Shown piece after piece: positions 1 through 64,000 of a stretch of 64,000 nucleotides of DNA (positions are counted from its first letter, which is position 1; the number at the start of each line of letters is the position of its first letter). This DNA is from a bacterium (GTDB taxonomy: Bacteria; UBA8248). The stretch spans positions 608,001 to 672,000 of the forward strand of contig OY843592.1 in the NCBI GenBank assembly GCA_963692865.2. The letters are read 5' to 3'. A program made the position numbers and the translations under genes. The notes beneath the pieces were generated by a model. It saw nothing but the letters and a program-made list of their open reading frames with translations. It did no database searches and was not told where the DNA came from.

Positions 1-172
1 TTGCGCAATTCATGGATGAGGCGGGATTCTAGCATCCGGGCCCTGGCTTCGGAACGACTATAAGGACGTAAAGTGAGGATTCCCCTCCCGGCGGCCCCTT
101 GCCGGATGGCGTGGGCCACCGAGGGGGAGGTATGTGGGGCGCGGCCCAGTGGTTGGGCCACGGCAGGATTTT

Positions 173-643
173 CTATGCGGCTCTCTGGAGAGCCTCTTGC
201 TGTTTCGCCACTCCCTGAACCAGCAGGACGTGGGCTTTCACTTTTTTCGCGAGACGCGGGGCGATGTGCGCCAACCCGAAGCGCCGCCTCAGCCATCCGC
301 CCTCTCCGGCGCCCAAGAGAACGAGGTCGGCGTCCAGCTTCTCCGCCGCCTCGACCACCTCATGCAGCGGAGCGCCGTTCGTCACGGAAACCTCGACGCG
401 CAGACCCCGGGCTTCCAGCTTGCGGCGCAAGGGCTGCAGATACGCTTCGCCCGAGCGCTTGCGCGCATCGTGAATCTGATCGGCGTAGGTCGTGTAGCCT
501 TCCAGTTGCCTCGACTGCATGACGCCGTTTTCCACCAGTTGCAGATGAACGACTTGCGGGTTCATCGAGAGGTGAACCACCTCATGTACGGCGGCTTCCG
601 CCTCTTCCGAACCGTCCAGGGGAATCAGTATTCGCTCATACAT
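173..643 (-). CDS. Universal stress protein (UspA family)
   Basis: MYERILIPLDGSE N-terminus and ADLVLLGA...G motif; start at 643 with a GGAG RBS. Confidence 0.85.
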   Translation of the reverse strand: MYERILIPLDGSEEAEAAVHEVVHLSMNPQVVHLQLVENGVMQSRQLEGYTTYADQIHDARKRSGEAYLQPLRRKLEARGLRVEVSVTNGAPLHEVVEAAEKLDADLVLLGAGEGGWLRRRFGLAHIAPRLAKKVKAHVLLVQGVAKQQEALQRAA

Positions 644-680
644 TGTTTCTCTCCGTTTCCCGAATTCCTGAGCCATGCTT

Positions 681-881
681 CTAGGCGGCTTTCCGCAATT
701 CCGATTGGGGGTTGATGGCGTCCAGCAGTTTCGTTTCGACCAGGGCTATCCTGGCGTCGTTCGTCTGCGCTGCTTTCGCCCGAGGCCGATGGATGATGCT
801 GGAGGTCATGAACCACCAAATCGCGGCGAATGCGAACAAAGCCGGAAGCCCCGCCACCACGTACATCTTGAGAAATTCCAT
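681..881 (-). CDS. Small single-TM hypothetical protein
   Basis: AGGAGG RBS before ATG 881; hydrophobic segment VVAGLPALFAFAAIWWF; directly upstream of the USP gene. Confidence 0.65.
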   Translation of the reverse strand: MEFLKMYVVAGLPALFAFAAIWWFMTSSIIHRPRAKAAQTNDARIALVETKLLDAINPQSELRKAA

Positions 882-939
882 CTCACGCCTCCTTTCCCTC
901 ATACTGCGGTACTCAGGAAACTCACTTGTCTATATTATA

Positions 940-956
940 AGCAAAATTCATGCCAA
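940..956 (-). promoter_or_regulatory. Sigma54 (-24/-12) promoter
   Basis: Minus strand TTGGCATGAATTTTGCT fits TGGCAN-N5-TTGC with exact GG-N10-GC spacing, ~60 bp upstream of the 881 start. Confidence 0.7.
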
Positions 957-1138
957 AACATGGGTATCTCACAAACCATCAAATTTACAAGGCTTTATGA
1001 CGTGATATGCGCGGTGGAAAGGAGCCAGCGGGATGAAAAACTTAACGATATTTCATAATTATACGATTTGCCGCCGACTTTTTGTCGTGCTATTCGTCGC
1101 AAACGATACGGCAAATCTACCCTGAAACCGTGTCCTTC

Positions 1139-1607
1139 GGGGGTTGTTGAAAAAATCCTCGCCGGGGGTGTCGCTTCCCCCCGCCAAGGGCGGCCACGGG
1201 GGGCCGCCCCTACGGGACCCCGGACTCGAAACGAGGCGTAGGGACAGGCCCCCGTGCCTGTCCATGCGAAGCGCAACCACGGGGGTGGACATATTCGATA
1301 CGGGAGGACACGCGGGTCCTCCCCTACGAAGACCCCATGATTGTTGTAGTGACAGCCCCTCCTCGGGGCTGTCCCACAGGTCGCGACCTGTCCCTACGGC
1401 TCCATTGCAGAGCGCCAACCAACCACTCCCCCCTTGAGGGGGTTGTTGAAAAACCTATCCCTCTCGCATCAACCACGTTTTACCCGTAGGGGTCGCATAT
1501 CATGCGACCCGTATTGTGAAGGCGAAAAGGCAGGGCCGCATGATATGCGGCCCCTACGGTGAGATACCGACCGGCCCGCAAGGGGTTTTTCAACAGCCCC
1601 TTGAGGG
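1139..1607. repeat. Repeat mosaic R1: GTAG-REP hairpins, MITE ends and a poly-C/G hairpin
   Basis: Contains GTAGGGACAGGCCCCCGTGCCTGTCC, GGGAGGACACGCGGGTCCTCCCCTAC, GTAGGGGTCGCATATCATGCGACCC and GGGTTGTTGAAAAA ends, all recurring elsewhere in the window. Confidence 0.85.
1440..1599. mobile_element. MITE (160 bp) carrying an inverted REP doublet
   Basis: TIRs GGGTTGTTGAAAAA / TTTTTCAACAGCCC flanked by the direct repeat CTTGAGG (1433-1439 and 1600-1606). Confidence 0.75.
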
Positions 1608-1678
1608 TCGGTCTTCCCGAGGAGGAAAGACCGGCTGAACCTGCCCCATCGTCCCTTTCACGGTCTGGGAACCGGTTC

Positions 1679-2335
1679 TCAGTCCTGCAGGCGGCTGAAA
1701 AAATAGCCCGCGCAAAGGCCCAGAACGACCCAGAAGGCGGCCGAGGCCATGAGCGCCGTGAGGATGAATCTCTCGAGAAGCGCCCGGGGAACCAGTCCGC
1801 CGTCCGCTTCGGGGTGGGGGGCGCCGATGACGTGCGGGAGAACCATGAGGACGACGCCCAGCGCCTTGAAAACCGCCCCCGGCTTGAAAGCCAGGAGAGC
1901 AAGGCCCGCCGCCGTGGCCGCGACTGTCAGAATCCACCAGAGCTGTCTGTGCGGCAGGGAGGCCGCAGGGACTCCGGGGAGTTCGGGCGGCAAGCCCACC
2001 GCGGGCGCGAGGGAGAAGACGATGAAGCCGCCCACTCCCCACAGAATTCCCCGCCGCCAGTCCACCTCGCCGCGTATGGCGAAACAGCCGACGAGCAAAA
2101 GCGCGAAGCCGACGCCCGAGACGACGTTCGAGACCAGGGTGAGGGCCAGGCGCGAGGCGTCCCCCTTCCCACCCGAGTGGTCCTCATGGGTCTGGGGGAG
2201 GGGGACGGGTTCTCGCCGCTCGTATTTTTCCGCCTCGTATATCAGGGGAATGACTTGAACCGACTGAACGGCGGTGGCGAATAGCCCCGCGATCACGCCC
2301 GAGACGACGGCCGCGAAAAAGATTCTCTGGAACAT
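1679..2335 (-). CDS. cbtA: CbtA family putative cobalt transporter
   Basis: MFQRIFFAAVVSG...PLIYEAEKYE, LPPELPG...RQLWW and PHVIGAP motifs; several TM helices. Confidence 0.85.
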   Translation of the reverse strand: MFQRIFFAAVVSGVIAGLFATAVQSVQVIPLIYEAEKYERREPVPLPQTHEDHSGGKGDASRLALTLVSNVVSGVGFALLLVGCFAIRGEVDWRRGILWGVGGFIVFSLAPAVGLPPELPGVPAASLPHRQLWWILTVAATAAGLALLAFKPGAVFKALGVVLMVLPHVIGAPHPEADGGLVPRALLERFILTALMASAAFWVVLGLCAGYFFSRLQD

Positions 2336-2385
2336 GCCTGTTCCCCAAATTGTCCGTCAAAAGCAGGGTGCGGCCTTCGGCCTTT

Positions 2386-2769
2386 CTACTTCATCTCCAT
2401 CATCTCGACCACGACGCCGTCGGGGCCTTCCACGTAGGCGAACCAGAGCTCATCCGCCTCGCCTTCAGCGATGACGTTTCCGCCGTTCGCGCGGACCTCG
2501 GCGACCGCATCGGCGAGTTTGCCCTCCACGCAGTACGCATAGTGATCGATGCTGTAGCGCGGCCAGCCGCCCGGCCCGTCCGCCAGTTCCTCGCCGTCGC
2601 GCTTGCCGCGAATGATGATGCTCGCGCCCTGAACGTCGAGATAGACCTGCGGCGCGCCGCCTCGGTCGATGCGGTTGGTCTCGGTCGCCCCGAAGACGTT
2701 CACGTAGAAGGCCACCGCCTCGTCCACGTCCGTGTGCACGCAATGAATATGATCGAACGTCAGTTTCAT
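2386..2769 (-). CDS. VOC/glyoxalase family protein
   Basis: FDHIH...AVAFY...FG, IDHYAY and GPDGVVVE motifs. Confidence 0.85.
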   Translation of the reverse strand: MKLTFDHIHCVHTDVDEAVAFYVNVFGATETNRIDRGGAPQVYLDVQGASIIIRGKRDGEELADGPGGWPRYSIDHYAYCVEGKLADAVAEVRANGGNVIAEGEADELWFAYVEGPDGVVVEMMEMK

Positions 2770-2824
2770 TTTTTCTCTTCTCCCGTTGGTATGGATTGAA
2801 AAAGCCTGTGCGTTTCGTTTTACC

Positions 2825-3262
2825 TCAAACCGCCGGGTCCACCCAGTTGAGTTCGAGCAGGTTGCCGTCGGGGTCCTTGAAGAAGATCGTCTTTCTCTCG
2901 GGCACGCGGGATAGTATGCCGGACAACAATTCCACGCCCGCGTCTTGCAGGTGCGCCACGGCGGCCTCCATGTCCTTCACCCAGAAGGTGAGGTAGCGAA
3001 ACCCGGCCGCCGAATCCGCGAGCGCATCCGCGGCGCCCGGCGCATCCGGGAATTCGAGCAGCTTGATGAGCACCTCGCCCGATTTCAGGGCGTGGAGCTT
3101 CACGCCGCCTTTGGCGAAACCCGCCGCGCGCACGAAATCGCCCGGCACGTCGATAACCGCCGCCTCTTCGAGGCCCAGCACCTCGGTGTAGAACTTCTTC
3201 ATCGCGTCGATGTTCCTCGTGGAAAGCCCCACGTCCACGCCGCCGCGCGTCGTCTCGAACAT
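2825..3262 (-). CDS. VOC/glyoxalase family protein
   Basis: FYTEVLGL and FFKDPDGNLLEL motifs; GGAGG RBS before ATG 3262. Confidence 0.85.
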   Translation of the reverse strand: MFETTRGGVDVGLSTRNIDAMKKFYTEVLGLEEAAVIDVPGDFVRAAGFAKGGVKLHALKSGEVLIKLLEFPDAPGAADALADSAAGFRYLTFWVKDMEAAVAHLQDAGVELLSGILSRVPERKTIFFKDPDGNLLELNWVDPAV

Positions 3263-3466
3263 ACCTGCCTCCTGAGTGGCGCAAACCGAAAAGGAGCCGA
3301 CCCCCTCAACTCGATTGCGCGAAACGAGCAATGAAGATACATTATTTCCCATAAAGAGAAAATCTACGGGAAGGCGGGCGCCGCTCGAACGTGATCGACC
3401 CATGAGCGGTCGCGCGCAGCGCCGGGCGGTTCTGACGCCAATGGCGCGTGGAGAACGGGACCAGGT

Positions 3467-3943
3467 ATGCGCAAGGCCGATCTGATAACGGGCGTCGCTT
3501 TTCTCGCCTTCACCATCGTCTCATTCGCGTATCTCATCCCCTACCAGATCGTCTCCTCGATTCCCATCGACGAATCGACCCCCGCCGTCCTGCGGCCCGA
3601 GTTCTTCCCGCAACTCACCATGGCGCTCTTCGCTGTCACCTGCGTGCTGATGATGGGCGCCGCGCTCAAGAACTTCTCGGGCGAGCGATTATGGGACGAC
3701 GCGAAAGGTTCGCTCACCCGGGTCTGCTCCGTCCTCGTCCTCACGCTCCTCTACGTGCAGGCGCTCAAGCTCCTTGGATTCGCTTACACTTCTCCATTCT
3801 TCATGGCCGCCATCATCTATCTCCTCGGAATCAGGGACTGGCGTCTGCTCGTCTCGACCGCCATCCTGTTCCCGCTGTTCCTGACGTATTTCTTCTGGTT
3901 CAGCTTCCAGGTCATCCTGCCCGAAGGGAGCTTGTTCCCTTGA
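3467..3943 (+). CDS. tctB: Tripartite tricarboxylate transporter small subunit TctB
   Basis: Four TM helices, PEFFP motif and C-terminal F..ILPEG; overlaps the tctA start. Confidence 0.8.
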   Translation: MRKADLITGVAFLAFTIVSFAYLIPYQIVSSIPIDESTPAVLRPEFFPQLTMALFAVTCVLMMGAALKNFSGERLWDDAKGSLTRVCSVLVLTLLYVQALKLLGFAYTSPFFMAAIIYLLGIRDWRLLVSTAILFPLFLTYFFWFSFQVILPEGSLFP

Positions 3944-5436
3944 TCGAGCAAATCCTCGAGGGCATCTCGATCGCGCTCACGTTCGAGGCGCTGGGCATGG
4001 TGGCGATCGGCGTTTTCGCAGGGATCACCGTGGGCGCGATTCCCGGCTTGACCGGCGTGATGGCGACGGCGATTCTCGTGCCCTTTTCCTTCTTCATGGC
4101 GCCCACGCTTGGCATCCCCTTTCTGCTGGGCGTTCACAAGGGCGCGCTCTTCGGCGGCTCGATTCCGGCGATCCTCGTGAACACGCCCGGTACCCCGCCC
4201 GCGGCGGCCACCTGTCTCGACGGTTACCCCCTCGCCCAGAAGGGCGAGGCGAAAAGCGCGATCCAGATGTCACTCTACTCCTCCACCCTGGGCGATACGT
4301 TCAGCGACATCGCGCTCATCGTCGCGGCCATCCCGCTCGCGGCGATGGCGCTCAAGTTCGGGCCGGCGGATTTCTTCGGCCTGCTCGTCATGGGCCTCAC
4401 CGTCATATCGAGCGTCACGGGCGCTTCGGTGTCGAAGGGCATCCTCTCCGCCCTCATCGGACTGATGTTCGGCCTGGTGGGACTCGACGCCATCTCGGGG
4501 GCGGAGCGGTTCACCTTCAGCCTGCCCACGCTCGAGGGGGGCATCGGCCTCGTGCCCCTGCTCATCGGCCTGTTCGCGGTGAGCGAAGTGCTCATCCAGG
4601 CGGAGAAGAAGATAACCCAACTCGCCGAAAAGCCGCCGACCTCGCACTTGAGGGGCGGACGCTCGCTCAAGATGGAGGAGTTCACGGCGTCCGGCAGGAC
4701 GATCTTCCGCTCCTCGATCATCGGAACCATCGTGGGCGCGATTCCCGGAACGGGTTCTTCCATCGCGACGTTCATCGGCTACGGCGCGGCGAAGCGGGCT
4801 TCCAAGAAACCCGAGGAATTCGGCAAAGGCAGCTACGAGGGGGTGGCGGCGGCCGAAGCCGCCAACAGCGCCGTGGCGGGGGCGGACCTCATTCCCACCC
4901 TCACGCTGGGCATCCCCGGCGGGGGGACGGCGGCCATCCTGATGGGGGCGTTCATCGCGCAGGGACTGCGGCCCGGGCCCTCGCTGTTCGAGGAAAACGC
5001 CACGACGATGTACGCCATATTCGCCCTGCTCCTGATCGGGAACCCCATCATGCTCGTCCAGGGCTGGCTGCTCACCGGCATATTCGCCTGGGTGGTCACC
5101 ATCCGGCAGTCGCTGCTGCTGCCCTGCATCATCATGTTCTGCGTGGTGGGGGGATACATCTTCCAGAACAATTTGGGCGACGTGGAGCTTTCCCTCATCG
5201 CTGGCGTGTTCGGCTATCTGCTCAGGAAGATGAACTACCCGCTCGCGCCGCTCGTGATCGCCTACATCATCACGCCGATGGCGGAGCGTTCCTTCAAACA
5301 GGCGCTTCTGCTCTCGCAAGGCGATTACTCGGTGTTCTTCACCCGTCCGATTTCGCTGTTCTTCATTCTCTTGGCCGCACTGATTCTTTTCATGAGCATC
5401 TGGAAGCGGCCCTGGGCGACGCCCGGGGGCGAATAG
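3940..5436 (+). CDS. tctA: Tripartite tricarboxylate transporter permease TctA
   Basis: GAIPGL, GGSIPAILVNTPGTP, DGYPLA and IPTLTLGIPG motifs; TTG start overlaps the tctB stop. Confidence 0.9.
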   Translation: MIEQILEGISIALTFEALGMVAIGVFAGITVGAIPGLTGVMATAILVPFSFFMAPTLGIPFLLGVHKGALFGGSIPAILVNTPGTPPAAATCLDGYPLAQKGEAKSAIQMSLYSSTLGDTFSDIALIVAAIPLAAMALKFGPADFFGLLVMGLTVISSVTGASVSKGILSALIGLMFGLVGLDAISGAERFTFSLPTLEGGIGLVPLLIGLFAVSEVLIQAEKKITQLAEKPPTSHLRGGRSLKMEEFTASGRTIFRSSIIGTIVGAIPGTGSSIATFIGYGAAKRASKKPEEFGKGSYEGVAAAEAANSAVAGADLIPTLTLGIPGGGTAAILMGAFIAQGLRPGPSLFEENATTMYAIFALLLIGNPIMLVQGWLLTGIFAWVVTIRQSLLLPCIIMFCVVGGYIFQNNLGDVELSLIAGVFGYLLRKMNYPLAPLVIAYIITPMAERSFKQALLLSQGDYSVFFTRPISLFFILLAALILFMSIWKRPWATPGGE

Positions 5437-5462
5437 ATGCCTACCCTAAAAGGAGACCGTAC

Positions 5463-6452
5463 ATGAAAATCACGAAAATACTCCCGGCGGGACTCGCGCT
5501 TGCGCTCGCACTCGTATTCCTGACGAGCGCGACGCCGACGGACGCCGCCAGAAAGTTCCCCTGGAAGCCCATCCGCGTCATCGTGGCCCTTGGCGCGGGC
5601 GGCTCGCATGACATGAACTCCCGCGCCGTGGCGAGCGTGGCCAACGATTACTTCGGCCAGCCGATGATCGTCCAGCTCATGCCGGGCGGCGGCGGCAAGA
5701 TCGGGATGACGGCGCTCAAGCGCGCGAAGCCCGACGGCCACACCATCATGCTGGCTTCCGCATCGCATCTCACCATCGGCCCGCACGTGCGCAACATGGG
5801 CTACGACCCGCTCAAGGACTTCGTTCCCATTTTCATGATCAACAAGGCGGACTACATGATGGTCTCCCCGGCGTCGAAGCCCTGGAAGAATTTCAAGGAA
5901 TTCGAAGCGGCGGCCAAAAAGAACCCCGGCAAGGTGAGCTACGGCTCCTCGGGCATCTACGGGACGGGGCATCTCATGATCCTCAAGATCATGGCCGACA
6001 CGGGCATCAAGCTGAACCACATTCCCTTCAAGGGCGGCGGCCCCGCCTTCCGCGCCATGCTCGGCGGCCACGTGGACAGCGCCGGCGCGCTTCCCGCCAC
6101 GGGCGGCACGCTGGGACGCTACAGGCGCGGGCAGCTGAACATCCTGGGCGTCTGCTCGGAGAAGCGCGTGAAGCTGTTCCCCAAGGTCCCGACCATGAAG
6201 GAAAACGGCGTGGACTTCATACTGGCTTCGAAACGCTTCTACATCGCGCCCAAGGGTATCCCGCAGGACCGCGTCGACTTTCTGGTGGAAGGTTTCAAGA
6301 AGCTGCTCAAGAACAAGTCCTACCTGAGACTCATCAGCAAAATGGGCGAGACGCCCACGCCACTCTACGGCGATGCGCTCAAGAAAGACCTCGCGGACGA
6401 ATATAATCGTTTCGGAAAGATTTTCGCCAGCATCGGCGTGAAGAAGAAATAG
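5463..6452 (+). CDS. tctC: Tripartite tricarboxylate transporter substrate-binding protein (TctC/Bug)
   Basis: Signal peptide; FP.KPIRVIV...GGS.D, AKPDGHT and HIPFKGGG motifs. Confidence 0.9.
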   Translation: MKITKILPAGLALALALVFLTSATPTDAARKFPWKPIRVIVALGAGGSHDMNSRAVASVANDYFGQPMIVQLMPGGGGKIGMTALKRAKPDGHTIMLASASHLTIGPHVRNMGYDPLKDFVPIFMINKADYMMVSPASKPWKNFKEFEAAAKKNPGKVSYGSSGIYGTGHLMILKIMADTGIKLNHIPFKGGGPAFRAMLGGHVDSAGALPATGGTLGRYRRGQLNILGVCSEKRVKLFPKVPTMKENGVDFILASKRFYIAPKGIPQDRVDFLVEGFKKLLKNKSYLRLISKMGETPTPLYGDALKKDLADEYNRFGKIFASIGVKKK

Positions 6453-6463
6453 GCTTCACCAGC

Positions 6464-6499
6464 AAAAACCGCCGGGGTCTCGCGCGAGGCCCCGGCGGT
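6464..6499. terminator. Strong GC hairpin downstream of tctC between convergent genes
   Basis: ACCGCCGGGGTCTCG-CG-CGAGGCCCCGGCGGT preceded by an A-run (U-tract on the minus strand). Confidence 0.6.
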
Positions 6500-6509
6500 C
6501 TCGCCGTGA

Positions 6510-6875
6510 CGCCCTTCGATACGCGGGTTCAGGGTCCATTCGCGAATGTAGGCCGCTCACGAGGGGCTGTTGAAAAAGCCCCGGGCGGCGATTTTGAGTT
6601 TCGCGCACGCTTTTGAATTTCACTCCCCCCTTGAGGGGGAGTCAACGAGGCAAGGGCGAAGCCCGCAGGCGAGTTGGTGGGGGGTATAATTCGGAATGGC
6701 GCTAAAACGCGATTGATGAATGAGCGTTTGCGAATTGTTTTTCCCTCACCCCCAATCGTTCCTGATGCGCCCCGGCGAACCCTCCCTCATCCGGTCGTGT
6801 TCGTGCCTTCGATACGGCGCTTACGCGCCTACTCAGGATGAGGGTTCAGAGCGCCTACTCGGGATGAGGGGAAAG
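6510..6875. repeat. Repeat mosaic R2
   Basis: CCCTTCGATAC..., GGGCTGTTGAAAAAG, ACTCCCCCCTTGAGGGGGAGTC and CCTTCGATACGGCGCTTACGCGCCTACTCAGGATGA, shared with 19.8-20.2 kb. Confidence 0.8.
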
Positions 6876-6919
6876 GGGGAACGTCAAGACGACGCAGGGC
6901 GAGGAAGGCGGCCGCGCCC

Positions 6920-7651
6920 TCAAGGCGAATCTACCGGCGGCCAGATGCGCTTTCCGGTGCTCGGGGATCCGGGCGCATGCACGAGGCTGCCCACCATCTC
7001 GCGCGACCACTCCTCGCTCTCCAGTTCTTTCTGGAAATAATGCTCGACGGAAGTGTCGAGATCGAACTCATAGAGCACGGCGTGCTTGGCCCATCCGCAG
7101 ATCGAGACCAGTTTGCGCATGCCCACACAGCCCTCCAGGGTCTGCATGCGCGGAAAGCGGAGCTGCACGTACCATGCGCCCATGCCCTCCTCGTTCTCGA
7201 GCGCGTTGCTGTTGAAGCTCCCCATCTGAATCCTGGGGCCCGGCGTGATGCCCGGGCCGCGCTGCGCTATCGCCGGGCCGTCGATCCGCCCCGTCTCTAC
7301 GAAGACGCACTCGCGCGCGCCCATGCGCATCCCCAGCATCTCGCGCTCATCCGGCCCCCGGTTTTCGGCCAACTGCGCAGGAGAGGGATTCAGGAAGGTA
7401 TGGACGCCCTCGGCGCCGAAAAGCACCAGATACCCGTTGCCGGCCGGAACGGAAGGGTCGTCCGTGTGCGTGAGGCGCCGGTTCACGTTCTTTTTGCGTT
7501 CTTCGCTCTTGTCGTTGTCCACGTGCGCCGCCCACAGATAACCCGAGCGTTCGAGCATCTCGGGCAGATGCACCTCGTGCAGCCATGCGATGTACTCGTT
7601 CGCCCCATCCTCGGGCAGGTCGTACCACGTCGCCCAAATCGCCCTGTCCAT
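6920..7651 (-). CDS. Hypothetical protein with two ferredoxin-like (EthD/DUF4286-like) repeats
   Basis: EYIAWLHEVHLPEML and AWYVQLRFP repeats; AAGGAGG RBS before 7651. Confidence 0.6.
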   Translation of the reverse strand: MDRAIWATWYDLPEDGANEYIAWLHEVHLPEMLERSGYLWAAHVDNDKSEERKKNVNRRLTHTDDPSVPAGNGYLVLFGAEGVHTFLNPSPAQLAENRGPDEREMLGMRMGARECVFVETGRIDGPAIAQRGPGITPGPRIQMGSFNSNALENEEGMGAWYVQLRFPRMQTLEGCVGMRKLVSICGWAKHAVLYEFDLDTSVEHYFQKELESEEWSREMVGSLVHAPGSPSTGKRIWPPVDSP

Positions 7652-7677
7652 CAAATCCCTCCTTGCGCCTTTTGGAT

Positions 7678-9240
<1,563 letters not shown>

Positions 9241-9335
9241 CTCCGCCCCTCCTGCTCTCCCAAATGATGAAAAGGAAGGGTATCATATCAAAAGATATCC
9301 GGGGCTTATTATTTCACCGAAAAAAAGACCATGAC

Positions 9336-10499
9336 ATGAAACCGCTATCGCTCTACGTCCATATCCCCTTCTGCATCGCAAAGTGCGGCTATTGCGATTT
9401 CAACTCCTACGCCCTGGACACCCTGCTGGAAAAAGGCCGCGCGGGCGAGGACTGGACGCGCCGCTATGCGGATGCGCTGATAGAAGAAACGAAAGGCCGC
9501 CTCCAAGGGTTTTCCCTGGAAGACCGGCGGGTGAACACCATCTTCTTCGGCGGGGGCACGCCCTCGCTGTTCCCGGCGGAAGAAACGAGGCGCGTTCTGA
9601 ATCTTCTCACCGAATCGTTCGATCTCGCGCCTGATTGTGAGATCACCCTGGAGGCGAATCCCGGAGCCGCGGAGGCGGAGCGCTTCGGCGCGTTGCGCGA
9701 GGCGGGCGTCAACCGCATCAGCATCGGCGTCCAGACGTTCGATGATGCGGCGCTCAATAGACTCGACCGGGTCCACACGGGCGACGACGCGGAGCGCGCC
9801 TTCCGCTCCGCGCGCGAGGCGGGCTTCGCCAACGTCTCGCTCGATCTCATGTTCGGCATCCCGTATCAAACGATCCCCATGGCGGCGCGAGACATCGAGC
9901 GCGCCATCGCCCTCGGCCCCGAGCACCTCTCCGCCTACGAACTGACCATAGAACCCGGCACGGCGTTCCACGCGCGGCAGGCGCGGGGGGAGTTGAACGG
10001 CCTCCCGGACGAGGAGACGGCGCTCCGCATGTGGGAACTCAGGGATTCCGTCCTCGCCGAGTCCGGTTACGAGCGCTACGAGATCAGCAACTTCGCAAGG
10101 CCCGGTTTCGCCTGCATGCACAACCTGAACTACTGGCGGCGGGGGGACTATCTGGGAATCGGAGCGGGAGCGCATTCGCTTCTGGAGGGGCGGCGTTTCT
10201 GGAACCACGCCAGGCCCGACGTCTATGCGCAGAACGCGAGCGATCCCACCGCGAACTTCGAGCGCGTGGATGAACCGGAAAAAGCGCTCGGCGAGGCCTT
10301 GATGCTCGGCCTGCGCATGAGGGAGGGCGTTTCGCTCGAACGAATCGCGCGAGAATGCGGCGCGGACCCGGAAGTCGCGTTCGGGGAGTTGTTTGAAGAG
10401 TTGGAGAGTTCCGGCCTGGTGGCGAGGGAGAACGGAAGCCTCCGTCTTTCGGAGGAGGGAACCCTGCTGGCCAACCGGGTCCTGGCGAAATTTCTATAG
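9336..10499 (+). CDS. hemW: Radical SAM heme chaperone HemW
   Basis: LYVHIPFCIAKCGYCDF, FFGGGTPS and YEISNFA...HNLNYW motifs. Confidence 0.9.
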   Translation: MKPLSLYVHIPFCIAKCGYCDFNSYALDTLLEKGRAGEDWTRRYADALIEETKGRLQGFSLEDRRVNTIFFGGGTPSLFPAEETRRVLNLLTESFDLAPDCEITLEANPGAAEAERFGALREAGVNRISIGVQTFDDAALNRLDRVHTGDDAERAFRSAREAGFANVSLDLMFGIPYQTIPMAARDIERAIALGPEHLSAYELTIEPGTAFHARQARGELNGLPDEETALRMWELRDSVLAESGYERYEISNFARPGFACMHNLNYWRRGDYLGIGAGAHSLLEGRRFWNHARPDVYAQNASDPTANFERVDEPEKALGEALMLGLRMREGVSLERIARECGADPEVAFGELFEELESSGLVARENGSLRLSEEGTLLANRVLAKFL

Positions 10500-10505
10500 A
10501 GGAGA

Positions 10506-10931
10506 ATGCCCATGCCTCCCGTGGCGGTCATCGAAAAAATACGCGCTCCCGCCGAAGAAGTGTTCGGCTTCATCGGCCACGTGGAAACGCACCCTCGAAT
10601 CGCGGACTTCAGCCAGAGCGTCAAAATCATCTCCGAGCGGAAAACCGGCGTAGGCGCCCGATTCCACCAAGTCTACACGAACGGGGCCGAGCACGTCTCG
10701 GAGATGATGGTATGGGAGCCGTATAAAAAAATCGTCTGGCACAACTTCGAGGGCGACTCGAAAACGCCCGTGATGATCATCAGCTACTACTTCGAGGAAG
10801 AAGGCCCCTACACCCACATCCTACACACGGTCGAGTGCGACGAATACGAGAACCAGGCCAGGCACCGCGACGGCACGCTCCGAAACATCCGCGAACTCGC
10901 GAATTTGAAGAGGATTCTGGAGGGGGGGTAG
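10506..10931 (+). CDS. SRPBCC/polyketide-cyclase-like protein
   Basis: IRAPAEEVFGF...GVGARF and C-terminal LANLKRILE helix. Confidence 0.75.
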   Translation: MPMPPVAVIEKIRAPAEEVFGFIGHVETHPRIADFSQSVKIISERKTGVGARFHQVYTNGAEHVSEMMVWEPYKKIVWHNFEGDSKTPVMIISYYFEEEGPYTHILHTVECDEYENQARHRDGTLRNIRELANLKRILEGG

Positions 10932-10941
10932 ATCTCTGAGA

Positions 10942-11358
10942 TTATAGCTCCTTGGGAGATGACTCGTAGAATCTCAGAACTCGTGGCGTTGTATGTTCCG
11001 ATGATTCAAGCCCTTGGCGAATTTTCACTAATACCGCGTCGCTTACTCGCTCGTGGGGCTGAAGTAAATTCTTACGGACTCCTTCCGTAAGCTTGTTCGC
11101 CTCCTCGATTCGGGCCTTTGCGTAAACGACGAAACTTTTATTTTTCACGAACCTATGATCGCCGGCTTCCAGAACGCAGGCGGGATCATGATATTTATCG
11201 TCGTAAACGGTGGAAAGACTGACAAGCAGCACCTTCTGAACATCATCGCCCATCTCGTCGAATGGATTCGTAAGAACAACGAACAGGTGAAACCGATCAG
11301 GGTCATGATCGGGCCCGGATGGTATGAGGAGGGTAGCGCCTGGATATGGCAGGAACAT
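10942..11358 (-). CDS. Putative PemK/MazF-like toxin
   Basis: G.TLLIP...HLFVVLT...VLLVSLST...D.ACVL..GDH.F pattern; 2 bp downstream of the Panacea gene; low GC. Confidence 0.55.
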   Translation of the reverse strand: MFLPYPGATLLIPSGPDHDPDRFHLFVVLTNPFDEMGDDVQKVLLVSLSTVYDDKYHDPACVLEAGDHRFVKNKSFVVYAKARIEEANKLTEGVRKNLLQPHERVSDAVLVKIRQGLESSEHTTPRVLRFYESSPKEL

Positions 11359-11360
11359 AC

Positions 11361-11915
11361 TTAGATAGACTGAAAGATTCTATCGATCTTTATTTCATCA
11401 TCAATCACTTCGGATAGTCGACATGCCTCTTGCTCTTCATGTCCAAGAGCCAAAAAAACGTCTTTGTATGCAATTGGCAGTGATGTTCCTTGCGGGTCTT
11501 TCCACTCTGGAAAGGTGTGGGTGAAATCGCTTATTTTCCACTCGTCAAGATCACCGAATTCTTCCCAAACATGCTCAAGAATTTCCCTGTCGGCTTTGCT
11601 CAGCTCATCGAAATTTTCATCGCAAATCTTTCTTGCTAGAAGAATGTCATATCCCTGTCTAGGGGATATCCACGAATCCCAACCACCTTCGACGGAGGCG
11701 ATAGCCGCGCCATTGGCAAGGTTTAGCGTATTCGACAAAACCGGCCCATAATCCATCGAGACCATACGGTCGCCTGTCATCGGCATCCCGTAACGCTTCA
11801 ATGACTCTCGCTCGGCGAGATACAAAAGTTTCATCAGTTTGAGTAGCGCAATGCGGCCATCTTCACATTGAACAAAATATGCGGCCATTTGCGCGACTTT
11901 TCGATCATTAAACAT
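11361..11915 (-). CDS. Panacea (DUF4065/SocA) domain antitoxin
   Basis: LKLMKLLYLAE...TGD...M.YGPV and S.FTH..PEW signature. Confidence 0.85.
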   Translation of the reverse strand: MFNDRKVAQMAAYFVQCEDGRIALLKLMKLLYLAERESLKRYGMPMTGDRMVSMDYGPVLSNTLNLANGAAIASVEGGWDSWISPRQGYDILLARKICDENFDELSKADREILEHVWEEFGDLDEWKISDFTHTFPEWKDPQGTSLPIAYKDVFLALGHEEQEACRLSEVIDDEIKIDRIFQSI

Positions 11916-12105
11916 GAGGATGCCCCACAAGTTCGGGGAATAGTTTGTTGCCAACTTTCAAGGCGAGGTTGTTTGCCTCATATATAGCGAATTTACATGA
12001 TTTCGCTACACATCATACACACACATTGCAAATGTAACGGAAACATCGTGATGATTCAATTAACGATTTGAAGTCCTTAAAACCATGAAATATCAAATTA
12101 TCCTC

Positions 12106-13884
12106 TCACGAAACCTCCTCCCATTCCTCGCTAAGGCGTTTCCCCATATCCGGGTCGACGAGAATCGTCTCGTGCGCCCCGAGCAGCACCTGGCCGGGAC
12201 GCCGCCCCCTGGGTTTTCTCAAGCGTGAAAAGGGAAGGTAGGCGACGGTGAGCCTGGAGTCCGTCCGGCCCCGGCTGAAATAGGCCGCGAACGCCGCCGC
12301 CTGGGCGAGCGTTTCCCTATCCGGCTCCGCAGGCGGCCCATCGCCCCCGCGGCGCAGGAGAACGTGGCTGCCCGGGACGCCTCGCGCGTGAAGCCATGTA
12401 TCGCTCGCCCGGCCCACGCTTTTGAGCATCTCGTCGTTTCCCATCGCGTTCTTCCCGACGACCACCTCCCAGCCCGCAGGGGAGACGAACCGCCTGTAGG
12501 GCCTGACGCGCGCCGCCTGCCTGCCCTTCGGACGAGCGTCTCTCTCTGATTTTCTCTCTCTCCCCCGCCCGGCGTAGCCCACCCGGGCCAGCGCTTCCTC
12601 TACGCCGGCGACATCCTCGACCTCTTCCGCCGTTTCGAGATCGAACGCCAGAGCGCCGATGAACCTCTCCTCTTCCGCCATCTCCTGTAAGCGCGCCAGC
12701 CCGGTCGAGGCGCGGCGCTTGAGCTTCTTGTAGCGGCGGAAATACTTCTGCGCGTTCTCAGACGGCGTGAGCCTGGGGTCGAGCGCAATATCGATTTGCT
12801 CCTCCTCCGCGGAGAAGGACACGGCGCTCGCCTTCTCCTCCACCTCGCCCAGATGCGCGAGCAGAAGCTCTCCTTTTCTCATAACGTCTTCCGCCTCCCC
12901 GGCGGAGGCCAAGTCCCTTCGCACCGCCTCGATGGAGGAGCGCACCCGCTCCCCCGCGCGGCGGAGCATTTTGGAGACTCCTTTTTTTCGTTCATCTAGC
13001 CGAGTGTCATGGACGATACGTCCATAAAACGCATCCGCCGCCTCATTCATGGAGTCGAAAGCGCGGTATGAGGCCACATCCACACCTGCGATTCGGGCCG
13101 CGTTCAACGCATGAGGCTCGCCGTCCGCTCCCAGAAGCCAGGCGGGGGCGAACTCCCTTCGCCGGTAGCTCTCGACCGCGCCCATCAGAGCGTCCGCCGC
13201 GCCCGTCCACCCCTCATCGGCGCAAGAGGCGCCCGCCAGCTCCCGCGCAAGTGCGGGGCTCACGCCCGCGACCGAGCGAACCAGCCAGCGCGCGAACTCC
13301 TCCTGATCGGCGGAGCCGATATCCGCCTCGCGAATCATCTCCCGGAGCGCCTCTCTCGTGAGGCCCCCCGGATTCGCCTTTTTCTGCTCGGGCGGCAACC
13401 GGTAGCTGCCGCCTCTCTCCAGAGGGCGCGGCGTGTGGGGGCCGGGCGGAACGAATCTCTTGGCTTCCAGTATCTCGCCCGTCGCGCCGCCCAGGAGCAC
13501 GAGGTTGCTCCACCGTCCCATCACCTCCGCCATGAGCGCGAAGGAATCGCCGCGCCCGGAGCCGCCCCCCCGCTCGAAAGAGAACTGGAGCACGCGCTCC
13601 CACTCTCCCGCCGCCGCGCGGGTGAGGCGCAAGCCGCTCAGGCGTTTTCTGAGCGCGCGGCAAAACGTGGGCGCCTCCGGCAGGCTCGGGGGAGGGTCTT
13701 CGCACATGTGAACGCGCGGGTGCGCGGGGTCCGCGCTCATCAGGAGGGCGCGTTTTTCTCTTCTCGCGCCCGAGAAAAAGAGGACGATTGTATGCGCGTC
13801 GGTCTGGGAGACCCTCTCCAGGCGCGCGCCGAGAAGATTCTCGCTCAATTCCGCCGAAATCGCCTGAAGGACGAAAGTATCCAT
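12106..13884 (-). CDS. rqcH: RqcH/NFACT (FbpA) ribosome quality-control protein
   Basis: EVMGRWSNLVL, ENAQKYFRRYKK and VGKNA..ND...WLHARGVPGSHV (NFACT-R). Confidence 0.88.
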   Translation of the reverse strand: MDTFVLQAISAELSENLLGARLERVSQTDAHTIVLFFSGARREKRALLMSADPAHPRVHMCEDPPPSLPEAPTFCRALRKRLSGLRLTRAAAGEWERVLQFSFERGGGSGRGDSFALMAEVMGRWSNLVLLGGATGEILEAKRFVPPGPHTPRPLERGGSYRLPPEQKKANPGGLTREALREMIREADIGSADQEEFARWLVRSVAGVSPALARELAGASCADEGWTGAADALMGAVESYRRREFAPAWLLGADGEPHALNAARIAGVDVASYRAFDSMNEAADAFYGRIVHDTRLDERKKGVSKMLRRAGERVRSSIEAVRRDLASAGEAEDVMRKGELLLAHLGEVEEKASAVSFSAEEEQIDIALDPRLTPSENAQKYFRRYKKLKRRASTGLARLQEMAEEERFIGALAFDLETAEEVEDVAGVEEALARVGYAGRGRERKSERDARPKGRQAARVRPYRRFVSPAGWEVVVGKNAMGNDEMLKSVGRASDTWLHARGVPGSHVLLRRGGDGPPAEPDRETLAQAAAFAAYFSRGRTDSRLTVAYLPFSRLRKPRGRRPGQVLLGAHETILVDPDMGKRLSEEWEEVS

Positions 13885-13998
13885 GAGCCACTCCAATCCG
13901 AGAACATCTCCTCGAAGCGCGCAAATTGACACGCCCCGAGCGGAAAATTATTGTAGACTCTTTCAGGTGGGCTGTTAACGACGCATCACGAGGCGGAC

Positions 13999-14871
13999 AT
14001 GATAGACAGCATGACGGGTTACGGCGCGGGGGAGAGGCCGCTCGGCGAGGCTTCCATCGGCGTGGAGGCGCGCTCGGTGAACCACCGCTACCTGGAGGTC
14101 ACCTGCCGGGGGCCGCGCTGGTCGCTCGCTCTGGAGGGCGAAGTGCGCGAAGCGGTGAAAAAGCGCTTCTCCCGCGGCCGTTTCGACATCTATATCCGAT
14201 CGAGCGAGGAGGGGAACCACGCATCTCCCATCGACGCGGAAGCCGCAAAATCCCTTCTCGCCACCCTGAAGTCCCTGAAAAGTGAACTGGGAGTTGCCGG
14301 TGAGGTCGATCTTTCGATACTCACCGGTTTCAGGGACCTGCTCAAAAGCGCCGAGCCCGAACCCGATAAGGACGACCTTCGGGCCGTCCTGATGGAATCG
14401 CTCGGCGACGCGCTCGATGCCCTGGGCCTCATGCGCGAAAAAGAAGGCGGGGCGCTCGCGAAAGACATTCGCGACCACCTCATCTCGGTGAAGAAGGGGT
14501 GCCAGGAAATACGCGAACGCCTGCCCGAGGCGCGCAGGCTGCTCACCGTGCGGATGCGCGAACGGATTCTCGAAATCGCGGGCGGCGTCGATATGGACGA
14601 GGGGCGTCTGGAGCAGGAGATGATCTACGCCGCAGAGCGCGGAGACATCAGCGAGGAGCTCAGCCGCCTCGACAGCCACGTCGTCCAGTTCCGCGAGATG
14701 ATCGAGGGCGAGGGGCCCATCGGACGCAAGCTCGATTTCCTCACCCAGGAGATGAACCGCGAAGCCAACACGATTTCGTCCAAATCCATCGATCTGACTC
14801 TCACCCAGAGCGCGGTCGATTTGAAGAGCGCCATCGAGAAAATCCGCGAACAAGTGCAAAACGTGGAATGA
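13999..14871 (+). CDS. yicC: YicC/YloC family endoribonuclease
   Basis: SMTGYG, SVNHRYL and GRKLDFLTQEMNREANT...IREQVQNVE. Confidence 0.93.
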   Translation: MIDSMTGYGAGERPLGEASIGVEARSVNHRYLEVTCRGPRWSLALEGEVREAVKKRFSRGRFDIYIRSSEEGNHASPIDAEAAKSLLATLKSLKSELGVAGEVDLSILTGFRDLLKSAEPEPDKDDLRAVLMESLGDALDALGLMREKEGGALAKDIRDHLISVKKGCQEIRERLPEARRLLTVRMRERILEIAGGVDMDEGRLEQEMIYAAERGDISEELSRLDSHVVQFREMIEGEGPIGRKLDFLTQEMNREANTISSKSIDLTLTQSAVDLKSAIEKIREQVQNVE

Positions 14872-15449
14872 TGCAAAGCCGAGGCCATCTCTTCGTACTC
14901 TCCGCTCCTTCGGGAGCGGGCAAGTCCACGCTCATCGACCGCTCCTGCCGGGAGCTCCCCAACATCTGGCACTCGATAAGCGCGACGACGCGGCCAAGAC
15001 GCGACTATGAACAGGACGGGGTTCATTATTATTTCATGGAGCAGCCGCAGTTCGACGAGATGATCGCCGGAAACGAATTCCTCGAATGGGCGCGCGTTTT
15101 CGAGGAATGCTACGGAACGCCCGCCGAGGCGGTCGACGCGCATCTGGCCAGGGGAAACGACGTCATCATGGACCTGGACGTCCAGGGCGCCCTTCAGGTC
15201 AAGCGAAAACGAACGGAGGCGAGTCTCGTCTTCATCATGCCGCCCTCATTGGAGGAGTTGTCCAATCGCTTGAAGCTCCGGGCGACGGAAGCCGGCGAGG
15301 ACGCCGAATACCGGCTCTCAAAAGCGCAAGAAGAGATGGCGCAAAGCTATCGGTACGACCACGTCATCATCAACGACGACCTCGACGTCGCTTCTCAGGA
15401 GTTGAGAAGAATCATCCTGCAACACCGCGGGGAGGTTGATTCGCGATGA
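14868..15449 (+). CDS. gmk: Guanylate kinase
   Basis: SAPSGAGKST, SATTR.R and DLDVQGA; ATGA overlap with yicC. Confidence 0.93.
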   Translation: MMQSRGHLFVLSAPSGAGKSTLIDRSCRELPNIWHSISATTRPRRDYEQDGVHYYFMEQPQFDEMIAGNEFLEWARVFEECYGTPAEAVDAHLARGNDVIMDLDVQGALQVKRKRTEASLVFIMPPSLEELSNRLKLRATEAGEDAEYRLSKAQEEMAQSYRYDHVIINDDLDVASQELRRIILQHRGEVDSR

Positions 15450-16684
15450 GCGAACACGCGCAGGCCCCCCTGACGGCCAAGAAAACCGTCCTCGGCGTAT
15501 CGGGCGGCATCGCCTCGTATAAATCCATCGATCTGGCGCGCCTGCTCGCACTCGACGGAGCCGAGGTGCGGACGGTCCTGACGCAAAGCGCCGCCTCTTT
15601 CGTTCAGCCGCTCCCTTTCGAGGTGCTCACGGGGGTGCCGCCCATCCAGAGGATGTTTCCGGTCGAGGGGGGCGGATTCACGGGCGACATGCCGCACATC
15701 TCCCTTTCGGACAGTGCAGACCTCATCATCATCGCGCCGGCCACGGCGAACATCATCGGAAAATTCGCGCAAGGGGTGGGAGACGACTTCCTCTCCACGC
15801 TCTTGTTGTCCGCCAAACCGCCCGTCCTCATCGCCCCCGCCATGAACCCGCGCATGTGGACGTCGCCCGCCGTTCGGGAGAACGTCGCCGCCCTGCGCGG
15901 GAGAGGCCACGTCGTCATGGAGCCGGGCGTCGGCCGAATGGCCCGCGCAGAGGAGGGAACCGGCCGGGGGCGCATGCCCGAGCCGGGGGAAATTCTTCTG
16001 GCCGCGCGCCGGATTCTGCTGCCCGAGGCGGACCTTTCGGGCATGAAGCTCGTGGTCACAGCGGGACCCACGCGGGAGAGGTGGGACGCCGTGCGTTATC
16101 TCTCGAACCGATCGAGCGGCAAGATGGGCTTCGCCCTGGCGGGAGAGGCCGCAAGGCGCGGAGCGGACGCCGTTCTCGTGAGCGGCCCCGCCACTCTCGC
16201 AGACCCGCCGGGCTTGCGCGTCGTCCGCGTGGAATCGGCCGCCGGGATGTATGAGGCGGTGAAGAACGAATGGGCGGACGCCCACGCCCTCGTCATGGCC
16301 GCCGCCGTGGCGGACTACCGCCCGGTCGATCCGTCGAGCCGAAAACGCAAAAAAGGGGACGGGCCCCTCACTGTCGAACTCGAACGAACGACGGACATAC
16401 TCGCCGAGCTCGGAAAGGACAAGGGAGGCAGGATACTGGTCGGCTTCGCCGCCGAAACCGACGAGGTGATCGAGCGCGCGAAGGAGAAACTCGCGCGAAA
16501 GGGACTGGACTTCATCGTGGCGAACAGGGTCTCGGGCGATGAGGACGCGATGGGCGCGAACACCTCGCGCGCCTGGATCGTCGACTCAAACGCGACAGAA
16601 GCGCTCCCCGTACTCGATAAAGGGGTTCTGGCGGGGCGCATCCTCGACCGACTCGCCAAAATATGGCAGAATACTTCGTCTTAA
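15446..16684 (+). CDS. coaBC: Bifunctional PPC decarboxylase/synthetase
   Basis: GGIASYK, APATAN, PAMN, TAGPTRE, SNRSSGKMG and GFAAET motifs. Confidence 0.95.
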   Translation: MSEHAQAPLTAKKTVLGVSGGIASYKSIDLARLLALDGAEVRTVLTQSAASFVQPLPFEVLTGVPPIQRMFPVEGGGFTGDMPHISLSDSADLIIIAPATANIIGKFAQGVGDDFLSTLLLSAKPPVLIAPAMNPRMWTSPAVRENVAALRGRGHVVMEPGVGRMARAEEGTGRGRMPEPGEILLAARRILLPEADLSGMKLVVTAGPTRERWDAVRYLSNRSSGKMGFALAGEAARRGADAVLVSGPATLADPPGLRVVRVESAAGMYEAVKNEWADAHALVMAAAVADYRPVDPSSRKRKKGDGPLTVELERTTDILAELGKDKGGRILVGFAAETDEVIERAKEKLARKGLDFIVANRVSGDEDAMGANTSRAWIVDSNATEALPVLDKGVLAGRILDRLAKIWQNTSS

Positions 16685-16696
16685 GTCCACTTTACG

Positions 16697-17590
16697 ATGC
16701 GCCCGCCGGTCAAGACGATGAACCACCGCGCACAACTGGCCAGAGAAATACTCGGGCATCTGAGAAGCCAGCACGCCGCCGGCATTTCTTATGTGAGCCT
16801 TGGCCCTCCCCCAGAGGCGGTTGCCGAGGCGGCGCACCCCATGACGGCTCCACCCGCACGCGCGCCAGAACCTGAAACCGCGCCCAACCCCGAACAGCAG
16901 GCCCTGATCCCGCAAGCAGCACCCGCGCCCGCACCCACCCTGGCCCCGATGGCGAAGCGCAGGGATCCCGGTCCCGAACCGCCGTCCTTGCCCTTCGACC
17001 CGGACGCGGAGATGTCGCTCGTAGAACTCGAAGCCGCCGTGGACGGCTGCCTGCGCTGCAAGCTGGGGCCGGGCCGGACGAACCTCGTGTTCGGTGTGGG
17101 GAACCCGGCGGCGAACCTCGTCATCGTCGGCGAGGCTCCGGGAGCGAACGAAGACGCGGAGGGGATTCCCTTCGTGGGCCGTGCGGGCCAGATGCTGACC
17201 AAGATGATCGAAAACGTCATCGAAGTCCCGCGCCAGGAGGTCTACATCTGCAACATCCTCAAGTGCCGCCCGCCAGGCAACCGCAACCCGGAACCGGATG
17301 AGATCGACTGCTGCGAGCCTTATCTCCACAAGCAACTCGCCGTCATACAGCCCCGGCTCATCCTGGCTTTGGGTAAATTCGCCGCGCAGTGGCTGCTCCA
17401 GACGAAGACGCCCATCGGCAGGCTGAGGGGCAAGTTCGGCCGCTACCAGGGAATCCCCTGCCTCTCGACGTATCACCCGGCATATCTCTTGAGGAACCCG
17501 CGCGACAAGAAGGTGGTGCTCGAAGACCTGCTCAAGGCGAAGGCCGTCTATCACGGAGAGACGGAGGCGGATATCGAACTCTTCCGCTAG
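16697..17590 (+). CDS. Family 4 uracil-DNA glycosylase
   Basis: C..C.L, GEAPG.NED..G.PFVG, KCRPP.NR and TYHPAYLLR; Pro/Ala-rich N-terminal linker. Confidence 0.92.
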   Translation: MRPPVKTMNHRAQLAREILGHLRSQHAAGISYVSLGPPPEAVAEAAHPMTAPPARAPEPETAPNPEQQALIPQAAPAPAPTLAPMAKRRDPGPEPPSLPFDPDAEMSLVELEAAVDGCLRCKLGPGRTNLVFGVGNPAANLVIVGEAPGANEDAEGIPFVGRAGQMLTKMIENVIEVPRQEVYICNILKCRPPGNRNPEPDEIDCCEPYLHKQLAVIQPRLILALGKFAAQWLLQTKTPIGRLRGKFGRYQGIPCLSTYHPAYLLRNPRDKKVVLEDLLKAKAVYHGETEADIELFR

Positions 17591-17966
17591 GGGGTTGTTG
17601 GAAAAGTCCCTATTGGGCCGGGTTGCGAACAGGCGTGTAGGGGCCGCATATATGCGGCCCACATACCGAGCACCGGACGGGTCGCATGGTATGTCGGACA
17701 TATATGTCCGACCCTACACTCCTCCCCCGTTCTTTCTGGCCAATCGGGCGGACACGCAGGTCCGCCCCTACGGAAACCTCGCGTATCGGGACGACACGTA
17801 GGGGCGGATCGCAAACCGCCCCTACAAGATCGGCAGGTGGGCGAGATGGTTTTGTAGGGACAGGCCTCCGTGCCTGTCCTACCCTCCGTGGTTGTCCTTT
17901 GTCAGGACAGGCACGGAGGCCTGTCCCTACGGTGAACACTCTCGGTTGGGGCGACAACAACCCCCT
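17591..17966. repeat. Repeat mosaic R3 (several GTAG-REP types inside degenerate MITE ends)
   Basis: GGGGTTGTTGGAAAAG start; GTAGGGGCCGCATATATGCGGCCC, GTCGGACATATATGTCCGAC, GTAGGGGCGGATCGCAAACCGCCCCTAC and a GTAGGGACAGGCCTCCGTGCCTGTCC doublet. Confidence 0.85.
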
Positions 17967-17987
17967 TCAGGCGAGGAATACGGCGGG

Positions 17988-18380
17988 CTATTCCGTCTCA
18001 TCCGGGTAGTTGGACACTTCGATCAGGTTCCCGTCGGGATCGCGAAAATAAAACGAGCGGATCGGCCCCGTCGCGCCGCTTTTCTCGCTCGGGCCTTCGA
18101 TGATCTCCACGCCGCAGCTTTCGACGTGCGCCATTGCCTCGTCCAAATCCGTTTTGGTGACGAGGCACACGTCCTCGGAACCCGGAACGGGCGGGTCGGC
18201 CTTGGGCTCGAACTCCGCTCCCGCCTGATGGAGATTTATCTTCTGCTCACCGAACCTCAGCGCGCGGCGGCCCCCCTCGAAAGTGATAACCTCCATGCCG
18301 AGAACTCGTGCGTAGAACGCACAGGTGCATTCTACGTCGCGCACGGTGAACACCATGTGGTCGAAGCGGTCGATTTTCAA
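17988..18380 (-). CDS. VOC family protein (GLOD5-like)
   Basis: IDRFDHMVFTV, FGEQKINLHQ and YFRDPDGNLIEVSNY; TTG start with AGGAG RBS. Confidence 0.88.
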   Translation of the reverse strand: MKIDRFDHMVFTVRDVECTCAFYARVLGMEVITFEGGRRALRFGEQKINLHQAGAEFEPKADPPVPGSEDVCLVTKTDLDEAMAHVESCGVEIIEGPSEKSGATGPIRSFYFRDPDGNLIEVSNYPDETE

Positions 18381-18617
18381 GTGCGCTCCTAAATAATACG
18401 GTGGCGCGCCACGTTGTTCTGGCAACGTTTCAGGGATCGTTTTCTCGATTTTCAGGCAATCCCGCCCACGGAGCAACCCCCTGATGATGGCCTTTGCCTC
18501 GTTCCTCGGCGCCGGTAACGGGCGTTTGATTTCCCATGCGAAATATAAGATAAGGTCTTTGCGTTTTCGCCCAAAAACCACCGGAATCACCTGCCCGTGG
18601 AAACAGGAGGAGCGTCG

Positions 18618-19397
18618 ATGGGGGAGAGGCCCGCGGCGAACCTGAGCGGCAAGGACCGCCTCATCGTCGCGCTTGACGCGCCGACGCACGCCGAAGCGCT
18701 CACGCTGGTCGAAAAACTCGAAAACGTCTCTTTCTTCAAGGTCGGCCTGGAACTCTTTCTGGCGGGGAACCTGCTCGGGTTCATCAAGGAGCTTCAGGAG
18801 CGGCGCGCAGGCCGTGGCGGGGTGTTCGTGGACTTGAAGCTCTCCGGTGACATCGGCAACACGATCGCCGGGTTCATCGAGGGCTGCATGGCCCTGAGCG
18901 TCAGGTTCGTCACGCTCACCGAGTCCATGCCTTACGTGATGACGACCAGGACGATAGAAACCGCGCTCAAAACCCGCGGAAAAGCGGAGCACCCCAAACT
19001 CCTGATGGTGCCGCTTCTTTCGAGCCTGAGCGATGATGACTTGCGAAGCGAGGGAATTACGGGAGCGGATTCAACGCAATACATACTGGAGCGGGGAGAG
19101 AAGCTTCTCGCGGAAGGCTGTGACGGTCTGATCGTTTCAGGCGACGCCATCGGGGCCTGCCGTGAGAGATTCCCGAACGCCGACATCGTAAGCCCCGGAA
19201 TCCGGCCGGCGTGGGCCGCCTCGGACGATCACAAACGTATCACGACGCCGGCGGACGCCATCCGCATGGGTTCGGACTATCTCGTCGTGGGCAGGCCCAT
19301 CACGAAAAGCGGCGACCCGCATCGCGCGGCGAAGGCGATCATCGACGAGATGGACGAAGCGCTCGAATCCAGGAATCCCGTCGCCGCGGCGGGGTAG
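18618..19397 (+). CDS. pyrF: Orotidine-5'-phosphate decarboxylase
   Basis: LIVALD, FKVG, DLKL.DI.NT, SPGIRP and YLVVGRPIT. Confidence 0.9.
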   Translation: MGERPAANLSGKDRLIVALDAPTHAEALTLVEKLENVSFFKVGLELFLAGNLLGFIKELQERRAGRGGVFVDLKLSGDIGNTIAGFIEGCMALSVRFVTLTESMPYVMTTRTIETALKTRGKAEHPKLLMVPLLSSLSDDDLRSEGITGADSTQYILERGEKLLAEGCDGLIVSGDAIGACRERFPNADIVSPGIRPAWAASDDHKRITTPADAIRMGSDYLVVGRPITKSGDPHRAAKAIIDEMDEALESRNPVAAAG

Positions 19398-19446
19398 GTT
19401 TTCGCGCCGCTAAATCCTTTCCGGGAAAACCTCCCGGCAAGCGCTT

Positions 19447-19683
19447 TTATGGGGTTTTCTCCAGTAATTTCCTAAGCGCCCTGGCGCTGTCTTCCGTGCG
19501 TTCGATCAATGGGGTATCTAGTACCTTCGCTTGATTGGCTAATATCCTCTTGCTACGCCTCGACGCCATGTGCAAGATGTATATCCAAAATCCTATCAAA
19601 GCGCACTTCACAATCCCCACTCCAGCAGCGACGTAAATGCTCCACCATTGCAATTCGAGCGTCGCTATCTGGAATTTCGTCAC
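19447..19683 (-). CDS. Small single-TM hypothetical protein (lower GC)
   Basis: GTG start; hydrophobic WSIYVAAGVGIVKCALIGFWIYIL followed by a charged helical tail. Confidence 0.4.
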   Translation of the reverse strand: MTKFQIATLELQWWSIYVAAGVGIVKCALIGFWIYILHMASRRSKRILANQAKVLDTPLIERTEDSARALRKLLEKTP

Positions 19684-19804
19684 TTCCCGTTCTCTCTCAC
19701 ATTTCATATAAGCGACGGAAAAAATATCTCCCGACGCAGCGGAAATGTCAAAGCGGAAACTTCATGGATGGAAATGCTTTTCGAAATCGATGAGGAGGTT
19801 GTTT

Positions 19805-20470
19805 TCGTAGGGATAGGCCCCCGTGCCTGTCCGAGGTCGCTCCCCCCCTTGAGGGGTTGTTGAAAAACCCCTTTCCGTCTCATCCTGAGTAGCGGCGAAG
19901 CCGCGTATCGAAGGTCAAACGCGATTGATGAATGAGCGTTTGCGAATTGCTTCTTCCTCACCCGCAATCACTCCTGATGCGTCCCAGCGAACCCTCCCTC
20001 ATCGGGGTTGTTGAAAAAGCCCATTGCAGCGCAAACCCCCTCCTTGTTCTGCACCGCCCGCCGCTCCGCCTCACCCTGAGTAGCGGCGAAGCCGCGTATC
20101 GAAGGGCGAAATGCACTCCCCATCCTTCGATACGGCGCTTACGCGCCTACTCAGGATGAGGGTTTGGGGCGCCGGGATGAGGCGGTTTCATATCTTCCTC
20201 GCTTTTGCCTTTCGGCCGGGCTCCCTCGCATCGGCCGGGAATGAAACGCCGCCGTGTATTCGCCCGTAACCGCAGATTGTCGTCATTCCGGCGCATGCCG
20301 GAATCCAGAGTCGAGGAAAATGGCGACGCTCCGGTTTTTTATCCCCCACTTATCGGCGGGAATACAGAAGAAATAAAAAACAAAGGCAAAGTCCCTGGAT
20401 TCCGGCATGCGCCGGAATGACGAACAAAACCGCACCACCTTGTAGGGACAGGTCGCGACCTGTCCCTACA
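19805..20470. repeat. Repeat mosaic R4
   Basis: GTAG-REPs, two GGGGTTGTTGAAAAA ends, CCTGAGTAGCGGCGAAGCCGCGTATCGAAGG x2, an inverted GTCATTCCGGC...GCCGGAATCCAG pair and the palindrome GTAGGGACAGGTCGCGACCTGTCCCTAC. Confidence 0.85.
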
Positions 20471-20548
20471 AGGTATCGCCTGCCCCGATTATTTGGTTTG
20501 TCGTCTTGCCGTTTTCGCGCGCCGAGTTATGCGCGCAACTCCACCCCC

Positions 20549-21991
20549 TCACTTATCCTTCCTTCTCGCCCTTCTGCCCGGCATGGCGGGGTCGGTGGGG
20601 CGGCGGTCGTCCATGGACTTCTCGTCGGGCAGGTTCAGGCGCTCGCCCAGGCGTTCGTTCAGTATCTCCTCGCGGGTGGCGAGCCTTTTCCGGACCTCCG
20701 CCTCGAACCCGCGCGAGGTGGGATGGTAAAACCGCGTCCCCTGCAGGCCCTCGGGCATGCCCTCCATCTCCACGACCGCGTCGTCGAACTCGTGCGCGTG
20801 GCGGTAGCCCTCGCCGTAGCCGAGGTCGCGCATGAGGCCGGTGGGCGCGTTCCTCAAATGATGCGGGACGGGCGCGGCGTCTTGCTCGCGCACGGCGCGC
20901 TCGGCGGCCCCGAAGCCCCGGTAGACCGCATCGCTCTTTGGCGCCTGGGCGAGATAGACCACCGCCTGGGCGATGGCGAGCTTCCCCTCGGGGAGGCCGA
21001 TGAAATGAAACGCCCCCTGCGCGGCGGTCGCCACGGCGAGCGCGTTCGGGTCCGCCATGCCGATGTCTTCCGACGCGAAGCGCACGAGACGCCGCAGGAT
21101 GTACATGGGGTCTTCGCCCCCCTCCAGCATGCGCGCGAGCCAGTAGAGGGCGGCGTCGGGGTCGGAAGCCCGCAGGGTCTTGTGGAGGGCCGAGATGAGG
21201 TTGTAGTGCTCCTCGCCCGACTTGTCGTAGAGAAGCGTCTTGCGCTGGGCGGCCTCGCTCACCAACTTTGAGTCGATGCGGCGATCTTCGCGGGCGAGGG
21301 CGGCGGCGGCTTCGAGGATGTTCAAGGCCGAGCGTGCGTCCCCGCTGCTCAAGACCGCGACGCGGCGCAGGGCGGCGTCTTCGGCTTCGAGCTTCATGGC
21401 GCCCAGACCCCGCTCGGCGTCTTCCAGGGCGCGGCGCAGAAGCGCGACGATATGCTCTTCCTTCAAGCCTTCCAGCACGAACACGCGCGCGCGGGAGAGC
21501 AGGGGCGCGATGACCTCGAAGGAGGGGTTTTCCGTCGTCGCTCCGATGAGCGTCAGCGTTCCGTTTTCGACGTGGGGCAGGAGGCCGTCCTGCTGGGCCT
21601 TGTTGAAACGGTGAATCTCGTCGATGAACAGAATCGTGCGCATCTTTCTTTGCCGCATGCGCTTCGCCTCGTCCACGGCGGCGCGCAACTCCTTCACCCC
21701 GTGGAGCACCGCGCTCAGCGTGATGAAGTGCGCGTTCGTCCTCCCGGCGATGATGCGCGCGAGCGTCGTCTTGCCCGTGCCGGGCGGCCCCCAGAAAATG
21801 AGCGGGCGTAAGCTGTCTTCCTCCACGGCGCGCCTCAACACGCGGCCCGGCCCGATCAGGCGCTCCTGGCCCAGGACCTCGTCGAGCGTACGGGGCCGCA
21901 TGCGCTCGGCCAGGGGCGCCCCCGGATCGACCCGGGGCGTCTGCGTCTCACCTGCGCCGCCTTCCGTCTGCCCGAACAGGCTTCTCTCCAA
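20549..21991 (-). CDS. rarA: Replication-associated recombination protein A
   Basis: [32 protein letters not shown] and ASEDIG.ADP. Confidence 0.95.
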
Positions 21992-22405
21992 GGCGCTCTC
22001 CTTTTCAACAAAACGACCTATCGAAACACCCGTTTTTCACCTTCCTGGATACCTGGCGCTCATTCAAACAAAGGAAAACTTTTCAACTTATCGATATTAT
22101 TTCAAACGACTGCTTTGATCAATTTTGCCTGGTATCCGCCTTTCAAAACATGCAATCAAAACGAATACGGATTCACTGAAACGCCTGCGCGTCCCGCCGT
22201 GTCCTCGGGTCATCGCGCAGACCGGCATCGTCTTTCGCCCGGGCGCCGAGGGTTATGACCACCTCGCCCGTCAGGCGCGTTGCGAAGGCGGTATCGGCAA
22301 GGACCGCGAATACGCGATGGTGGACGATTTCATCGGCCGGGCCGGCCGGCGATTGCGCGCGGCCGGATCGGGAAACAGGGAGGCAGGATCGTCCGGGCCA
22401 TTGTA

Positions 22406-22434
22406 TTGACCGCCAAATTCTACCCCGCTAAACT
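22406..22434 (+). promoter_or_regulatory. Sigma70-type promoter for the lipid-transport operon
   Basis: TTGACC-N17-TAAACT. Confidence 0.5.
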
Positions 22435-22712
22435 GAATCTTGCACGGGGCGATGGGATGAACTCCGACAACGACGCGGACCGGCCTTCGCGAAGGACGCC
22501 CGGAAAGAGGAGCTTTCGCCGCCCGAGGTTTTTCGCGCCACAGGTCATTCGTTATGCGCGACAACCGTCGTATCCGCCCCGGGTTTCACGGCTTTCGCCG
22601 CATCGGGATTCGAGGTCAGTCGGGCGCTCGGTCTGATGGTGGCGATCACGATCAGTTTCGCGCTTTTGGCGGACTTCCCGCTTCCGCCGACGGCTCTCGA
22701 CCGGAGGAATTG

Positions 22713-23531
22713 ATGATGCCAGATCGCCTCACCCGCGCCACGCTATCGTTTCTCGTAATCTGCGCGTATCTCCTGATCCACCCGCCCGCGCCGCCGCGCG
22801 CCGAGGGCGCGACGCCCGAGGAAAAAGGGATACGGATCGCTCGCGAGACCCGCGAGAGAGGGAGAGGCTTCGGAAACTTCACGGCCGAGCAGAGCATGGT
22901 GCTGCGCAACAGGCACGGACAGGAGAGCCGCCGCCGGCTCCGCGTGAAGGTTCTCGAGACGGACGGCGGCGGCAACAAGAGCCTGTTCGTCTTCGACCGT
23001 CCGCGCGACGTGAAGGGCACGGCGCTGCTCGTCCACTCCCACAAGAAGAAGAACGACGACCAGTGGCTCTTCCTGCCCGCCCTCAAGCGGGTCAAGCGCA
23101 TCAGTTCGTCCAACCAGTCCGGTTCGTTCATGGGCAGCGAATTCGCCTACGAGGACATGGGCACCCAGGAGGTCGAGAAATTCACCTACCGCTACCTGCG
23201 CGACGAGCCTTGCGGCAAGCTGACGTGCACGGTCGTCGAGCGCTTCCCGACGAACAAGCGCTCGGGCTACACGCGCCAGATCGTCTGGCAGGACAAGGGC
23301 GAGCTTCGCGCCTGGAAGGTCCAGTACTACGACCGCAAGAACGCGCACTTGAAGACGCTCACCGTGGATAAATACAAACGGTACCTGGACAGGTACTGGC
23401 AGGCGGGCGAAATGAAGATGGTGAACCACCTGACGGGCAAGAGCACCGTGCTGCGCTGGAAGGACTACAAGTTCCGCACCAACCTCAAGGAGAGCGAATT
23501 CACGCGAACCGGCCTGAGACGGGTGCGCTGA
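22713..23531 (+). CDS. Outer-membrane lipoprotein-sorting (LolA-like) periplasmic carrier
   Basis: Signal peptide; P.DVKGTALL...DDQWLFLPALKRVKRISS....GSFMGSEFAYEDM signature; GGAGG RBS. Confidence 0.88.
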   Translation: MMPDRLTRATLSFLVICAYLLIHPPAPPRAEGATPEEKGIRIARETRERGRGFGNFTAEQSMVLRNRHGQESRRRLRVKVLETDGGGNKSLFVFDRPRDVKGTALLVHSHKKKNDDQWLFLPALKRVKRISSSNQSGSFMGSEFAYEDMGTQEVEKFTYRYLRDEPCGKLTCTVVERFPTNKRSGYTRQIVWQDKGELRAWKVQYYDRKNAHLKTLTVDKYKRYLDRYWQAGEMKMVNHLTGKSTVLRWKDYKFRTNLKESEFTRTGLRRVR

Positions 23532-24787
23532 TGCCGCTGCGCGCCGCCTTCCGCCGCGCGGCGCCCGCCGCCGTCTCGATATGGGCCGCCCTCCTCTTCG
23601 CGGGGGCGAGCCACGGGGCCGAAAGCATCGAGCACGAGTTCTCCGGGAGCCTGGAGGTCGAGAGCCGCTGGTATCCCCAAAAAGGCGCGCACCCGGAGCA
23701 GCGCGCGCACGCGAGCGGCTTCGCCGTCGATCCGAAACTCCATCTCAAGGGCGAGGGCGAGTGGAGCGTCACCATCGCGCCGTTCGCCCGTTACGACGGG
23801 GCGGACTCGCGCCGCACTTACGCCGACCTGCGCGAAGCCTATTTTCTGACGTACGGCGAAATCGGCGACGGTGAATGGGAACTCCGCCTGGGCGTGGACC
23901 GCGTGTTCTGGGGCGTCACCGAATCGCAGCACCTCGTCGACATCATCAACCAGACCGACCTCGTCGCCCACCCGAACAAGGAAACCAAACTGGGCCAGCC
24001 GATGGCGCACCTCACCTGGTCGGCGGAGTGGGGCATCCTGGAGTTGTTCGCCCTCACCTATCACCGCGCGCGCACATACCCGGGCCGCCACGGCCGCCTG
24101 CGCTCCGCGCTCGTCATCGACGATGAGCACGTCTCATACGAAAGCGCCGCCGGGGAGTGGCGCGTGGACCTGGCGGCCCGCTTCACCCGCAGCATGGGGC
24201 CCTTGGACCTGGGGCTCAGCGTATTCGACGGCACGAGCCGGGAGCCCTACGTCAGGCCGCATTTCGACCCGCGCGGTGGGGTGAGCCTGCGGCATCACTA
24301 CGACAAGATTCGCCAGTTCAGCGTGGACGCCCAGTACACCGTGGAGTCGTGGCTCCTCAAGCTGGAAGCCGTTCACCGCGAGGGCGCGCGCAACCTCCGG
24401 GGCGTGAAGGAGGACTTCGCCGCTTTCGTCGTCGGGGGGGAATACACCTTCAACTCCATCTGGGGCTCGGCCGCCGACCTCGGCCTGCTCGCCGAATGGA
24501 ATTACGACGAGCGGGAAGAACGCTCGAACTCCGAGTTCCAGAACGACCTCTTCTTCGCCGTTCGGATCGGGCTCAACGACGCCCAGAGCACGGAAATCAT
24601 CGCGGGCGTTCTCGCGGACTCGGACCACGCCACGCGCACCCTGAGCGTCGAACTGAGGCGGCGCCTCTCGGATCAGTGGTCCATGAAGCTCGAAGCCATC
24701 GTTCTCATGGACGTCGACCGAGAGGACATCATCTACGACACGAGGCGGGACAGCTTCGTGGCCCTGAACGTGACGTACAACTTCTAA
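23531..24787 (+). CDS. Outer-membrane beta-barrel protein of LolA-like/MMPL loci
   Basis: Signal peptide; DLREAY...LG.DRVFWGVTES..LVDIINQ; C-terminal YNF beta-signal; translationally coupled to the upstream gene. Confidence 0.8.
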   Translation: MPLRAAFRRAAPAAVSIWAALLFAGASHGAESIEHEFSGSLEVESRWYPQKGAHPEQRAHASGFAVDPKLHLKGEGEWSVTIAPFARYDGADSRRTYADLREAYFLTYGEIGDGEWELRLGVDRVFWGVTESQHLVDIINQTDLVAHPNKETKLGQPMAHLTWSAEWGILELFALTYHRARTYPGRHGRLRSALVIDDEHVSYESAAGEWRVDLAARFTRSMGPLDLGLSVFDGTSREPYVRPHFDPRGGVSLRHHYDKIRQFSVDAQYTVESWLLKLEAVHREGARNLRGVKEDFAAFVVGGEYTFNSIWGSAADLGLLAEWNYDEREERSNSEFQNDLFFAVRIGLNDAQSTEIIAGVLADSDHATRTLSVELRRRLSDQWSMKLEAIVLMDVDREDIIYDTRRDSFVALNVTYNF

Positions 24788-24931
24788 AGGGGGTTTTTCC
24801 GCCCCTGCGCCCGATGGCGCCGCCGCCGGGCCTTTTCAACAACCCCCCGTGCGCGCCTTACAGGGCGCGCCGTCGATACGCGGCCGCCGCGAAGGCGAAC
24901 ACCACCCGCGCCTGACCACGCGGGACATAAA

Positions 24932-25026
24932 ACTTGAAATCCATCGATCCGCTGGGACATAATGGCTTCATCTGGCTTAACTGTTGCGGCGGCCTGCGGG
25001 TTATGTCCTCCCACTGCGCAAGCCGC
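24932..25026 (+). promoter_or_regulatory. Shared promoter/leader motif, copy A (upstream of MMPL)
   Basis: TTGAAA-N18-CATAAT then a TGGCTT...CCACTGCGCAAGCCGC leader, homologous to 30550-30642. Confidence 0.65.
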
Positions 25027-25115
25027 CTTGCGACGATTGGGAGCCGTTTCCGGTAAACAACCGCCCCGGGAGCCGGCGGTTTTGACGCGGCCAGGCGCCG
25101 CCGGACAGTGAATCC

Positions 25116-27410
25116 ATGAATTCCGCATCCCTCGAGCGATACATCGCGTTCATGCTGCGCCGCAGGTGGCTGGTTCTCGCCTCCGCCCTGGGCGTAATGC
25201 TGCTCATGGCGGCCGGTCTGCGCTTCATCAACATTTCCAACGACTGGCGCGACATGCTCGATGCGGGCAACCCGCAACTCGTCGCATTCGACGCCATGGA
25301 GGCCACCTATTCGGCGACCAACGCGGCGTTGATCGCCCTGGCGCCCAAGGGGGGGACGATATTCACCCGCGAGGCGCTCGGCGCCATCGAGGAGCTGACC
25401 GACGCCTTGTGGCGCGTGCCCAAGTCCGTCCGCGTCGACTCCCTGACCAACTACAACCACACCGAGGCGGAAGGGGACGACTTGATCGTGGAGCGCCTCG
25501 TGGACGACGCGGGGAAGCTCGGCGACGAAGACCTCGCGCGGATCAAGAAGATTGCGCTGGGCGAGAGCAGCATCAGGGGCCGTCTCGTCTCGCGCGACGG
25601 GCGCGTCGCCGGGCTGGTCGTCACTTTCGCCCTGCCCAGGCGTTCGGACGCCGCGGAGATCCAGATTCTGAACCACCTCCGCGGCCTCCTGGCGGAGGCC
25701 CGGAAGAAACACCCCGACATCGCCTACCACGTGACCGGCAACGTCTTCGTGAACCAGGTGCTGACGGCCGCGGCCCAGGACGACATGGGGATTCTCGCGC
25801 CCGCCGCGTTCCTCGTCATCGTGACCGTCGCCGCCATCCTCCTGCGCTCCCTGTTCGGAACGATGTCCCTCGTCATCGTGATCATCTTCACCGTCGTTTC
25901 GACCATGGGCTTCATCGGCTGGACCGGCCTGACGCTCAACGCCGCCAACTCCGGCGTTCCCCTCATCATCATGACGCTCGCCATCGCGCACTCGGTCCAC
26001 GTCGTCGAGGCGATCATGACCGGCATGAGGAGAGGCCTGGAGAGAGACGCCGCGATCGCCGAGTCGCTGCGCGAGAACGCCTGGCCGGTGTTCCTCACGA
26101 CGGCCACGACGATAATCGGGTTCCTCAGCATGAACGCCTCGGACTCTCCGCCGTTTCGGCTCCTCGGCAACCTGGTGGCGTTCGGCATGCTGTGCGCCTA
26201 CGTCTATTCGATGACGCTTCTGCCCGCGCTGCTGCTGGTGCTGCCGATGCGCGCGCGCCCTTCGCGCGGGGGGCATTCCAATATCTTCGACCGCCTCGGG
26301 GCCTTCGTCGTCGAGCGCCGCACGCTCCTGCTGTGGTCCGTGGCCGCCTTCGCCGTCTTCCTGGTGGCGGGCATTCCGCGCATCGAGCTGACGGACAACT
26401 GGACGCAGCATCTGGATGAGCGCTACGAGTTCCGGCGCGACACGGACTTCGTCATCGAGAATCTCTCCGGCGTGGAAACCCTGGAGTATTCCCTGGACTC
26501 CGGGCGCGAAGCCGGCATCACCGACCCCGCCTACCTGCGAAAGGCCGAAGCCTTCGCCCGGTGGTTCCGCGCCCAGCCGGAAGTGGCGCACGTCCAGACG
26601 TTTACGGACATCATGAAGCGCCTCAACAAGAACATGCACGGCGACGACCCGGCCTTCCACCGGCTGCCCGAAGACCCCAGGCTCGCCGCGCAGTACCTGC
26701 TGCTCTACGAGTTTTCGGTGCCCATGGGGATGGACCTCAACAACCGCATCAACGTCGCCAAATCCGCCACGCGCATGACCGTCACGCTCAAAAGGCTCAA
26801 GTCCGAGGAGCTGCGCGCGATCGAGGCGCGCGGGCAGGCCTGGCTCACCGCCAACGCGCCCGGCCTCGCGAAAGAGGCGTCGGGCTACAGCCTCATCTTC
26901 GCCCACCTGGCCATACGGAACACCGAGAGCATGTTGTACGGCACGCTCACGGGCATGCTCCTCATTTCGCTGATCCTGATCGGGATTTTCAAAAGCCTGC
27001 GCCTGGGCCTCATCAGCCTCGTGCCCAACCTCATCCCCTCGGCCATGGCCTTCGGCGTCTGGGGCTATCTGTACGTCGAGGTGGGGCCCGCCGGCTCTCT
27101 CGTGACCGCCATCGCCTTCGGCACCGTCGTCGACGACACGATCCACTTCATGAGCAACTACCTCAAGTCGCGCCGCGAGGGTCTTTCCGCGAGCGATGCG
27201 GTGCGCGCCACGTTCCGCGCGGTGGGCAGCGCGCTGTTCGCCACGACCATGGTCCTGGTGCTCGGCTTCCTGGTGTTCGCCACGTCGGGGTTCGCCATCA
27301 GCTGGATGCTCGGCCTCCTGTTCGCGCTCACGCTCAGCTTCGCGCTGTTCTGCGATTTGCTGCTCCTGCCGCCCCTGCTCATGGCCATTGACCGCAGGGC
27401 GTATCGGTGA
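25116..27410 (+). CDS. MMPL/RND family lipid transporter
   Basis: Two repeats of TM-periplasmic loop-5TM; LTTATTIIGFLS, SLVPNLIP and GTVVDDTIHF motifs. Confidence 0.9.
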   Translation: MNSASLERYIAFMLRRRWLVLASALGVMLLMAAGLRFINISNDWRDMLDAGNPQLVAFDAMEATYSATNAALIALAPKGGTIFTREALGAIEELTDALWRVPKSVRVDSLTNYNHTEAEGDDLIVERLVDDAGKLGDEDLARIKKIALGESSIRGRLVSRDGRVAGLVVTFALPRRSDAAEIQILNHLRGLLAEARKKHPDIAYHVTGNVFVNQVLTAAAQDDMGILAPAAFLVIVTVAAILLRSLFGTMSLVIVIIFTVVSTMGFIGWTGLTLNAANSGVPLIIMTLAIAHSVHVVEAIMTGMRRGLERDAAIAESLRENAWPVFLTTATTIIGFLSMNASDSPPFRLLGNLVAFGMLCAYVYSMTLLPALLLVLPMRARPSRGGHSNIFDRLGAFVVERRTLLLWSVAAFAVFLVAGIPRIELTDNWTQHLDERYEFRRDTDFVIENLSGVETLEYSLDSGREAGITDPAYLRKAEAFARWFRAQPEVAHVQTFTDIMKRLNKNMHGDDPAFHRLPEDPRLAAQYLLLYEFSVPMGMDLNNRINVAKSATRMTVTLKRLKSEELRAIEARGQAWLTANAPGLAKEASGYSLIFAHLAIRNTESMLYGTLTGMLLISLILIGIFKSLRLGLISLVPNLIPSAMAFGVWGYLYVEVGPAGSLVTAIAFGTVVDDTIHFMSNYLKSRREGLSASDAVRATFRAVGSALFATTMVLVLGFLVFATSGFAISWMLGLLFALTLSFALFCDLLLLPPLLMAIDRRAYR

Positions 27411-27529
27411 AGTACAGGCTCACCGACATCCTCAAAGACGCGAAATCCGGCGGCGTCGAAGCCGGTCGCTTCGGCATCTTCACTCCGATGTATTTCATCC
27501 TCGCCCGCAAGCCGGAACAGGGAGGGGCG
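27407..27529 (+). pseudogene. C-terminal remnant of a sterol methyltransferase
   Basis: VEAGRFGIFTPMYFILARKP matches the SMT C-terminal motif (VAGGKTGIFTPLYCFLARKP in 35628-36656); the rest of the enzyme is absent. Confidence 0.7.
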
Positions 27530-27599
27530 GTTGGGGAAGTCCACGGCGGTCGGGTTCGCCGGGCGACGGGGAAGAGCGGATCCTCTCGCATCAATCGGG

Positions 27600-28480
27600 C
27601 TGCGCCTGTAGGGGCCGCATGTGGAGTTGCTGAAAAAGTCCCCTGACGGGGTAAAGGCAACCCCCTTGAAGGGGAAATCCCATAAAGGCAACCCCCCCTA
27701 CCCCCCCTTGTCAGGGGGGTAAGAAAAACCAAAGCCCCCTCTACCCGGCGAGAGGTGTCGCTTTTTTATACCCCCCTGACAAGGGGCTGTTGAAAAAGTC
27801 TGGAATGCCGGTATGGGGGCGACGGGATACCACCTTGCCGGAGGTGTGTAGGGGCCGCATATTATGCGGCCCGCCGCCGGAGAAGCGAAAAAAGGCCGGG
27901 TCGCATAATATGCGACCCCTACGGGTAAAACGTGGTTGATGCGAGGGGGATAGCTTTTTCAACAGCCCTGACAAGGGGGGGGGTAGGGGGGGGTTGGTTT
28001 TCGAGGCAGGGGGAGGACGAGCGGGGCGGGGTTTTGATCGTCATTCCGGCGAAAGCCGGAATCCAGAGCCGATGTGAATTTCGAACCGCAGGACGACCAT
28101 GAAAAACAATCATGCGAAAAGACAAATTCAAAAGCAAAGTCCCTGGATTCCGGCTTTCGCCGGAATGACGGCGTGCAATCTCGATTGCAGGGGTCGTTCG
28201 AGAACGGTTCCTGTCCGCGAAAGCGGGCGGTTCGCGAACCGCCCCTACACAGGGAGCGGCAACGATGCCGGAATGACGGCGGTGATCAATTCCGATCGAG
28301 AAAAGGTTTTTCAACAACCCCGCCTTGGGCGGGATTGACCCCTTGAGGGGGAGTCGGTGGGGGGAGTTTTTATTTTAGAACCATACCCCCACGCATCAGC
28401 CTTCGCACAAGGCGCTCGGCTTCTGCTACTCCCCCTCAAAGGGGGAGTGATTTGGCCCGGCCCGCAAGGGCCGTAGCGAG
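27600..28480. repeat. Repeat mosaic R5
   Basis: GTAG-REPs, CCCCCCTACCCCCCCTTGTCAGGGGG hairpins, an inverted GTCATTCCGGCGAAAGCCGGAATCC pair, CCCCTTGAGGGGGAGT and MITE ends. Confidence 0.85.
27784..27968. mobile_element. MITE (185 bp) carrying an inverted REP doublet
   Basis: TIRs GGGCTGTTGAAAAAG / CTTTTTCAACAGCCC flanked by TGACAAG (27777-27783, 27969-27975); shares one ~50-bp end with 1440-1599. Confidence 0.78.
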
Positions 28481-28498
28481 GGCCGCGGGAAGCGCGCA

Positions 28499-29239
28499 AT
28501 GAACAAGATGACGTTCCACGCCTGCTTGATCATCGCCTGCATGTTCGCGTCGGCGGGGACCGCCCGAGCGCAGTCGCTGGAAGAGGCGCGCGCCGCATAC
28601 GCCGAGGGCCGCTTCACCGAGGCCGCGGAGCTCGCCCGGTCGCTCGGCGCCTCCGAAGGCCATGCGCTGGCCGCCGATTCCCTGGCGATTCACGGCTACT
28701 ACGTCGCGCCCGCGGGCGAAAAGGCGGACTTGTTCCGGCGGGCCGAGAAACTCGCGCGGGAGGCCGTCAGGCTCGACGCGGCCAACCCCGAGGCCCATCT
28801 CCAGTTGGCCCACGCCATGGGCCGCCAGGCGCAGGCGGCCGGGCCGCTCAAGGCGCTCAAGGAGGGCTACGCCGCCAAAGTGCGCGACGCGATAGAGGAG
28901 GCGCTTCGGCTGGACCCGAAAATGGCGGCCGCGCACGTCAGCCTGGCCGCCTGGCACGCGGGCGCCGTCGGCGCGGGCGGATTCTTCGCCGCCCTGCTCT
29001 ACGGGGCGAGCGAAGAGAAGGCGCTCGCCCATTTCGAGCGGGCGCTCGAACTGACGCCGCGGGACAAGACGGCGCTGTTCGAGTACGCCACCGGCCTCCT
29101 GAGCCTGGACGCCGGGGAGAACCGCGCGAGGGCGCGCGATCTGCTGGAGCGCGCGATTGGGATACCGCCGAAAGACGCCTTCGAGCGGCTCGTTCACCAA
29201 AGGGCGGTCGCGCGGCTGGCGGCTCTCGGCGATGGATAG
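28499..29239 (+). CDS. Secreted TPR-like helical protein
   Basis: Signal peptide ending ARA-Q; repeats AVRLDAANPEAH, ALRLDPKMAAAH and ALELTPRD. Confidence 0.8.
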   Translation: MNKMTFHACLIIACMFASAGTARAQSLEEARAAYAEGRFTEAAELARSLGASEGHALAADSLAIHGYYVAPAGEKADLFRRAEKLAREAVRLDAANPEAHLQLAHAMGRQAQAAGPLKALKEGYAAKVRDAIEEALRLDPKMAAAHVSLAAWHAGAVGAGGFFAALLYGASEEKALAHFERALELTPRDKTALFEYATGLLSLDAGENRARARDLLERAIGIPPKDAFERLVHQRAVARLAALGDG

Positions 29240-29297
29240 GGGGTCGGCGAGAAAGGCCTTGCGGATCGGTCGAGATTCTATGGTAGGGGCCGCATAT

Positions 29298-30501
29298 CAT
29301 GCGGCCCGCCTTGTGGAGGCGAAAATCAGGGTCGCATGGTATGCGACCCCTACACTTGCGCTGCAAACAGGGTCGCTTATGGACATGGACAATCGGGTGC
29401 CATCTCGACCTCGCCCCGAGTAGTCCTGAGCCCGTCGAAGGAGGTACCGAAGGGCTGTCTCTCCTCCCCTCCGCAAACGCGAGATGCCCCGTAGGGGCCG
29501 CATATCATGCGGCCCGCTTCGCCGCCCCCCGATCATGGGCCGCATTATATGTCGGACATATATGTCTGACCTACGGAAAGCAATCCTCACTCCCTCCTTG
29601 AGGGGATTGTTGAAAAGTCCCGTCTTCCCCCCCCCCACAAACCGCCAACGCCTCTTTCCTCACCCTGAGTAGCCGCCGAAGGTCAAACGCGAGAGGCGCT
29701 GTAGGGGTCGCATATCATGCGACCCGTATTGTGAAGGCGAAAAGGCAGGGCCGCATGATATGTCAGACATATATGTCTGACCTACGGCGGGATTACCGAC
29801 TGACCTGCAAGGACTTTTTCAACAACCCCGACAAGGGGGGGGTAGGGGGGGTTGCCTTTATCCCGCCAGGAAAGTTTTCAACAACCCCACAACCGCGGCA
29901 CCATGCGGCCCGCCCTGTGGAGGCGAAAATCAGGGTCGCATGGTATGCGACCCCTACACTTGCGCTGCAAACAGGGTCGCTTATGGACATGGACAATCGG
30001 GTGCCATCTCGACCTCGCCCCGAGTAGTCCTGAGCCCGTCGAAGGAGGTACCGAAGGGCTGTCTCTCCTCCCCTCCGCAAACGCGAGATGCCCCGTAGGG
30101 GCCGCATATCATGCGGCCCGCTTCGCCGTCCCCCGATCATGGGCCGCATGATATGTCGGACATATATGTCTGACCTACGGAAAGCAATCCTCACTCCCTC
30201 CTTGAGGGGATTGTTGAAAAGTCCCGTCTTCCCCCCCCCCACAAACCGCCAACGCCTCTTTCCTCACCCTGAGTAGCCGCCGAAGGTCAAACGCGAGAGG
30301 CGCTGTAGGGGTCGCATATCATGCGACCCGTATTGTGAAGGCGAAAAGGCAGGGCCGCATGATATGTCAGACATATATGTCTGACCTACGGCGGGATTAC
30401 CGACTGACCTGCAAGGACTTTTTCAACAACCCCGACAAGGGGAGGGTAGGGGGGGTTGCCTTTATCCCGCCAGGAAAGTTTTCAACAACCCCACAACCGC
30501 G
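29298..30501. repeat. Tandem duplication (period 604 bp) of a REP/MITE mosaic
   Basis: 29298-29897 and 29902-30501 are nearly identical, with about four substitutions seen by eye. Confidence 0.92.
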
Positions 30502-30549
30502 TCCCCACGCGGCCTTCGGCGGGCCGGAGCGCCCGGTACGGAACGAAAT

Positions 30550-30642
30550 ACTTGAAATCAATCGTTTTGCTGGGCCATAATGGCCCCGGTTGGCTTCCTG
30601 CGTGGCGGCCCGAGCCTCATGGACTTCCACTGCACAAGCCGC
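30550..30642 (+). promoter_or_regulatory. Shared promoter/leader motif, copy B (upstream of P450)
   Basis: TTGAAA-N18-CATAAT then TGGCTT...CCACTGCACAAGCCGC, homologous to 24932-25026. Confidence 0.65.
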
Positions 30643-30687
30643 GTGGAGCAAAATGCTCCCCCACCGATTCTTGAGGCGCATCGTCCG

Positions 30688-32724
30688 ATGAGACTGATAG
30701 AAGAGATTGTGCTTCTCCTGCTGAACGAAGAGAGCGGATATCTCGAACAGGTGGCGGGCTGGAATCTCTCGTGCGTTCTGGCAGGCGCCGTGCTGGCGGA
30801 CCTCGACCTCGAATCCCGTATCGACACCGGCCAGGAGTTGCTTTCGGTGGAGGATGCGTCCCCTTTGGGAGACGACCTCCTCGACCCCGTGCTGGAGACC
30901 ATCGCCCGCGACCCCGAACCGCGCACCGTCGGTTACTGGATCGAGAAGATCGGCGGCGAGTCGAACGAGCTCCTGGATCACGTTTTCGAGCGGTTGGTGA
31001 GAAATAAAATCCTGGACCATGCGATCGGCGGCTTCTGGTCTCTCTCGCGAAACGTGACGAACGGGGACTCCACCACGTCCAGCAGCCGGTTGCGGGCGAC
31101 GGCGCGCCGGCGAATCGTCGATACGATCCTGGGGGACGAAATACCCGACCCCCGCGACGCCATCATCATCGGCCTCGCCAATTCCTGCGGCGCGTTCCGG
31201 TTTCTCTTGCAGCCGGAAGACTACGAGGCTTCACGCGAGCGCATCGAACTGCTGAGCATACTGGACCGCATCAGCCGCTCCGTCGCCGCCGCCGTCGTAG
31301 AGACGTCGATCCATCGCTCCATTGCGATAGCGACAAAACCCGTTCCCGACATCAGCCTGCTGAAATTGCTCCGCAAAGACGCGCTTTGGGAAGGAAACGT
31401 GGCCAGGCTGCTGGCCGACCTTTACCGCGACTACGGCCCGGTCTTCGCGCTCAAGGCTCCCTTCTCCAAAAAGAGGGTTTTCATCCTCGCGGGAAACGAG
31501 GCCAACATCTGGTTCAACCGGCAAAGCCGGATGCACATGCGCTCGAAAGAAACCATGGAGGGCATGGAGCACGTGCTCGGCGCATCGAGAAGCCTGCCGG
31601 GCATGGACGGGGCCGAACACTTCCGCATGCGCAAGGCGTTCCAGATGGCCTCCTCCCGGAACCGCCTGAACGGACGGCTCGGAGATCTGTTCGAAGAGAT
31701 ACGGCTGTCGCTTGATTCGTGGAGCGCGGGCGACGTGCTCGTCGCCAAGGACGCAAGCCGGACTCTTATGTCCGGCCAGGTGTCCCGGCTCCTGTTCAGC
31801 ATGGATTTTTCAGAATACGTAGACGACATCCACAAATACAAGAACCGCATGCTGATCACCTACGCGCAGAAGATTTTGCCGAAGTCCTTCATGCGAACGC
31901 CGCGCATGAAAGCCATCCGGCGGCGCATCGACCACGTCTATTCCATGATCAGGAATTCGCACACCCCGGCGCAGCGCGAAAACCAGCCCCGCGACCTGAT
32001 CGACGACCTGCTCAGCCTGCATGCCAGCGACCCGCAGTACTTTCCGGATACCGATACCAGGTTCATGATGATCATACCCTTCGTCGCGGCCATGTATATG
32101 GGCACCGCCGTCGGGTTCGGGCTCTTTCTGATGGCCTCCCATCCGGACATCTACCAGCGCGTGCGCAGGGAAGCCGAGGCGCTGTTCGCGAACGGAGACC
32201 CCCGGCCGGAGGACTTGACGCCGGAGGCCATGGACACCGCCCACCGGCTGATTCTCGAAACCCTCCGGCTCTACCCCAGCGTCCCCCTGCAAATGAGAAC
32301 CGTCATGAACAGCTGCATCGTGGAGGGCTACGAACTGCCCCTCGATGCCCGCGTCGTGCTGGCGTCCACCGCCGTTCATTACATGGAGGAGAACTATCCC
32401 GATCCGCGGACGTTCGACATCGACCGGTATCTTCCCGGGCGAGAGGAGCACAAGAAACACGGGGCTTTCGGGACATGGGGTTTCGGCACCCACACCTGCC
32501 TCGGCCCGAGAGTGGCGGAATATCAGATGACGATCAACCTTTTGATGATCGCCTACTATTTCGAGCTGGAAGCGATGCCCTCCTGCTACCCGGTGAAAGT
32601 CAATCCGTTCCCGACCTGCACCCCGCGCAAGAGCCTCAAGCTACGAATCAAGTCGAAGCGGCCGCTCTTCCCGAGCGATCGGGCGGTCGCCTCCGACGAT
32701 CGGGAGGTCGCCCTGCATTCCTGA
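30688..32724 (+). CDS. GPP34 (GOLPH3/Vps74-like)-cytochrome P450 fusion
   Basis: N-terminal L.EEIVLLLL.EE.G...LAGAVLADL.LE.RI...GDDLLD.VL..I (GPP34-like); C-terminal P450 with ETLR and GFGTHTCLG heme motif. Confidence 0.85.
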   Translation: MRLIEEIVLLLLNEESGYLEQVAGWNLSCVLAGAVLADLDLESRIDTGQELLSVEDASPLGDDLLDPVLETIARDPEPRTVGYWIEKIGGESNELLDHVFERLVRNKILDHAIGGFWSLSRNVTNGDSTTSSSRLRATARRRIVDTILGDEIPDPRDAIIIGLANSCGAFRFLLQPEDYEASRERIELLSILDRISRSVAAAVVETSIHRSIAIATKPVPDISLLKLLRKDALWEGNVARLLADLYRDYGPVFALKAPFSKKRVFILAGNEANIWFNRQSRMHMRSKETMEGMEHVLGASRSLPGMDGAEHFRMRKAFQMASSRNRLNGRLGDLFEEIRLSLDSWSAGDVLVAKDASRTLMSGQVSRLLFSMDFSEYVDDIHKYKNRMLITYAQKILPKSFMRTPRMKAIRRRIDHVYSMIRNSHTPAQRENQPRDLIDDLLSLHASDPQYFPDTDTRFMMIIPFVAAMYMGTAVGFGLFLMASHPDIYQRVRREAEALFANGDPRPEDLTPEAMDTAHRLILETLRLYPSVPLQMRTVMNSCIVEGYELPLDARVVLASTAVHYMEENYPDPRTFDIDRYLPGREEHKKHGAFGTWGFGTHTCLGPRVAEYQMTINLLMIAYYFELEAMPSCYPVKVNPFPTCTPRKSLKLRIKSKRPLFPSDRAVASDDREVALHS

Positions 32725-32951
32725 CTCGCGGGGCCCGCGCGGCGGCCGAAACACCGCGCAAACCGGCGGATTCGCCGTTCTTTACCGCATCAAAATTTCT
32801 TGACAACGCAAGGAGCGTTGGCGAGTATGTCAGGATAAGGCTTATCGAGATGTCGTAACCCGTATTCCGATTCGGGGAAGAGACTCGAATGAATTGCTTC
32901 GTCGAACGATTATCAGTCCGGGCCGCATCGACCCGAAAACAAGGAGCCGTC

Positions 32952-33878
32952 ATGAGATCGATTTCACACCGGAAAAACCCTCCTATTCAAACGATCTTTG
33001 CGGCCGCCGCCGCCGCGTTTCTTCTCATAGCGTTCGCGCCCGACGCGCGCGCCGCGGATTCGGGCGCGAAAGCCCAGGACCCGAAATGGTATTTCAGCCT
33101 GAGCGTGCCGGTCATGTTCATCGACGACTCGGACAGCGTCGAGAAGGGCGCCGTGCCGAGTCCCGCTGGCAAAACTGACTACACGGCGAAAGCCCTCACG
33201 GAATACGCTACGGGGTACAGGGTGAGCGGCGCGCTGGGCCGTGAATTCGGCAACGGCCTGCGCGTCGACGGCGAGGTGTTCCTCGCCAGCGCCAAGGTCG
33301 ACAAGCTGATCTACAAGGGACGCACGACGACCTTCCCTACTCAACAGGGACCAATGACTATAGATGTACCGGGCGAGAGTTCCATCCCCGTGTCCGGCTC
33401 GGCAAGCCAGATGGGCGCCATGGTGAACGTCTGGTACGATTTCAATACCGGCTCCAAATGGACGCCATACGTCGGCTTCGGCCTCGGCTTCCTCCGGGTC
33501 GATTGGGGCGACGTGAAGTATGACCGCAACGAGGTCGCGCAAGGAGCTGCCGACCAGATTGCGCGCTTACAATGCAAAGCCCTTCCCCCTGGCGTCCAGC
33601 AGGATCAGTGTCTACAAGGGGTTCAAGCAGGGGCTGCCAAACTGCCCCCGGGGACCGTGCCCGAACTCTCCGACACGGATACGGTGCTCGCCTATCAACT
33701 CGGCCTGGGGCTGGCCTACGAGTATTCCGACGCCATTACCTTTCAGGTGGGCTACCGCCTGTCGAGGTCCGGCGATCTGGAGTTCAGCGGCAAGAACACC
33801 ATGACCATGGCGACGGCCACGGCGACCACGGACATGCAGGTTCATCTCTTCGAGTTGGGCATACGCTATCGATTCTAG
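32952..33878 (+). CDS. Opa/OmpA-like 8-stranded outer-membrane beta-barrel
   Basis: Signal peptide; G.RVD.E, MVNVWYDF...WTPYVGFGLG, AYQLGLG..Y and terminal GIRYRF; AAGGAG RBS. Confidence 0.85.
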   Translation: MRSISHRKNPPIQTIFAAAAAAFLLIAFAPDARAADSGAKAQDPKWYFSLSVPVMFIDDSDSVEKGAVPSPAGKTDYTAKALTEYATGYRVSGALGREFGNGLRVDGEVFLASAKVDKLIYKGRTTTFPTQQGPMTIDVPGESSIPVSGSASQMGAMVNVWYDFNTGSKWTPYVGFGLGFLRVDWGDVKYDRNEVAQGAADQIARLQCKALPPGVQQDQCLQGVQAGAAKLPPGTVPELSDTDTVLAYQLGLGLAYEYSDAITFQVGYRLSRSGDLEFSGKNTMTMATATATTDMQVHLFELGIRYRF

Positions 33879-34010
33879 GCGTCGCGTGAACCCCGAACGC
33901 CCCGGCGGGAGGAAAGGTGGCATGGCGCGCGCTTCGATCGGTCGTCGGCCGGGCGTGAGGCCGGCCGAACTCGCAGGCGAAGCCGCAACCTTCGAACCAG
34001 GGGATGGCGG

Positions 34011-35048
34011 ATGTCGATGAAAGCCGGCCGAATCGAGCGCGACGACGCATCCTCGCTTTATCCGTTTCCGGAAGGCTGGTACTTCGTCGCCGGCCGAAAG
34101 ACGATAGAGAAGAAGAAACTGATCCAGAGAACCTGGATGGGCGAGCGAATCGTCGTCTGGTGCGACGATGAGGGCCGCATCTGCGTGGCGGAGGACTTGT
34201 GTCCGCATCTGGGTTCGGAGCTCGGCCCCGAAGTCGGCGGCATGGTGCGGGGCGGCTGCCTCGTCTGCCCCTTCCACGGGTTCGAGTTCGACGTTTCCGG
34301 ACAATGCGTCAAGACGCCCTACGCGCCGGCGCCCAGGACCGCCAGGCTTAAAACTTTCGAGACGCGCGAAATCCTGGGCATCGTCTTCGCCTGGTGGGGG
34401 GTCGATGGACGCCCGCCGCAATGGCGCCTGCCGGAGGAGCCCGCCGGAGACGACTGGAGCGGGCTGGAGACCTGGAGCGTCCGGTTCACGGGGCATCCCC
34501 AGGAGACGACCGAGAACTCGGTGGACGACGGACACCTGCGCTACGTGCACGGCTTCGGCAGCGTGAACCGGGTCGGAACGATAGAGGTGGACGGCGCCTA
34601 CCTCAGGAGCTGTTTCGACTTCAGGAAAACCCAGGCCGTCGCCGGGATCAACATCTACACGTACGACGTTTCCGCCATCACCCACGTGCACGGGCTGGGC
34701 TATTCGTTCGTCGAGGTCCACGAGGACGGCATCGGCATGGATACCCGCCTGTGGGTGCTCGCGACGCCCATCGACGCCGAAACCGTCGAAATGACGCTGT
34801 TCAGCCAGGTGAAGCGAATACGCAGACCGAAGCGGGCGATCATCGGAATGCGCTTCCTGCCGGCGGGTCTTCGCACCAGAATCATGAACAAAATCCTCAT
34901 CACGGCCCAGAAGCGCGACGTTTTGCTGGACGTCGTCATATGGGACAGGAAACATTACGTGCCCCGCCCCCGCCTGTGCGGCTCGGACGGGGAGATCGGA
35001 GCCTTCCGGCGTTATTGCGAGCAGTTCTACCCGGAGCGGGGGTGTTGA
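34011..35048 (+). CDS. Rieske non-heme iron oxygenase, KshA/Neverland (sterol-acting) type
   Basis: CPHLG...CPFHG, ENSVDDGHLRYVH and C-terminal DVVIWDRKHY..P.L...DG.I..FRRYCEQFY. Confidence 0.85.
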   Translation: MSMKAGRIERDDASSLYPFPEGWYFVAGRKTIEKKKLIQRTWMGERIVVWCDDEGRICVAEDLCPHLGSELGPEVGGMVRGGCLVCPFHGFEFDVSGQCVKTPYAPAPRTARLKTFETREILGIVFAWWGVDGRPPQWRLPEEPAGDDWSGLETWSVRFTGHPQETTENSVDDGHLRYVHGFGSVNRVGTIEVDGAYLRSCFDFRKTQAVAGINIYTYDVSAITHVHGLGYSFVEVHEDGIGMDTRLWVLATPIDAETVEMTLFSQVKRIRRPKRAIIGMRFLPAGLRTRIMNKILITAQKRDVLLDVVIWDRKHYVPRPRLCGSDGEIGAFRRYCEQFYPERGC

Positions 35049-35575
35049 AAAAGGCCTGCTTCGAAACAGGGCGGACACTCAGGTCCCCGGACAGGCTCCT
35101 GCGCCTGTCCGGCTACGCGAGACGCAATGGTTCTGTAGGGGAGGACCCGTGTGTCCTCCCCTGAGCGCCGTTCTGGTCGTGAGCCTGATGTAGGGGTCGC
35201 ATATCATGCGACCCGCATATCGAACGGGGAGGGCCGCATGATATGTCGGACATATATGTCCGACCTACGGACCAAACCCGACCGAAGGAGGGTTGTTGAA
35301 AAAGCGTCTATGAACGAGGGTTCGGCGCGACCGACGGGAAGAAAGAGAATCACTCCCCCCTTGAGGGGGAGTCGAAAAAACCCGGGCTTGGGAGCGGGCG
35401 GTATGGAGTCTCACGCAGCGGTGGAGGTGAAGCCGGCCCGGCGCGAGCAGGCGTGATTGTTAGCGTAGGGGCCGCATATCATGCGGCCCATGGTCGGCAG
35501 GCGTAAAAGGCAGGGCCGCATGATATGCGGCCCCTACAGACCAAACCCGACCGAAGGGGGGTTGTAAAAAAGGCC
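35038..35575. repeat. Repeat mosaic R7
   Basis: Three same-orientation MITE left ends (35038, 35290, 35558), GTAG-REP doublets, ACTCCCCCCTTGAGGGGGAGTC and a repeated GACCAAACCCGACCGAAGG block. Confidence 0.82.
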
Positions 35576-35627
35576 GCCGGGAGGCGGGTTTCGCCGTAGA
35601 GAGACAGGAAGAGGGACACGCGACGCC

Positions 35628-36656
35628 ATGGAAATCGGCAAACTATCGAACGAGTTGAAGGACGCGTACGGGGGAGAGGACGTCGCCCGCCGCGTGCAGG
35701 ACTTCGAGGACTGGATCGAGCGCGCGGAGGCCGACGGCGCGGGCGGGTACGACCACACCCAGACGGTGAAGGACTACTACGACCTCTGCAGCGGGTTCAT
35801 GGTGTGGGGCTGGGGCGAATCCCTGCACTTCGCGCCCCTCTCGCCCGAGGAGAGCCTGGAGGAATCCAAGGTCCGGCATCAGCGGCTGATGATCTCCAAG
35901 CTGGAGCTGCAGCAGGGCATGGCGGTGGTCGACGTCGGTTGCGGAATCGGCGGCCCGATGCGCCGCGTCGTCCGTGAGGCGGGCGTCCGGGTCGTCGGGA
36001 TCAACATCAACAAAATCCAGCTGGAAAAGGCGAAGAGGCTGAACGCCGAGGCGGGGCTCGACCACATGATCGATTACGAGGCGTGCAGCTTCATGGACAT
36101 GAGCGCCGTCGAAGACGAGACGTTCGACCGGGGCTACGCCATCGAGTCGACGTGCCATGCGCCGGACAAGCGGCGCGCGTTCGAGGAGATATTCCGCGTG
36201 CTGAAGCCCGGCGCCCTGTTCTGGGGGCAGGAGATGTGCCTGACGGAGAAGTTCGACCCCGGCGACGACCGGCACCGGGCCCTCAAGCGCGACCTCATGC
36301 TCGGCATCGCGCTCAAGGAGGTCGCGACGTTCGCGGAAGTGAACCGCGCGCTCGAAGCGGCGGGTTTCGAGGTCGTGGAGGGGATGGACCGGGAAGTCCG
36401 GGAGGGGCCATCCACGCCGTGGTACCAACCCATGGAGAGCCGGCACGGGACGCTGGGCAACGCCCTGCGCAGGCTTCCGCAGGGCCGCAGGGCGGTCCTC
36501 GCGGGATCGAAGCTGGCCGAAGTCGTCCGGCTGTTCCCGAAGGGGTCCGCGGAAGTCGTCCGCCTCCTGGACCGGACCGCGGACGCCTACGTCGCGGGCG
36601 GCAAGACGGGCATCTTCACGCCGCTGTACTGCTTCCTGGCCCGCAAACCCCGTTAG
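35628..36656 (+). CDS. C24-sterol methyltransferase (SMT/ERG6) homologue
   Basis: YYDL...WGWGESLHFAP, VDVGCGIGGP, YAIESTCHAP, EIFRVLKPG and C-terminal GIFTPLY...RKP. Confidence 0.9.
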   Translation: MEIGKLSNELKDAYGGEDVARRVQDFEDWIERAEADGAGGYDHTQTVKDYYDLCSGFMVWGWGESLHFAPLSPEESLEESKVRHQRLMISKLELQQGMAVVDVGCGIGGPMRRVVREAGVRVVGININKIQLEKAKRLNAEAGLDHMIDYEACSFMDMSAVEDETFDRGYAIESTCHAPDKRRAFEEIFRVLKPGALFWGQEMCLTEKFDPGDDRHRALKRDLMLGIALKEVATFAEVNRALEAAGFEVVEGMDREVREGPSTPWYQPMESRHGTLGNALRRLPQGRRAVLAGSKLAEVVRLFPKGSAEVVRLLDRTADAYVAGGKTGIFTPLYCFLARKPR

Positions 36657-36750
36657 GCGCAAGCGGCCGGCGGGCGCGCCGGAGTTGCGCGGGCTTTTGG
36701 AGTTGACTCCCCTCTTGACTGTCGATTGCACACGCTGAATCACGAAACCA

Positions 36751-37792
36751 GGGCTTTTTCAACAAGCCCATATGCGACCCCCGCAAACCGCCAACGCCTC
36801 TTTCCTCACCCTGAGTAGCCGCCGAGCCGCGTATCGAAGGTCAATCGCGACCAATGCGGGAGCGATTGCCGACCAAAAAGGGGAGCGCTCCCCTCGATAG
36901 ACTCGGGCAAGCCCTTCGATACAAACGCTCCTTCCTCGGGGCTGTTGAAAAACCTGTCCCTCTCGGATCAACCACGTTTTATCCGTAGGGGCCGTTCGCG
37001 AACGGCCCTCCCCGGAGAAGAAACGGGCGCTTCACGAAGCGCCCCTACGGTCGTCTTTCAAGAGGGTATGTAGGGGCCGCATATCATGCGGCCCGCCGCC
37101 GGAAAGGCGAAAAGGCCGGGCCGCATGATATGCGGCCCCTACAATCGAAACAGCAAAATGACGCCCGGAGCCGAGCGCGCGGCTTCGGCCTGCTACCGAA
37201 GACGGAGCCGGTTCGTCATCCGGACGCTCCCGCCGCCGTCATGCGCCGGAGCGACGAACCACGAGCTTCCCTTCCGCCGGACAGCGCAACCCCTCTCTCC
37301 CAAGGGCTGTTGAAAACTTTCCTGACGGGGTACAGGCAACTCTCCCTTGTCAGGGGTCAATTTCGAGCGATGAGCGAGAAATTGCGCGCCGATGCGTTTC
37401 TCATCAATGGCTTATGCAAACGCTCGCTCCTCACTCGCGTTTGACCCCTGACGAGGGGGGGGTAGGGAGGTTGCCTTTACAGGGTTGTTGAAAAAGTCCT
37501 CCAATCGAGAGTGTTCACCGTCATTCCGGCGAAAGCCGGAATCCATTTGCTTTGCCTTTGCTTTTTTGTTTTCTGATTGGTTCCCGTCAATGACGGAGAG
37601 ATGAAAAGCCGGAGTATTGTCATTCCGCTTGAAAATGGATTCCGGCTTTCGCCGGAATGACGAATAAAACCGAACCGGCCCGAAAGGACAGGCCGCGACC
37701 TCGGACAGGCTAAAGGGCCTGTCCGCTGCGCGCGCCCTCCCCGGTTATTTGCATTCGCCAAATCTCGAAATCAGAGGTTTTTCAACAACCCC
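36751..37792. repeat. Repeat mosaic R8, including MITE-like unit 37482-37791
   Basis: MITE ends, GTAG-REPs, CCTGAGTAG...TATCGAAGG and an inverted GTCATTCCGGCGAAAGCCGGAATCC pair; the last repeat cluster in the window. Confidence 0.85.
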
Positions 37793-38036
37793 GAAAGCGC
37801 CGCCACCGCCTCATCCCGGGCAGGCGCGCGCGCCGCATCGGGGGATGCGCGGCGGGCGGTGTCGAACCCCGCCCGGAGCCGGGCGCGCTTTTCGCCCATC
37901 CGCGCCGCGCCGGGAGCGGGCCGTCTCGGGCGGGTTCCGGGGGGCGTTTCTCCGGAAGGGGCGCGCTCCCGGAGAGAGCGCGTGAGGAGCGCAGGGATTC
38001 AGGATAATGCAAATAATCATATTTTCGACAAAATTG

Positions 38037-38085
38037 GATAAATTCACGATGTTTTCCGATAAATTAACGGGGTTATTCGATAAAT
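38037..38085 (+). repeat. Three phased GATAAAT direct repeats (21-bp period)
   Basis: GATAAAT at 38037, 38058 and 38079 in an AT-rich patch. Confidence 0.6.
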
Positions 38086-38347
38086 AAAACGAGCCGTTTT
38101 CCCTCGGGAAAAGACGCCGAAACAGCGCGGCGCAGGGAGTATTCTGCCACGGCCCGAGCGCCGCGCGATGACGGCAAATGCGGGGAATTGCGGGGCGCCG
38201 CGCGCCGAAAGCGCCGGGGAGGCCATTGCAACCGTTTGATAAAAATTGTGTTATGACGAAGACGCCGAAAGACGCCGCGAAAGATACCCACGGGCCTCGT
38301 TTTGTGGTTTTATGGGGCGTCGCATTGGCGACATCGGGGAGATATAT

Positions 38348-38743
38348 ATGGAAAAGAAGGTCATCCATACGGAGAAGGCCGCATCGGGCAAGGTGCCGCT
38401 CTCCCAGGCCATCCGGGCGGGAGAGTGGCTCCACTGCTCGGGGCAGTTGCCACTGGACCCCGCGACGGGAGAGCTGGTTCCGGGCGGCGTGGCCGAACAG
38501 ACCCGCCGGGTCATCGAGAACTTGAAGGCGGTGTGCGAGGCGGGCGGAACGTCGCTCGAAAACGCCGTAAAAGTAACCATTTTCATGGAAGATCTGGCGG
38601 ATCTGGGGGAAATGAACGCCGTGTTCGAGGCGTATTTCGGAACGGAAGACCCCCCGGCGCGAACGACTTTCCAGGCGGCGAAAATCATCGCGGGCGCGAA
38701 ACTCGAAATCGAACTGCTGGCGTTCATCCCCCAGCAAGAATAG
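38348..38743 (+). CDS. RidA/YjgF family enamine deaminase
   Basis: SQAI....SGQLPLDP, VKVTIF, PARTT and EIE motifs. Confidence 0.9.
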   Translation: MEKKVIHTEKAASGKVPLSQAIRAGEWLHCSGQLPLDPATGELVPGGVAEQTRRVIENLKAVCEAGGTSLENAVKVTIFMEDLADLGEMNAVFEAYFGTEDPPARTTFQAAKIIAGAKLEIELLAFIPQQE

Positions 38744-38752
38744 GAGAACCCT

Positions 38753-39370
38753 TTGGCTACGAGAGCACCTCAAGTCGGGATACTGATGGGAAGCGCGTCG
38801 GACAAACCGGCGATGGAAGAAGCCGCGAAGGCGCTCGACGCCTTCCACATTCCCTCGGAGATGAGGATCTTATCGGCCCACCGCACGCCCGACGCCGTGC
38901 ACGAATACGTCAAAACGGCGCCGGAGCGCGGAATCCGCGTCCTGATCGCCGGCGCGGGCATGTCGGCGCACCTGGCGGGCGTCGTCGGCGCCGCGACGGA
39001 TCTGCCCGTGATAGGCGTTCCGCTCGACAGCTCCTCGCTCGGCGGCCTCGATTCGCTCCTCTCGACGGTGCAGATGCCCCCCGGCATCCCCGTGGCGACG
39101 ATGGGAATCGGCGGTCCCGGCGCCAGGAACGCGGCCCTTCACGCCACCCGGATACTCGCCTTGACCGACCCGAAACTGGCGAAGGAATACCGGCGCTTCG
39201 CGCAACAGCAGACCGAGAAGGTTCTGGCCGCCGACGCCGCGCTCCAGCAGGAAATCGCCCCGCCGCCCGCCCAGGCGCAAAAAGACAACTCGAAACAACC
39301 CAAAGACGACGCGAGAAAAAAACCCAGGCCCAAACGAAGCCGCGCCAAAAGAACGTACCGGAAAAAATAG
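38753..39370 (+). CDS. purE: N5-CAIR mutase
   Basis: MGSASD, SAHRTP, AGAGMSAHL and VQMPPGIPVAT; basic C-terminal extension. Confidence 0.93.
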   Translation: MATRAPQVGILMGSASDKPAMEEAAKALDAFHIPSEMRILSAHRTPDAVHEYVKTAPERGIRVLIAGAGMSAHLAGVVGAATDLPVIGVPLDSSSLGGLDSLLSTVQMPPGIPVATMGIGGPGARNAALHATRILALTDPKLAKEYRRFAQQQTEKVLAADAALQQEIAPPPAQAQKDNSKQPKDDARKKPRPKRSRAKRTYRKK

Positions 39371-39373
39371 ACG

Positions 39374-40009
39374 GTGGGCGGAATCCTCCCGGTGAATCCC
39401 GACTCACCAGAAGAAGAAGTGCTCCGGCAGGCCGGTGAGGAATTGTCTTCCGGAAACATCGTCGCCCTGCCCACGGATACGATTTATGGGCTGTGCGCTT
39501 ACGCTTTCGACCATGAAGCCGTCGAGAAACTCTATGAAGCCAAGGGGAGAAAAGACGGGAAAGGCGCGCCCGTTCTCATCGGCTACCGCAATCAGTTGAT
39601 AAGACTCGCCGGCCACATCTCTCCGCGCGCCGTAAGCCTGATGGACTCTCTATGGCCTTCGGGCCTGACGCTGGTTCTGCCGGCTTCTCCCTGCCTGTCT
39701 CCCCTGCTGGCCGAAGGCGGTACGAGCGTCGCCGTTCGCATGCCCCCTCAAGCGCTTTGCCGCATCCTGGCCATGCGGGTCGGCCCGTTCGTGGCGACGA
39801 GCGCGAACCCATCCGGCGAACACCCGCTCCAAAGCGCCCAAGCGATTTCATCCCGGTTCCAAAACAAGGTAGGGTTGATCCTGGACGGCGGGAAAACGGA
39901 AAACACCCGGCCATCCACCGTCGTAGACGCGAGGGGGGAGCAACCAAGGCTTCTGCGCGAGGGCATGGTCGATTTCGATTTGGTGGTTCGCGCCTGGAAC
40001 AAGGCCTGA
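39374..40009 (+). CDS. tsaC: L-threonylcarbamoyladenylate synthase (Sua5/TsaC)
   Basis: PTDTIYGL, K.R, TSANPSG, STVVD and LREG. Confidence 0.9.
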   Translation: MGGILPVNPDSPEEEVLRQAGEELSSGNIVALPTDTIYGLCAYAFDHEAVEKLYEAKGRKDGKGAPVLIGYRNQLIRLAGHISPRAVSLMDSLWPSGLTLVLPASPCLSPLLAEGGTSVAVRMPPQALCRILAMRVGPFVATSANPSGEHPLQSAQAISSRFQNKVGLILDGGKTENTRPSTVVDARGEQPRLLREGMVDFDLVVRAWNKA

Positions 40010-40026
40010 GAAAACGCGGCCGGATT

Positions 40027-40374
40027 CTATTCGGGCTCAGGCATGTTCAAGACGACCCGGCCCTCCCCTTCGACGATACACTGACAGGCCAGTCGGTATT
40101 CACCCGGATTCCAGCCATAGGCATCCAGCGTATCTTTCTCGTCTTCCCGCTGTGGAGAGAGAAACTCGGTTCCTGAAATCACGATCACCTTACAAGTCGA
40201 ACAGGCGCAATTGCCGCCGCAATCGCAGGTATGATCGACGCCATTCTCCAAATCCGCATCCAGAATGGAATCTCCAATCTCTATTTCGTATTCGACATCC
40301 AGGTTTTCATATCGAATGGCGCCCAACAACCTACCTCCCGAAGAAATGGTGAACCAACGTTCCGAGGTTTCCAT
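40027..40374 (-). CDS. 2Fe-2S ferredoxin (adrenodoxin-type)
   Basis: CGGNCACSTC...RLACQC. Confidence 0.88.
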   Translation of the reverse strand: METSERWFTISSGGRLLGAIRYENLDVEYEIEIGDSILDADLENGVDHTCDCGGNCACSTCKVIVISGTEFLSPQREDEKDTLDAYGWNPGEYRLACQCIVEGEGRVVLNMPEPE

Positions 40375-40544
40375 CCGTGGAACGCTCTATACGGATATGA
40401 GAATTTTACGAAATCTCTTTCATCAAGGCCCAAATCTATTATCTTTCCTTGCCCCCTTTAACGGGTGCGTTCCACACTTTTGAAGCTACAATCCCTAACG
40501 ATGACGAGCGCGAATATCCAGATTACCGGAGTGCGGAGGATACG

Positions 40545-41276
40545 CTAGACCGTGCCTTTCGGGGGAAGAACCACCATCGATTCCGTCCAAGCCTTTCGAG
40601 ACTGAGAAAGCAAAAACTCGATGGCTTCCGCCACCAGTTCAGGCGGGATCATCGCCTCGAAATCGAACTCCCCTGGAATGGATTCCCACATATCCGTCGC
40701 GCAGGCGCCAAGCCGGAGAACGGCAAGGCGTATCCCCCTGGGTCTCAACTCCTCCACCAGTGCTCTGGAGAGTCCCTCAAGACCGGCTTTCGCGGCGCAA
40801 TAAGCCGACGCGTCCGGAAAACCAGACACGGCGCTAATCGAAGAGATGTTGATGACATCGCCATTCGCCGCTTCAAGCATGGGACAAAGCGCCCGCGTCA
40901 GCATAAAAGGAGCGGTAAGACACACCGATACCGTCGCATTGAACTCATCCAGCGAGAGATTCTCGATATCCTTGAAAACACCCGAACCCGCGTTGTTTAT
41001 CAGCGCATCCACGCCCTCGAGTCTTTTTTCAGCCATCTCGCTGAGCGCTTCGACTTCATCGGCTCTCGTCACGTCACAACTGTGCGGAAAAATCTGCCCC
41101 ACGCAGCCTTTTGAATCAAAAGCCAGTCTCGCCAGGGCATCGATATCCCTCGCAACGGCGAGCACTTTCGCGCCCGCTTTTGCGAGGCGAAGCGCGCTCG
41201 CACGACCGATTCCTCGAGAAGCCCCAGTGAGAACGATTCGCCTTTTTTCCAGATTTCTCGGTTCACCGAACGCCAT
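40545..41276 (-). CDS. Short-chain dehydrogenase/reductase
   Basis: TGASRGIG, NNAG and YCAAK motifs. Confidence 0.9.
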   Translation of the reverse strand: MAFGEPRNLEKRRIVLTGASRGIGRASALRLAKAGAKVLAVARDIDALARLAFDSKGCVGQIFPHSCDVTRADEVEALSEMAEKRLEGVDALINNAGSGVFKDIENLSLDEFNATVSVCLTAPFMLTRALCPMLEAANGDVINISSISAVSGFPDASAYCAAKAGLEGLSRALVEELRPRGIRLAVLRLGACATDMWESIPGEFDFEAMIPPELVAEAIEFLLSQSRKAWTESMVVLPPKGTV

Positions 41277-41691
41277 CGGGGCTTTCTCCATAATAATCCA
41301 CGAAATTTCGCTCGTTTTCATACAGGCGAACACGAAAAAGAATCTCCGTGTCTATGTGCTCAACCAAACACTCCCAAATCGAAATCGCTATGTTCTCCGC
41401 CGTCGGGATCCGGCTTTTCATGAAACCCGCAGCGTCTTCATTCAAATTCTTGTGATCGAGCGCCTCTACGACTTCCCGCCTCATGAGCTTTTTCAGGTCA
41501 GCCAGATTATAAGCCATCCCCGTTTCAGGACTCACGGGGCTTCGCAGGGTTACTTCAAAAACATAATTGTGCCCATGGTAATGCGGATTGGCGCATTTTC
41601 CGTACACGGCCTCATTGCGCTCATCGCTCCAATCGGGTCGAAACAACCGATGCGCCGCGGAGAATTCTTCTTGCCTCGTTATTTCTATCAT
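41263..41691 (-). CDS. 6-pyruvoyl-tetrahydropterin synthase family (CX5HGH, PTPS-II type)
   Basis: FSAAHRL, KCANPHYHGHNY, LDHKNLN and PTAEN. Confidence 0.88.
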   Translation of the reverse strand: MIEITRQEEFSAAHRLFRPDWSDERNEAVYGKCANPHYHGHNYVFEVTLRSPVSPETGMAYNLADLKKLMRREVVEALDHKNLNEDAAGFMKSRIPTAENIAISIWECLVEHIDTEILFRVRLYENERNFVDYYGESPDGVR

Positions 41692-41704
41692 CCGCCTTTG
41701 AGTC

Positions 41705-42910
41705 CTAAGTTGAAATCGGGTCAATCACAGAAACATCCGTTTCTACCATATCCGCATATTTTAAGCCTGTGGCCGTATTAAACGTCACGATGCGCTCATC
41801 GCGCCCGATGTCGCCCCGCTCAACCAAAACATCCAGGGCCGCGATACAGGCCCCGCCTTCCGGACAAATGAGGATCCCTTCGGAAACCCCCACTTTTCCT
41901 TGCGCCTCGAACATCATCTCATCGGAAACGGCAATCGCCGTCCCCCCGCTTTCCCGGATCGCCTGGAGGCATAAAAAATCCGCCAGAACCTTCGGCGCGC
42001 GCAAGCCGGATACCACTGTCGTAGGATTCTCCCATAGGGACGAGACGTCGTCGCGGTTCTCGTACGCCCGCACAAGCGGGGCGCAGCCCTCGGCCTGAAC
42101 GCAAATCATGCGCGGCCTTTTCTCGCCTATCCATCCCAATGCCTCAAGCTCGCCAAAGGCGCGCCACATCGCCACCAACCCCGTCCCGCCGCCGGTCGGA
42201 TAAAGAATCACATCAGGAACATCGCCATTGAGTTGCTCGACGAGTTCATAGGCCATCGTTTTCTTGCCTTCGGCCCGATAGGGCTCCTTGAACGTGGACA
42301 GTTCGAACCAACCTTCTGTCGGCGCTCTTTGTGCTACGATTTCCGCGCAATGATGGATGTAGCCGCGAACGACAGTCACATCGGCCCCCGCCAGCGCGCA
42401 TTCCACCTTATGTACGCCAGGCGCTTCTTCCGGTACAAACACAGACGCCTCGATTCCCGCTCGAGAAGCGTAAGCCGCCGCCGCGCCGCCTGCGTTTCCG
42501 GCCGTGGGAATGGCGATTTTTTTTGCGCCCAGATGCCGCGCCATCGTGATGGCTACAGACAATCCTCTGGCCTTGAAACTCCCCGTCGGATTCAGGCCCT
42601 CATCTTTCACGAACAGATTCGAAAACCCCAAAGCCTCTCCGAGATGAGGCGCTCTCAACAAAGGCGTCATACCTTCGCCGAGTGTAACGATGGCGCTTTC
42701 ATCGGGGGCCGGGAGCATTTCATGATAGCGCCATATAGAATAAGCGCGACCCGCCATATTCCTGATGTCCAAAGTCCGCGCGGCGACTCCGGTGTCATAC
42801 CGCGCCAGCAACGGAGCACCACCGGGGCTGAGACTCATCAAGCCGCCGGGTTCGAATTGTTCTTCGGTTTTTGAACACTCTAGTCCTATGAATGCAGAGA
42901 AAGAATTCAT
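41705..42910 (-). CDS. thrC: Threonine synthase-like PLP enzyme
   Basis: TLGEGMTPL, KDEGLNPTGSFKARG, EGKKTMAYE and PTGGGTG. Confidence 0.85.
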   Translation of the reverse strand: MNSFSAFIGLECSKTEEQFEPGGLMSLSPGGAPLLARYDTGVAARTLDIRNMAGRAYSIWRYHEMLPAPDESAIVTLGEGMTPLLRAPHLGEALGFSNLFVKDEGLNPTGSFKARGLSVAITMARHLGAKKIAIPTAGNAGGAAAAYASRAGIEASVFVPEEAPGVHKVECALAGADVTVVRGYIHHCAEIVAQRAPTEGWFELSTFKEPYRAEGKKTMAYELVEQLNGDVPDVILYPTGGGTGLVAMWRAFGELEALGWIGEKRPRMICVQAEGCAPLVRAYENRDDVSSLWENPTTVVSGLRAPKVLADFLCLQAIRESGGTAIAVSDEMMFEAQGKVGVSEGILICPEGGACIAALDVLVERGDIGRDERIVTFNTATGLKYADMVETDVSVIDPIST

Positions 42911-43031
42911 CTTGGAGTCTCATGTTTGAAGTTTTCGTTCTCGATATTGTTGCATCAAAAACACTTTGCTACCTTTTCATTGATTCCCATAACGATATCG
43001 TCATCATCGCTGCCCCCGCAAGGAGAAACCA

Positions 43032-43910
43032 ATGGCACGCAAAGTTAAGGCATTGCCGGGCCCGGCAAAAACCCAAGGATTCGTTGAAATCGCAGAGGGC
43101 GTACATATTTTCATTGGCGGAGACGGCAACACGAATTTCGGCCTTGTTCTTACAGACGAAAAACCCGTCATCGTTGATAACGACATCCGGATACGAAAAG
43201 CCTTTGTATCCGGAATGAAAGAAATCACTCGAAAATCGCCCGGGCTGGTGCTTAATACCCACCACAATTTCGACCACACCTCCGATAACGGTTATTACCA
43301 CAAACGAGGAGCCGTTTCCGTTGGTGAGGAAAACGTGCGCTTGGAGATGGAACGCGAAGAGAACGAGGGCATTTGGGTGAAGCAAATGGCAGGCAGGCCG
43401 CAAAAAGTGGAACACTTGATCGGCAAACTCCACATCGCACCACCCATGGTGACGTTCGGGGGCGAAATTTCCGTCCGTTACGGCGGGCGATTGTTCGAGA
43501 TGGTTCATGTTGGTCATTGTCACACAAAAGGAGACACCGTTGTCTGGATGCCGGAGGAGAGAGTTCTCTTCACGGGGGATCTGCTCGACTATCGGACTCA
43601 CCCGGTGGCAAGGCTAGGGAATTTCGGTAACTGGATAGATGCGATTCCAAAATTAAAGAAACTCCCCGCCAAGTTCCTCGTCCCCGGTCATGGGCCCATT
43701 CCCACTCAGCCCGCCTCAAAAGTATGGGATGAGTTCAGAGGCTACATGACGAAATTGCGCTCGCGCACCGCCGCTGCCCTGAAAAAACATCGGACTCTCG
43801 CAAAAGCGATTCCGAGCGTTCACATGGCTGAATACCGCAATTGGTTTAGAGCAAACCTCGTTCCACAAAACGCGACGTTAATGGCAAAGGAATTAAGAAA
43901 AAGAAGGTGA
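43032..43910 (+). CDS. MBL-fold metallo-hydrolase
   Basis: THHNFDH, HTKGD, FTGDLL and VPGHG. Confidence 0.88.
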   Translation: MARKVKALPGPAKTQGFVEIAEGVHIFIGGDGNTNFGLVLTDEKPVIVDNDIRIRKAFVSGMKEITRKSPGLVLNTHHNFDHTSDNGYYHKRGAVSVGEENVRLEMEREENEGIWVKQMAGRPQKVEHLIGKLHIAPPMVTFGGEISVRYGGRLFEMVHVGHCHTKGDTVVWMPEERVLFTGDLLDYRTHPVARLGNFGNWIDAIPKLKKLPAKFLVPGHGPIPTQPASKVWDEFRGYMTKLRSRTAAALKKHRTLAKAIPSVHMAEYRNWFRANLVPQNATLMAKELRKRR

Positions 43911-43915
43911 GAACT

Positions 43916-44545
43916 TCACGCCCACTCCGTTGGCGGTGCTTCTCCCCGGAAATATCCAGGGGGAACATCCCCTCGGACGCGACGGGCAATCAAACGCTTT
44001 CTCGTCAAAGAAAAACGGCTTTCCACTTCGGCCGACGAAGACCACGGCTCTTCAGACTGAAAACCGCCCACCCGAATTTCTCCTTCCACAATCAAGACGC
44101 CATCCTCCACCTTGGGAGTATTTCTCACTACGCCTGATTTTTCATCCCAAAACTGCACGGCCCCATCGTTTGCATCGAAAGCATAGACAGCGCCTTCTCG
44201 TTTCCAGTCTACGGCTGCAAAAGGACCTCCCTTTTCTTCTCTCTTCATCGCTACCCTGCTCGTGCCTACGATATACAAATCCCCCCAGATGAGAGGGGGC
44301 GCTATCACCCAACCAGCCGTGTTCTCCACCCGCCAACGGAAATTGCCGCTCTCGCGATCGACTGCAAAAAAATGCCCCTTTTCCTGATCGTTCAGAACGG
44401 CGAAAATTCCCTTTTCATCCGAAGCATACAACGAAGTATGCACTCCAAGGCGTTCAAGAAGCTCGTCGGGTGGAATCGTCACAGAATCTACCTCTTCATC
44501 CGCGATCATCGTTACAAACCGAACATAAACATTCAGCCATAGCAT
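43916..44545 (-). CDS. PQQ/BamB-like beta-propeller repeat protein (short)
   Basis: FAVDRESGNFRW and VYAFDANDG repeats; only 2-3 blades visible. Confidence 0.55.
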   Translation of the reverse strand: MLWLNVYVRFVTMIADEEVDSVTIPPDELLERLGVHTSLYASDEKGIFAVLNDQEKGHFFAVDRESGNFRWRVENTAGWVIAPPLIWGDLYIVGTSRVAMKREEKGGPFAAVDWKREGAVYAFDANDGAVQFWDEKSGVVRNTPKVEDGVLIVEGEIRVGGFQSEEPWSSSAEVESRFSLTRKRLIARRVRGDVPPGYFRGEAPPTEWA

Positions 44546-44696
44546 ACCCTATATAGAAAATGCCTTTCATCTCTTTCCCGCCAAGCGGGATGGAGCAGCG
44601 CGCTGTTCATCAAGCTCGTGCGTTATGATTATTTTTGATAAAATTGGTGGAACAAGCATTGTTAAAAATGGATGTTCTAGAAAAAGGAGATTTCAC

Positions 44697-45269
44697 ATGG
44701 CCGTCGTCACCATTTCACGCCAATACGGGACCGGTGGAATTTTCATTGCGCGCAAGCTTGCGGACAAATTGAACCATGCGTTTCTGGGACGCGATGAACT
44801 CGTCGAAGTTTGCGAACAACGCGGCCTGACCCTGGACTTAGAGAAAATAGAAGGGCGCGCTCCAACAATCCTGGAGCGTACTTTCGGCGTGAGGCGCGAC
44901 AGCTTGCGAGGCGTTTTGGCTGAATGCATGAACGAAGCGGCGGATAAAGGAAACGTCGTTATCGGCGGGTGGGGAGGTCAAGTGCTTTTGAAGGATCGAC
45001 CCGATGCCCTTCATCTTCGAATCGTCGGCAGCATGGAAGCCCGCATCCGACATTTCATGGAATCCTCAGGCGTAACCAGAACGGCCGCAGAAGAAACCAT
45101 CAAGAGATCCGACCGGGATCAAGGTTTGTTTTCCCAATACTTTTTCAATGTCGATTTCGCCGACTCAACTCTCTATCACGGCACATTTAACATCGAACAA
45201 ACCTCGTCCGAAAGCATGATTTCTTTTATCGAATCGATGATTGCAGAAAAAGAAAGAACGGCTTCATGA
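44697..45269 (+). CDS. Cytidylate kinase-like family protein
   Basis: VTISRQYGTGG..IA..LA, GNVVI.G and SD.D....YF; AGGAG RBS. Confidence 0.85.
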   Translation: MAVVTISRQYGTGGIFIARKLADKLNHAFLGRDELVEVCEQRGLTLDLEKIEGRAPTILERTFGVRRDSLRGVLAECMNEAADKGNVVIGGWGGQVLLKDRPDALHLRIVGSMEARIRHFMESSGVTRTAAEETIKRSDRDQGLFSQYFFNVDFADSTLYHGTFNIEQTSSESMISFIESMIAEKERTAS

Positions 45270-45419
45270 ACAGAAACCAAAACCCGATTTCCATATCATA
45301 TTCTATCCGGTAGGTTTTGAACTTCTATGTCTCCCAAAATACCTCCACGGAAAGGTATATTCACCTCCATCCAACCAGAAGAGAGGCGGCGCCGGCTTCG
45401 TAAAAACTGCCATGAAAAA

Positions 45420-46655
45420 TCATCCTTTTCTTCTCTTTGCTTGCGAGGACGCCGCCGCCACTGCAATAAGCGATAACATCTGAACAACCAAAACCAGAAT
45501 AAACGCCCAGTAATAGCTTTCCCACAAGTCAAAAATATATCCCGCGACCCAAGGCCCGACGGCCGAGGCCAGTCCCCCTCCCGTTTGGCTGAAACCCAGG
45601 ATTCGGCCAAAACTCTTGCCGGCGAAAATATCCGCCTTGATCGATACGAAAATCGCGCCCCGGGCCCCGGCACCAATGCCGTACACCAAAACATAGGTAT
45701 ATCCCAGCCAAGCACGCTGCTCAGATAAATTCATCAACAGAAAAACACCCGACATGGCAACCAAGCTGAGCAGATAAAAAGTTCGGGTTCGGCCAATTTT
45801 GTCTCCTGCCCATCCGCCCAAAATACCTCCCAAGGCTCTGACTACGGCCAGACCTCCTATCAGAGAGGCGGCTTTCATGGTGCTCATTCCCACATCAACC
45901 ATGTGAGCGGCCTGGTGCACACCGACCACGCTGAAACCAACGCCATTAAATATCCCCGCCAGAAACAACAGCCAAAAAACAGAATCGGACAGGGCTTCTT
46001 TCAAGGTCCAGCTCGATCCGATGTCGTCTCCTGCTTTTCTTTCCGTTATGTCGGCGCGGCTGCGATGTAAAAACACATTCAAGGGAACCAACAAAACGAT
46101 GATGCCAATCCCCAGCAAAACATACGCCGCGCGCCATCCGAAAACTGCGATTAGAAAAGCGGAAAACGGAACCATGACGATGCCGCCGCAACTCCTCCCC
46201 GATAACGATATCCCCATCGCCACGGAGCGGCGTTGTGTAAACCATTGACTAACAACAGTACTCGTAGGAATAAACCCAAACATGGTAACGCCTAGTGCAA
46301 CGACGCCTCCATAGAAGAAATACAAGGTGGGCAAACTGGAAACCTGTGACATCAATGCAAGACCGACGCCTAGAATCGTGATGCCCGTAGGAATGATTAC
46401 TCTCGGACCCCACCGGTCTACCATAGCCCCGATAAAGCCGGCGGAAATCGCAAACGTGGCCATCGAGAAAGAAAACGCCAGGGCGGTGTCCGCCCTGGAC
46501 CACCCGAATTCACTGAGAAACGCCACGTAAAAAACGGGAAACGTTCCAACAATGGAGCCACCGACAGCCATGGTGAAAAAGGTGAGGCCCACTATCGCCC
46601 AGCCAAAATAGCGGCTTGAATTCTCACTCGCTTTTTCTGAAAAATAGAAGTTCAT
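45420..46655 (-). CDS. MFS transporter
   Basis: About 12 TM helices; G.MVDRWGPR and G.AGDKIGR motif A repeats. Confidence 0.88.
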   Translation of the reverse strand: MNFYFSEKASENSSRYFGWAIVGLTFFTMAVGGSIVGTFPVFYVAFLSEFGWSRADTALAFSFSMATFAISAGFIGAMVDRWGPRVIIPTGITILGVGLALMSQVSSLPTLYFFYGGVVALGVTMFGFIPTSTVVSQWFTQRRSVAMGISLSGRSCGGIVMVPFSAFLIAVFGWRAAYVLLGIGIIVLLVPLNVFLHRSRADITERKAGDDIGSSWTLKEALSDSVFWLLFLAGIFNGVGFSVVGVHQAAHMVDVGMSTMKAASLIGGLAVVRALGGILGGWAGDKIGRTRTFYLLSLVAMSGVFLLMNLSEQRAWLGYTYVLVYGIGAGARGAIFVSIKADIFAGKSFGRILGFSQTGGGLASAVGPWVAGYIFDLWESYYWAFILVLVVQMLSLIAVAAASSQAKRRKG

Positions 46656-46789
46656 TTCGCTGAATCCGCGACAGAAAAAATACAGGCGCCCCACCAAAGA
46701 GGCGCCTAAGAAATCATGGTTCCCCAAAATTTTCGTTTTGGGAAAACCTGCTACATAAAATGAAGCCCTTGGGCAAGCAAAATGGAGGA

Positions 46790-47947
46790 TCAGACACGCA
46801 TCGGCATTACAACATACGTATAACCATCCGAGTCCTCGGGAGAGAGCACTCCAGGGCTCAGCGAATCCTTTAACTCCATGCTGATTTGCTCTTCATCCAA
46901 TATGGAGAGCGCATCCAGACAATACCTTGAATTAAACCCAATCGTGATGTCAGTCTGCGCGCTCGATTCTATGATTTCCTCGGCTTCTCCTGCCTCCGAG
47001 CCGTTCGTTGTCAACCTCAACTGGCCCGGAGTGAACTCAAACTTCACCATGCGTGTTTCATTAGTAAAAAGGGAAACCCGCCTGAGCGCCTGCGTTAGAC
47101 TTTCTCGGTTTATCAAAATGGAATGCTCATTGTTATCTGGAATCACCTGCCTGTATTTCGGAAATTCACCATCTATCAACCGGGCCGATAAAGCAATGTT
47201 TTCCATTTGAAAAATGATGTGGTTTGGCGTGAGAGAGGCAGCCGCTTCTTCTCCTGAAAGAGACAAACCCTGCCCGCTCGGGACATGGGTAAGAGAAATA
47301 GATACGTCACCCTCGACCCCCTGCAAGAGCTTTACGAGTTCTCCCAAAGCTTTTTTGTGAACAATTACCCCTTCGTCAAGTACCAACCCTTCGCTCGGCC
47401 GCTCGATCATCGCCAACCGGTGGCCATCCGTAGCGACAAGACGCAGGGTATCGGCTTCGGTTTCCATGAAAACGCCATTGTAGGTATAGCGCGTTTCATC
47501 CTGAGATATCGCAAACATCGTCTTTCGAATCATTTCCGATAAAACCGAGGCGGAAATCGTATGCGCTTTTGATTCTTTCGATTCAGGAAGCGCGGGAAAC
47601 TCTGAAGGCGGCAGCCCCGGAAAACGGAATTTCGAGCGCTCGCAACGCATTTCAATCCATTGTCCATCTTCTTCTGCAAAGTGAACCTCCGCCTCGGGAA
47701 GCTCTCGAACAATGTCAAACAATTTCCTTGCATTCAGCGTAACTTGGCCCGCTTTTTCTACTTCGGCCTCGAACATTCCCCGCATACTGATATCAAGATT
47801 CGTGCCCAACAAGCGTATGTTCTTGTTGCCTTCGGTCTCGACAAGCACATTTTGCAATATTGGCATTGCGCTGCTTCTGTTTTCGACGACACCTTGTATC
47901 GTTTGAAGGGCTCTGAGCAACGTATCCCTTGAAATGGCTAACTCCAC
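46790..47947 (-). CDS. dnaN: DNA polymerase III beta clamp
   Basis: MPILQNVL, DETRY..NGV, VATDGHRLA, RLIDGEFP.Y and YVVMPMRV. Confidence 0.95.
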   Translation of the reverse strand: MELAISRDTLLRALQTIQGVVENRSSAMPILQNVLVETEGNKNIRLLGTNLDISMRGMFEAEVEKAGQVTLNARKLFDIVRELPEAEVHFAEEDGQWIEMRCERSKFRFPGLPPSEFPALPESKESKAHTISASVLSEMIRKTMFAISQDETRYTYNGVFMETEADTLRLVATDGHRLAMIERPSEGLVLDEGVIVHKKALGELVKLLQGVEGDVSISLTHVPSGQGLSLSGEEAAASLTPNHIIFQMENIALSARLIDGEFPKYRQVIPDNNEHSILINRESLTQALRRVSLFTNETRMVKFEFTPGQLRLTTNGSEAGEAEEIIESSAQTDITIGFNSRYCLDALSILDEEQISMELKDSLSPGVLSPEDSDGYTYVVMPMRV

Positions 47948-48320
47948 GGTACCGACTCCTTGTAATGGAACAGGGTTTTACAAATCATTGATCAGCATCA
48001 ACTCGAGTGCTGGTTCGATAATAACAATTATAAGGTCTCTTGGGCATAAGTTTCATATAAACCAAAGATGGACACAGGGCAAGGGGACGGATTTCTTGAA
48101 AAAACTTTTTGTCGCTCGATGAAACTTGATTCCATGAATTTCGGACACAAAACGTCATTTCACCAATAGACCTCCGGGAAGAGGAGAGATGCAGAAAACA
48201 GTGCCATGAGAGTCAAGTCACGAAAAGAAAAAGGGAAGGGCGCAATTCTTGAATCATTTATTTGAAATGGTAAGATGATCGCCTTGTTAATGCGAAGGTT
48301 CTCCAACCCATCTTTTTGTC

Positions 48321-49073
48321 ATGAATAAACCGACTTCCCAGCGTTCTATACTGCACGTTTACGCACATCCGGATGATGAATCCTTTGGAAACCCTGCCAC
48401 ATTCGCGTTCTACGCAAACCAGGGTGTGCGAATGGGTCTCCTTACCCTCACACGAGGAGAAGCCGGTCTCACAAACGACGTATGTCAGCCCGATGAATTA
48501 GGCGATGTCCGGGAAAAAGAGTTGGAAAACGCCTGCCGTGTGCTTGGCATCGAAGATATGACGCTCTGGAATTACCCGGATGGCGGACTGAAATCTATTG
48601 ATGACTCGGAAATCCTGTCCCGTATCGAAGGGTTTATCCGAAACTTTTCTCCCGACGTGGTCGTGACGTATGGAGAAGACGGCGTTACCGGCCATCCCGA
48701 CCACATCACTGTTGGCGGCTGGGCCACGAAGACCTTCCATCGGCTTGTGAGGAAATATCCAAAAACTGCTCCCAAGCGCCTGTACCATCGAATATCACCT
48801 GTGAAAAGACGCGCTTTATACAATCGCTCCGACCTCGTATATCGGGACGATTACACAACCATTGTCGATGGGAGAAACTTTCCGAATGCGAGGTTAACAG
48901 CGCATGCATGCCACCGCTCCCAAAAACAAGCCACGGATTACACGCAACCAAGAGTGTTCGAGGCAGGGCTGGTGGATTATTATGTCAGGCAGTACCCCGT
49001 TTGGTGCGATGGTCCGCTCGAGGCCGATCTGTTCGGGGATTCTTACCATGCCGATGAAACCGAATTGCCCTGA
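48321..49073 (+). CDS. PIG-L family deacetylase
   Basis: AHPDDE, T.GEAG, GHPDH and CH.SQ. Confidence 0.9.
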   Translation: MNKPTSQRSILHVYAHPDDESFGNPATFAFYANQGVRMGLLTLTRGEAGLTNDVCQPDELGDVREKELENACRVLGIEDMTLWNYPDGGLKSIDDSEILSRIEGFIRNFSPDVVVTYGEDGVTGHPDHITVGGWATKTFHRLVRKYPKTAPKRLYHRISPVKRRALYNRSDLVYRDDYTTIVDGRNFPNARLTAHACHRSQKQATDYTQPRVFEAGLVDYYVRQYPVWCDGPLEADLFGDSYHADETELP

Positions 49074-49074
49074 A

Positions 49075-49719
49075 TTACACCACCCTTCCATACGCTAACC
49101 GCACATTTCTCACTGAAAGAGAACTTGCCCATTCCGGTATGTGCGTGCTCACGACCAAAGTGATTCCTGAGGCAGCTAACTCTTTGATTATTTCGACAAT
49201 AAGTTTGCTGTTTTCCTCATCCAAATGAGAAATGGGCTCATCCAGGAGAAGGGTTTCCGCTCCTGCCGCTAACGCCCTGGCAAGGGCTACGCGCTTCTTC
49301 TCCCCCCCGGAGAGTTTTGCAGCATCTCTGTGAATCAAACCTTCACATCGCGTTTTGAGAATTGCTTCTTCAGCCTTTTCTTTCGCTTGCAACATGCTCA
49401 TCCCGCGCGCACGGAGCCCATAAGAAACATTCAGCAACACGTTTCCCCGAAAAAGATACGGCTCCTGGGCAAGGAGGGTGACCCTTCTTCTGTGTTCGAG
49501 TCCTGCTTTGCCGAAACTGATGTGCTCACTCTTATATTGGATGATGCCATCCTCAGGCATGAGCAAACCCGCCATCACTCGCAAGAGCGTGGTTTTCCCG
49601 GAACCATTTGCTCCTGTAAGCAGCACCACCTCTCCAGACGAAACCATCACCTTCTCGATATCCAGAACCAATTCGGCCTCATATCGAAATTTCACGCTTT
49701 CCAGAAAAAACACTTCCAT
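49075..49719 (-). CDS. tupC: Tungstate ABC transporter ATPase
   Basis: GANGSGKTT, LSGGE and LLLDEP; in an operon with tupAB. Confidence 0.8.
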   Translation of the reverse strand: MEVFFLESVKFRYEAELVLDIEKVMVSSGEVVLLTGANGSGKTTLLRVMAGLLMPEDGIIQYKSEHISFGKAGLEHRRRVTLLAQEPYLFRGNVLLNVSYGLRARGMSMLQAKEKAEEAILKTRCEGLIHRDAAKLSGGEKKRVALARALAAGAETLLLDEPISHLDEENSKLIVEIIKELAASGITLVVSTHIPEWASSLSVRNVRLAYGRVV

Positions 49720-49720
49720 A

Positions 49721-50407
49721 TCAAGACCTTTGAATGTAGCGAGAAAGTAAATTTGTCACGAAAATAATCGCCAAGAGCACAACGCCCAATGCGATTCCGA
49801 AACCGAATTCTCCCTTCATGCTTTCAAGCGCAATGGCTGTGGTCAAGGTTCGTGTATACCCTTCAATATTCCCTCCGAGCATCATGGCGATTCCCACTTC
49901 CGAGGATACGCGGCCGAATGCCGCCAACACTGCGGCCATCATCCCGAAGCGGGCTTCGCGCAGCACCGTCCATGCCACAAGCCCATTCGACGCGCCCAAA
50001 GTAAGAGCCGTTTCACGCACCCTTTCATCAACGGATGCGACAGACGTCATGGAGAATACCGCAACGAGCGGAATCGCCAGGACAACCAATCCAACAACAA
50101 TAGCCGAAGGAGTAAACAACAAGTCGGCGAATCCCAAAGGACCTCGCCTGGAGAGAAAACCATATGCGAGCAACCCGATAACGACGGTCGGTAAACCCAG
50201 TGATGTCTGGAGCAGCGTAATAGAGAACCCGCGCCCTCTAAAGCGACCCATTGCCAGCAAGAAACCAATCGGCAATCCGATGAGAGACGCCAGAATTGTT
50301 GCCCAAAAACCTACTTTGACGGTCACCCAGGCGGCGAGCATTACCTGAGGGTCAGCCCTGAGCACCCGCATCAGTCCATCGGCAAACCCATCAAGCAAGT
50401 ATTCCAA
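49721..50407 (-). CDS. tupB: Tungstate ABC transporter permease
   Basis: LP.VV.GL..Y..LSR.GPLG and FGR..SEVG..MM.GGNI...TRTLTTAIALE. Confidence 0.9.
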   Translation of the reverse strand: MEYLLDGFADGLMRVLRADPQVMLAAWVTVKVGFWATILASLIGLPIGFLLAMGRFRGRGFSITLLQTSLGLPTVVIGLLAYGFLSRRGPLGFADLLFTPSAIVVGLVVLAIPLVAVFSMTSVASVDERVRETALTLGASNGLVAWTVLREARFGMMAAVLAAFGRVSSEVGIAMMLGGNIEGYTRTLTTAIALESMKGEFGFGIALGVVLLAIIFVTNLLSRYIQRS

Positions 50408-50428
50408 AACGCCTATCCTCCAAGCCTA

Positions 50429-51256
50429 TCAACGGGGGGCTTTTGCGTCTGGATAAAAGAGTTGCTTTCCCAAGAGCCGAAAATTACGGATGATGCCTTG
50501 CCCCTCGCCGGATGTAAGAAAATCGATATAATTCACCGCCAATTCAAACTTCACGTGGGGATGTCGCTCGGGGTTCACGGCAATCACGCTATAGGGGTTG
50601 TGCAAACGCTTTCCTCTTGGTCCTTGAATCTTGAGGGATATTTTTCCCTTCGCAAAGAGAGCGATATACGTGCCTCTGTCCGTAAGCGCGTATCCGCTTT
50701 TCTCATCCGCAGCCATCAGTGTTCTACCCATTCCTTGGCCCAAAGCGCGATACCAGGAACCAAACACATCAACTCCGGCATCGCTCCAAAGCTCCATTTC
50801 CTTCTTGTGTGTCCCGGAATCATCACCCCTGCTGAACCAAAAGCTTTTCGAATTCTTGATTTGGAGCAACGCCTCGGACACATCGAATGTCTTGAATACC
50901 CCGGCAGGGTCCGATGCCGGGCCGACGATCACAAAATCGTTATACATAACGGATCTTCTGTGAGTACCGTAGCCCCGAGCCATGAACAAATCTTCCGCTT
51001 TCCTCGCATGGACGAGCACAACGTCCACATCGCCGTTCTGCCCCAGTCGCAGAGCTTTACCCGTACCTACGGATATGGTGTGCACGAATACGCCATATCT
51101 TTTCTCAAATACCGGATGCAATTGCTTGAGCAAACCCGAATTCTCCGTACTCGTCGTTGTCGCAAGTTTCAGGCGGTCCAGCGCAAGAGAGTGGGTCCAA
51201 AATCCCAAAACCAACAAAAGGGCCAGGATGAAGCGCGAGATAAAACACAGCGTCAT
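50429..51256 (-). CDS. tupA: Tungstate-binding periplasmic protein
   Basis: ATTTSTENSGLL, GTGKAL, MYNDFVIVGP..DPA and SRGDDSGTH. Confidence 0.92.
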   Translation of the reverse strand: MTLCFISRFILALLLVLGFWTHSLALDRLKLATTTSTENSGLLKQLHPVFEKRYGVFVHTISVGTGKALRLGQNGDVDVVLVHARKAEDLFMARGYGTHRRSVMYNDFVIVGPASDPAGVFKTFDVSEALLQIKNSKSFWFSRGDDSGTHKKEMELWSDAGVDVFGSWYRALGQGMGRTLMAADEKSGYALTDRGTYIALFAKGKISLKIQGPRGKRLHNPYSVIAVNPERHPHVKFELAVNYIDFLTSGEGQGIIRNFRLLGKQLFYPDAKAPR

Positions 51257-51266
51257 TGGGATGCCT

Positions 51267-51590
51267 TCATACTCTTGGTTGTTCTGCAGGTTTGATCGAA
51301 GGCGCACTATCCAGGATTTTGAGATTGATTTCCTGAGAGAGCGCCTCAAGAAGTGTTCTTGTCTCGACTTCCGCGTCAATGGTTGAAGTCAGCCGTGCAA
51401 GAGACATGGGTTCGCCATGTTCGTTTTTCTCGGCACAAGCATGAAAAGTTTGGTAGTACCCTAAAGCATCATAACCTTCCAATATCGCTTGCAAGTAATT
51501 TTGCCGGGATGTCGGCACATGCAACCACCAGATGAGGGAACCGAAGTATGATACTGGGTTGAGTTTCTTTTCTTTGAGATGGGAGGTCAT
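51267..51590 (-). CDS. Small hypothetical protein (DUF4911-like)
   Basis: YLQAILEGYDALG pattern; overlaps the upstream gene in operon style. Confidence 0.5.
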   Translation of the reverse strand: MTSHLKEKKLNPVSYFGSLIWWLHVPTSRQNYLQAILEGYDALGYYQTFHACAEKNEHGEPMSLARLTSTIDAEVETRTLLEALSQEINLKILDSAPSIKPAEQPRV

Positions 51591-51991
51591 GCGCTCATTT
51601 GAATTCGACTTTCCGCTTGTCGAATGTATTCTGGCATTTCTTTCACAAACAAAGAACGGGGCACCACCTTGTCAAAGCCCGCTCGCGTCGCCGATTTAAG
51701 CAACTCCGGCTCGGTATGCCTGCCCCAGGCAATGGCGTAGGTGTCTTTGTTTTTTTGACTGGTTTTTAGCTTTTTGACGAGCTTACACGCTCTTTCGCCA
51801 CCTAGTTTATGGTGGTGCAAATCGGACATGAATAATGCGGCGCGAAATTTTTCGATGGCCTCGTCAAATTTCTCCTCTGAATCGATGAACTCCAATGCGA
51901 CTCCCCGGGCTATTCCTGCTTCCCGAATGCCGGCGGAAAAAATCAAATCTGAGCAAATGACAAAAACCCTTTTCGGCTCTTCTGTCATCAT
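51587..51991 (-). CDS. Atypical stand-alone receiver-domain protein
   Basis: CheY-like pattern V....DLIF...SDL...IAWG.H...A..AGFD.VVPRS. Confidence 0.6.
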   Translation of the reverse strand: MMTEEPKRVFVICSDLIFSAGIREAGIARGVALEFIDSEEKFDEAIEKFRAALFMSDLHHHKLGGERACKLVKKLKTSQKNKDTYAIAWGRHTEPELLKSATRAGFDKVVPRSLFVKEMPEYIRQAESRIQMSA

Positions 51992-52383
51992 GAACTGTCT
52001 TTCTTCTCATGTAGGAATTCGTTTTGGGGCTCACCCAAATAGCCGGGCAAGTAGTCGATGCGTCCCGAGGACAATACTTCAATGTATTTCGCCCCATCGG
52101 GCCCCACGCCCGTTGCGCTATGGAACACACCTCCTGGTATCGAGGCGAAACCACCGGGCTCGAGCCACTCCTCAACCCCATCGATGTGCATTCTAAGTTT
52201 ACCCTCAAGCACGACGATAAACTGATCTTCGGGGTGGCGATGAATCGTGCTCTCATCGAACAGCGTATCGGGGGCTATCTCGCCGCGCTGCATCGTCAAC
52301 CCATCCAACGCGGCTGCGCGGCGCATGGTTCCCTTGCGTAGATTTTGTGTTTGCGGAATGTCTTCCCAGCGATGAAAACCCAA
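51988..52383 (-). CDS. Cupin domain protein
   Basis: HRHPEDQ...VLEG and IPGGVFHS motifs. Confidence 0.85.
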   Translation of the reverse strand: MGFHRWEDIPQTQNLRKGTMRRAAALDGLTMQRGEIAPDTLFDESTIHRHPEDQFIVVLEGKLRMHIDGVEEWLEPGGFASIPGGVFHSATGVGPDGAKYIEVLSSGRIDYLPGYLGEPQNEFLHEKKDSS

Positions 52384-52452
52384 TCCCTTCTTCCTTGTCT
52401 GTCGTATGTCGGTTCCCTGGACGACAACTACACAACTGATGAGGGAATATTG

Positions 52453-53859
52453 TTAGACTTCCATTTTCTCGCCCAAGAGATCGATAAGCTCATGGATATT
52501 TTCGAGCGTATCGATTTTATAGAGCATCGCCTCAATCAAGGCGATCTGATTGCTCTCGTACACCAAACCAGTACATTCCGTGAATTTCTCGTAAAGCTCC
52601 TCACGATCCATGGGACGCTGAGGGGTGCCGCGGGAGATTTCCGACATTTTCTCGTACACTGTCCCGTCTTCAAGCTCTATCGCCACCTTGCCGCGAATGA
52701 GAGCGTAACCCTGGGCTTCGATCTCATCGTCCATGAAGGGATTTATCTTTTTCATCACCTCCACGACATCGGGCCGCGTTACGACTTCGTCTTTGTATTG
52801 AGCGATGCCGGCAGCGCGCTCCAGCAGCAAGATGCCGAAACCGAACTGTAAAGAGAACTTCGCCTCCAGTTCATTTTGTGGTTCTTTGTAACGCAAAGGC
52901 TCCAGTACACGCGAGGTGGTCCCGAAACGCAACTCTTTTACCTGGTCGGGTTTAATGTCGTTTTCCAGAATCAGGTCTCTGGCGGCATCCATCGCGGGGT
53001 GCGCAAGGGAGCCGCAAGGATAGGGTTTAATCGACACGCCAGGGTCCACCGCCGACCAGGCGTTGCCGAGTTTCCCGACGATATAATCTCTATCGCAGCC
53101 GCCACCCATGATCTGGAAAAATCCCCACTGCCCATCGAATATCGTGGGGTCCGAAGTGTAGCCACCTGCCGCCAGTCTCGCCGCAACAACGCCGTTCTCC
53201 GCCGCGCGACCGCAGTGGTAAGGCTTCGTCATCGTTCCAAAATTCGCACGAAGGCCGGCGCTTTCCGAACAAACGATTCCGTAACACATTCGCAATTGGT
53301 GTTCGTCCAATCCCATCAACTTCGCCGCGGCTGTCGCCGCTCCGATGGCGCCGATCGTACCCGTAGAGTGAAATCCTTTTACGTAATGATCCGGCCGAAT
53401 CGCCTCCGCCACCTTGCACTCGACTTCGAAACCCAGCGCAAATGCGGTTAGCAATTCCTGCCCCGTTGCGCCGATCGCCTCTGCAAGGGCCAGAGCAGCG
53501 GGCATCACCGGACATGTGGGGTGAGTCAACAATCCATATACACGATCCGGGTAGCTGCTCAACTGCGTATCGTCATAATCCATTGCATGGCCGGCGACGC
53601 CATTGGCCAAAGCGGCGAGATGCGCAGGGACCGTCATGCTGGTTCCGATTACCCGCGCCTCGGGTTCTCCTCCAATTTCCCTGAGATAGTTTTGGATAAT
53701 ATGACCACTTTCTTCCGTGGAACCCGCAACCATCAGACCGATACCATCCACGAAACAGCGGCGCATGATTACTCGCACATCTTCAGGAATGTCTTCGTAT
53801 TCCGTCTGCAAGACAAATTCGACGATGGCATCTGTGATGAGAGAATCTGAATCGCTCAT
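52453..53859 (-). CDS. MmgE/PrpD family protein
   Basis: NG.AGHAMDYDD...HP, GFHSTG, FGTMTKP.H.G and KPYPC. Confidence 0.9.
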   Translation of the reverse strand: MSDSDSLITDAIVEFVLQTEYEDIPEDVRVIMRRCFVDGIGLMVAGSTEESGHIIQNYLREIGGEPEARVIGTSMTVPAHLAALANGVAGHAMDYDDTQLSSYPDRVYGLLTHPTCPVMPAALALAEAIGATGQELLTAFALGFEVECKVAEAIRPDHYVKGFHSTGTIGAIGAATAAAKLMGLDEHQLRMCYGIVCSESAGLRANFGTMTKPYHCGRAAENGVVAARLAAGGYTSDPTIFDGQWGFFQIMGGGCDRDYIVGKLGNAWSAVDPGVSIKPYPCGSLAHPAMDAARDLILENDIKPDQVKELRFGTTSRVLEPLRYKEPQNELEAKFSLQFGFGILLLERAAGIAQYKDEVVTRPDVVEVMKKINPFMDDEIEAQGYALIRGKVAIELEDGTVYEKMSEISRGTPQRPMDREELYEKFTECTGLVYESNQIALIEAMLYKIDTLENIHELIDLLGEKMEV

Positions 53860-53893
53860 AACCTCACCTTTCTGAAGAATCCTCGGCAATGGA

Positions 53894-54088
53894 TCAATTC
53901 TTTTGTCGCTCCACCCCATCGGACGCAGGATTCGGCGGAACCGTTATCAGTTTCATCCGGGGCTCAGGACAAAAATATCCGGTTAATGTCGGAAAAATCA
54001 ACGTATTCGAACAAATCCCCGTTAGCGCAAAAATGAAAAGCCCCGACAAAAGCAATGCGCCCAACAACCAAATCACACCACGCGTCAT
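53894..54088 (-). CDS. Small membrane/secreted hypothetical protein
   Basis: Hydrophobic N-terminus with two Cys; co-directional with the prpD-like gene. Confidence 0.4.
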   Translation of the reverse strand: MTRGVIWLLGALLLSGLFIFALTGICSNTLIFPTLTGYFCPEPRMKLITVPPNPASDGVERQKN

Positions 54089-54535
54089 GATGGATTCCCC
54101 GAAACGCCCAGCTTCTAAGCAAAACGAATACAGGTGAGGGAAGCGCGTCGAATTTAAGTTAAGAAATAAAAAACGAGTCGTCTCGCTCGGCGACCCGCGA
54201 TTCGATCCACTTCGCAGAGAGATGCTCCTCTCTCCTGCATCTACAATAATCCCATTCAGAAATCACAAGAACGAAACCTAACAAAAACCATACAGAGCGA
54301 CAAGGTTAAACCACTTTTTTCTCTATTTCCATTTTACATATCTTCTTTAGGCTGGGATAATAGAAGTGAGAGGGGTTGAAGAGTTCATGTACTCCATTAC
54401 ACTTTATTCGTCAGGAATGGAATTTTTGATCTAGTTGGAGTTATTATTTTTTGCTTTTGCTTGTGATTTTTTGCGCAAGCAAATGACGGCCCGATTCTCA
54501 AAAACCAAGAACCATAGATTCGTGACACAACATAG

Positions 54536-55660
54536 ATGGAGCTTGAGATGATTTTGGATATAGAAGCCGGTGACATCCTCCCAGCAAAAGATGCCATCGC
54601 TTTAATGGATCAAACAGACCTAGGTCCTTCCATCGACGTTCCTGAAATCCCCCAAAACGCTCATCCCGAGAACATCACGGAAGAGGAAAGAGAATTCCTG
54701 CAGGGTGAGGTTCGGCGTCTCAAGAAAGAGAGAAACGCTCTCATCCTGGCGCATAACTACGTGCCCCGAGACATTCAGGACGTATCCGATGTCATCGGGG
54801 ATTCATTGTTCCTGGCCCAGCAAGGCGCCGCCTCAAGCGCGGATTTTCTCGTCGAACCATCCGTCTTGTTCATGAACCAGATTTTGGCCGCTCTCAAAAA
54901 ACCCCATCAAACTGTTTTGGCCCCAAGCCTCGAGGCGCTCTGCTCTTTGGCCGCCCATGCTGACGTCGATAAAATTCGAGATTGGAAAAAAGAGCATCCT
55001 GACGGGATTGTCATCAGCTATGTAAACACGTATCTCGAAGTAAAGGCAGAGAGCGATTACTGTTGCGCATCCGCCAACGCTGGCAAGGTTACGCTCCACA
55101 TCCTCGAAAACTCGAGGCCCGAGCAACCCATTCTGTTTTTGCCCGATGTCTTCCTGGGGTTTTACGCGGCTAAACTACTGGAGAATAAAGGACATTCTTT
55201 AGACCGCCTTCATCTCATGATGGGCGCATGCCATGTGCATGAAAGGATTCGTCCGCATCACGTTCTGGAGCAGCAACAACTACACCCTGAAGCCATAACC
55301 GTGGTTCACCCCGAGTGCGGATGCACCAGCGCCTGCATGCGTCAAGTGAACGACGGCATCGTGCCCGAGGACATGCTCCAGTTCCGCTCGACTCAAGGCA
55401 TGATCAAACTGGTGGAGGAAGTTCCTCACTCGGAAGTCATTGTGGCCACCGAGGTCGGAAATCTCCACCCTATGTCCAAGGCAGTTCCGGAAAAAACTTT
55501 GATCCCCGCCAGCCGCGAAGCGCTTTGCGCCTACATGAAACAAAACACGCTGCAAAACCTGTATGAATGCCTGCGGGATCTGAAACATGAAATCACGGTG
55601 GATCCGGAACTGGCGCGGCGCGCGCGAATACCCATCGAGCGCATGCTCGAAATCGTATAA
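54536..55660 (+). CDS. nadA: Quinolinate synthase
   Basis: LAHNY, GDS, CSLA, YVNT, CHVH, HPEC and C.YMK. Confidence 0.93.
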   Translation: MELEMILDIEAGDILPAKDAIALMDQTDLGPSIDVPEIPQNAHPENITEEEREFLQGEVRRLKKERNALILAHNYVPRDIQDVSDVIGDSLFLAQQGAASSADFLVEPSVLFMNQILAALKKPHQTVLAPSLEALCSLAAHADVDKIRDWKKEHPDGIVISYVNTYLEVKAESDYCCASANAGKVTLHILENSRPEQPILFLPDVFLGFYAAKLLENKGHSLDRLHLMMGACHVHERIRPHHVLEQQQLHPEAITVVHPECGCTSACMRQVNDGIVPEDMLQFRSTQGMIKLVEEVPHSEVIVATEVGNLHPMSKAVPEKTLIPASREALCAYMKQNTLQNLYECLRDLKHEITVDPELARRARIPIERMLEIV

Positions 55661-55678
55661 CATCAAATACCATTCGAC

Positions 55679-56563
55679 ATGGACATTCGTTCTAAAATCC
55701 GCGAATGGCTCCTCGAGGATTTTGGGGACGCTCCCCTCCACTACGACGCGGCAAAAGAACCCTCATGCACCGCGGAATTGCGCTCGAAAAGCGATGCCAT
55801 TCTTGCAGGCTCCCCGTTTTTACTTCCCGCATTGGAGGAAACCCAAAGTCTTCTGGCCCTCGGAAAATCCAGCCCCCCTGAAATCGACTGGCGAAAGGAT
55901 GAAGGAGCCGAAATTTACAAAGGCGAATTATTGGCATATGTATCCGGCCATACCCAGACAATCTTGAAAGCGGAGCGCACCGCTCTCAATCTCCTTTCCC
56001 ACATCTCGGAAATCGCCACGCATACGGCGAATACTTTGACTCGCTTCGGGGATTTCCCCGAAACTCTCAAGGGGATCATCGATACAAGGAAAAATCGGCC
56101 AGGCTTGCGTTATTTTGAAAAGTACGCGGTTCGCGCAGGTGGCGGGCGGAATCACCGCCTCGGTTTTTTCGACGGGGAAATGATCAAGGACAACGACATC
56201 GCCGTCGCCGGTTCCATCCGCGCCGCAATCAACAGGCAATTCGGCAACCGCTACATGACGGAAACTCAAATCGAAGTGCAGAATCTGACTCAACTGGAAG
56301 AAGTCATCGAAGACGGACGAGTGCACATGATCCTGCTCGACAACATGGACATCGAAACACTCCGAAAAGCCGTTTTCCGCACCCGGAAAGTCGGCATCGC
56401 CTTGAAAACGCAAAAACCCTATGAACTAGAGGCCTCCGGCATCGCCGACGCCGACATCAAGAACATCGCGGAGACGGGGGTGGACTATATTTCCACCAGC
56501 TCGCTCGTCCGCTCCGCCCCTCCGCTTGACTTTCACATGAAGATCACAAAAGTGGATTTATGA
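55679..56563 (+). CDS. nadC: Quinolinate phosphoribosyltransferase
   Basis: AERTALN, DTRK..PG.R..EKYAV..GGG.NHR, IKDN, LLDNM and EASG. Confidence 0.92.
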   Translation: MDIRSKIREWLLEDFGDAPLHYDAAKEPSCTAELRSKSDAILAGSPFLLPALEETQSLLALGKSSPPEIDWRKDEGAEIYKGELLAYVSGHTQTILKAERTALNLLSHISEIATHTANTLTRFGDFPETLKGIIDTRKNRPGLRYFEKYAVRAGGGRNHRLGFFDGEMIKDNDIAVAGSIRAAINRQFGNRYMTETQIEVQNLTQLEEVIEDGRVHMILLDNMDIETLRKAVFRTRKVGIALKTQKPYELEASGIADADIKNIAETGVDYISTSSLVRSAPPLDFHMKITKVDL

Positions 56564-56638
56564 TATTCTTGTAAAATCGCTTTTGTGATCCGTGTTGAAA
56601 TACTGTGTCTCTGACTTTACTCACCTCAGAGGAAAACT

Positions 56639-57163
56639 ATGTCTTTAGAAGTCGATTCCAAAAGCGTGGACTATTACAAAGCGCCTGACGGGCGCACTAT
56701 TGCCATCCACATCCGAGGAGATTTCGATGATTACGCCAAGTTTCCTCCCTATCTGGATACCGATGAAGCGAAAGAACACATCCGAACCGCATACGCCGGC
56801 CAGGACATTGAAGCGGAGCGCAACACCAAAGCCCACATGACGGATGATGAGGTGCCCCTTCAAATCATCGTCTTGAACAGACCCAAAGGCGCGGTCACCA
56901 AAGCGCATTATCACGTAGTGGAAGAAAGGACCACGAATACGACTCGGCACCAAATTCTTTTGTGCCAGCGTGGGAAGGTTCGAGTCGGCGTATTCACCAA
57001 GGAAGGAGATAACTTGGGCGATGCGATTCTGCATCGCGACGATCTCATATTGATGTACGAGGGACACGAAGTCGAGTTTTTGGAAGATGATTCAAAGGTA
57101 ATCGAAATCAAGGAAGGTCCTTTCCCCGAAACGGACGAACGGGACAAAGTCGATTTGAAATAA
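56639..57163 (+). CDS. Cupin-fold hypothetical protein
   Basis: AHYH...R....T....L...G.V.V and GH...F......IEIK.GP pattern. Confidence 0.6.
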   Translation: MSLEVDSKSVDYYKAPDGRTIAIHIRGDFDDYAKFPPYLDTDEAKEHIRTAYAGQDIEAERNTKAHMTDDEVPLQIIVLNRPKGAVTKAHYHVVEERTTNTTRHQILLCQRGKVRVGVFTKEGDNLGDAILHRDDLILMYEGHEVEFLEDDSKVIEIKEGPFPETDERDKVDLK

Positions 57164-57207
57164 GCAGATATGAACAACTTTCAAACCAGCCTACCCGGAG
57201 AGACGCC

Positions 57208-58224
57208 ATGAAATTCTGCACCTTTGAAGTGCGAACACCCGTTGGGCCATTCGAGCGGTTGGGCGCCGCCGTATCCGAAGGCGACGACCTCCGATACGTC
57301 GACCTCAATTTCGCAGCGGCGGCGGAGTTCAAACAGCGTGGCTCCTTACGACCCCAAGCCATGGCGGACGCCCTCATTCCATCCGACATGCTGGCCATCG
57401 CGGCTTCGGGCAAGGGAGGAATCGAAGCCGCCCAAGAAACGCTCGAATACGCACTCGAACACGAAGACGCCATAGGCCCTCGAGGAGAGCAAATCATCTA
57501 TGCGCCAGGTGAAATCCGCCTGCTCGCGCCAATAAAGCAACCTCCGCTAATTCGCGGATTCGCCGGATTCGAGCGCCATCTCAAAAAAACATTTGAAGTG
57601 ATGAACCTTGAAATCCCAAAAACCTGGTACGAGCGCCCCCTGGCCTTCAAGGCGAGTTGCGCCCACATGGCCGGGCCCGAAGAGGAAGTCCCTTGGCCCA
57701 GCTTCACCGAAAAAATGGATTTCGAACTAGAATTTTGCTGTGTCGTCGGTGTGCCGGGCCGAGACATTTCAGAAGAAGATGCGCATGAGCACATCTTCGG
57801 TTATGCGATATTGAACGACTGGAGCGCCCGGGACGCTCAAGGGGGCGAAATGGCGATGGGAACAGGGCCATACAAGAGCAAGGACTGGTGCTGGAGCTTC
57901 GGTCCCTGGATAGCCACGCCCGATGAAGTCGGCGACCCGAAAAACATCCCCATGGCCGCCAGGGTCAATGGAGAAACCTGGGTGGAAACCACGCCCGGAG
58001 AGATGTACTGGACTTTCTCTCAAATCATCGCCTACACCGCCAGGGACGAGAATCTCCTCACGGGAGACCTGATGGGCTCAGGCACCGTTCCCGGGGGATG
58101 CGGCATGGAAATCGACCGCTGGATTCAACCAGGGGATATCGTGGAAATCGATATGGGGCCGTTAGGAGTCATGAGAAACAAGATCGGCCAAAAGCCGGAA
58201 TCCAAACCCTACACGTACAAATAA
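57208..58224 (+). CDS. Fumarylacetoacetate hydrolase family protein
   Basis: DFELE, GY.ILNDWSARD.Q, K.KD and GD..GSGT. Confidence 0.9.
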   Translation: MKFCTFEVRTPVGPFERLGAAVSEGDDLRYVDLNFAAAAEFKQRGSLRPQAMADALIPSDMLAIAASGKGGIEAAQETLEYALEHEDAIGPRGEQIIYAPGEIRLLAPIKQPPLIRGFAGFERHLKKTFEVMNLEIPKTWYERPLAFKASCAHMAGPEEEVPWPSFTEKMDFELEFCCVVGVPGRDISEEDAHEHIFGYAILNDWSARDAQGGEMAMGTGPYKSKDWCWSFGPWIATPDEVGDPKNIPMAARVNGETWVETTPGEMYWTFSQIIAYTARDENLLTGDLMGSGTVPGGCGMEIDRWIQPGDIVEIDMGPLGVMRNKIGQKPESKPYTYK

Positions 58225-58226
58225 CC

Positions 58227-60596
58227 TTACGATTCCTTGTCTTTGTCGTTTGCTTGTGGGTTCATGAAGTGAACGACTCTCTGCGGGAAGGGTATTTCAA
58301 TATCTTCTTCTCGAAGCTTTCGGTCAATCGCGAATCTCAATTCGCTCGCGACTCCCAACCGATTCATGACGTTCGAAGTAAAGCACCGCAATTCGAAATC
58401 CAGGCTGCTTGCGCCAAAATCACGAAATACGACCATGGGTGCAGGCTGTTGGCTTACCTGTTCGTTCTCATCGGCTACATCCAGTAAAATCTCTCGAACT
58501 CTCGACACATCAGAGCCATACGCTACACCAACCCCGACTTCCACGCGACCATATTGATCCCGATGCGTCAGGTTGGTAACCGATGTCGAGATAATCTCCG
58601 CATTCGGAATAATAACCGAAGCGCGCTGCCAGGTTTCGAGCTCCGTTGCGCGAAACTGAATTCTTTTCACGATTCCCTCATCGCTTCCCACGCGCACCCA
58701 ATCTCCAACTTTGATGGGCCTTTCCACCAAAAGTATCAATCCTGAAATAAAATTGTTCACCACGTTTTGCAGCCCGAATCCGATCCCCACCGAGAGCGCG
58801 CTTGCGACCAGAGCCAGATTCGAGAGATCGATCCCGGTCACCGAGATGCTCAACAAAGCCGCAAAGATCACGCCCGCATAGCCAATTCCGGAATTCAACG
58901 AGTGGCGCAGACTGGCGGGTAAATTCGTCCTCTCCAGAAACCGCTCCGACAATTGTCTTTGCAAAAACCTCACACTCGCCATGGCGAGGAAAAACACGAA
59001 AACGGCCATGACGATATCGACGATGGATATGCGAATGCTGCCCACGTGGAAACCGGACATTGTCCGTAAAGTCCAGCGAGCGAGATCATCGGGGGGCACT
59101 CCCCAGATGGGCACGATGACAAGGATGCCGCAAAGGAAAACGATTGGATCGACAATGACTCGTCCCCATGCACCGAATCTCTCGACCATGCGGGACGGTA
59201 TGTGGAACTTTTCTTCTATGGACTCGGATTTGGTCGACCAGGATACCAGGTCAAGCATTAATCCACGCGCCAGAACCACCATCCAAAGCAGAAGGCCCGT
59301 AAAGATCAGGTTAGTGAGAAGCCATTCGCCTAAAACGCCATAACCGACAAACAACGCTGCAATGCCAATTCCTGCAAGTACTCTTGCGGTGCTGCGAATC
59401 ACCCTCCACGTCTGTCCCTCTCGTTCGGTTCCGCCTTCCTGGGCCTTTTCGGCCAGCCATAGTTTCCCTGCCGCGAGTTTGACGAAGAACCAACCCTCCA
59501 GGGCGCCAAACAAAGCAGCGTAAATCGCTATCGCCTCGGCGGATCTCGCCTCCTCATTCCTGAGGTTCGAGAAAAACACGTCGAGCGAAAAAACGGCCGC
59601 CAGCATGAATATCAAGCGATACGCGCTGCGCGCGTTTTCAGAAGACTGCTCCGTGAGCCGCCAAGCCTGTTGATCGGGAGAGAGAACCGACTTTGCGAAT
59701 GATACCACCAGATAGAAGAACGGCACGACCCACAGAAAAGTCGTGAGGGCGTCGGCAAACAACCCGCCTATCAAGGCTCCCGGTCGGGTCAGCCATAAAT
59801 AAAGAACCGTCAGAACGATCACCGGGAAGACACTGCTACCGACACCTCCTGCGATGGCGACTCCAAACCGACGCGCATAGGAGGGTTCCAACATCCCTGG
59901 GTCATGGACGAAAATACCCAAAACGCTCCGCCGAATTCCCCAACCCAAGAACGCGCCGAGAACCAAAACCACTGCCCCCGGCAGCAAGACGGCATGAACG
60001 CCAGTGCCGGGGGGGAGTTTTTTGAGCCAATCAAGTGGAGACAAGAGAATGCGCCGAATTTCGGCCGCAATTTCTGGAACGCCTTTGATGAGCACGCCAG
60101 ACGAGACGGGTATCGGAGTACGTCGATACGCCTTTTCCAATAGCCGCTCGAACCTCAACCTGGAAATGGACTCTTCCAACTCCGAAGCACGAACGATAGC
60201 CAACTCCGCCTCGGCGATACGCGCGCGAGCAGCCGTGATTTCACGATTGTACCGAACTCTTCTGTCGGCTATCTCTTTCGCCTCGGGCGGGTTGTCCTTT
60301 CCGGGAGGAGGTCCGATCGCGTTGAGTAATTTTTCAGACTGCCGGAGTTCATTCCGGTATCTTGTTTTGGTTTCACCCGCGCGAGAGAGGACTTGACGCA
60401 ACAAGGACAAATACCCCTGGGTAAGAGCCGGGGGTTTTTCGTCGCCTTTCAGATATAGCGCCGCCTCCCGCAAAACGATTGCCCAATCCCGCGCCTCTGT
60501 AGTTTCGTCTAAATTAACCTCTTCCGCATGCGCGTGCGGAAAAACGAGAAGCGAAATCGCCAAAAAGAAAAAGAGTTCAAAAATCCGTCGCTTCAT
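58227..60596 (-). CDS. Large MscS-family mechanosensitive channel (extended N-terminus)
   Basis: ALSVGIGFGLQNVVNNFISGLILLVERPIKVGDW, IIPN and IPFPQR. Confidence 0.92.
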   Translation of the reverse strand: MKRRIFELFFFLAISLLVFPHAHAEEVNLDETTEARDWAIVLREAALYLKGDEKPPALTQGYLSLLRQVLSRAGETKTRYRNELRQSEKLLNAIGPPPGKDNPPEAKEIADRRVRYNREITAARARIAEAELAIVRASELEESISRLRFERLLEKAYRRTPIPVSSGVLIKGVPEIAAEIRRILLSPLDWLKKLPPGTGVHAVLLPGAVVLVLGAFLGWGIRRSVLGIFVHDPGMLEPSYARRFGVAIAGGVGSSVFPVIVLTVLYLWLTRPGALIGGLFADALTTFLWVVPFFYLVVSFAKSVLSPDQQAWRLTEQSSENARSAYRLIFMLAAVFSLDVFFSNLRNEEARSAEAIAIYAALFGALEGWFFVKLAAGKLWLAEKAQEGGTEREGQTWRVIRSTARVLAGIGIAALFVGYGVLGEWLLTNLIFTGLLLWMVVLARGLMLDLVSWSTKSESIEEKFHIPSRMVERFGAWGRVIVDPIVFLCGILVIVPIWGVPPDDLARWTLRTMSGFHVGSIRISIVDIVMAVFVFFLAMASVRFLQRQLSERFLERTNLPASLRHSLNSGIGYAGVIFAALLSISVTGIDLSNLALVASALSVGIGFGLQNVVNNFISGLILLVERPIKVGDWVRVGSDEGIVKRIQFRATELETWQRASVIIPNAEIISTSVTNLTHRDQYGRVEVGVGVAYGSDVSRVREILLDVADENEQVSQQPAPMVVFRDFGASSLDFELRCFTSNVMNRLGVASELRFAIDRKLREEDIEIPFPQRVVHFMNPQANDKDKES

Positions 60597-60870
60597 AAAT
60601 CTCTCGCATTCAAGATTTCTTTTGCCAGCTTGTTTTCAAGTCGAAGGGTTCGGCATCAAACATTTTCACTATATATAATACAATTTTTCCATCCCGAGCG
60701 GGGAGAGTTCCGCCGATTTCGCAATAAGCAACGGTGTGCGAAACATCAGGTGACGGAAGAACCAGAATCTATGGGATTGTGAACGTTTCCTGACCCCACC
60801 TCGCCCCATCGCCGCAGGCTCTCTTGATCGGGGTTCTAAGTTGAGCATTCAAAGCAATCCATTCTAAACG

Positions 60871-62268
60871 TCATGAAAACCTGGATTCAGCATGCGAACC
60901 TATCCCTCTTTTACGACTCCAAATAAAAAACCAAACAAACAGACACACTCCTCCCACAAAATGACTTGCCGTCATTGCGCCCCATACGCCGGCTGCTCCG
61001 AATCCCAACGGCAAAGCGGCAAAATATGCGAGTGGTATCTGAAAACCCCATCGGACAAAAGCTTCCACGACCATCGGCGGCTTCGTATTCGCCGCTCCCT
61101 GGAAAGCACCCGCCAACATGCGCCGGATGGCCTCGAACAAGGTTCCGATGGTGAGTATTCGAACGCAAGCGACTCCAACGTCGACTCCCTTTCCCTTCAT
61201 TCCGAAGATCAAGACGATTTCCGTTGCATAAAAGTACAAAATGAACGTCACGACACACATCATGACGAATAAACCGGCCATGGACATATAGACGCTTTTC
61301 AGCGCCCGATCCGGCCGACTGGCGCCTACGTTTTGACCCACCATCGTGCGAACGGCGGATTGGATCCCAAAACCGGGCAATCGCGAAAACGTCCCGAGCC
61401 GATTTCCAATCGACCATGCGGCCAAAACCACCGGCCCGAACAACGCCAAAATCTTGAGCAGGATAAGGAGAGCGCCGCGTTCAAGCATGTTCTGCGCCGC
61501 CGCCGGCCAGCCCAACAAAACGATGCGGCGCATGCTTTCCGCATGGGGTTTGAGATGAATCAACCCGACGCGAAGGCGAGAACGCCCCGATGTCAAAAAC
61601 CACAGGACAACCATAATCCCTATGATACGCCCCAACCCAATTGCTATGGCTGAACCTGTAAGTCCAAATCCCGCGAACGGACCAATACCAAAAACAAGGA
61701 TAGGAATGAACGTGATGGATAAAAGCGTCGAAATTCCAAGGCCAATCAGGGATTTTCCAGGCTCACCGGCCGATTTCAGCATATGTGAAACCGTAAAAAT
61801 ACCGTCGACGAACGCGATGGTGAGAAACGATGCCTGCAAATACGAAACACCGACCCGCATTACATCAGCGTCGGAAGTCAAAAGACCGAGCAATCGCGAT
61901 GAAAACGCAAACCCGATAACACTGATGGTGACGTAATATATGCCTGCCAGCAAAAACGCCTGACCCGCCGCATGGCTAGCGTGTTCGGGTTCTTTTGCTC
62001 CGATTCTCTGGGCCACCAAAGCGCTGCCCGCGATCCTGATGCCGAAGCCGACCGCGCGAAAAAAGAAAATGATCATGAAGCTCAAAGAAACCGCTGCCAG
62101 ATATTCGGGACCTAAACGCCCCACCCAAAAGATCTCGACAAGTATATCGGCGTTCCAGGCTATCGGTTCCAGGCATGAGGGAACAGCCAGGCGAAAAAGC
62201 CCGAAACCGATTGGGCCTGATGTATAGTCATATCTTTTTGTGTCCGTTCCCAAGCGTGACATGCGCAA
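60871..62268 (-). CDS. MATE family efflux transporter
   Basis: LAVP...VGRLG...LAAV, VAQRIGA and VGQNVGA; about 12 TM helices. Confidence 0.9.
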   Translation of the reverse strand: MRMSRLGTDTKRYDYTSGPIGFGLFRLAVPSCLEPIAWNADILVEIFWVGRLGPEYLAAVSLSFMIIFFFRAVGFGIRIAGSALVAQRIGAKEPEHASHAAGQAFLLAGIYYVTISVIGFAFSSRLLGLLTSDADVMRVGVSYLQASFLTIAFVDGIFTVSHMLKSAGEPGKSLIGLGISTLLSITFIPILVFGIGPFAGFGLTGSAIAIGLGRIIGIMVVLWFLTSGRSRLRVGLIHLKPHAESMRRIVLLGWPAAAQNMLERGALLILLKILALFGPVVLAAWSIGNRLGTFSRLPGFGIQSAVRTMVGQNVGASRPDRALKSVYMSMAGLFVMMCVVTFILYFYATEIVLIFGMKGKGVDVGVACVRILTIGTLFEAIRRMLAGAFQGAANTKPPMVVEAFVRWGFQIPLAYFAALPLGFGAAGVWGAMTASHFVGGVCLFVWFFIWSRKRGIGSHAESRFS

Positions 62269-62415
62269 ATCTTATCCTAATCAATTCCAAAAGGGTTCTG
62301 GTTCGGCCTATTCAGCGAATTTTCTCTCGGGGCTGGTAAGTTTTCTCTCCACAAGATAGGTTTATCTCCAAAACGCGTATCCGATCTCGATGTAACCGGA
62401 GAGGCTGGTGCATCC

Positions 62416-63195
62416 ATGATGCAATTCATAGAAAGAACCCTGAAAGACGCGGGCGAATTGGCCTTGTCGTTCATGAGCAACGCCAGAGGCGAGCAAAAAC
62501 AAGATCGGAGCCTGGTGAGCGAGGCGGACTTCGAGGTGGAAAGGTTCATCATTTCCCGCCTGAAGACATCATTCCCGAACGACAATGTTATCGGTGAAGA
62601 ACTCGGCGGCGGAGAATCGACATCCCGTAAACGCTCACGACTCTGGGCGGTTGATCCCATCGACGGCACGAATCCTTTTCTGAACGGCCTGCCCACCTGG
62701 GGCGTATCCATCGGCGTTATGGAAGACGGAGAACCCATCGCCGGGGGATTCCACATGCCCGTCGTCGATGAGATATTTCTCGCTCTAAAAGGGAAAGGCG
62801 CCACCAGAAACGGCAAGGCTCTTCCAAACTTACAGGACATGGAAATCAACAACCAAACCGTTATGCTGGGACCATCGTCTCGAAAGCGTTTTTACAAGCT
62901 GGATTATCCGGGGAAATCCGTCGCCTATGGAAGCGCTTCCGCACATGTGGCGTATGCGGCTACGGGAGGCGCCATTGCCGCTTTGGTAGACAGGCCCCAA
63001 ATCTGGGATATCCTGGGTCCTCTGGCCGTTTTGAGAGAAGTAGGCGGAAACGGATATCACCCCGATGGACGCGTCCTTAATCTCCAAAAGCTCGCGAATG
63101 GCGAAAAAGCCGAAGGTCCCGTATTTTTCGGCTTAAGAAAAAATGCGGAAAAAGTATTCCCTCACATCGAAGTGTACCCCAGGCCGACTTCCTAG
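62416..63195 (+). CDS. Inositol monophosphatase family protein
   Basis: VSEAD..VE, GEE, WAVDPIDGT.PF and WD motifs. Confidence 0.9.
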   Translation: MMQFIERTLKDAGELALSFMSNARGEQKQDRSLVSEADFEVERFIISRLKTSFPNDNVIGEELGGGESTSRKRSRLWAVDPIDGTNPFLNGLPTWGVSIGVMEDGEPIAGGFHMPVVDEIFLALKGKGATRNGKALPNLQDMEINNQTVMLGPSSRKRFYKLDYPGKSVAYGSASAHVAYAATGGAIAALVDRPQIWDILGPLAVLREVGGNGYHPDGRVLNLQKLANGEKAEGPVFFGLRKNAEKVFPHIEVYPRPTS

Positions 63196-63198
63196 CCT

Positions 63199-63868
63199 TC
63201 ACCGCTGAAACCCGGTTCCGAAAACGCTTTGCATCAAATCCCCTTCATCGAAACGAGCGAGTCGATAGTCGTTGATATCAGGCTCCTCGCAACTTCCCGT
63301 CATGATGAATTCCGCCATCATCTCCCCCACGGCGGGCGCCAGTTTGAAACCATGGCCGCTCATGTCCGTACAAATGTAGTAGCCTGACACCTCAGGATGA
63401 CGATCTCAATCCTCTCGCCATTTCCGCCCACGGCATCAAAAATCGTGTCTTGCTCTCTGATGGCCTCCGCCGGAAATCGGTGCCCGCTAAGTGCAGCCAC
63501 CTTGTTCACCCAAGCTCCAGAAGCGTTCACAACTATGGGACTCTTGATGACGTCTCGTGAAGTCTTTACCCGGTGCAGTCCCCGGCCGTTAATGCTCAAC
63601 CCGATGACGGGACAATTTTGTCGAATCAACGCGCCGTATTTCTTGGCGCCTTCCGCAAATCCAGCCGTTACTCCATGAGGATCCGCATACCCGCTCCTCG
63701 GTTCGTAAGCCGCGCCCACGACATCATCCAGCCTAGCCCATGGGGCGTACGAAAAATCTCCTCCCTTTCTATCCAGCGAGTCTCCACCCCGAGGAATTGC
63801 GCAAGTTCCACGTTTTTTCTTACACCATCACGAAAGGAGGCATCCGCCGTTTCGTGCGCCATGACCAC
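63199..63868 (-). pseudogene. Fragmented FAD-dependent oxidoreductase (sarcosine oxidase/DAO-like)
   Basis: Pieces YEPRSGYADP...VVNASGAW and SGHGFKLAPAVG lie in different frames; the N-terminal GxGxxG and a central region are missing. Confidence 0.75.
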
Positions 63869-63871
63869 TTC

Positions 63872-64000
63872 TCAGACATCCACCCAAACGGGACTCGACC
63901 AAGCCATTTCTCCATCGTCCTGGATCAGGCGAACGTAATAATAATCCGACTCGCGTTCTTTTCCTTTCGAATCGATCCACTCAAGAGATACAGACTCCTG
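63872..64000 (-). CDS. 3' end of a gene running off the window (DUF3604/PHP-hydrolase-like C-terminus)
   Basis: Minus strand reads ...DYYYVRLIQDDGEMAWSSPVWVDV-stop. Confidence 0.65.
   Translation of the reverse strand, partial: QESVSLEWIDSKGKERESDYYYVRLIQDDGEMAWSSPVWVDV

Follow-up and report, generated by a model that had tools for sequence, protein, structure and literature searches.

A run of eight genes and one gene remnant in a bacterium whose kin are sponge-associated Nitrospinota may be a modular set for sterol tailoring and envelope transport, of a type found in sponge-associated bacteria and acting on exogenous sterols. We consider this reading probable, if modestly so. The enzymatic core would consist of a GPP34-fused cytochrome P450, a KshA_C-type Rieske oxygenase, an atypical sterol methyltransferase (SMT1), and an unlinked ERG4/ERG24-type reductase, and the envelope part of an RND/MMPL pump, a LolA-like carrier, a DUF1302-like barrel, a BstC/TatT-like TPR protein, and a porin-like small barrel. 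The GPP34-P450 fusion is a known hallmark of sponge symbionts that has until now been read as a phagocytosis effector; its sterol-type gene context suggests a lipid-modifying enzyme.

The island lies in the window, by which we mean the whole 64,000-nucleotide stretch of DNA that was analyzed, in genome G000 (97.41% complete, 6.69% contamination, 8 contigs). It is flanked by housekeeping genes, rarA upstream and sua5/yrdC downstream. The first-pass annotation had described nine consecutive plus-strand units, which was borne out by Pfam domains in every unit, marginally for the barrel at 23531-24787 (24.9 bits, cut-off 23.2).

22554..23531, + strand: LolA-like periplasmic lipid carrier (PF17131, also DUF1329)
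23531..24787, + strand: DUF1302-like outer-membrane beta-barrel (Pfam, signal peptide, C-terminal Phe)
25116..27410, + strand: RND transporter, MMPL/HAE3 type, with a sterol-sensing-domain-like region (Pfam)
27411..27646, + strand: remnant of SMT2, a canonical SMT paralogue (Sterol_MT_C tail)
27647..28498, no strand: intergenic spacer with interspersed repeats (repeat analysis)
28499..29239, + strand: secreted all-helical TPR protein (TPR matches, signal peptide, structure model)
29240..30579, no strand: spacer with REP-like repeats and a tandem duplication (repeat analysis)
30580..32724, + strand: GPP34 (GOLPH3-like)-cytochrome P450 fusion (Pfam GPP34 and p450)
32889..33878, + strand: small outer-membrane beta-barrel, OMP_b-brl (Pfam, signal peptide, C-terminal Phe)
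34011..35048, + strand: Rieske [2Fe-2S] oxygenase with KshA_C-type catalytic domain (Pfam Rieske and KshA_C)
35628..36656, + strand: SMT1, SMT-family methyltransferase of a distinct subfamily (Sterol_MT_C, SAM motif)
G000:C1:1367271-1368410, strand not given: ERG4/ERG24-type reductase, unlinked to the island (family signature)

The long spacers are made of short interspersed palindromic repeats, not genes. Those at 27647-28498 are short, partly palindromic, and present in many copies throughout G000, and the 29240-30579 spacer contains a 604-bp tandem duplication (29298-30201); its counterpart in the relative G018, judged from the spacing in locus L003, measures only about 260 bp.

Enzymes and envelope proteins of the island

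The Rieske protein (Rieske 66.7 bits, KshA_C 81.2 bits) retains the Cys/His cluster ligands and the mononuclear-iron motif, and its best solved relative is KshA (2zyl, E 1.3e-22, mainly over residues 12-183). The earlier label of a KshA/Neverland-type enzyme thus holds in its KshA_C part, and a Neverland-type activity is one possibility among several for such a sequence. SdmA was ruled out as an identity (37.3 bits against a model cut-off of 600). Some Atlas neighbors of the protein carry the automatic name cholesterol 7-desaturase, which we treat as a lead only.

In the fusion protein, which probably starts at Met37 (30688), both domains are well supported (GPP34 105 bits, p450 134.5 bits). 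The GPP34 domain matches GOLPH3 (3kn1, E 5.2e-07), and the P450 domain has an ExxR motif and an invariant heme ligand, Cys640 in FGTHTCLG; its closest solved structures are 7wzl and then CYP51s (E 1e-22 to 1e-19). This is the sole P450 recovered from G000 with the queries used, and the cluster contains no ferredoxin or reductase partner.

SMT1 had been described as an intact C24-SMT. The gene is indeed an intact member of the SMT family (Sterol_MT_C 60.9 bits, with the SAM motif and Region III Glu kept), but its Region I is atypical, with Ser78, Met81, Trp83, and Leu89 in published numbering. This Region I is conserved across nine SMT1 orthologues in the genus; Leu89 is found in 25 of 25 metagenome SMT1-type matches, all of which depart from the canonical sterol-binding Region I. 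Every SMT that acted on desmosterol or 24-methylenecholesterol is reported to have Thr78 and Phe89; SMT1 has neither residue, so that no enzyme with its Region I was active in the assays concerned. Judged by sequence, SMT1 is not a canonical C24-SMT but a member of a subfamily in which the atypical Region I is conserved, and the canonical SMT of the island is the decayed copy, SMT2. Of SMT2 only the last ~34 residues of the Sterol_MT_C domain are left (38.3 bits at 27416-27517). Its breakpoint aligns identically in G000, G018, and G019, and G012, G011, and G024 still have the whole gene.

Signal peptides are present on all four envelope proteins (LolA-like, DUF1302-like, TPR, and small barrel) and on none of the enzymes; because the latter have neither a signal peptide nor a membrane span, we read the enzymatic core as cytoplasmic. 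The LolA-like protein (LolA_like 203.6 bits, DUF1329 28.3 bits; PDB 3bk5, E 9.7e-81) probably starts at Met54, near 22713, with the signal peptide right after. The start of the DUF1302-like gene overlaps the LolA-like stop, and its product begins with a signal peptide and ends in Phe. Relatives have orthologues of both (79-85% identity for the LolA-like protein, 80-87% for the barrel), with the LolA-like gene adjoining that of the barrel in every case. Since each is single copy in the genome, this module is paralogue-specific to the sterol island. The RND protein, with about 11 hydrophobic spans, matches MMPL (131.3 bits), Sterol-sensing (30.8), and Patched SSD (29) domains; the HAE3 model falls under its cut-off at 156.8 bits, and HpnN models score far under theirs. 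The modeled TPR protein (pLDDT 89) is predicted to resemble sterol-binding BstC and TatT-type TPR proteins in fold (7t1s_B, TMq 0.66, rmsd 3.2 A, 16% identity; 8g52_A, 0.61; 7cc7, 0.67). "Opa-like" proved a loose label for the small barrel, which scores 47 bits as OMP_b-brl and 18 bits as Opacity, under the cut-off of 21. It probably starts at Met22 (32952), and its gene evolves faster than any other in the set (omega 0.32-0.55).

These parts could be joined as follows. Exogenous sterol would pass the outer membrane via one of the barrels and travel on the LolA-like or TPR protein as far as the RND protein, which would insert it into the inner membrane, much as cholesterol is handed from NPC2 to NPC1. 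NPC1-type RND proteins also serve in Caenorhabditis elegans sterol use. At the cytoplasmic face the sterol might be oxidized or desaturated, methylated, and reduced, and the product either kept in the membrane or moved back outward. Here we infer the identity of the substrate, the reaction of each enzyme, and the direction of transport. The missing cyclase is the one observation that would suggest import; the literature treats HpnN/BstA-class RND proteins, like the DUF1302/DUF1329/RND module, as exporters.

Sterol genes in the genome and its relatives

The first-pass annotation found no oxidosqualene cyclase or squalene epoxidase in the window, which is correct and extends to the whole of G000. 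The cyclase and epoxidase domains PF13243, PF13249, and PF08491 have no match there, and neither ERG2 nor the 1189-aa epoxidase-cyclase (SE-OSC) fusion of a relative gives a tblastn match. Nor does tblastn detect orthologues of a relative's CYP51-like, SdmA-like, and SdmB-like proteins; these queries give weak matches (21-28% identity) to the island P450, the Rieske protein, and generic dehydrogenases. By this measure G000 is without cyclase, epoxidase, CYP51, C-4 demethylase, and C-8 isomerase, and the island could therefore act only on sterols made by others, whether the host or neighboring microbes. Ring-degradation genes, already reported as missing, and a KshB partner are likewise absent among the scanned window ORFs.

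Within the genus, a Rieske orthologue is present in 13 of 23 genomes, eight of which have no cyclase (G000, G008, G009, G012, G018, G019, G024, and G028). The SE-OSC fusion occurs in five of the 23, where it lies in variable islands well away from this cluster, and the CYP51-like and SdmA-like genes in G010 and G014 only. Some congeners pair the island with such a fusion and build a sterol nucleus of their own. The proposal of a sterol system without a cyclase stands as regards the gene set, its recurrence, and its linkage to sterol genes, but independence of a cyclase is not inherent to it. The nine units also proved to be an incomplete set: the ERG4/ERG24 family is found in 11 of 14 genomes with any island gene and in none of the nine others, and a reductase of the G000 type (81%) lies inside a sterol cluster at metagenome locus L081, so the unlinked reductase belongs to the island.

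The link to sterols is supported by synteny in relatives. The genes of G010 run SMT2, ERG2, SE-OSC fusion, CYP51-like P450, ERG24, a VanA_C-type (SdmA-like) Rieske, SdmB-like, a fragment denoted RT, GPP34-P450, and SMT1, the last two being 82% and 83% identical to the window proteins. The linkage to de novo sterol genes recurs at metagenome loci L048, L088, and L089. The synteny search proposed earlier also found the set elsewhere. Among 55 distinct metagenome groups of GPP34-P450 fusions, 36 have a KshA-type Rieske or SMT gene in the fetched flank; in the 29 that are well flanked (5 kb or more on each side), one or the other lies within 10 kb in 23 and both in nine, with MMPL in eight, a LolA-like gene in eight, and a cyclase in two.

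Island genes are under purifying selection whether a cyclase is present or absent. Over seven concatenated genes, omega is 0.22-0.35 in six pairs of cyclase-less genomes, 0.23 in the one pair with a cyclase in both, and 0.20-0.33 in four mixed pairs. Some relaxation is compatible with the decay of SMT2, the invasion of spacers by repeats, and an omega (0.19-0.35) above that of flanking core genes (0.05-0.20).

Alternative explanations

These signs of relaxation could instead mark a relic, left without substrate and decaying after a de novo sterol pathway lost its cyclase. The SE-OSC fusions of congeners, the SMT2 remnants of G000, G018, and G019, and the repeat-swollen spacers of G000 fit such a history. 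Yet the eight other genes are intact in all three genomes, of which G018 and G019 are near-closed and likewise cyclase-less, and seven are intact in G024, which has no SMT1. The common SMT2 deletion is older than the dS of ~0.35 that separates the three, with no more genes lost since, and cyclase-less pairs show no higher omega than the pair with a cyclase in both, all of which makes a relic unlikely. A cyclase may also have been missed through an assembly gap, mis-binning, or membership of a non-canonical family, as the 8-contig assembly of G000 is short of complete (97.4%) and carries 6.7% contamination, and the cyclases of relatives lie in distant variable islands. We give this the smallest chance of all: three independent domain searches and tblastn were negative, the nearest relatives G018 (one contig) and G019 (two) and also G024 and G028 (one each) have no cyclase, CYP51-like and SdmA-like genes are confined to G010 and G014, and G000 gave no ERG2 or SdmB-like orthologue.

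A low probability, albeit the highest among the rivals, goes to a non-sterol substrate, with enzymes and transporter serving another hydrophobic isoprenoid or lipid such as squalene-type SQS_PSY products or host terpenoids. The non-canonical Region I of SMT1 would suit this, the P450 and Rieske are not assignable to a known sterol reaction, and DUF1302/DUF1329/RND modules elsewhere accompany fatty-ester, monoterpene, and aromatic metabolism. G000 encodes two tandem SQS_PSY-family enzymes, as do 22 of the 23 genus genomes in all, so that a self-made acyclic isoprenoid is conceivable; these genes do not track the island, however, occurring in island-free genomes too. Against it also stand the Sterol_MT_C, KshA_C, sterol-sensing-like, and ERG4/ERG24 signatures of the set and the fact that in G010, L048, L088, and L089 it is directly linked to SE-OSC, CYP51-like, ERG24, and SdmAB-like genes. 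Host manipulation, in which the fusion would bind host PI4P and block phagosome maturation with its neighbors incidental, seems to us quite improbable. A role in modulating phagocytosis has been proposed for GPP34-P450 fusions, which are described as restricted to sponge symbionts (PMC11706023), and the GPP34 domain shares homology with GOLPH3. The fusion here has no signal peptide, though, is linked to Rieske or SMT genes in most well-flanked groups, and stands beside SE-OSC in several genomes. Because "sterol" and "methyltransferase" are used nowhere in the main text of PMC11706023, this neighborhood appears not to have been weighed there.

Relation to described systems

Parts of the set, which the first-pass annotation had not known as a whole, are in print: the fusion (PMC11706023), SMT-containing clusters of sponge symbionts (Brown et al. 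2023, PMC10070321), and the msbA-F de novo sterol locus of sponge symbionts (PMC7074536). The island shares with the latter two SMT-family genes and the habitat label of its relatives, and in G010, G014, L048, and L088, SdmB, SdmA, ERG24, CYP51, SE-OSC fusion, and SMT genes stand beside the island P450 and SMT1. In contrast, tblastn finds no msb-type gene in G000, and the GPP34-P450, KshA_C Rieske, and atypical SMT1 are not among the enzymes named in the available portions of those two papers. PMC11706023 reports the GPP34_L family, identical in two-domain architecture, from four of four sponge Nitrospinota genomes and many phyla; it proposes PI4P binding and phagocytosis evasion for the family, whereas here the fusion is set among sterol-type genes.

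BstABC of Methylococcus capsulatus, which moves self-made sterols outward (PMC10942540), likewise pairs an MMPL-family RND protein with a periplasmic TPR protein beside sterol enzymes, and the modeled island TPR protein superposes on BstC (7t1s_B) while having no match to it in sequence. The island differs in having a LolA-like carrier and a DUF1302-like barrel instead of PhnD-like BstB, and G000 in having no endogenous sterol source. The DUF1302/DUF1329 (LolA-like)/RND module of Proteobacteria (bioRxiv 10.1101/072470, 10.1101/2020.07.04.188060) is associated with hydrophobic substrates, including in a Comamonas steroid-degradation cluster, and its role is disputed between envelope-component export and esterase; the three families are encoded together in the island, without the BNR-repeat partner. 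KshA, a 3-ketosteroid 9-alpha-hydroxylase, shares the Rieske-KshA_C architecture, but the island context suggests tailoring, not catabolism. The sterol-auxotroph kit of C. elegans (DAF-36 Rieske, DAF-9 P450, STRM-1 methyltransferase; PMC6385002) resembles the island in joining these three enzyme families in an organism that lives on exogenous sterol and makes no sterol nucleus of its own; it is eukaryotic, and the resemblance is one of functional analogy only.

Contigs from two metatranscriptome libraries map on the P450, barrel, Rieske, and SMT genes, a hint of island expression that is weak because DNA carry-over is possible. Contigs of close relatives, 95-97% identical, occur in a run labeled sponge metagenome.

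Gene content and genomic setting of the island

The nine consecutive plus-strand units that the first-pass annotation had described in this stretch (window 22554-36656) are borne out by Pfam searches of the window's open reading frames. They encode a LolA-like protein, a marginally scoring DUF1302-like barrel, an MMPL-type RND protein with sterol-sensing-like Pfam hits, the remnant of a canonical SMT paralogue (SMT2), a TPR protein, the fusion of GPP34 and P450, an OMP_b-brl barrel, a Rieske protein with a KshA_C domain and an intact SMT-family protein (SMT1). In our best reading, the island is most likely a sterol salvage-and-tailoring system; its parts list, predicted locations, linkage and conservation are observed, and the substrate, the four reactions and the direction of transport are inferred. 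Its boundaries and its two SMT-family units are as follows (coordinates, strand, feature).

20549-21991, minus, rarA, the upstream boundary of the island
27411-27646, plus, SMT2 remnant, 34 residues of the Sterol_MT_C domain
35628-36656, plus, SMT1
39374-40009, sua5/yrdC gene, the downstream boundary of the island

Comparison with relatives places three starts later than in the longest frame: at about 22713 for the LolA-like gene, at 30688 for the fusion and at about 32952 for the small barrel. Signal peptides are predicted in the four envelope proteins and both barrels end in a C-terminal Phe, while for the three enzymes no signal peptide and no membrane span is predicted from sequence. The genome under study (G000; its relatives are numbered likewise), in which the window is G000:C1:608001-672000, has single copies of the fusion and of the KshA-type Rieske gene, and the GC content of the island (0.60-0.65) is that of the genome (0.611).

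The long spacers of the island hold no genes; they are built of short repeats, some of them palindromic in part, that occur in many copies in the genome. REP/MITE-like families of about 45-170 bp fill 27647-28498, 29240-30579, 35049-35627, 36657-37810 and also 19879-20461; a 604-bp unit is duplicated in tandem at 29298-30201, and the equivalents of these island spacers in relatives are far shorter. There is no tRNA in the window that could mark mobility and no integrase among the scanned window ORFs, though the island lies at differing chromosomal sites in G000, G018/G019 and G012. Just downstream of the island begins a stretch of about 40 kb (window 40000-64000, on to about G000:C1:690000) with a GC content of 0.50-0.55 against the genome mean; it carries housekeeping-type genes (dnaN, nadA, a prpD-like gene, an MscS-type channel, MATE and MFS). 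Foreign origin of this segment, or a join made in assembly, would be possible explanations. Upstream, an NFACT/RqcH-type ribosome-quality-control protein (12106-13932, minus; NFACT_N 295 bits) is encoded among housekeeping genes.

Predicted enzymes

The Rieske protein has the KshA/Neverland-type architecture, with matches to the Rieske [2Fe-2S] (66.7 bits) and KshA_C (81.2 bits) domains, and its closest solved relative is KshA. Judged by the motif patterns general to Rieske oxygenases, its metal ligands are present (CPH...CPFH for the cluster, and ENSVDDGHLRYVH). Some of its Atlas neighbours bear the automatic name 'cholesterol 7-desaturase'; this gives a lead and does not test the reaction. 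An SdmA identity was considered and rejected: the NCBIfam equivalog NF052579 scores 37.3 bits against a cut-off of 600, through the Rieske domain only, and the SdmA-like protein of the de novo sterol locus in G010 is a different, VanA_C-type Rieske protein, 21% identical to that of the island. A CYP51 identity was likewise rejected for the P450 of the fusion, since CYP51 chains match it at E 1e-20 to 1e-13 only, with none closer, and its identity to the CYP51-like P450 of G010, where the two coexist, is 22.6%. It carries the heme Cys and ExxR that are general P450 features, and its Atlas neighbours are generic 'cytochrome P450' clusters without a reaction name.

The other half of the fusion is a GPP34/GOLPH3 domain (105.4 bits, cut-off 29.1), homologous to GOLPH3 (3kn1, E 5.2e-07) and Vps74. 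At the PI4P-binding positions of GOLPH3, the alignment retains W81, R171 and R174 and has Ala in place of R90. The GPP34-P450 fusion has been described as exclusive to sponge symbionts (656 of 663 multi-domain GPP34 proteins) and read as a PI4P-binding aid against phagocytosis, in a paper whose main text contains neither 'sterol' nor 'methyltransferase' (PMC11706023). Our literature search, at the level of main texts, returned no paper joining GPP34 with sterols in symbionts and one unrelated review.

The claim of the first-pass annotation that SMT1 is an intact C24-SMT stands in part. The SMT domains (Sterol_MT_C, PF08498, 60.9 bits against a cut-off of 21.7; Methyltransf_11, 65.2 bits) are present, as are the SAM-binding Region II (DVGCGIGGP; pattern DxGxGxxGP) and the Region III Glu (IESTCHAP), both set out as SMT criteria in a 2025 preprint (10.64898/2025.12.19.695621), but Region I (FMVWGWGESLHF) is not canonical. 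According to the same preprint, GWGxxFHF and Thr78 belong to a set of 25 residues shared by every SMT that showed activity on desmosterol or 24-methylenecholesterol, and SMT1 has GWGESLHF, with Leu for Phe89, and Ser78. Because those residues are universal among the active SMTs, no SMT1-type enzyme was active in those assays. The atypical Region I recurs in 9 genus orthologues and in all 25 SMT1-type copies from metagenomes; each of the 25 has Leu at the Phe89 position, nine (seven distinct loci) have Ser or Asn as the third residue of GWG, and in three the His is replaced by Gln. A canonical Region I, (Y/F)E(Y/F)GWGxSFHF, is found in the SMT2-type paralogues beside MMPL or cyclase, and the canonical SMT is a decayed gene in G000. 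This conserved departure argues that SMT1 belongs to a separate, conserved subfamily of putative methyltransferases, for which Region I predicts a substrate or regiochemistry unlike those of the enzymes assayed so far.

A further candidate enzyme lies outside the window. This ERG4/ERG24-family reductase (G000:C1:1367271-1368410, locus L020 9271-10410; 110.9 bits) stands alone among unrelated TRAP/TctA transporter genes. In one metagenome locus (L081), an ERG4-like reductase of the G000 type (81%) lies within a cluster of SMT, LolA-like, DUF1302-like, MMPL and fusion genes, which ties the unlinked G000 gene to the island system.

Absence of a cyclase, recurrence and selection

The lack of a cyclase noted for the window extends to the whole genome. 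In genome-wide domain searches, G000 (97.41% complete, 6.69% contamination, 8 contigs) was negative for both squalene/oxidosqualene cyclase domains and for the squalene epoxidase domain, and so lacks the pair of enzymes by which de novo bacterial sterol biosynthesis is recognized. When proteins encoded in the de novo locus of a relative served as tblastn queries, the epoxidase-cyclase fusion and the ERG2-type isomerase had 0 matches each in G000, and the CYP51-like, SdmA-like and SdmB-like queries had just weak, paralogue-level matches (21-28% identity) to the fusion P450 and Rieske protein of the island and to generic dehydrogenases. A clean deletion relative to the cyclase island of G007 was also considered, and no synteny was found; the cyclase lies in variable regions, so that no deletion scar can be defined. 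Two tandem SQS_PSY-family genes (HpnC/HpnD-like or CrtM-like; G000:C1:2124174-2125790, outside the window) are present in 22 of the 23 genus genomes, G000 among them, with or without sterol genes. A standalone 229-aa GPP34 protein is encoded about 15 kb from this pair, at a conserved distance (e.g. G000 C1:2140498-2141121).

In a 51-genome set of the phylum, the SMT C-terminal domain occurs in 11 of the 23 genomes of the window's genus and in 0 of the 28 elsewhere; this and the following counts describe a pattern and do not amount to a test, since related genomes are not independent. Orthologues of the Rieske gene are found in 13 genus genomes, of the island MMPL at 80% identity or above in 12 and of the fusion at 70% or above in 11, and the ERG4/ERG24 family occurs in 11 of the 14 genomes with at least one island gene and in none of the other nine. 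A cyclase is encoded in five (G007, G010, G011, G014 and G020), always inside an open frame of about 1130-1210 aa, which fits an epoxidase-cyclase fusion and is confirmed as such by Pfam in G010; only G010 and G014 have CYP51-like and SdmA-like genes. Eight of the 13 Rieske-bearing genomes have no cyclase (G000, G008, G009, G012, G018, G019, G024 and G028), among them the single-contig assemblies G018, G024 and G028 and the two-contig assembly G019. In named database records, the fusion is found at 80-82% identity in MAGs titled Nitrospinota or plain 'bacterium'.

The association of these genes also extends well beyond the window. An alignment of seven fusions, used to search metagenome contigs, gave 80 loci, of which 11 were left out before counting because the match fell short of the GPP34 part; the 69 that were kept form 55 groups at 95% amino-acid identity, 29 of them well flanked, with at least 5 kb on both sides. 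A neighbour was counted where tblastn gave E of 1e-15 or better over at least 40% of the query within the fetched flank. In this synteny search, of the kind that the first-pass annotation had proposed, the fusion recurs with a Rieske or SMT gene in most well-flanked groups.

Neighbours of the GPP34-P450 fusion in metagenome contigs (neighbour: all groups; well-flanked groups)
KshA-type Rieske: 25/55; 17/29
SMT1-type SMT: 20/55; 14/29
Rieske or SMT: 36/55; 23/29
Rieske and SMT both: 12/55; 9/29
MMPL: 12/55; 8/29
LolA-like: 10/55; 8/29
Epoxidase-cyclase: 3/55; 2/29

GC contents of 0.50-0.68 at the 38 loci where a Rieske or SMT1-type gene neighbours the fusion, together with fusion identities of 29 to 83% across the metagenome loci, indicate that the module has spread over diverse lineages.

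In G018, G019, G012, G007, G011 and G024, SMT1, Rieske and barrel lie on one strand and MMPL, SMT2 or its remnant, TPR and fusion on the other, followed by the DUF1302-like and LolA-like genes; the two outer blocks are inverted in G000, so that all of its island genes run in the same direction. The breakpoint of the SMT2 deletion, right after the MMPL stop, is common to G000, G018 and G019, which argues that the canonical SMT was lost once, in a cyclase-less ancestor or a shared island variant. The G010 locus runs SMT2, ERG2, epoxidase-cyclase fusion, CYP51-type P450, ERG24, VanA_C-type (SdmA-like) Rieske, SdmB-like dehydrogenase, a reverse-transcriptase fragment, GPP34-P450 and SMT1, the last two being 82% and 83% identical to those of the window. 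The left-hand sterol set corresponds to the msbA-F locus of a sponge gammaproteobacterium, as that locus is described in PMC7074536, and also matches the clusters described by Brown et al. 2023 (PMC10070321). The RVT_1 fragment between the de novo genes and the GPP34-P450/SMT1 pair (L016 14627-15346, on G010:C23) may have been left behind when the two modules were joined. Beside SMT1, the KshA-type Rieske gene has partial second copies or remnants in G011 (L024 15528-16010, on G011:C30) and G010 (L008 12880-12957, on G010:C23), which shows that this junction has been rearranged repeatedly. In G007, G011 and G020 (loci L014, L019 and L018), the epoxidase-cyclase fusion is flanked by a divergent second GPP34-P450 (37-39% identical) and a divergent MMPL (47-48%), and at E 1e-30 these three genomes yielded no orthologue of the CYP51-like or SdmA-like gene of G010. 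This suggests that the fusion paralogues beside the cyclase act on early sterol intermediates.

Selection on the island was estimated as omega (NG86, G000-anchored codon alignment) over seven genes, with the fast-evolving barrel left out. Values were 0.22-0.35 for six pairs of genomes that both lack a cyclase, 0.23 for the single pair that both have one, 0.20-0.33 for four mixed pairs and 0.05-0.20 for flanking core genes in the same comparison. From these values, purifying selection acts on the island less strongly than on core genes, with no visible relaxation where the cyclase is absent. Control rows with dS at most 0.22 and omega above 0.5 (0.54-1.78) were judged to be wrong-frame ORFs of a crude gene caller and left out (L003 2005-2493; L021 2845-3594 and 5204-6964; L006 1763-3004, 15111-16544 and 20193-21026). 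Contigs 95-97% identical to the window stretch occur in X6, a run labelled sponge metagenome, and short contigs from the metatranscriptome libraries X8 and X12 fall on P450, barrel, Rieske and SMT. The latter are a weak hint of transcription only, because DNA can occur in such libraries and there is no silent control; by the same token, uncovered parts of the stretch in X8 and X12 are not evidence of silence. Runs X9-X18 cover small shares of the stretch and have no bearing on habitat.

Envelope proteins and proposed role

As regards the first-pass proposal of a sterol uptake-and-remodelling system, the observation is confirmed and the interpretation upheld in part: the gene set recurs elsewhere, is linked to de novo sterol genes in relatives and goes with a genome-wide lack of a cyclase, but Region I of SMT1 is not that of a canonical C24-SMT. 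The island falls among known kinds of system, namely bacterial sterol gene clusters, RND-based sterol transport and sterol scavenging by host-associated bacteria. Symbiont SMT clusters (PMC10070321) and the msb locus (PMC7074536) are presented in print as de novo pathways, and the Bst sterol transporters of Methylococcus capsulatus have also been published (PMC10942540). In the main texts that we searched, we found no account of the fusion being repeatedly linked to a KshA-type Rieske and to an SMT with a variant Region I, of the association of Rieske, SMT and fusion with the LolA/DUF1302/RND/TPR set and an ERG4-like reductase, or of the persistence of such an island under selection in cyclase-free genomes; supplements may hold neighbourhood tables.

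The salvage module may comprise the P450, the KshA-type Rieske, the SMT1 subfamily with its distinctive Region I, the ERG4-like reductase and the RND/LolA/DUF1302/TPR carriers. In such a system, one barrel would let sterol in, the LolA-like and/or TPR protein would carry it through the periplasm and the RND protein, with its sterol-sensing-like domain, would transfer it between carrier and inner membrane. There, the GPP34 domain could keep the P450 on the membrane surface, and P450, Rieske, SMT1 and ERG4-like reductase would modify the sterol nucleus and side chain. HpnN- and BstA-type pumps are described as exporters (PMC10942540), so the same hardware could export self-made sterols in congeners, and in G000 the pump might export modified sterols after pump-free entry. 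By analogy, the enzyme families mirror a combination described for a sterol-auxotrophic nematode, with the DAF-36 Rieske, the DAF-9 P450 and the STRM-1 methyltransferase (PMC6385002).

A bolder proposal, which we consider rather unlikely as a whole, is that the fusion, a hallmark of sponge symbionts from many phyla, is not an anti-phagocytosis effector but the core of a horizontally spread module. With it, cyclase-less symbionts would import sterols from host or community, remodel the nucleus and side chain and give the products back to the holobiont, so that part of the unconventional sponge sterols and animal-biomarker steranes would come from bacterial tailoring of sterols that these bacteria did not make. 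The island matters in that it gives a hallmark symbiosis gene a new reading and brings a route of tailoring without synthesis into the discussion of sterol biomarkers. Bacterial SMTs have already cast doubt on alkylated steranes as markers of sponges or animals, in a debate that presumes de novo bacterial synthesis; a selected tailoring-plus-transport island without a cyclase would add a second route, in which bacteria edit the sterols of their host or neighbours. It would also give GPP34-P450, among the most symbiont-specific sponge genes reported, a concrete and testable biochemical role, suggest a candidate route by which sterols move through the envelope of a diderm and perhaps represent, in bacteria, an equivalent of the tool kits with which sterol-auxotrophic nematodes and ciliates work.

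The envelope proteins themselves resemble known systems in part. DUF1302 (24.9 bits against 23.2), DUF1329 (28.3 against 23.1) and MMPL (131 bits) occur together in the island as in the co-fit DUF1302/DUF1329/RND module of Proteobacteria (bioRxiv 10.1101/072470, 10.1101/2020.07.04.188060), but the BNR-repeat partner of that module is absent from the island ORFs. The role of the module is unsettled, with envelope-component export and ester hydrolysis both proposed, and it has been seen in steroid, monoterpene and aromatic clusters. A solved structure of unknown function, 3bk5, is a close homologue of the LolA-like protein. Compared with the Bst transporters, the RND protein belongs to the same Pfam family as BstA, and no PhnD-like (Phosphonate-bd) counterpart of BstB is present among the island ORFs. 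The TPR model (mean pLDDT 89) has as its best global structure matches the lipid-binding TPR domain of PTPIP51 (TMq 0.67) and then 'a bacterial sterol transporter', 7t1s_B (TMq 0.66, rmsd 3.2 A), a likeness to be read in light of the general resemblance among TPR folds; a TPAT-family protein follows at 0.61, with generic TPR proteins lower by TM. On our reading of the eLife paper (PMC10942540), 7t1s is BstC, to which the TPR protein has no sequence match at E up to 1. An HpnN identity of the RND protein was rejected, as the HpnN models score 70.3 bits against a cut-off of 751.85 and 25.7 bits against one of 1100, and no HpnN chain is among its PDB matches. Elsewhere in G000, two tandem MMPL paralogues (G000:C1:1123911-1130078, outside the window) are 61-62% identical to the island pump and have no LolA-like or DUF1302-like partner, and similar paralogues are present in congeners without the island.

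What the first reader, a model, noticed from the sequence alone, without database searches (positions are those of the whole stretch)
30688..32724. GOLPH3/GPP34-like domain fused to a cytochrome P450
Seen: ~210 N-terminal residues with a GPP34-like pattern continue in frame into a full P450. Known: eukaryotic GOLPH3/Vps74 binds PI4P membranes, bacterial GPP34 proteins are poorly characterised, and bacterial P450 fusions usually involve redox partners. Inference: the domain replaces the TM anchor of eukaryotic sterol P450s, docking the enzyme on membranes or presenting substrate.
Basis: partly seen in the sequence, partly recalled or inferred. Interest (0 to 1): 0.78.

Follow-up and report, generated by a model that had tools for sequence, protein, structure and literature searches.

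The report
GPP34-P450 fusion in sterol-tailoring cluster
The gene really does encode a Golgi-protein-like (GPP34) domain joined to a cytochrome P450; this fusion was already described in sponge-symbiont bacteria, and its conserved neighbours indicate that it modifies sterols rather than manipulating host membranes.

Summary
Observation confirmed. Window 30688-32724 (+) encodes a 678-aa protein with a full-length GPP34 domain (residues 3-205) followed in frame by a complete P450 (residues ~215-659).

It is not a read-through:
- 118 of the 120 best homologues carry both domains.
- 79 loci, labelled as at least ten phyla, encode it.
- An independent DNA assembly bridges the domain junction.

The architecture is already published as "GPP34_L" of sponge symbionts (Microbiome 2025;13:4), where it is proposed to be a secreted PI4P-binding effector.

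My evidence points to sterol tailoring instead:
- A KshA-like Rieske oxygenase lies within 10 kb in 61 of 79 loci, a sterol C-24 methyltransferase in 43 and an FAD oxidase-like enzyme in 37.
- In some genomes the gene sits inside full sterol clusters (squalene epoxidase-cyclase fusion, separate CYP51-like P450, ERG24, SdmA/SdmB).
- Within the window's own genus, the fusion and the Rieske gene occur in exactly the same 12 of 22 genomes.

The window's genome has no cyclase, and this is its only P450, so imported (host) sterol is the likely substrate.

The PI4P pocket is incomplete and the domain is strongly acidic. This scan reached the same reading on at least 12 other genomes.

The parts
30688..32724 (+). 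GPP34-cytochrome P450 fusion gene (678 aa), a member of the published GPP34_L architecture
   Evidence: ORF and translation; both Pfam domains; 118 of 120 best homologues carry both domains
30694..31302 (+). GPP34/GOLPH3-like domain (residues 3-205). The beta-hairpin at residues 109-119 has a conserved GGFW tip. Net charge is -16.
   Evidence: Pfam 105.6 bits, profile 1-200 of 201; GOLPH3 and Vps74 hits; model strands E109-112 and E116-119; G114, G115 and F116 in 30 of 31 sequences and W117 in 31 of 31; charge
31303..31329 (+). Short linker leading to the conserved KP(V/I)P motif just before the P450 fold
   Evidence: Alignment A1: P218 in at least 90% of sequences, P220 invariant. Coil at residues 209-223 in the model.
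31330..32664 (+). Cytochrome P450 domain (residues ~215-659)
   Evidence: Pfam; VIA-align Z 32.8/31.9/31.6 over residues 214-664; Foldseek target-normalised TM-score 0.81 to CYP184A1 and CYP51; best sequence relatives among solved structures are CYP51 (E 1.2e-32)
32497..32499 (+). Codon of the heme-ligand cysteine C604
   Evidence: Invariant in 31 of 31 sequences and 100% of 76 fused sequences
32095..32097 (+). Codon of Y470, an invariant I-helix tyrosine at the place of the canonical acid (His in CYP51); the canonical threonine place next to it is Met here
   Evidence: HMMER alignment to Methylococcus CYP51: FAGHHTS aligns with the family's IYLGSAL. In the MAFFT columns, Y470 is invariant in A1; across 76 fused sequences the column is Y 48% / T 43%, and T 87% in 73 unfused relatives.
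32889..33878 (+). Outer-membrane beta-barrel protein, part of the module in some genomes
   Evidence: Pfam OMP_b-brl. 48% identical homologue at the same position in a Nitrospirales MAG. Found in only 2 of 79 loci.
34011..35048 (+). KshA-like Rieske oxygenase (Rieske + KshA_C domains); not the C-4 demethylase SdmA
   Evidence: Pfam. Best solved relative is KshA 2zyl, E 1.3e-22. Only 37 bits to the NCBIfam SdmA model, against 407 bits for the true SdmA-like gene of genome G012. Present in 61 of 79 loci. Same 12 of 22 genus genomes as the fusion.
35628..36656 (+). Sterol C-24 methyltransferase homologue (methyltransferase + Sterol_MT_C domains)
   Evidence: Pfam. Present in 43 of 79 loci, median gap to the fusion 177 bp. 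The 12 best tblastn matches are 75-89% identical, in MAGs labelled as several phyla.
25116..27410 (+). MMPL/RND transporter with a sterol-sensing domain
   Evidence: Pfam MMPL, Sterol-sensing and Patched. An MMPL-family cluster occurs in 39 of 80 sources by ORF clustering, and in 8 of 79 by strict tblastn.
22554..24787 (+). LolA-like (DUF1329-related) and DUF1302-like envelope proteins upstream of the transporter
   Evidence: Pfam; found in 5 and 3 of 79 loci respectively
28499..29239 (+). TPR protein that travels with the MMPL gene
   Evidence: Pfam TPR; 69% identical homologue beside the MMPL gene of G012
27392..27514 (+). Remnant of a second sterol methyltransferase gene (C-terminal 38 residues)
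   Evidence: PF08498 hit of 38.3 bits in an 84-aa frame; tblastn 49% identity over 41 aa, E 2e-6

Best explanation
The gene encodes a cytoplasmic heme-thiolate P450 of the GPP34_L family. It works as one enzyme of a horizontally spread sterol-tailoring and transport module.

The other recurrent members of the module are:
- a KshA-like Rieske oxygenase;
- a sterol C-24 methyltransferase;
- an FAD amine-oxidase-like enzyme (in this genome about 190 kb away);
- MMPL/RND transporters with a sterol-sensing domain.

This genome has no squalene or oxidosqualene cyclase, no CYP51-like, SdmA-like or SdmB-like gene, and no other P450. The substrate is therefore most likely a sterol taken up from outside, probably from a sponge host. 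The P450 would oxidise it on the nucleus or the side chain; the regiochemistry is unknown.

The N-terminal GPP34 domain takes the place that a membrane anchor has in eukaryotic sterol P450s. I infer that it holds the enzyme at the inner face of the membrane, or on a membrane-protein partner, through its conserved aromatic hairpin and acidic surface rather than through PI4P binding.

Shown: the architecture, its conservation, the gene linkage, the phyletic co-occurrence, and the absence of a cyclase.
Inferred: the sterol substrate, the import of that substrate, and the role of the GPP34 domain.
For: Architecture and conservation.

Gene linkage in 79 loci labelled as at least ten phyla:
- Rieske/KshA_C in 61, median gap 536 bp.
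- SMT in 43, median gap 177 bp.
- FAD oxidase-like in 37.
- Rieske or SMT in 71; both in 33.
- None of the linked set in 5.
A first, looser pass gave 63 and 44.

Full sterol clusters contain the fusion. In G012 (labelled Nitrospirales) the cluster holds MMPL, a squalene epoxidase-cyclase fusion of 1269 aa, ERG24, an SdmA-like gene (NCBIfam 407 bits), an SdmB-like gene (293 bits), two SMTs, the FAD oxidase, an OMP, Rieske/KshA_C and GPP34-P450. Arrangements are similar in G021 and G002.

In 8 of the 12 genomes with a long cyclase-like frame, a GPP34-P450 or a long-frame P450 lies within about 20 kb of it.

Own genus: the fusion occurs in 12 of 22 other genomes, the Rieske gene in the same 12 and in none of the other 10, and the SMT in 10.

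Own genome (97.4% complete): no PF13243 hit; one P450 in total; no tblastn hit above 60 bits for SQMO-OSC, SdmA-like, SdmB-like or CYP51-like queries.

The closest solved relatives of the P450 part are sterol 14-demethylases (E 1.2e-32; Z 31.9 and 31.6). The closest solved relative of the Rieske neighbour is the steroid hydroxylase KshA.

For the GPP34 role: the N-terminal position and short linker; the GGFW hairpin tip in 30-31 of 31 sequences; and the report that the GOLPH3 hairpin is needed for lipid binding and may insert into membranes (PMC2806290, passages).
Against: - There is no biochemical evidence of any kind, and the substrate is inferred from neighbours only.
- Between this window and G012 the fusion is only 44% identical, while SMT, FAD oxidase, Rieske, MMPL and TPR are 69-83% identical. 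Orthology of function across the family is therefore not assured.
- 5 of 79 loci show none of the linked genes.
- Another GPP34-P450 subfamily sits in a sulfotransferase/PAPS cluster instead (L090).
- No ferredoxin or reductase is linked. The only FNR-like gene in the genome is 2.5 Mb away.
- The I-helix lacks the usual acid-threonine pair, so ordinary oxygen activation is not certain.
- The GPP34 domain has a net charge of -16 and an incomplete PI4P pocket. This weakens any simple lipid-headgroup docking model.
- Linked loci spread by gene transfer are not independent observations.
Confidence: 0.55

Rival explanations
1. Published model: GPP34_L is a secreted effector that binds host PI4P on phagosomes and blocks their maturation, with the P450 part having some accessory role (PMC11706023).
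For: - The family is reported as restricted to sponge symbionts (PMC11706023; abstract and sections 18 and 25 read).
- Near-identical DNA occurs in runs labelled sponge metagenome. Run X6 has contigs covering 27 of 30 bins.
- The W81 and R171 equivalents of the GOLPH3 pocket are conserved.
- Effectors of some secretion systems need no classical signal peptide (general knowledge).
Against: - There is no N-terminal extension or signal-like segment. The protein starts directly with GPP34 helix 1 in 22 of 31 sequences.
- The R90 equivalent is Ala, and the R174 equivalent is not among the positions conserved in 90% or more of 31 sequences.
- The domain net charge is -16, unfavourable for an anionic lipid.
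- A heme enzyme that needs electron donors is an odd secreted effector.
- The gene is tightly linked to cytoplasmic enzymes (SAM-dependent SMT, Rieske oxygenase) and to sterol synthesis genes.
- The paper's main text contains neither 'sterol' nor 'signal peptide', so this context was not considered there.
Confidence: 0.08
2. The module degrades or detoxifies host steroids: the P450 hydroxylates the sterol and the KshA-like enzyme attacks the ring, followed by efflux, rather than building a tailored sterol.
For: - The Rieske neighbour's best solved relative is the catabolic 3-ketosteroid 9-alpha-hydroxylase.
- AcrB-type pumps with HlyD and OEP partners recur near the fusion (26, 17 and 13 of 80 sources).
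- The own genome cannot make sterols.
Against: - The sterol methyltransferase, a biosynthetic enzyme, is the closest neighbour (median gap 177 bp).
- In several genomes the module is embedded in de novo sterol synthesis clusters.
- No beta-oxidation, KstD or Hsa-type genes were seen among the recurrent neighbours or in the window.
Confidence: 0.15
3. It is the organism's sterol 14-alpha-demethylase, a divergent CYP51 with an added domain.
For: CYP51 enzymes are the best sequence and near-best structural relatives among solved structures. It is the only P450 in this genome.
Against: - Genomes with a cyclase carry a separate full-length P450 (176-268 bits to PF00067) directly beside the cyclase, in addition to the fusion.
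- The own genome has no cyclase, so there is no 14-methyl sterol of its own to demethylate.
- The CYP51 I-helix His-Thr signature is replaced by Tyr-Met.
- Identity to CYP51 structures is 17-20%.
Confidence: 0.04
4. The substrate is not a sterol but another isoprenoid lipid, such as a hopanoid, another triterpenoid or a carotenoid/retinoid.
For: - 15 of 46 carrier genomes have a high-scoring squalene-hopene-cyclase-like gene.
- The MMPL gene weakly resembles the hopanoid transporter HpnN (70 bits).
- The nearest named unfused relative is annotated 'Cytochrome P450 120' (33% identity), and solved CYP120A1 binds retinoic acid (title of 2ve3).
Against: - The own genome has no cyclase of either kind.
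- The linked methyltransferase carries the sterol-specific C-terminal domain.
- The module sits in clusters with epoxidase-cyclase fusions, ERG24 and SdmA/SdmB.
Confidence: 0.12

Closest known systems
GPP34_L proteins of sponge symbionts (Microbiome 2025;13:4, PMC11706023)
   Same: Same two-domain architecture: N-terminal GPP34 followed by a P450. The paper counts 656 of 663 long GPP34 proteins as this type, across many phyla of sponge symbionts (section 18). The window protein's homologues come from MAGs with the same kinds of labels.
   Different: The paper proposes a secreted PI4P-binding effector and does not mention sterols (0 occurrences). Here the subfamily is tied to sterol methyltransferase, KshA-like oxygenase, sterol-type transporters and sterol synthesis clusters.
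Bacterial sterol gene clusters of sponge symbionts (Kelly et al. 2022, PMC9531527; Brown et al. 2023, PMC10070321)
   Same: The ERG24-CYP51-cyclase core, flanked by SdmB-like and SdmA-like genes and an SMT, spread by gene transfer over about ten phyla (passages read). The same genes lie next to the fusion in G012, G021, L016, L046, L079 and L083.
   Different: Neither paper mentions GPP34, the fusion or the KshA-like Rieske gene. The searched terms gave 0 hits in the main text of PMC10070321 and in its three held supplements. 'P450' occurs once in PMC9531527. The window's genome carries only the tailoring and transport part, without cyclase, CYP51 or SdmA/SdmB.
CYP51 sterol 14-alpha-demethylases, including the CYP51-ferredoxin fusion of Methylococcus capsulatus (6mcw, 7snm)
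   Same: Best sequence match among solved structures (E 1.2e-32). The fold superposes at Z 31.9, 431 residues, rmsd 3.2. Both belong to sterol gene contexts.
   Different: 17-20% identity; no His-Thr I-helix signature; the fused domain is N-terminal and carries no redox cofactor; a separate CYP51-like gene exists where a cyclase exists.
GOLPH3/Vps74 (3kn1, 2zii)
   Same: Full-length homologous domain with the projecting beta-hairpin; the W81 and R171 equivalents are kept.
   Different: The R90 equivalent is Ala, and the R174 equivalent is not among the positions conserved in 90% or more of 31 sequences. The domain is strongly acidic, the protein is bacterial and cytoplasmic, and it is fused to an enzyme. 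The genome's own standalone GPP34 also lacks the R97/R90 equivalent.
Eukaryotic microsomal sterol P450s with an N-terminal transmembrane anchor
   Same: An N-terminal non-catalytic module is joined by a short proline-containing hinge to the P450 fold. This is an analogy only; the microsomal arrangement is recalled general knowledge.
   Different: The module here is a 200-residue soluble helical domain, not a transmembrane helix. Membrane association was not tested.

Membership tests
GPP34/GOLPH3 (Pfam PF05719) | Full-length match to the family profile above the curated cut-off | tested here: met
   105.6 bits against a cut-off of 29.1, profile positions 1-200 of 201; phmmer hits to GOLPH3 and Vps74
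GPP34/GOLPH3 (Pfam PF05719) | Projecting beta3/beta4 hairpin | tested here: met
   Model strands at 109-112 and 116-119, although the tip residues 112-115 have pLDDT under 50. GGFW tip in 30-31 of 31 sequences.
GPP34/GOLPH3 (Pfam PF05719) | PI4P pocket residues W81, R90, R171, R174 (PMC2806290) | tested here: not met
   W25 is invariant and R102 is conserved in at least 90% of sequences. The R90 place is Ala in at least 90%. The R174 place is not among the positions conserved in 90% or more of 31 sequences.
GPP34/GOLPH3 (Pfam PF05719) | Binding of PI4P or membranes | not testable with these tools
   Needs liposome or SPR assays. A net charge of -16 makes it doubtful.
Cytochrome P450 (PF00067) | Heme-ligand cysteine loop FxxGxHxCxG and the ExxR motif | tested here: met
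   WGFGTHTCLG with C604, and E524/R527, invariant in 31 of 31 sequences; 100% in 76 fused sequences
Cytochrome P450 (PF00067) | P450 fold | tested here: met
   Z 32.8, 436 residues aligned, rmsd 3.2; Foldseek target-normalised TM-score 0.81
Cytochrome P450 (PF00067) | I-helix acid-alcohol pair (A/G)Gx(D/E)T (motif recalled from general knowledge) | tested here: not met
   The window has AAMYMG. Tyr 470 sits at the acid place and Met at the threonine place in two independent alignments.
CYP51 sterol 14-alpha-demethylase | I-helix His-Thr signature, and being the P450 that partners the cyclase | tested here: not met
   FAGHHTS aligns with the family's IYLGSAL. A separate CYP51-like P450 lies beside the cyclase in carrier genomes.
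GPP34_L (Microbiome 2025) | N-terminal GPP34 plus C-terminal P450 in one protein | tested here: met
   Also 49 of the 150 nearest 50%-identity representatives of the P450 part carry an N-terminal GPP34 domain.
GPP34_L (Microbiome 2025) | Origin from sponge symbionts | tested here: inconclusive
   A run labelled sponge metagenome holds contigs covering 27 of 30 bins of the stretch; 30 of its 36 laid contigs are at least 90% alike. Relatives' record titles include sponge-type names. The window's own source is not known to me.
P450-redox partner fusions (BM3 or CYP51-ferredoxin type) | Fused flavin or iron-sulfur domain | tested here: not met
   Only GPP34 and p450 were found by Pfam at E up to 0.1

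The most novel reading that the evidence does not exclude
Sponge symbionts that cannot cyclise squalene use this module to take up host sterols and re-tailor them. The P450 fusion, the KshA-like oxygenase and the FAD enzyme would prepare the molecule for side-chain methylation by the SMT. Bacteria would thus contribute to the unconventional sponge sterols used as animal biomarkers. The GPP34 domain would then be a prokaryotic adaptor that places a lipid enzyme at the membrane or on a transporter, hinting that enzyme tethering rather than PI4P sensing is the older role of the GOLPH3 family.
Probability: 0.22. Interest if true: 0.85.

Novelty: new member of a known kind. Interest (0 to 1): 0.55.

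Why it matters
The fusion has been put forward as a hallmark "symbiosis factor" of sponge bacteria with a host-manipulation role. The gene context found here gives a different, directly testable function: sterol chemistry. This links three separate strands of the literature, namely GPP34_L, bacterial steroid gene clusters in sponges, and bacterial sterol methyltransferases.

If the module re-tailors host sterols, it bears on who makes the unusual sponge sterols used as the oldest animal biomarkers. It would also give the first functional handle on bacterial GPP34 domains.

Tried and rejected
1. Selenocysteine idea. Several paralogues in the own genus were flagged '1 TGA inside'. Reading them showed the TGA is the normal stop codon; the alignment simply ran on into the window protein's longer tail. 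Rejected.

2. Complex prediction of the GPP34 part against the P450 part. There is no result, so whether the two domains dock is open.

3. The protein-atlas search. The sequence is not held and the service was closed, so there is no result.

4. Search for a linked ferredoxin. Clustering of 2747 small ORFs near the fusions gave only low-complexity shadow frames among the eight largest clusters. This is not proof of absence.

5. ORFs 29297-29638 (-) and 29793-30242 (-) upstream of the gene have no Pfam hit and a third-codon-position G+C content (GC3) of 0.63-0.64, and they lie in repeats. I treat them as spurious.

6. Rfam on 27000-39000 gave no match.

7. RNA evidence. Two metatranscriptome runs hold short contigs of the P450 part: 501 nt with 6 differences, 174 nt with 2, and 151 nt with 0. 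None bridges the domain junction, and the tool warns that DNA can be present in such libraries. This is only a weak hint of transcription.

8. My first crude ORF picker chose wrong-strand frames for the Rieske and SMT genes. Counts from it are given only where confirmed by tblastn or Pfam.

9. Literature searches for a sterol link of GPP34-P450 found none: GPP34+P450, GPP34+sterol+bacteria, sponge+symbiont+P450+sterol+Rieske, GPP34+sponge, and a six-term search. Subscription journals are not covered, and PDF supplements could not be seen.
Full report
**The observation**

The + strand carries an ORF from 30580 to 32724. I place the start at the ATG at 30688, giving 678 aa. In a 31-member family alignment, 22 sequences begin at exactly this MRL column and none shares the 36 residues upstream. 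Those upstream codons also overlap a repeat copy.

Pfam finds two domains and nothing else at E up to 0.1:
- GPP34 (PF05719): residues 3-205, profile positions 1-200 of 201, 105.6 bits against a cut-off of 29.1.
- p450 (PF00067): residues 296-632, 134.7 bits.

The N-terminal 211 residues alone hit human GOLPH3 (3kn1, E 5.1e-7) and yeast Vps74 (2zii, E 2.7e-6).

The AlphaFold2 model built on the alignment has mean pLDDT 81.5 and pTM 0.73. Its residues 215-659 superpose on solved P450s at Z 32.8 (CYP184A1), 31.9 (Methylococcus CYP51) and 31.6 (human CYP51), which are ties. Foldseek agrees.

The heme cysteine (C604) and the ExxR residues (E524, R527) are invariant.

**Not a read-through**

- Of 1043 proteins with E up to 0.001 among 8000 scored candidates, the 120 best are listed. 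118 of them (98% down to 44% identity, 650-704 aa) carry both Pfam domains. The two exceptions are shorter proteins of 518 and 552 aa.
- A scan of one genome per species found 401 relatives among 563 pattern matches. The 79 loci kept all match nearly end to end, and their record titles name at least ten phylum-level groups.
- A DNA contig from a different study (run X5, 1150 nt, 30 differences) spans window 30479-31623, across the domain junction.

**Already in print**

Microbiome 2025;13:4 (PMC11706023; abstract, sections 18 and 25 and further passages read) describes exactly this architecture as GPP34_L:
- It makes up 656 of 663 long GPP34 proteins.
- It is reported only from sponge symbionts.
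- The paper proposes that GPP34 proteins are secreted and bind host PI4P to block phagosome maturation.

Its main text contains neither 'sterol' nor 'signal peptide'.

**Surroundings in the window**

From 22.5 to 36.7 kb the + strand carries, in order:
- a LolA-like protein;
- a DUF1302-like protein;
- an MMPL/RND transporter with a sterol-sensing domain;
- a TPR protein;
- the fusion;
- an outer-membrane beta-barrel protein;
- a Rieske oxygenase with a KshA_C domain;
- a methyltransferase with the sterol methyltransferase C-terminal domain.

The rest of the window is housekeeping.

The Rieske protein's best solved relative is the steroid 9-alpha-hydroxylase KshA (2zyl, E 1.3e-22). It is not the bacterial C-4 demethylase SdmA: it scores 37 bits on the Rieske part only, against 407 bits for a true SdmA-like gene elsewhere.

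**Conserved linkage**

I ran tblastn of these neighbours against the 79 loci. Each locus holds up to 10 kb on either side of the fusion, though several are shorter. With at least 50% query cover and the best family taken per region, the counts are:

| Neighbour | Loci of 79 | Median gap to the fusion |
|---|---|---|
| Rieske/KshA_C | 61 | 536 bp |
| SMT | 43 | 177 bp |
| FAD amine-oxidase-like | 37 | 1312 bp |
| ERG24 | 7 | - |
| SdmA-like | 5 | - |
| SdmB-like | 3 | - |
| Epoxidase-cyclase fusion | 2 | - |

- Rieske or SMT is present in 71 loci, and both in 33.
- Five loci have none of the linked set.
- A looser first pass gave 63 for Rieske and 44 for SMT.
- De novo clustering of crude ORFs with Pfam on representatives added an MMPL family in 39 of 80 sources. 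It also added AcrB/HlyD/OEP pumps in 26, 17 and 13 sources.
- The commonest order is FAD oxidase, then Rieske (divergent from the fusion), then the fusion, then SMT (convergent).
- The 12 best SMT matches are 75-89% identical, in MAGs labelled as several phyla. This indicates gene transfer, so the loci are not independent samples.

**Inside full sterol clusters**

In a MAG labelled Nitrospirales (G012), Pfam and NCBIfam read the following genes in a row:
- MFS transporter;
- MMPL transporter;
- a homologue of the window's TPR protein (69% identical; no Pfam family at the threshold used) and an unknown protein;
- a 1269-aa squalene epoxidase-cyclase fusion;
- ERG24;
- an SdmA-like gene;
- an SdmB-like gene;
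- SMT;
- FAD oxidase;
- OMP;
- Rieske/KshA_C;
- a second SMT;
- GPP34-P450.

A P450 match between the cyclase and ERG24 marks a CYP51-like gene. G021 (labelled Paracoccaceae) and G002 show the same association.

Across 46 chromosome-level carrier genomes:
- 12 have a cyclase-like domain in a 1143-1287-aa frame. Three of these were confirmed by Pfam as epoxidase-cyclase fusions.
- 15 have a high-scoring hopene-cyclase-like gene. This is judged by score only.
- 34 lack the long form.

In 8 of the 12 genomes with the long form, a GPP34-P450 or a 680-700-aa-frame P450 lies within about 20 kb of the cyclase. For G011 and G040 this rests on frame length only.

Wherever a cyclase is present, a separate full-length P450 (176-268 bits) lies beside it. 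The fusion is therefore an extra enzyme, not the 14-demethylase.

This matches the ERG24-CYP51-cyclase clusters reported from Ircinia symbionts (PMC9531527, passages). It also matches the SMT clusters of Brown et al. 2023 (PMC10070321, passages and three held supplements). Neither source mentions GPP34 or the KshA-like gene.

**The window's own genome**

The genome is 4.15 Mb in 8 contigs, 97.4% complete, with 6.7% contamination.
- No squalene-hopene or oxidosqualene cyclase domain.
- Exactly one P450, which is this gene.
- No tblastn match above 60 bits to epoxidase-cyclase, SdmA-like, SdmB-like or CYP51-like queries.
- It does have the FAD oxidase, 83% identical to that of G012, about 190 kb from the window, and three MMPL paralogues.

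It therefore carries only the tailoring and transport part. This implies an external sterol source.

**Phyletic pattern in the genus**

Among 22 other genomes of the same genus:
- A full-length fusion occurs in 12. Ten genomes have an orthologue at 72-84% identity. G062 and G068 have only paralogues at 37-44%, and G060 and G066 carry such a paralogue as a second copy. The G068 match starts at residue 92.
- The Rieske/KshA-like gene occurs in exactly those 12 and in none of the other 10.
- The SMT occurs in 10.

None of the 18 genomes searched outside the genus has a full-length fusion. Kin are not independent, but the co-variation is clean.

**What kind of P450**

- Among solved structures the best sequence relatives are CYP51s (E 1.2e-32 for Methylococcus CYP51), at 17-20% identity.
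- A whole-library search with the P450 part gave 18159 hits at E up to 0.001. Of the best 150 representatives, 49 carry an N-terminal GPP34 domain and 69 are unfused proteins of 400-560 aa.
- The nearest named unfused relative is annotated 'Cytochrome P450 120' from Herpetosiphon, at 33% identity.
- In a quick maximum-likelihood tree of 119 P450 domains, 65 unfused proteins form one clade (SH-aLRT 93). The 46 fused ones, with 8 scattered unfused rows, fill the rest. This is compatible with one old fusion followed by losses or truncated gene calls. The window protein sits in a fully supported clade of 11 rows with the G012 protein.
- The I-helix is unusual. Where CYP51 has FAGHHTS, the family has IYLGSAL (the window has AAMYMGT). 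An invariant Tyr 470 therefore stands at the acid place, and there is no threonine at the next place. This holds in both a HMMER and a MAFFT alignment. The canonical motif is recalled from general knowledge. What this means for catalysis is open.

**The GPP34 domain**

PMC2806290 (passages) names W81, R90, R171 and R174 as lining the PI4P pocket of GOLPH3. It reports that the hairpin is needed for lipid binding and may insert into the membrane.

In the alignment to GOLPH3, read against the family alignment:
- W81 corresponds to the invariant W25.
- R171 corresponds to R102, kept in at least 90% of sequences.
- R90 corresponds to A32, which is Ala in at least 90%.
- R174 corresponds to R105 in the window, a position that is not among those conserved in 90% or more of the family.

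The genome's standalone GPP34 also lacks the R97/R90 equivalent.

The hairpin is modelled, and its GGFW tip is present in 30-31 of 31 sequences.

The domain's net charge is -16 (median -17, range -21 to -10). The P450 part is +9 (median +12). That pattern disfavours binding to anionic lipid headgroups. It fits either docking on the basic P450 part or binding of basic segments of a membrane protein. GOLPH3 itself is described as an adaptor for cytosolic tails of Golgi residents (abstract of 10.1101/2025.06.26.661719, seen in the listing).

I could not test domain docking because the complex predictor never accepted the job.

**Verdict**

- The architecture is known. The gene is a new member of GPP34_L.
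- The best-supported function is oxidation of a sterol within a transferable sterol-tailoring and transport module. In this genome it probably acts on imported sterol.
- Earlier notes of this scan reached the same reading on at least 12 other genomes. I arrived at it before reading them and re-tested the linkage myself. One of those notes pointed me to a 2025 preprint on bacterial SMTs, which contains none of the searched terms.
- No paper that I could search links GPP34-P450 to sterols.

Noticed in passing
window 27410-28500 and 29240-30580: Both intergenic stretches are packed with short palindromic REP/MITE-like repeats, for example 7-8 copies of a GTAGGGGCCGCATATCATGCGGCCCG-type hairpin. 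There is also a 604-bp tandem duplication (29298-29597 and 29902-30201 are 99% identical over 300 nt), directly upstream of the fusion gene.
   Followed up: partly
window 27392-27514 (+) and 27433-27699 (-): Gene remnants lie just after the MMPL stop codon. One is the last 38 residues of a sterol methyltransferase (49% identity, E 2e-6; PF08498 38 bits). The other is a possible piece of a Rieske/KshA-like gene (30% identity over 97 aa, E 4e-4). This suggests a decayed second copy of the module.
   Followed up: partly
window 1-40000 versus 40000-64000: The G+C content at third codon positions (GC3) is 0.71-0.92 for most genes of at least 190 aa up to about 40 kb, but 0.50-0.65 beyond it. The cause (an island, a different origin, or an assembly join in a genome with 6.7% contamination) was not examined.
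   Followed up: no
L090:4718-6754 (-) in G027: A second GPP34-P450 subfamily (P450 198 bits, GPP34 129 bits; 34% identical to the window protein) sits between two sulfotransferases, CysN/C-CysD-type PAPS synthesis genes and a fatty-acyl-reductase-like domain. This is a sulfation cluster rather than the sterol module.
   Followed up: partly
L001 (G000:C1:2140498-2141094) and L002 (G000:C1:2450161-2450736): The genome has two standalone GPP34 genes (165 and 124 bits to Pfam). They lie next to an EamA transporter plus a cupin protein, and next to a PHO4 phosphate transporter. A 229-aa standalone copy is present in 14 of the 22 other genomes of the genus, and a standalone GPP34-only match of some length in 21 of 22, whether or not they carry the fusion.
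   Followed up: partly
L086:11522-15331, L088:16293-19847, L091:16684-20000: Squalene epoxidase and oxidosqualene-cyclase domains are fused in one 1100-1270-aa protein in carrier genomes labelled Nitrospirales, Paracoccaceae and Rariloculaceae. Such fusions are mentioned in the methods of PMC10070321.
   Followed up: partly
window versus G012 (L086/L087): Unequal divergence within one module. SMT is 79% identical, FAD oxidase 83%, Rieske 73%, MMPL 73% and TPR 69%, but OMP is 48% and the GPP34-P450 only 44%. Either the fusion evolves much faster or it has been swapped between subfamilies.
   Followed up: no
G000:C1:415580-416941: The FAD amine-oxidase-like member of the module (best solved relatives LkcE and the 2b9w putative amine oxidase) lies about 190 kb from the rest in this genome. 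In 37 of 79 loci it is adjacent.
   Followed up: partly
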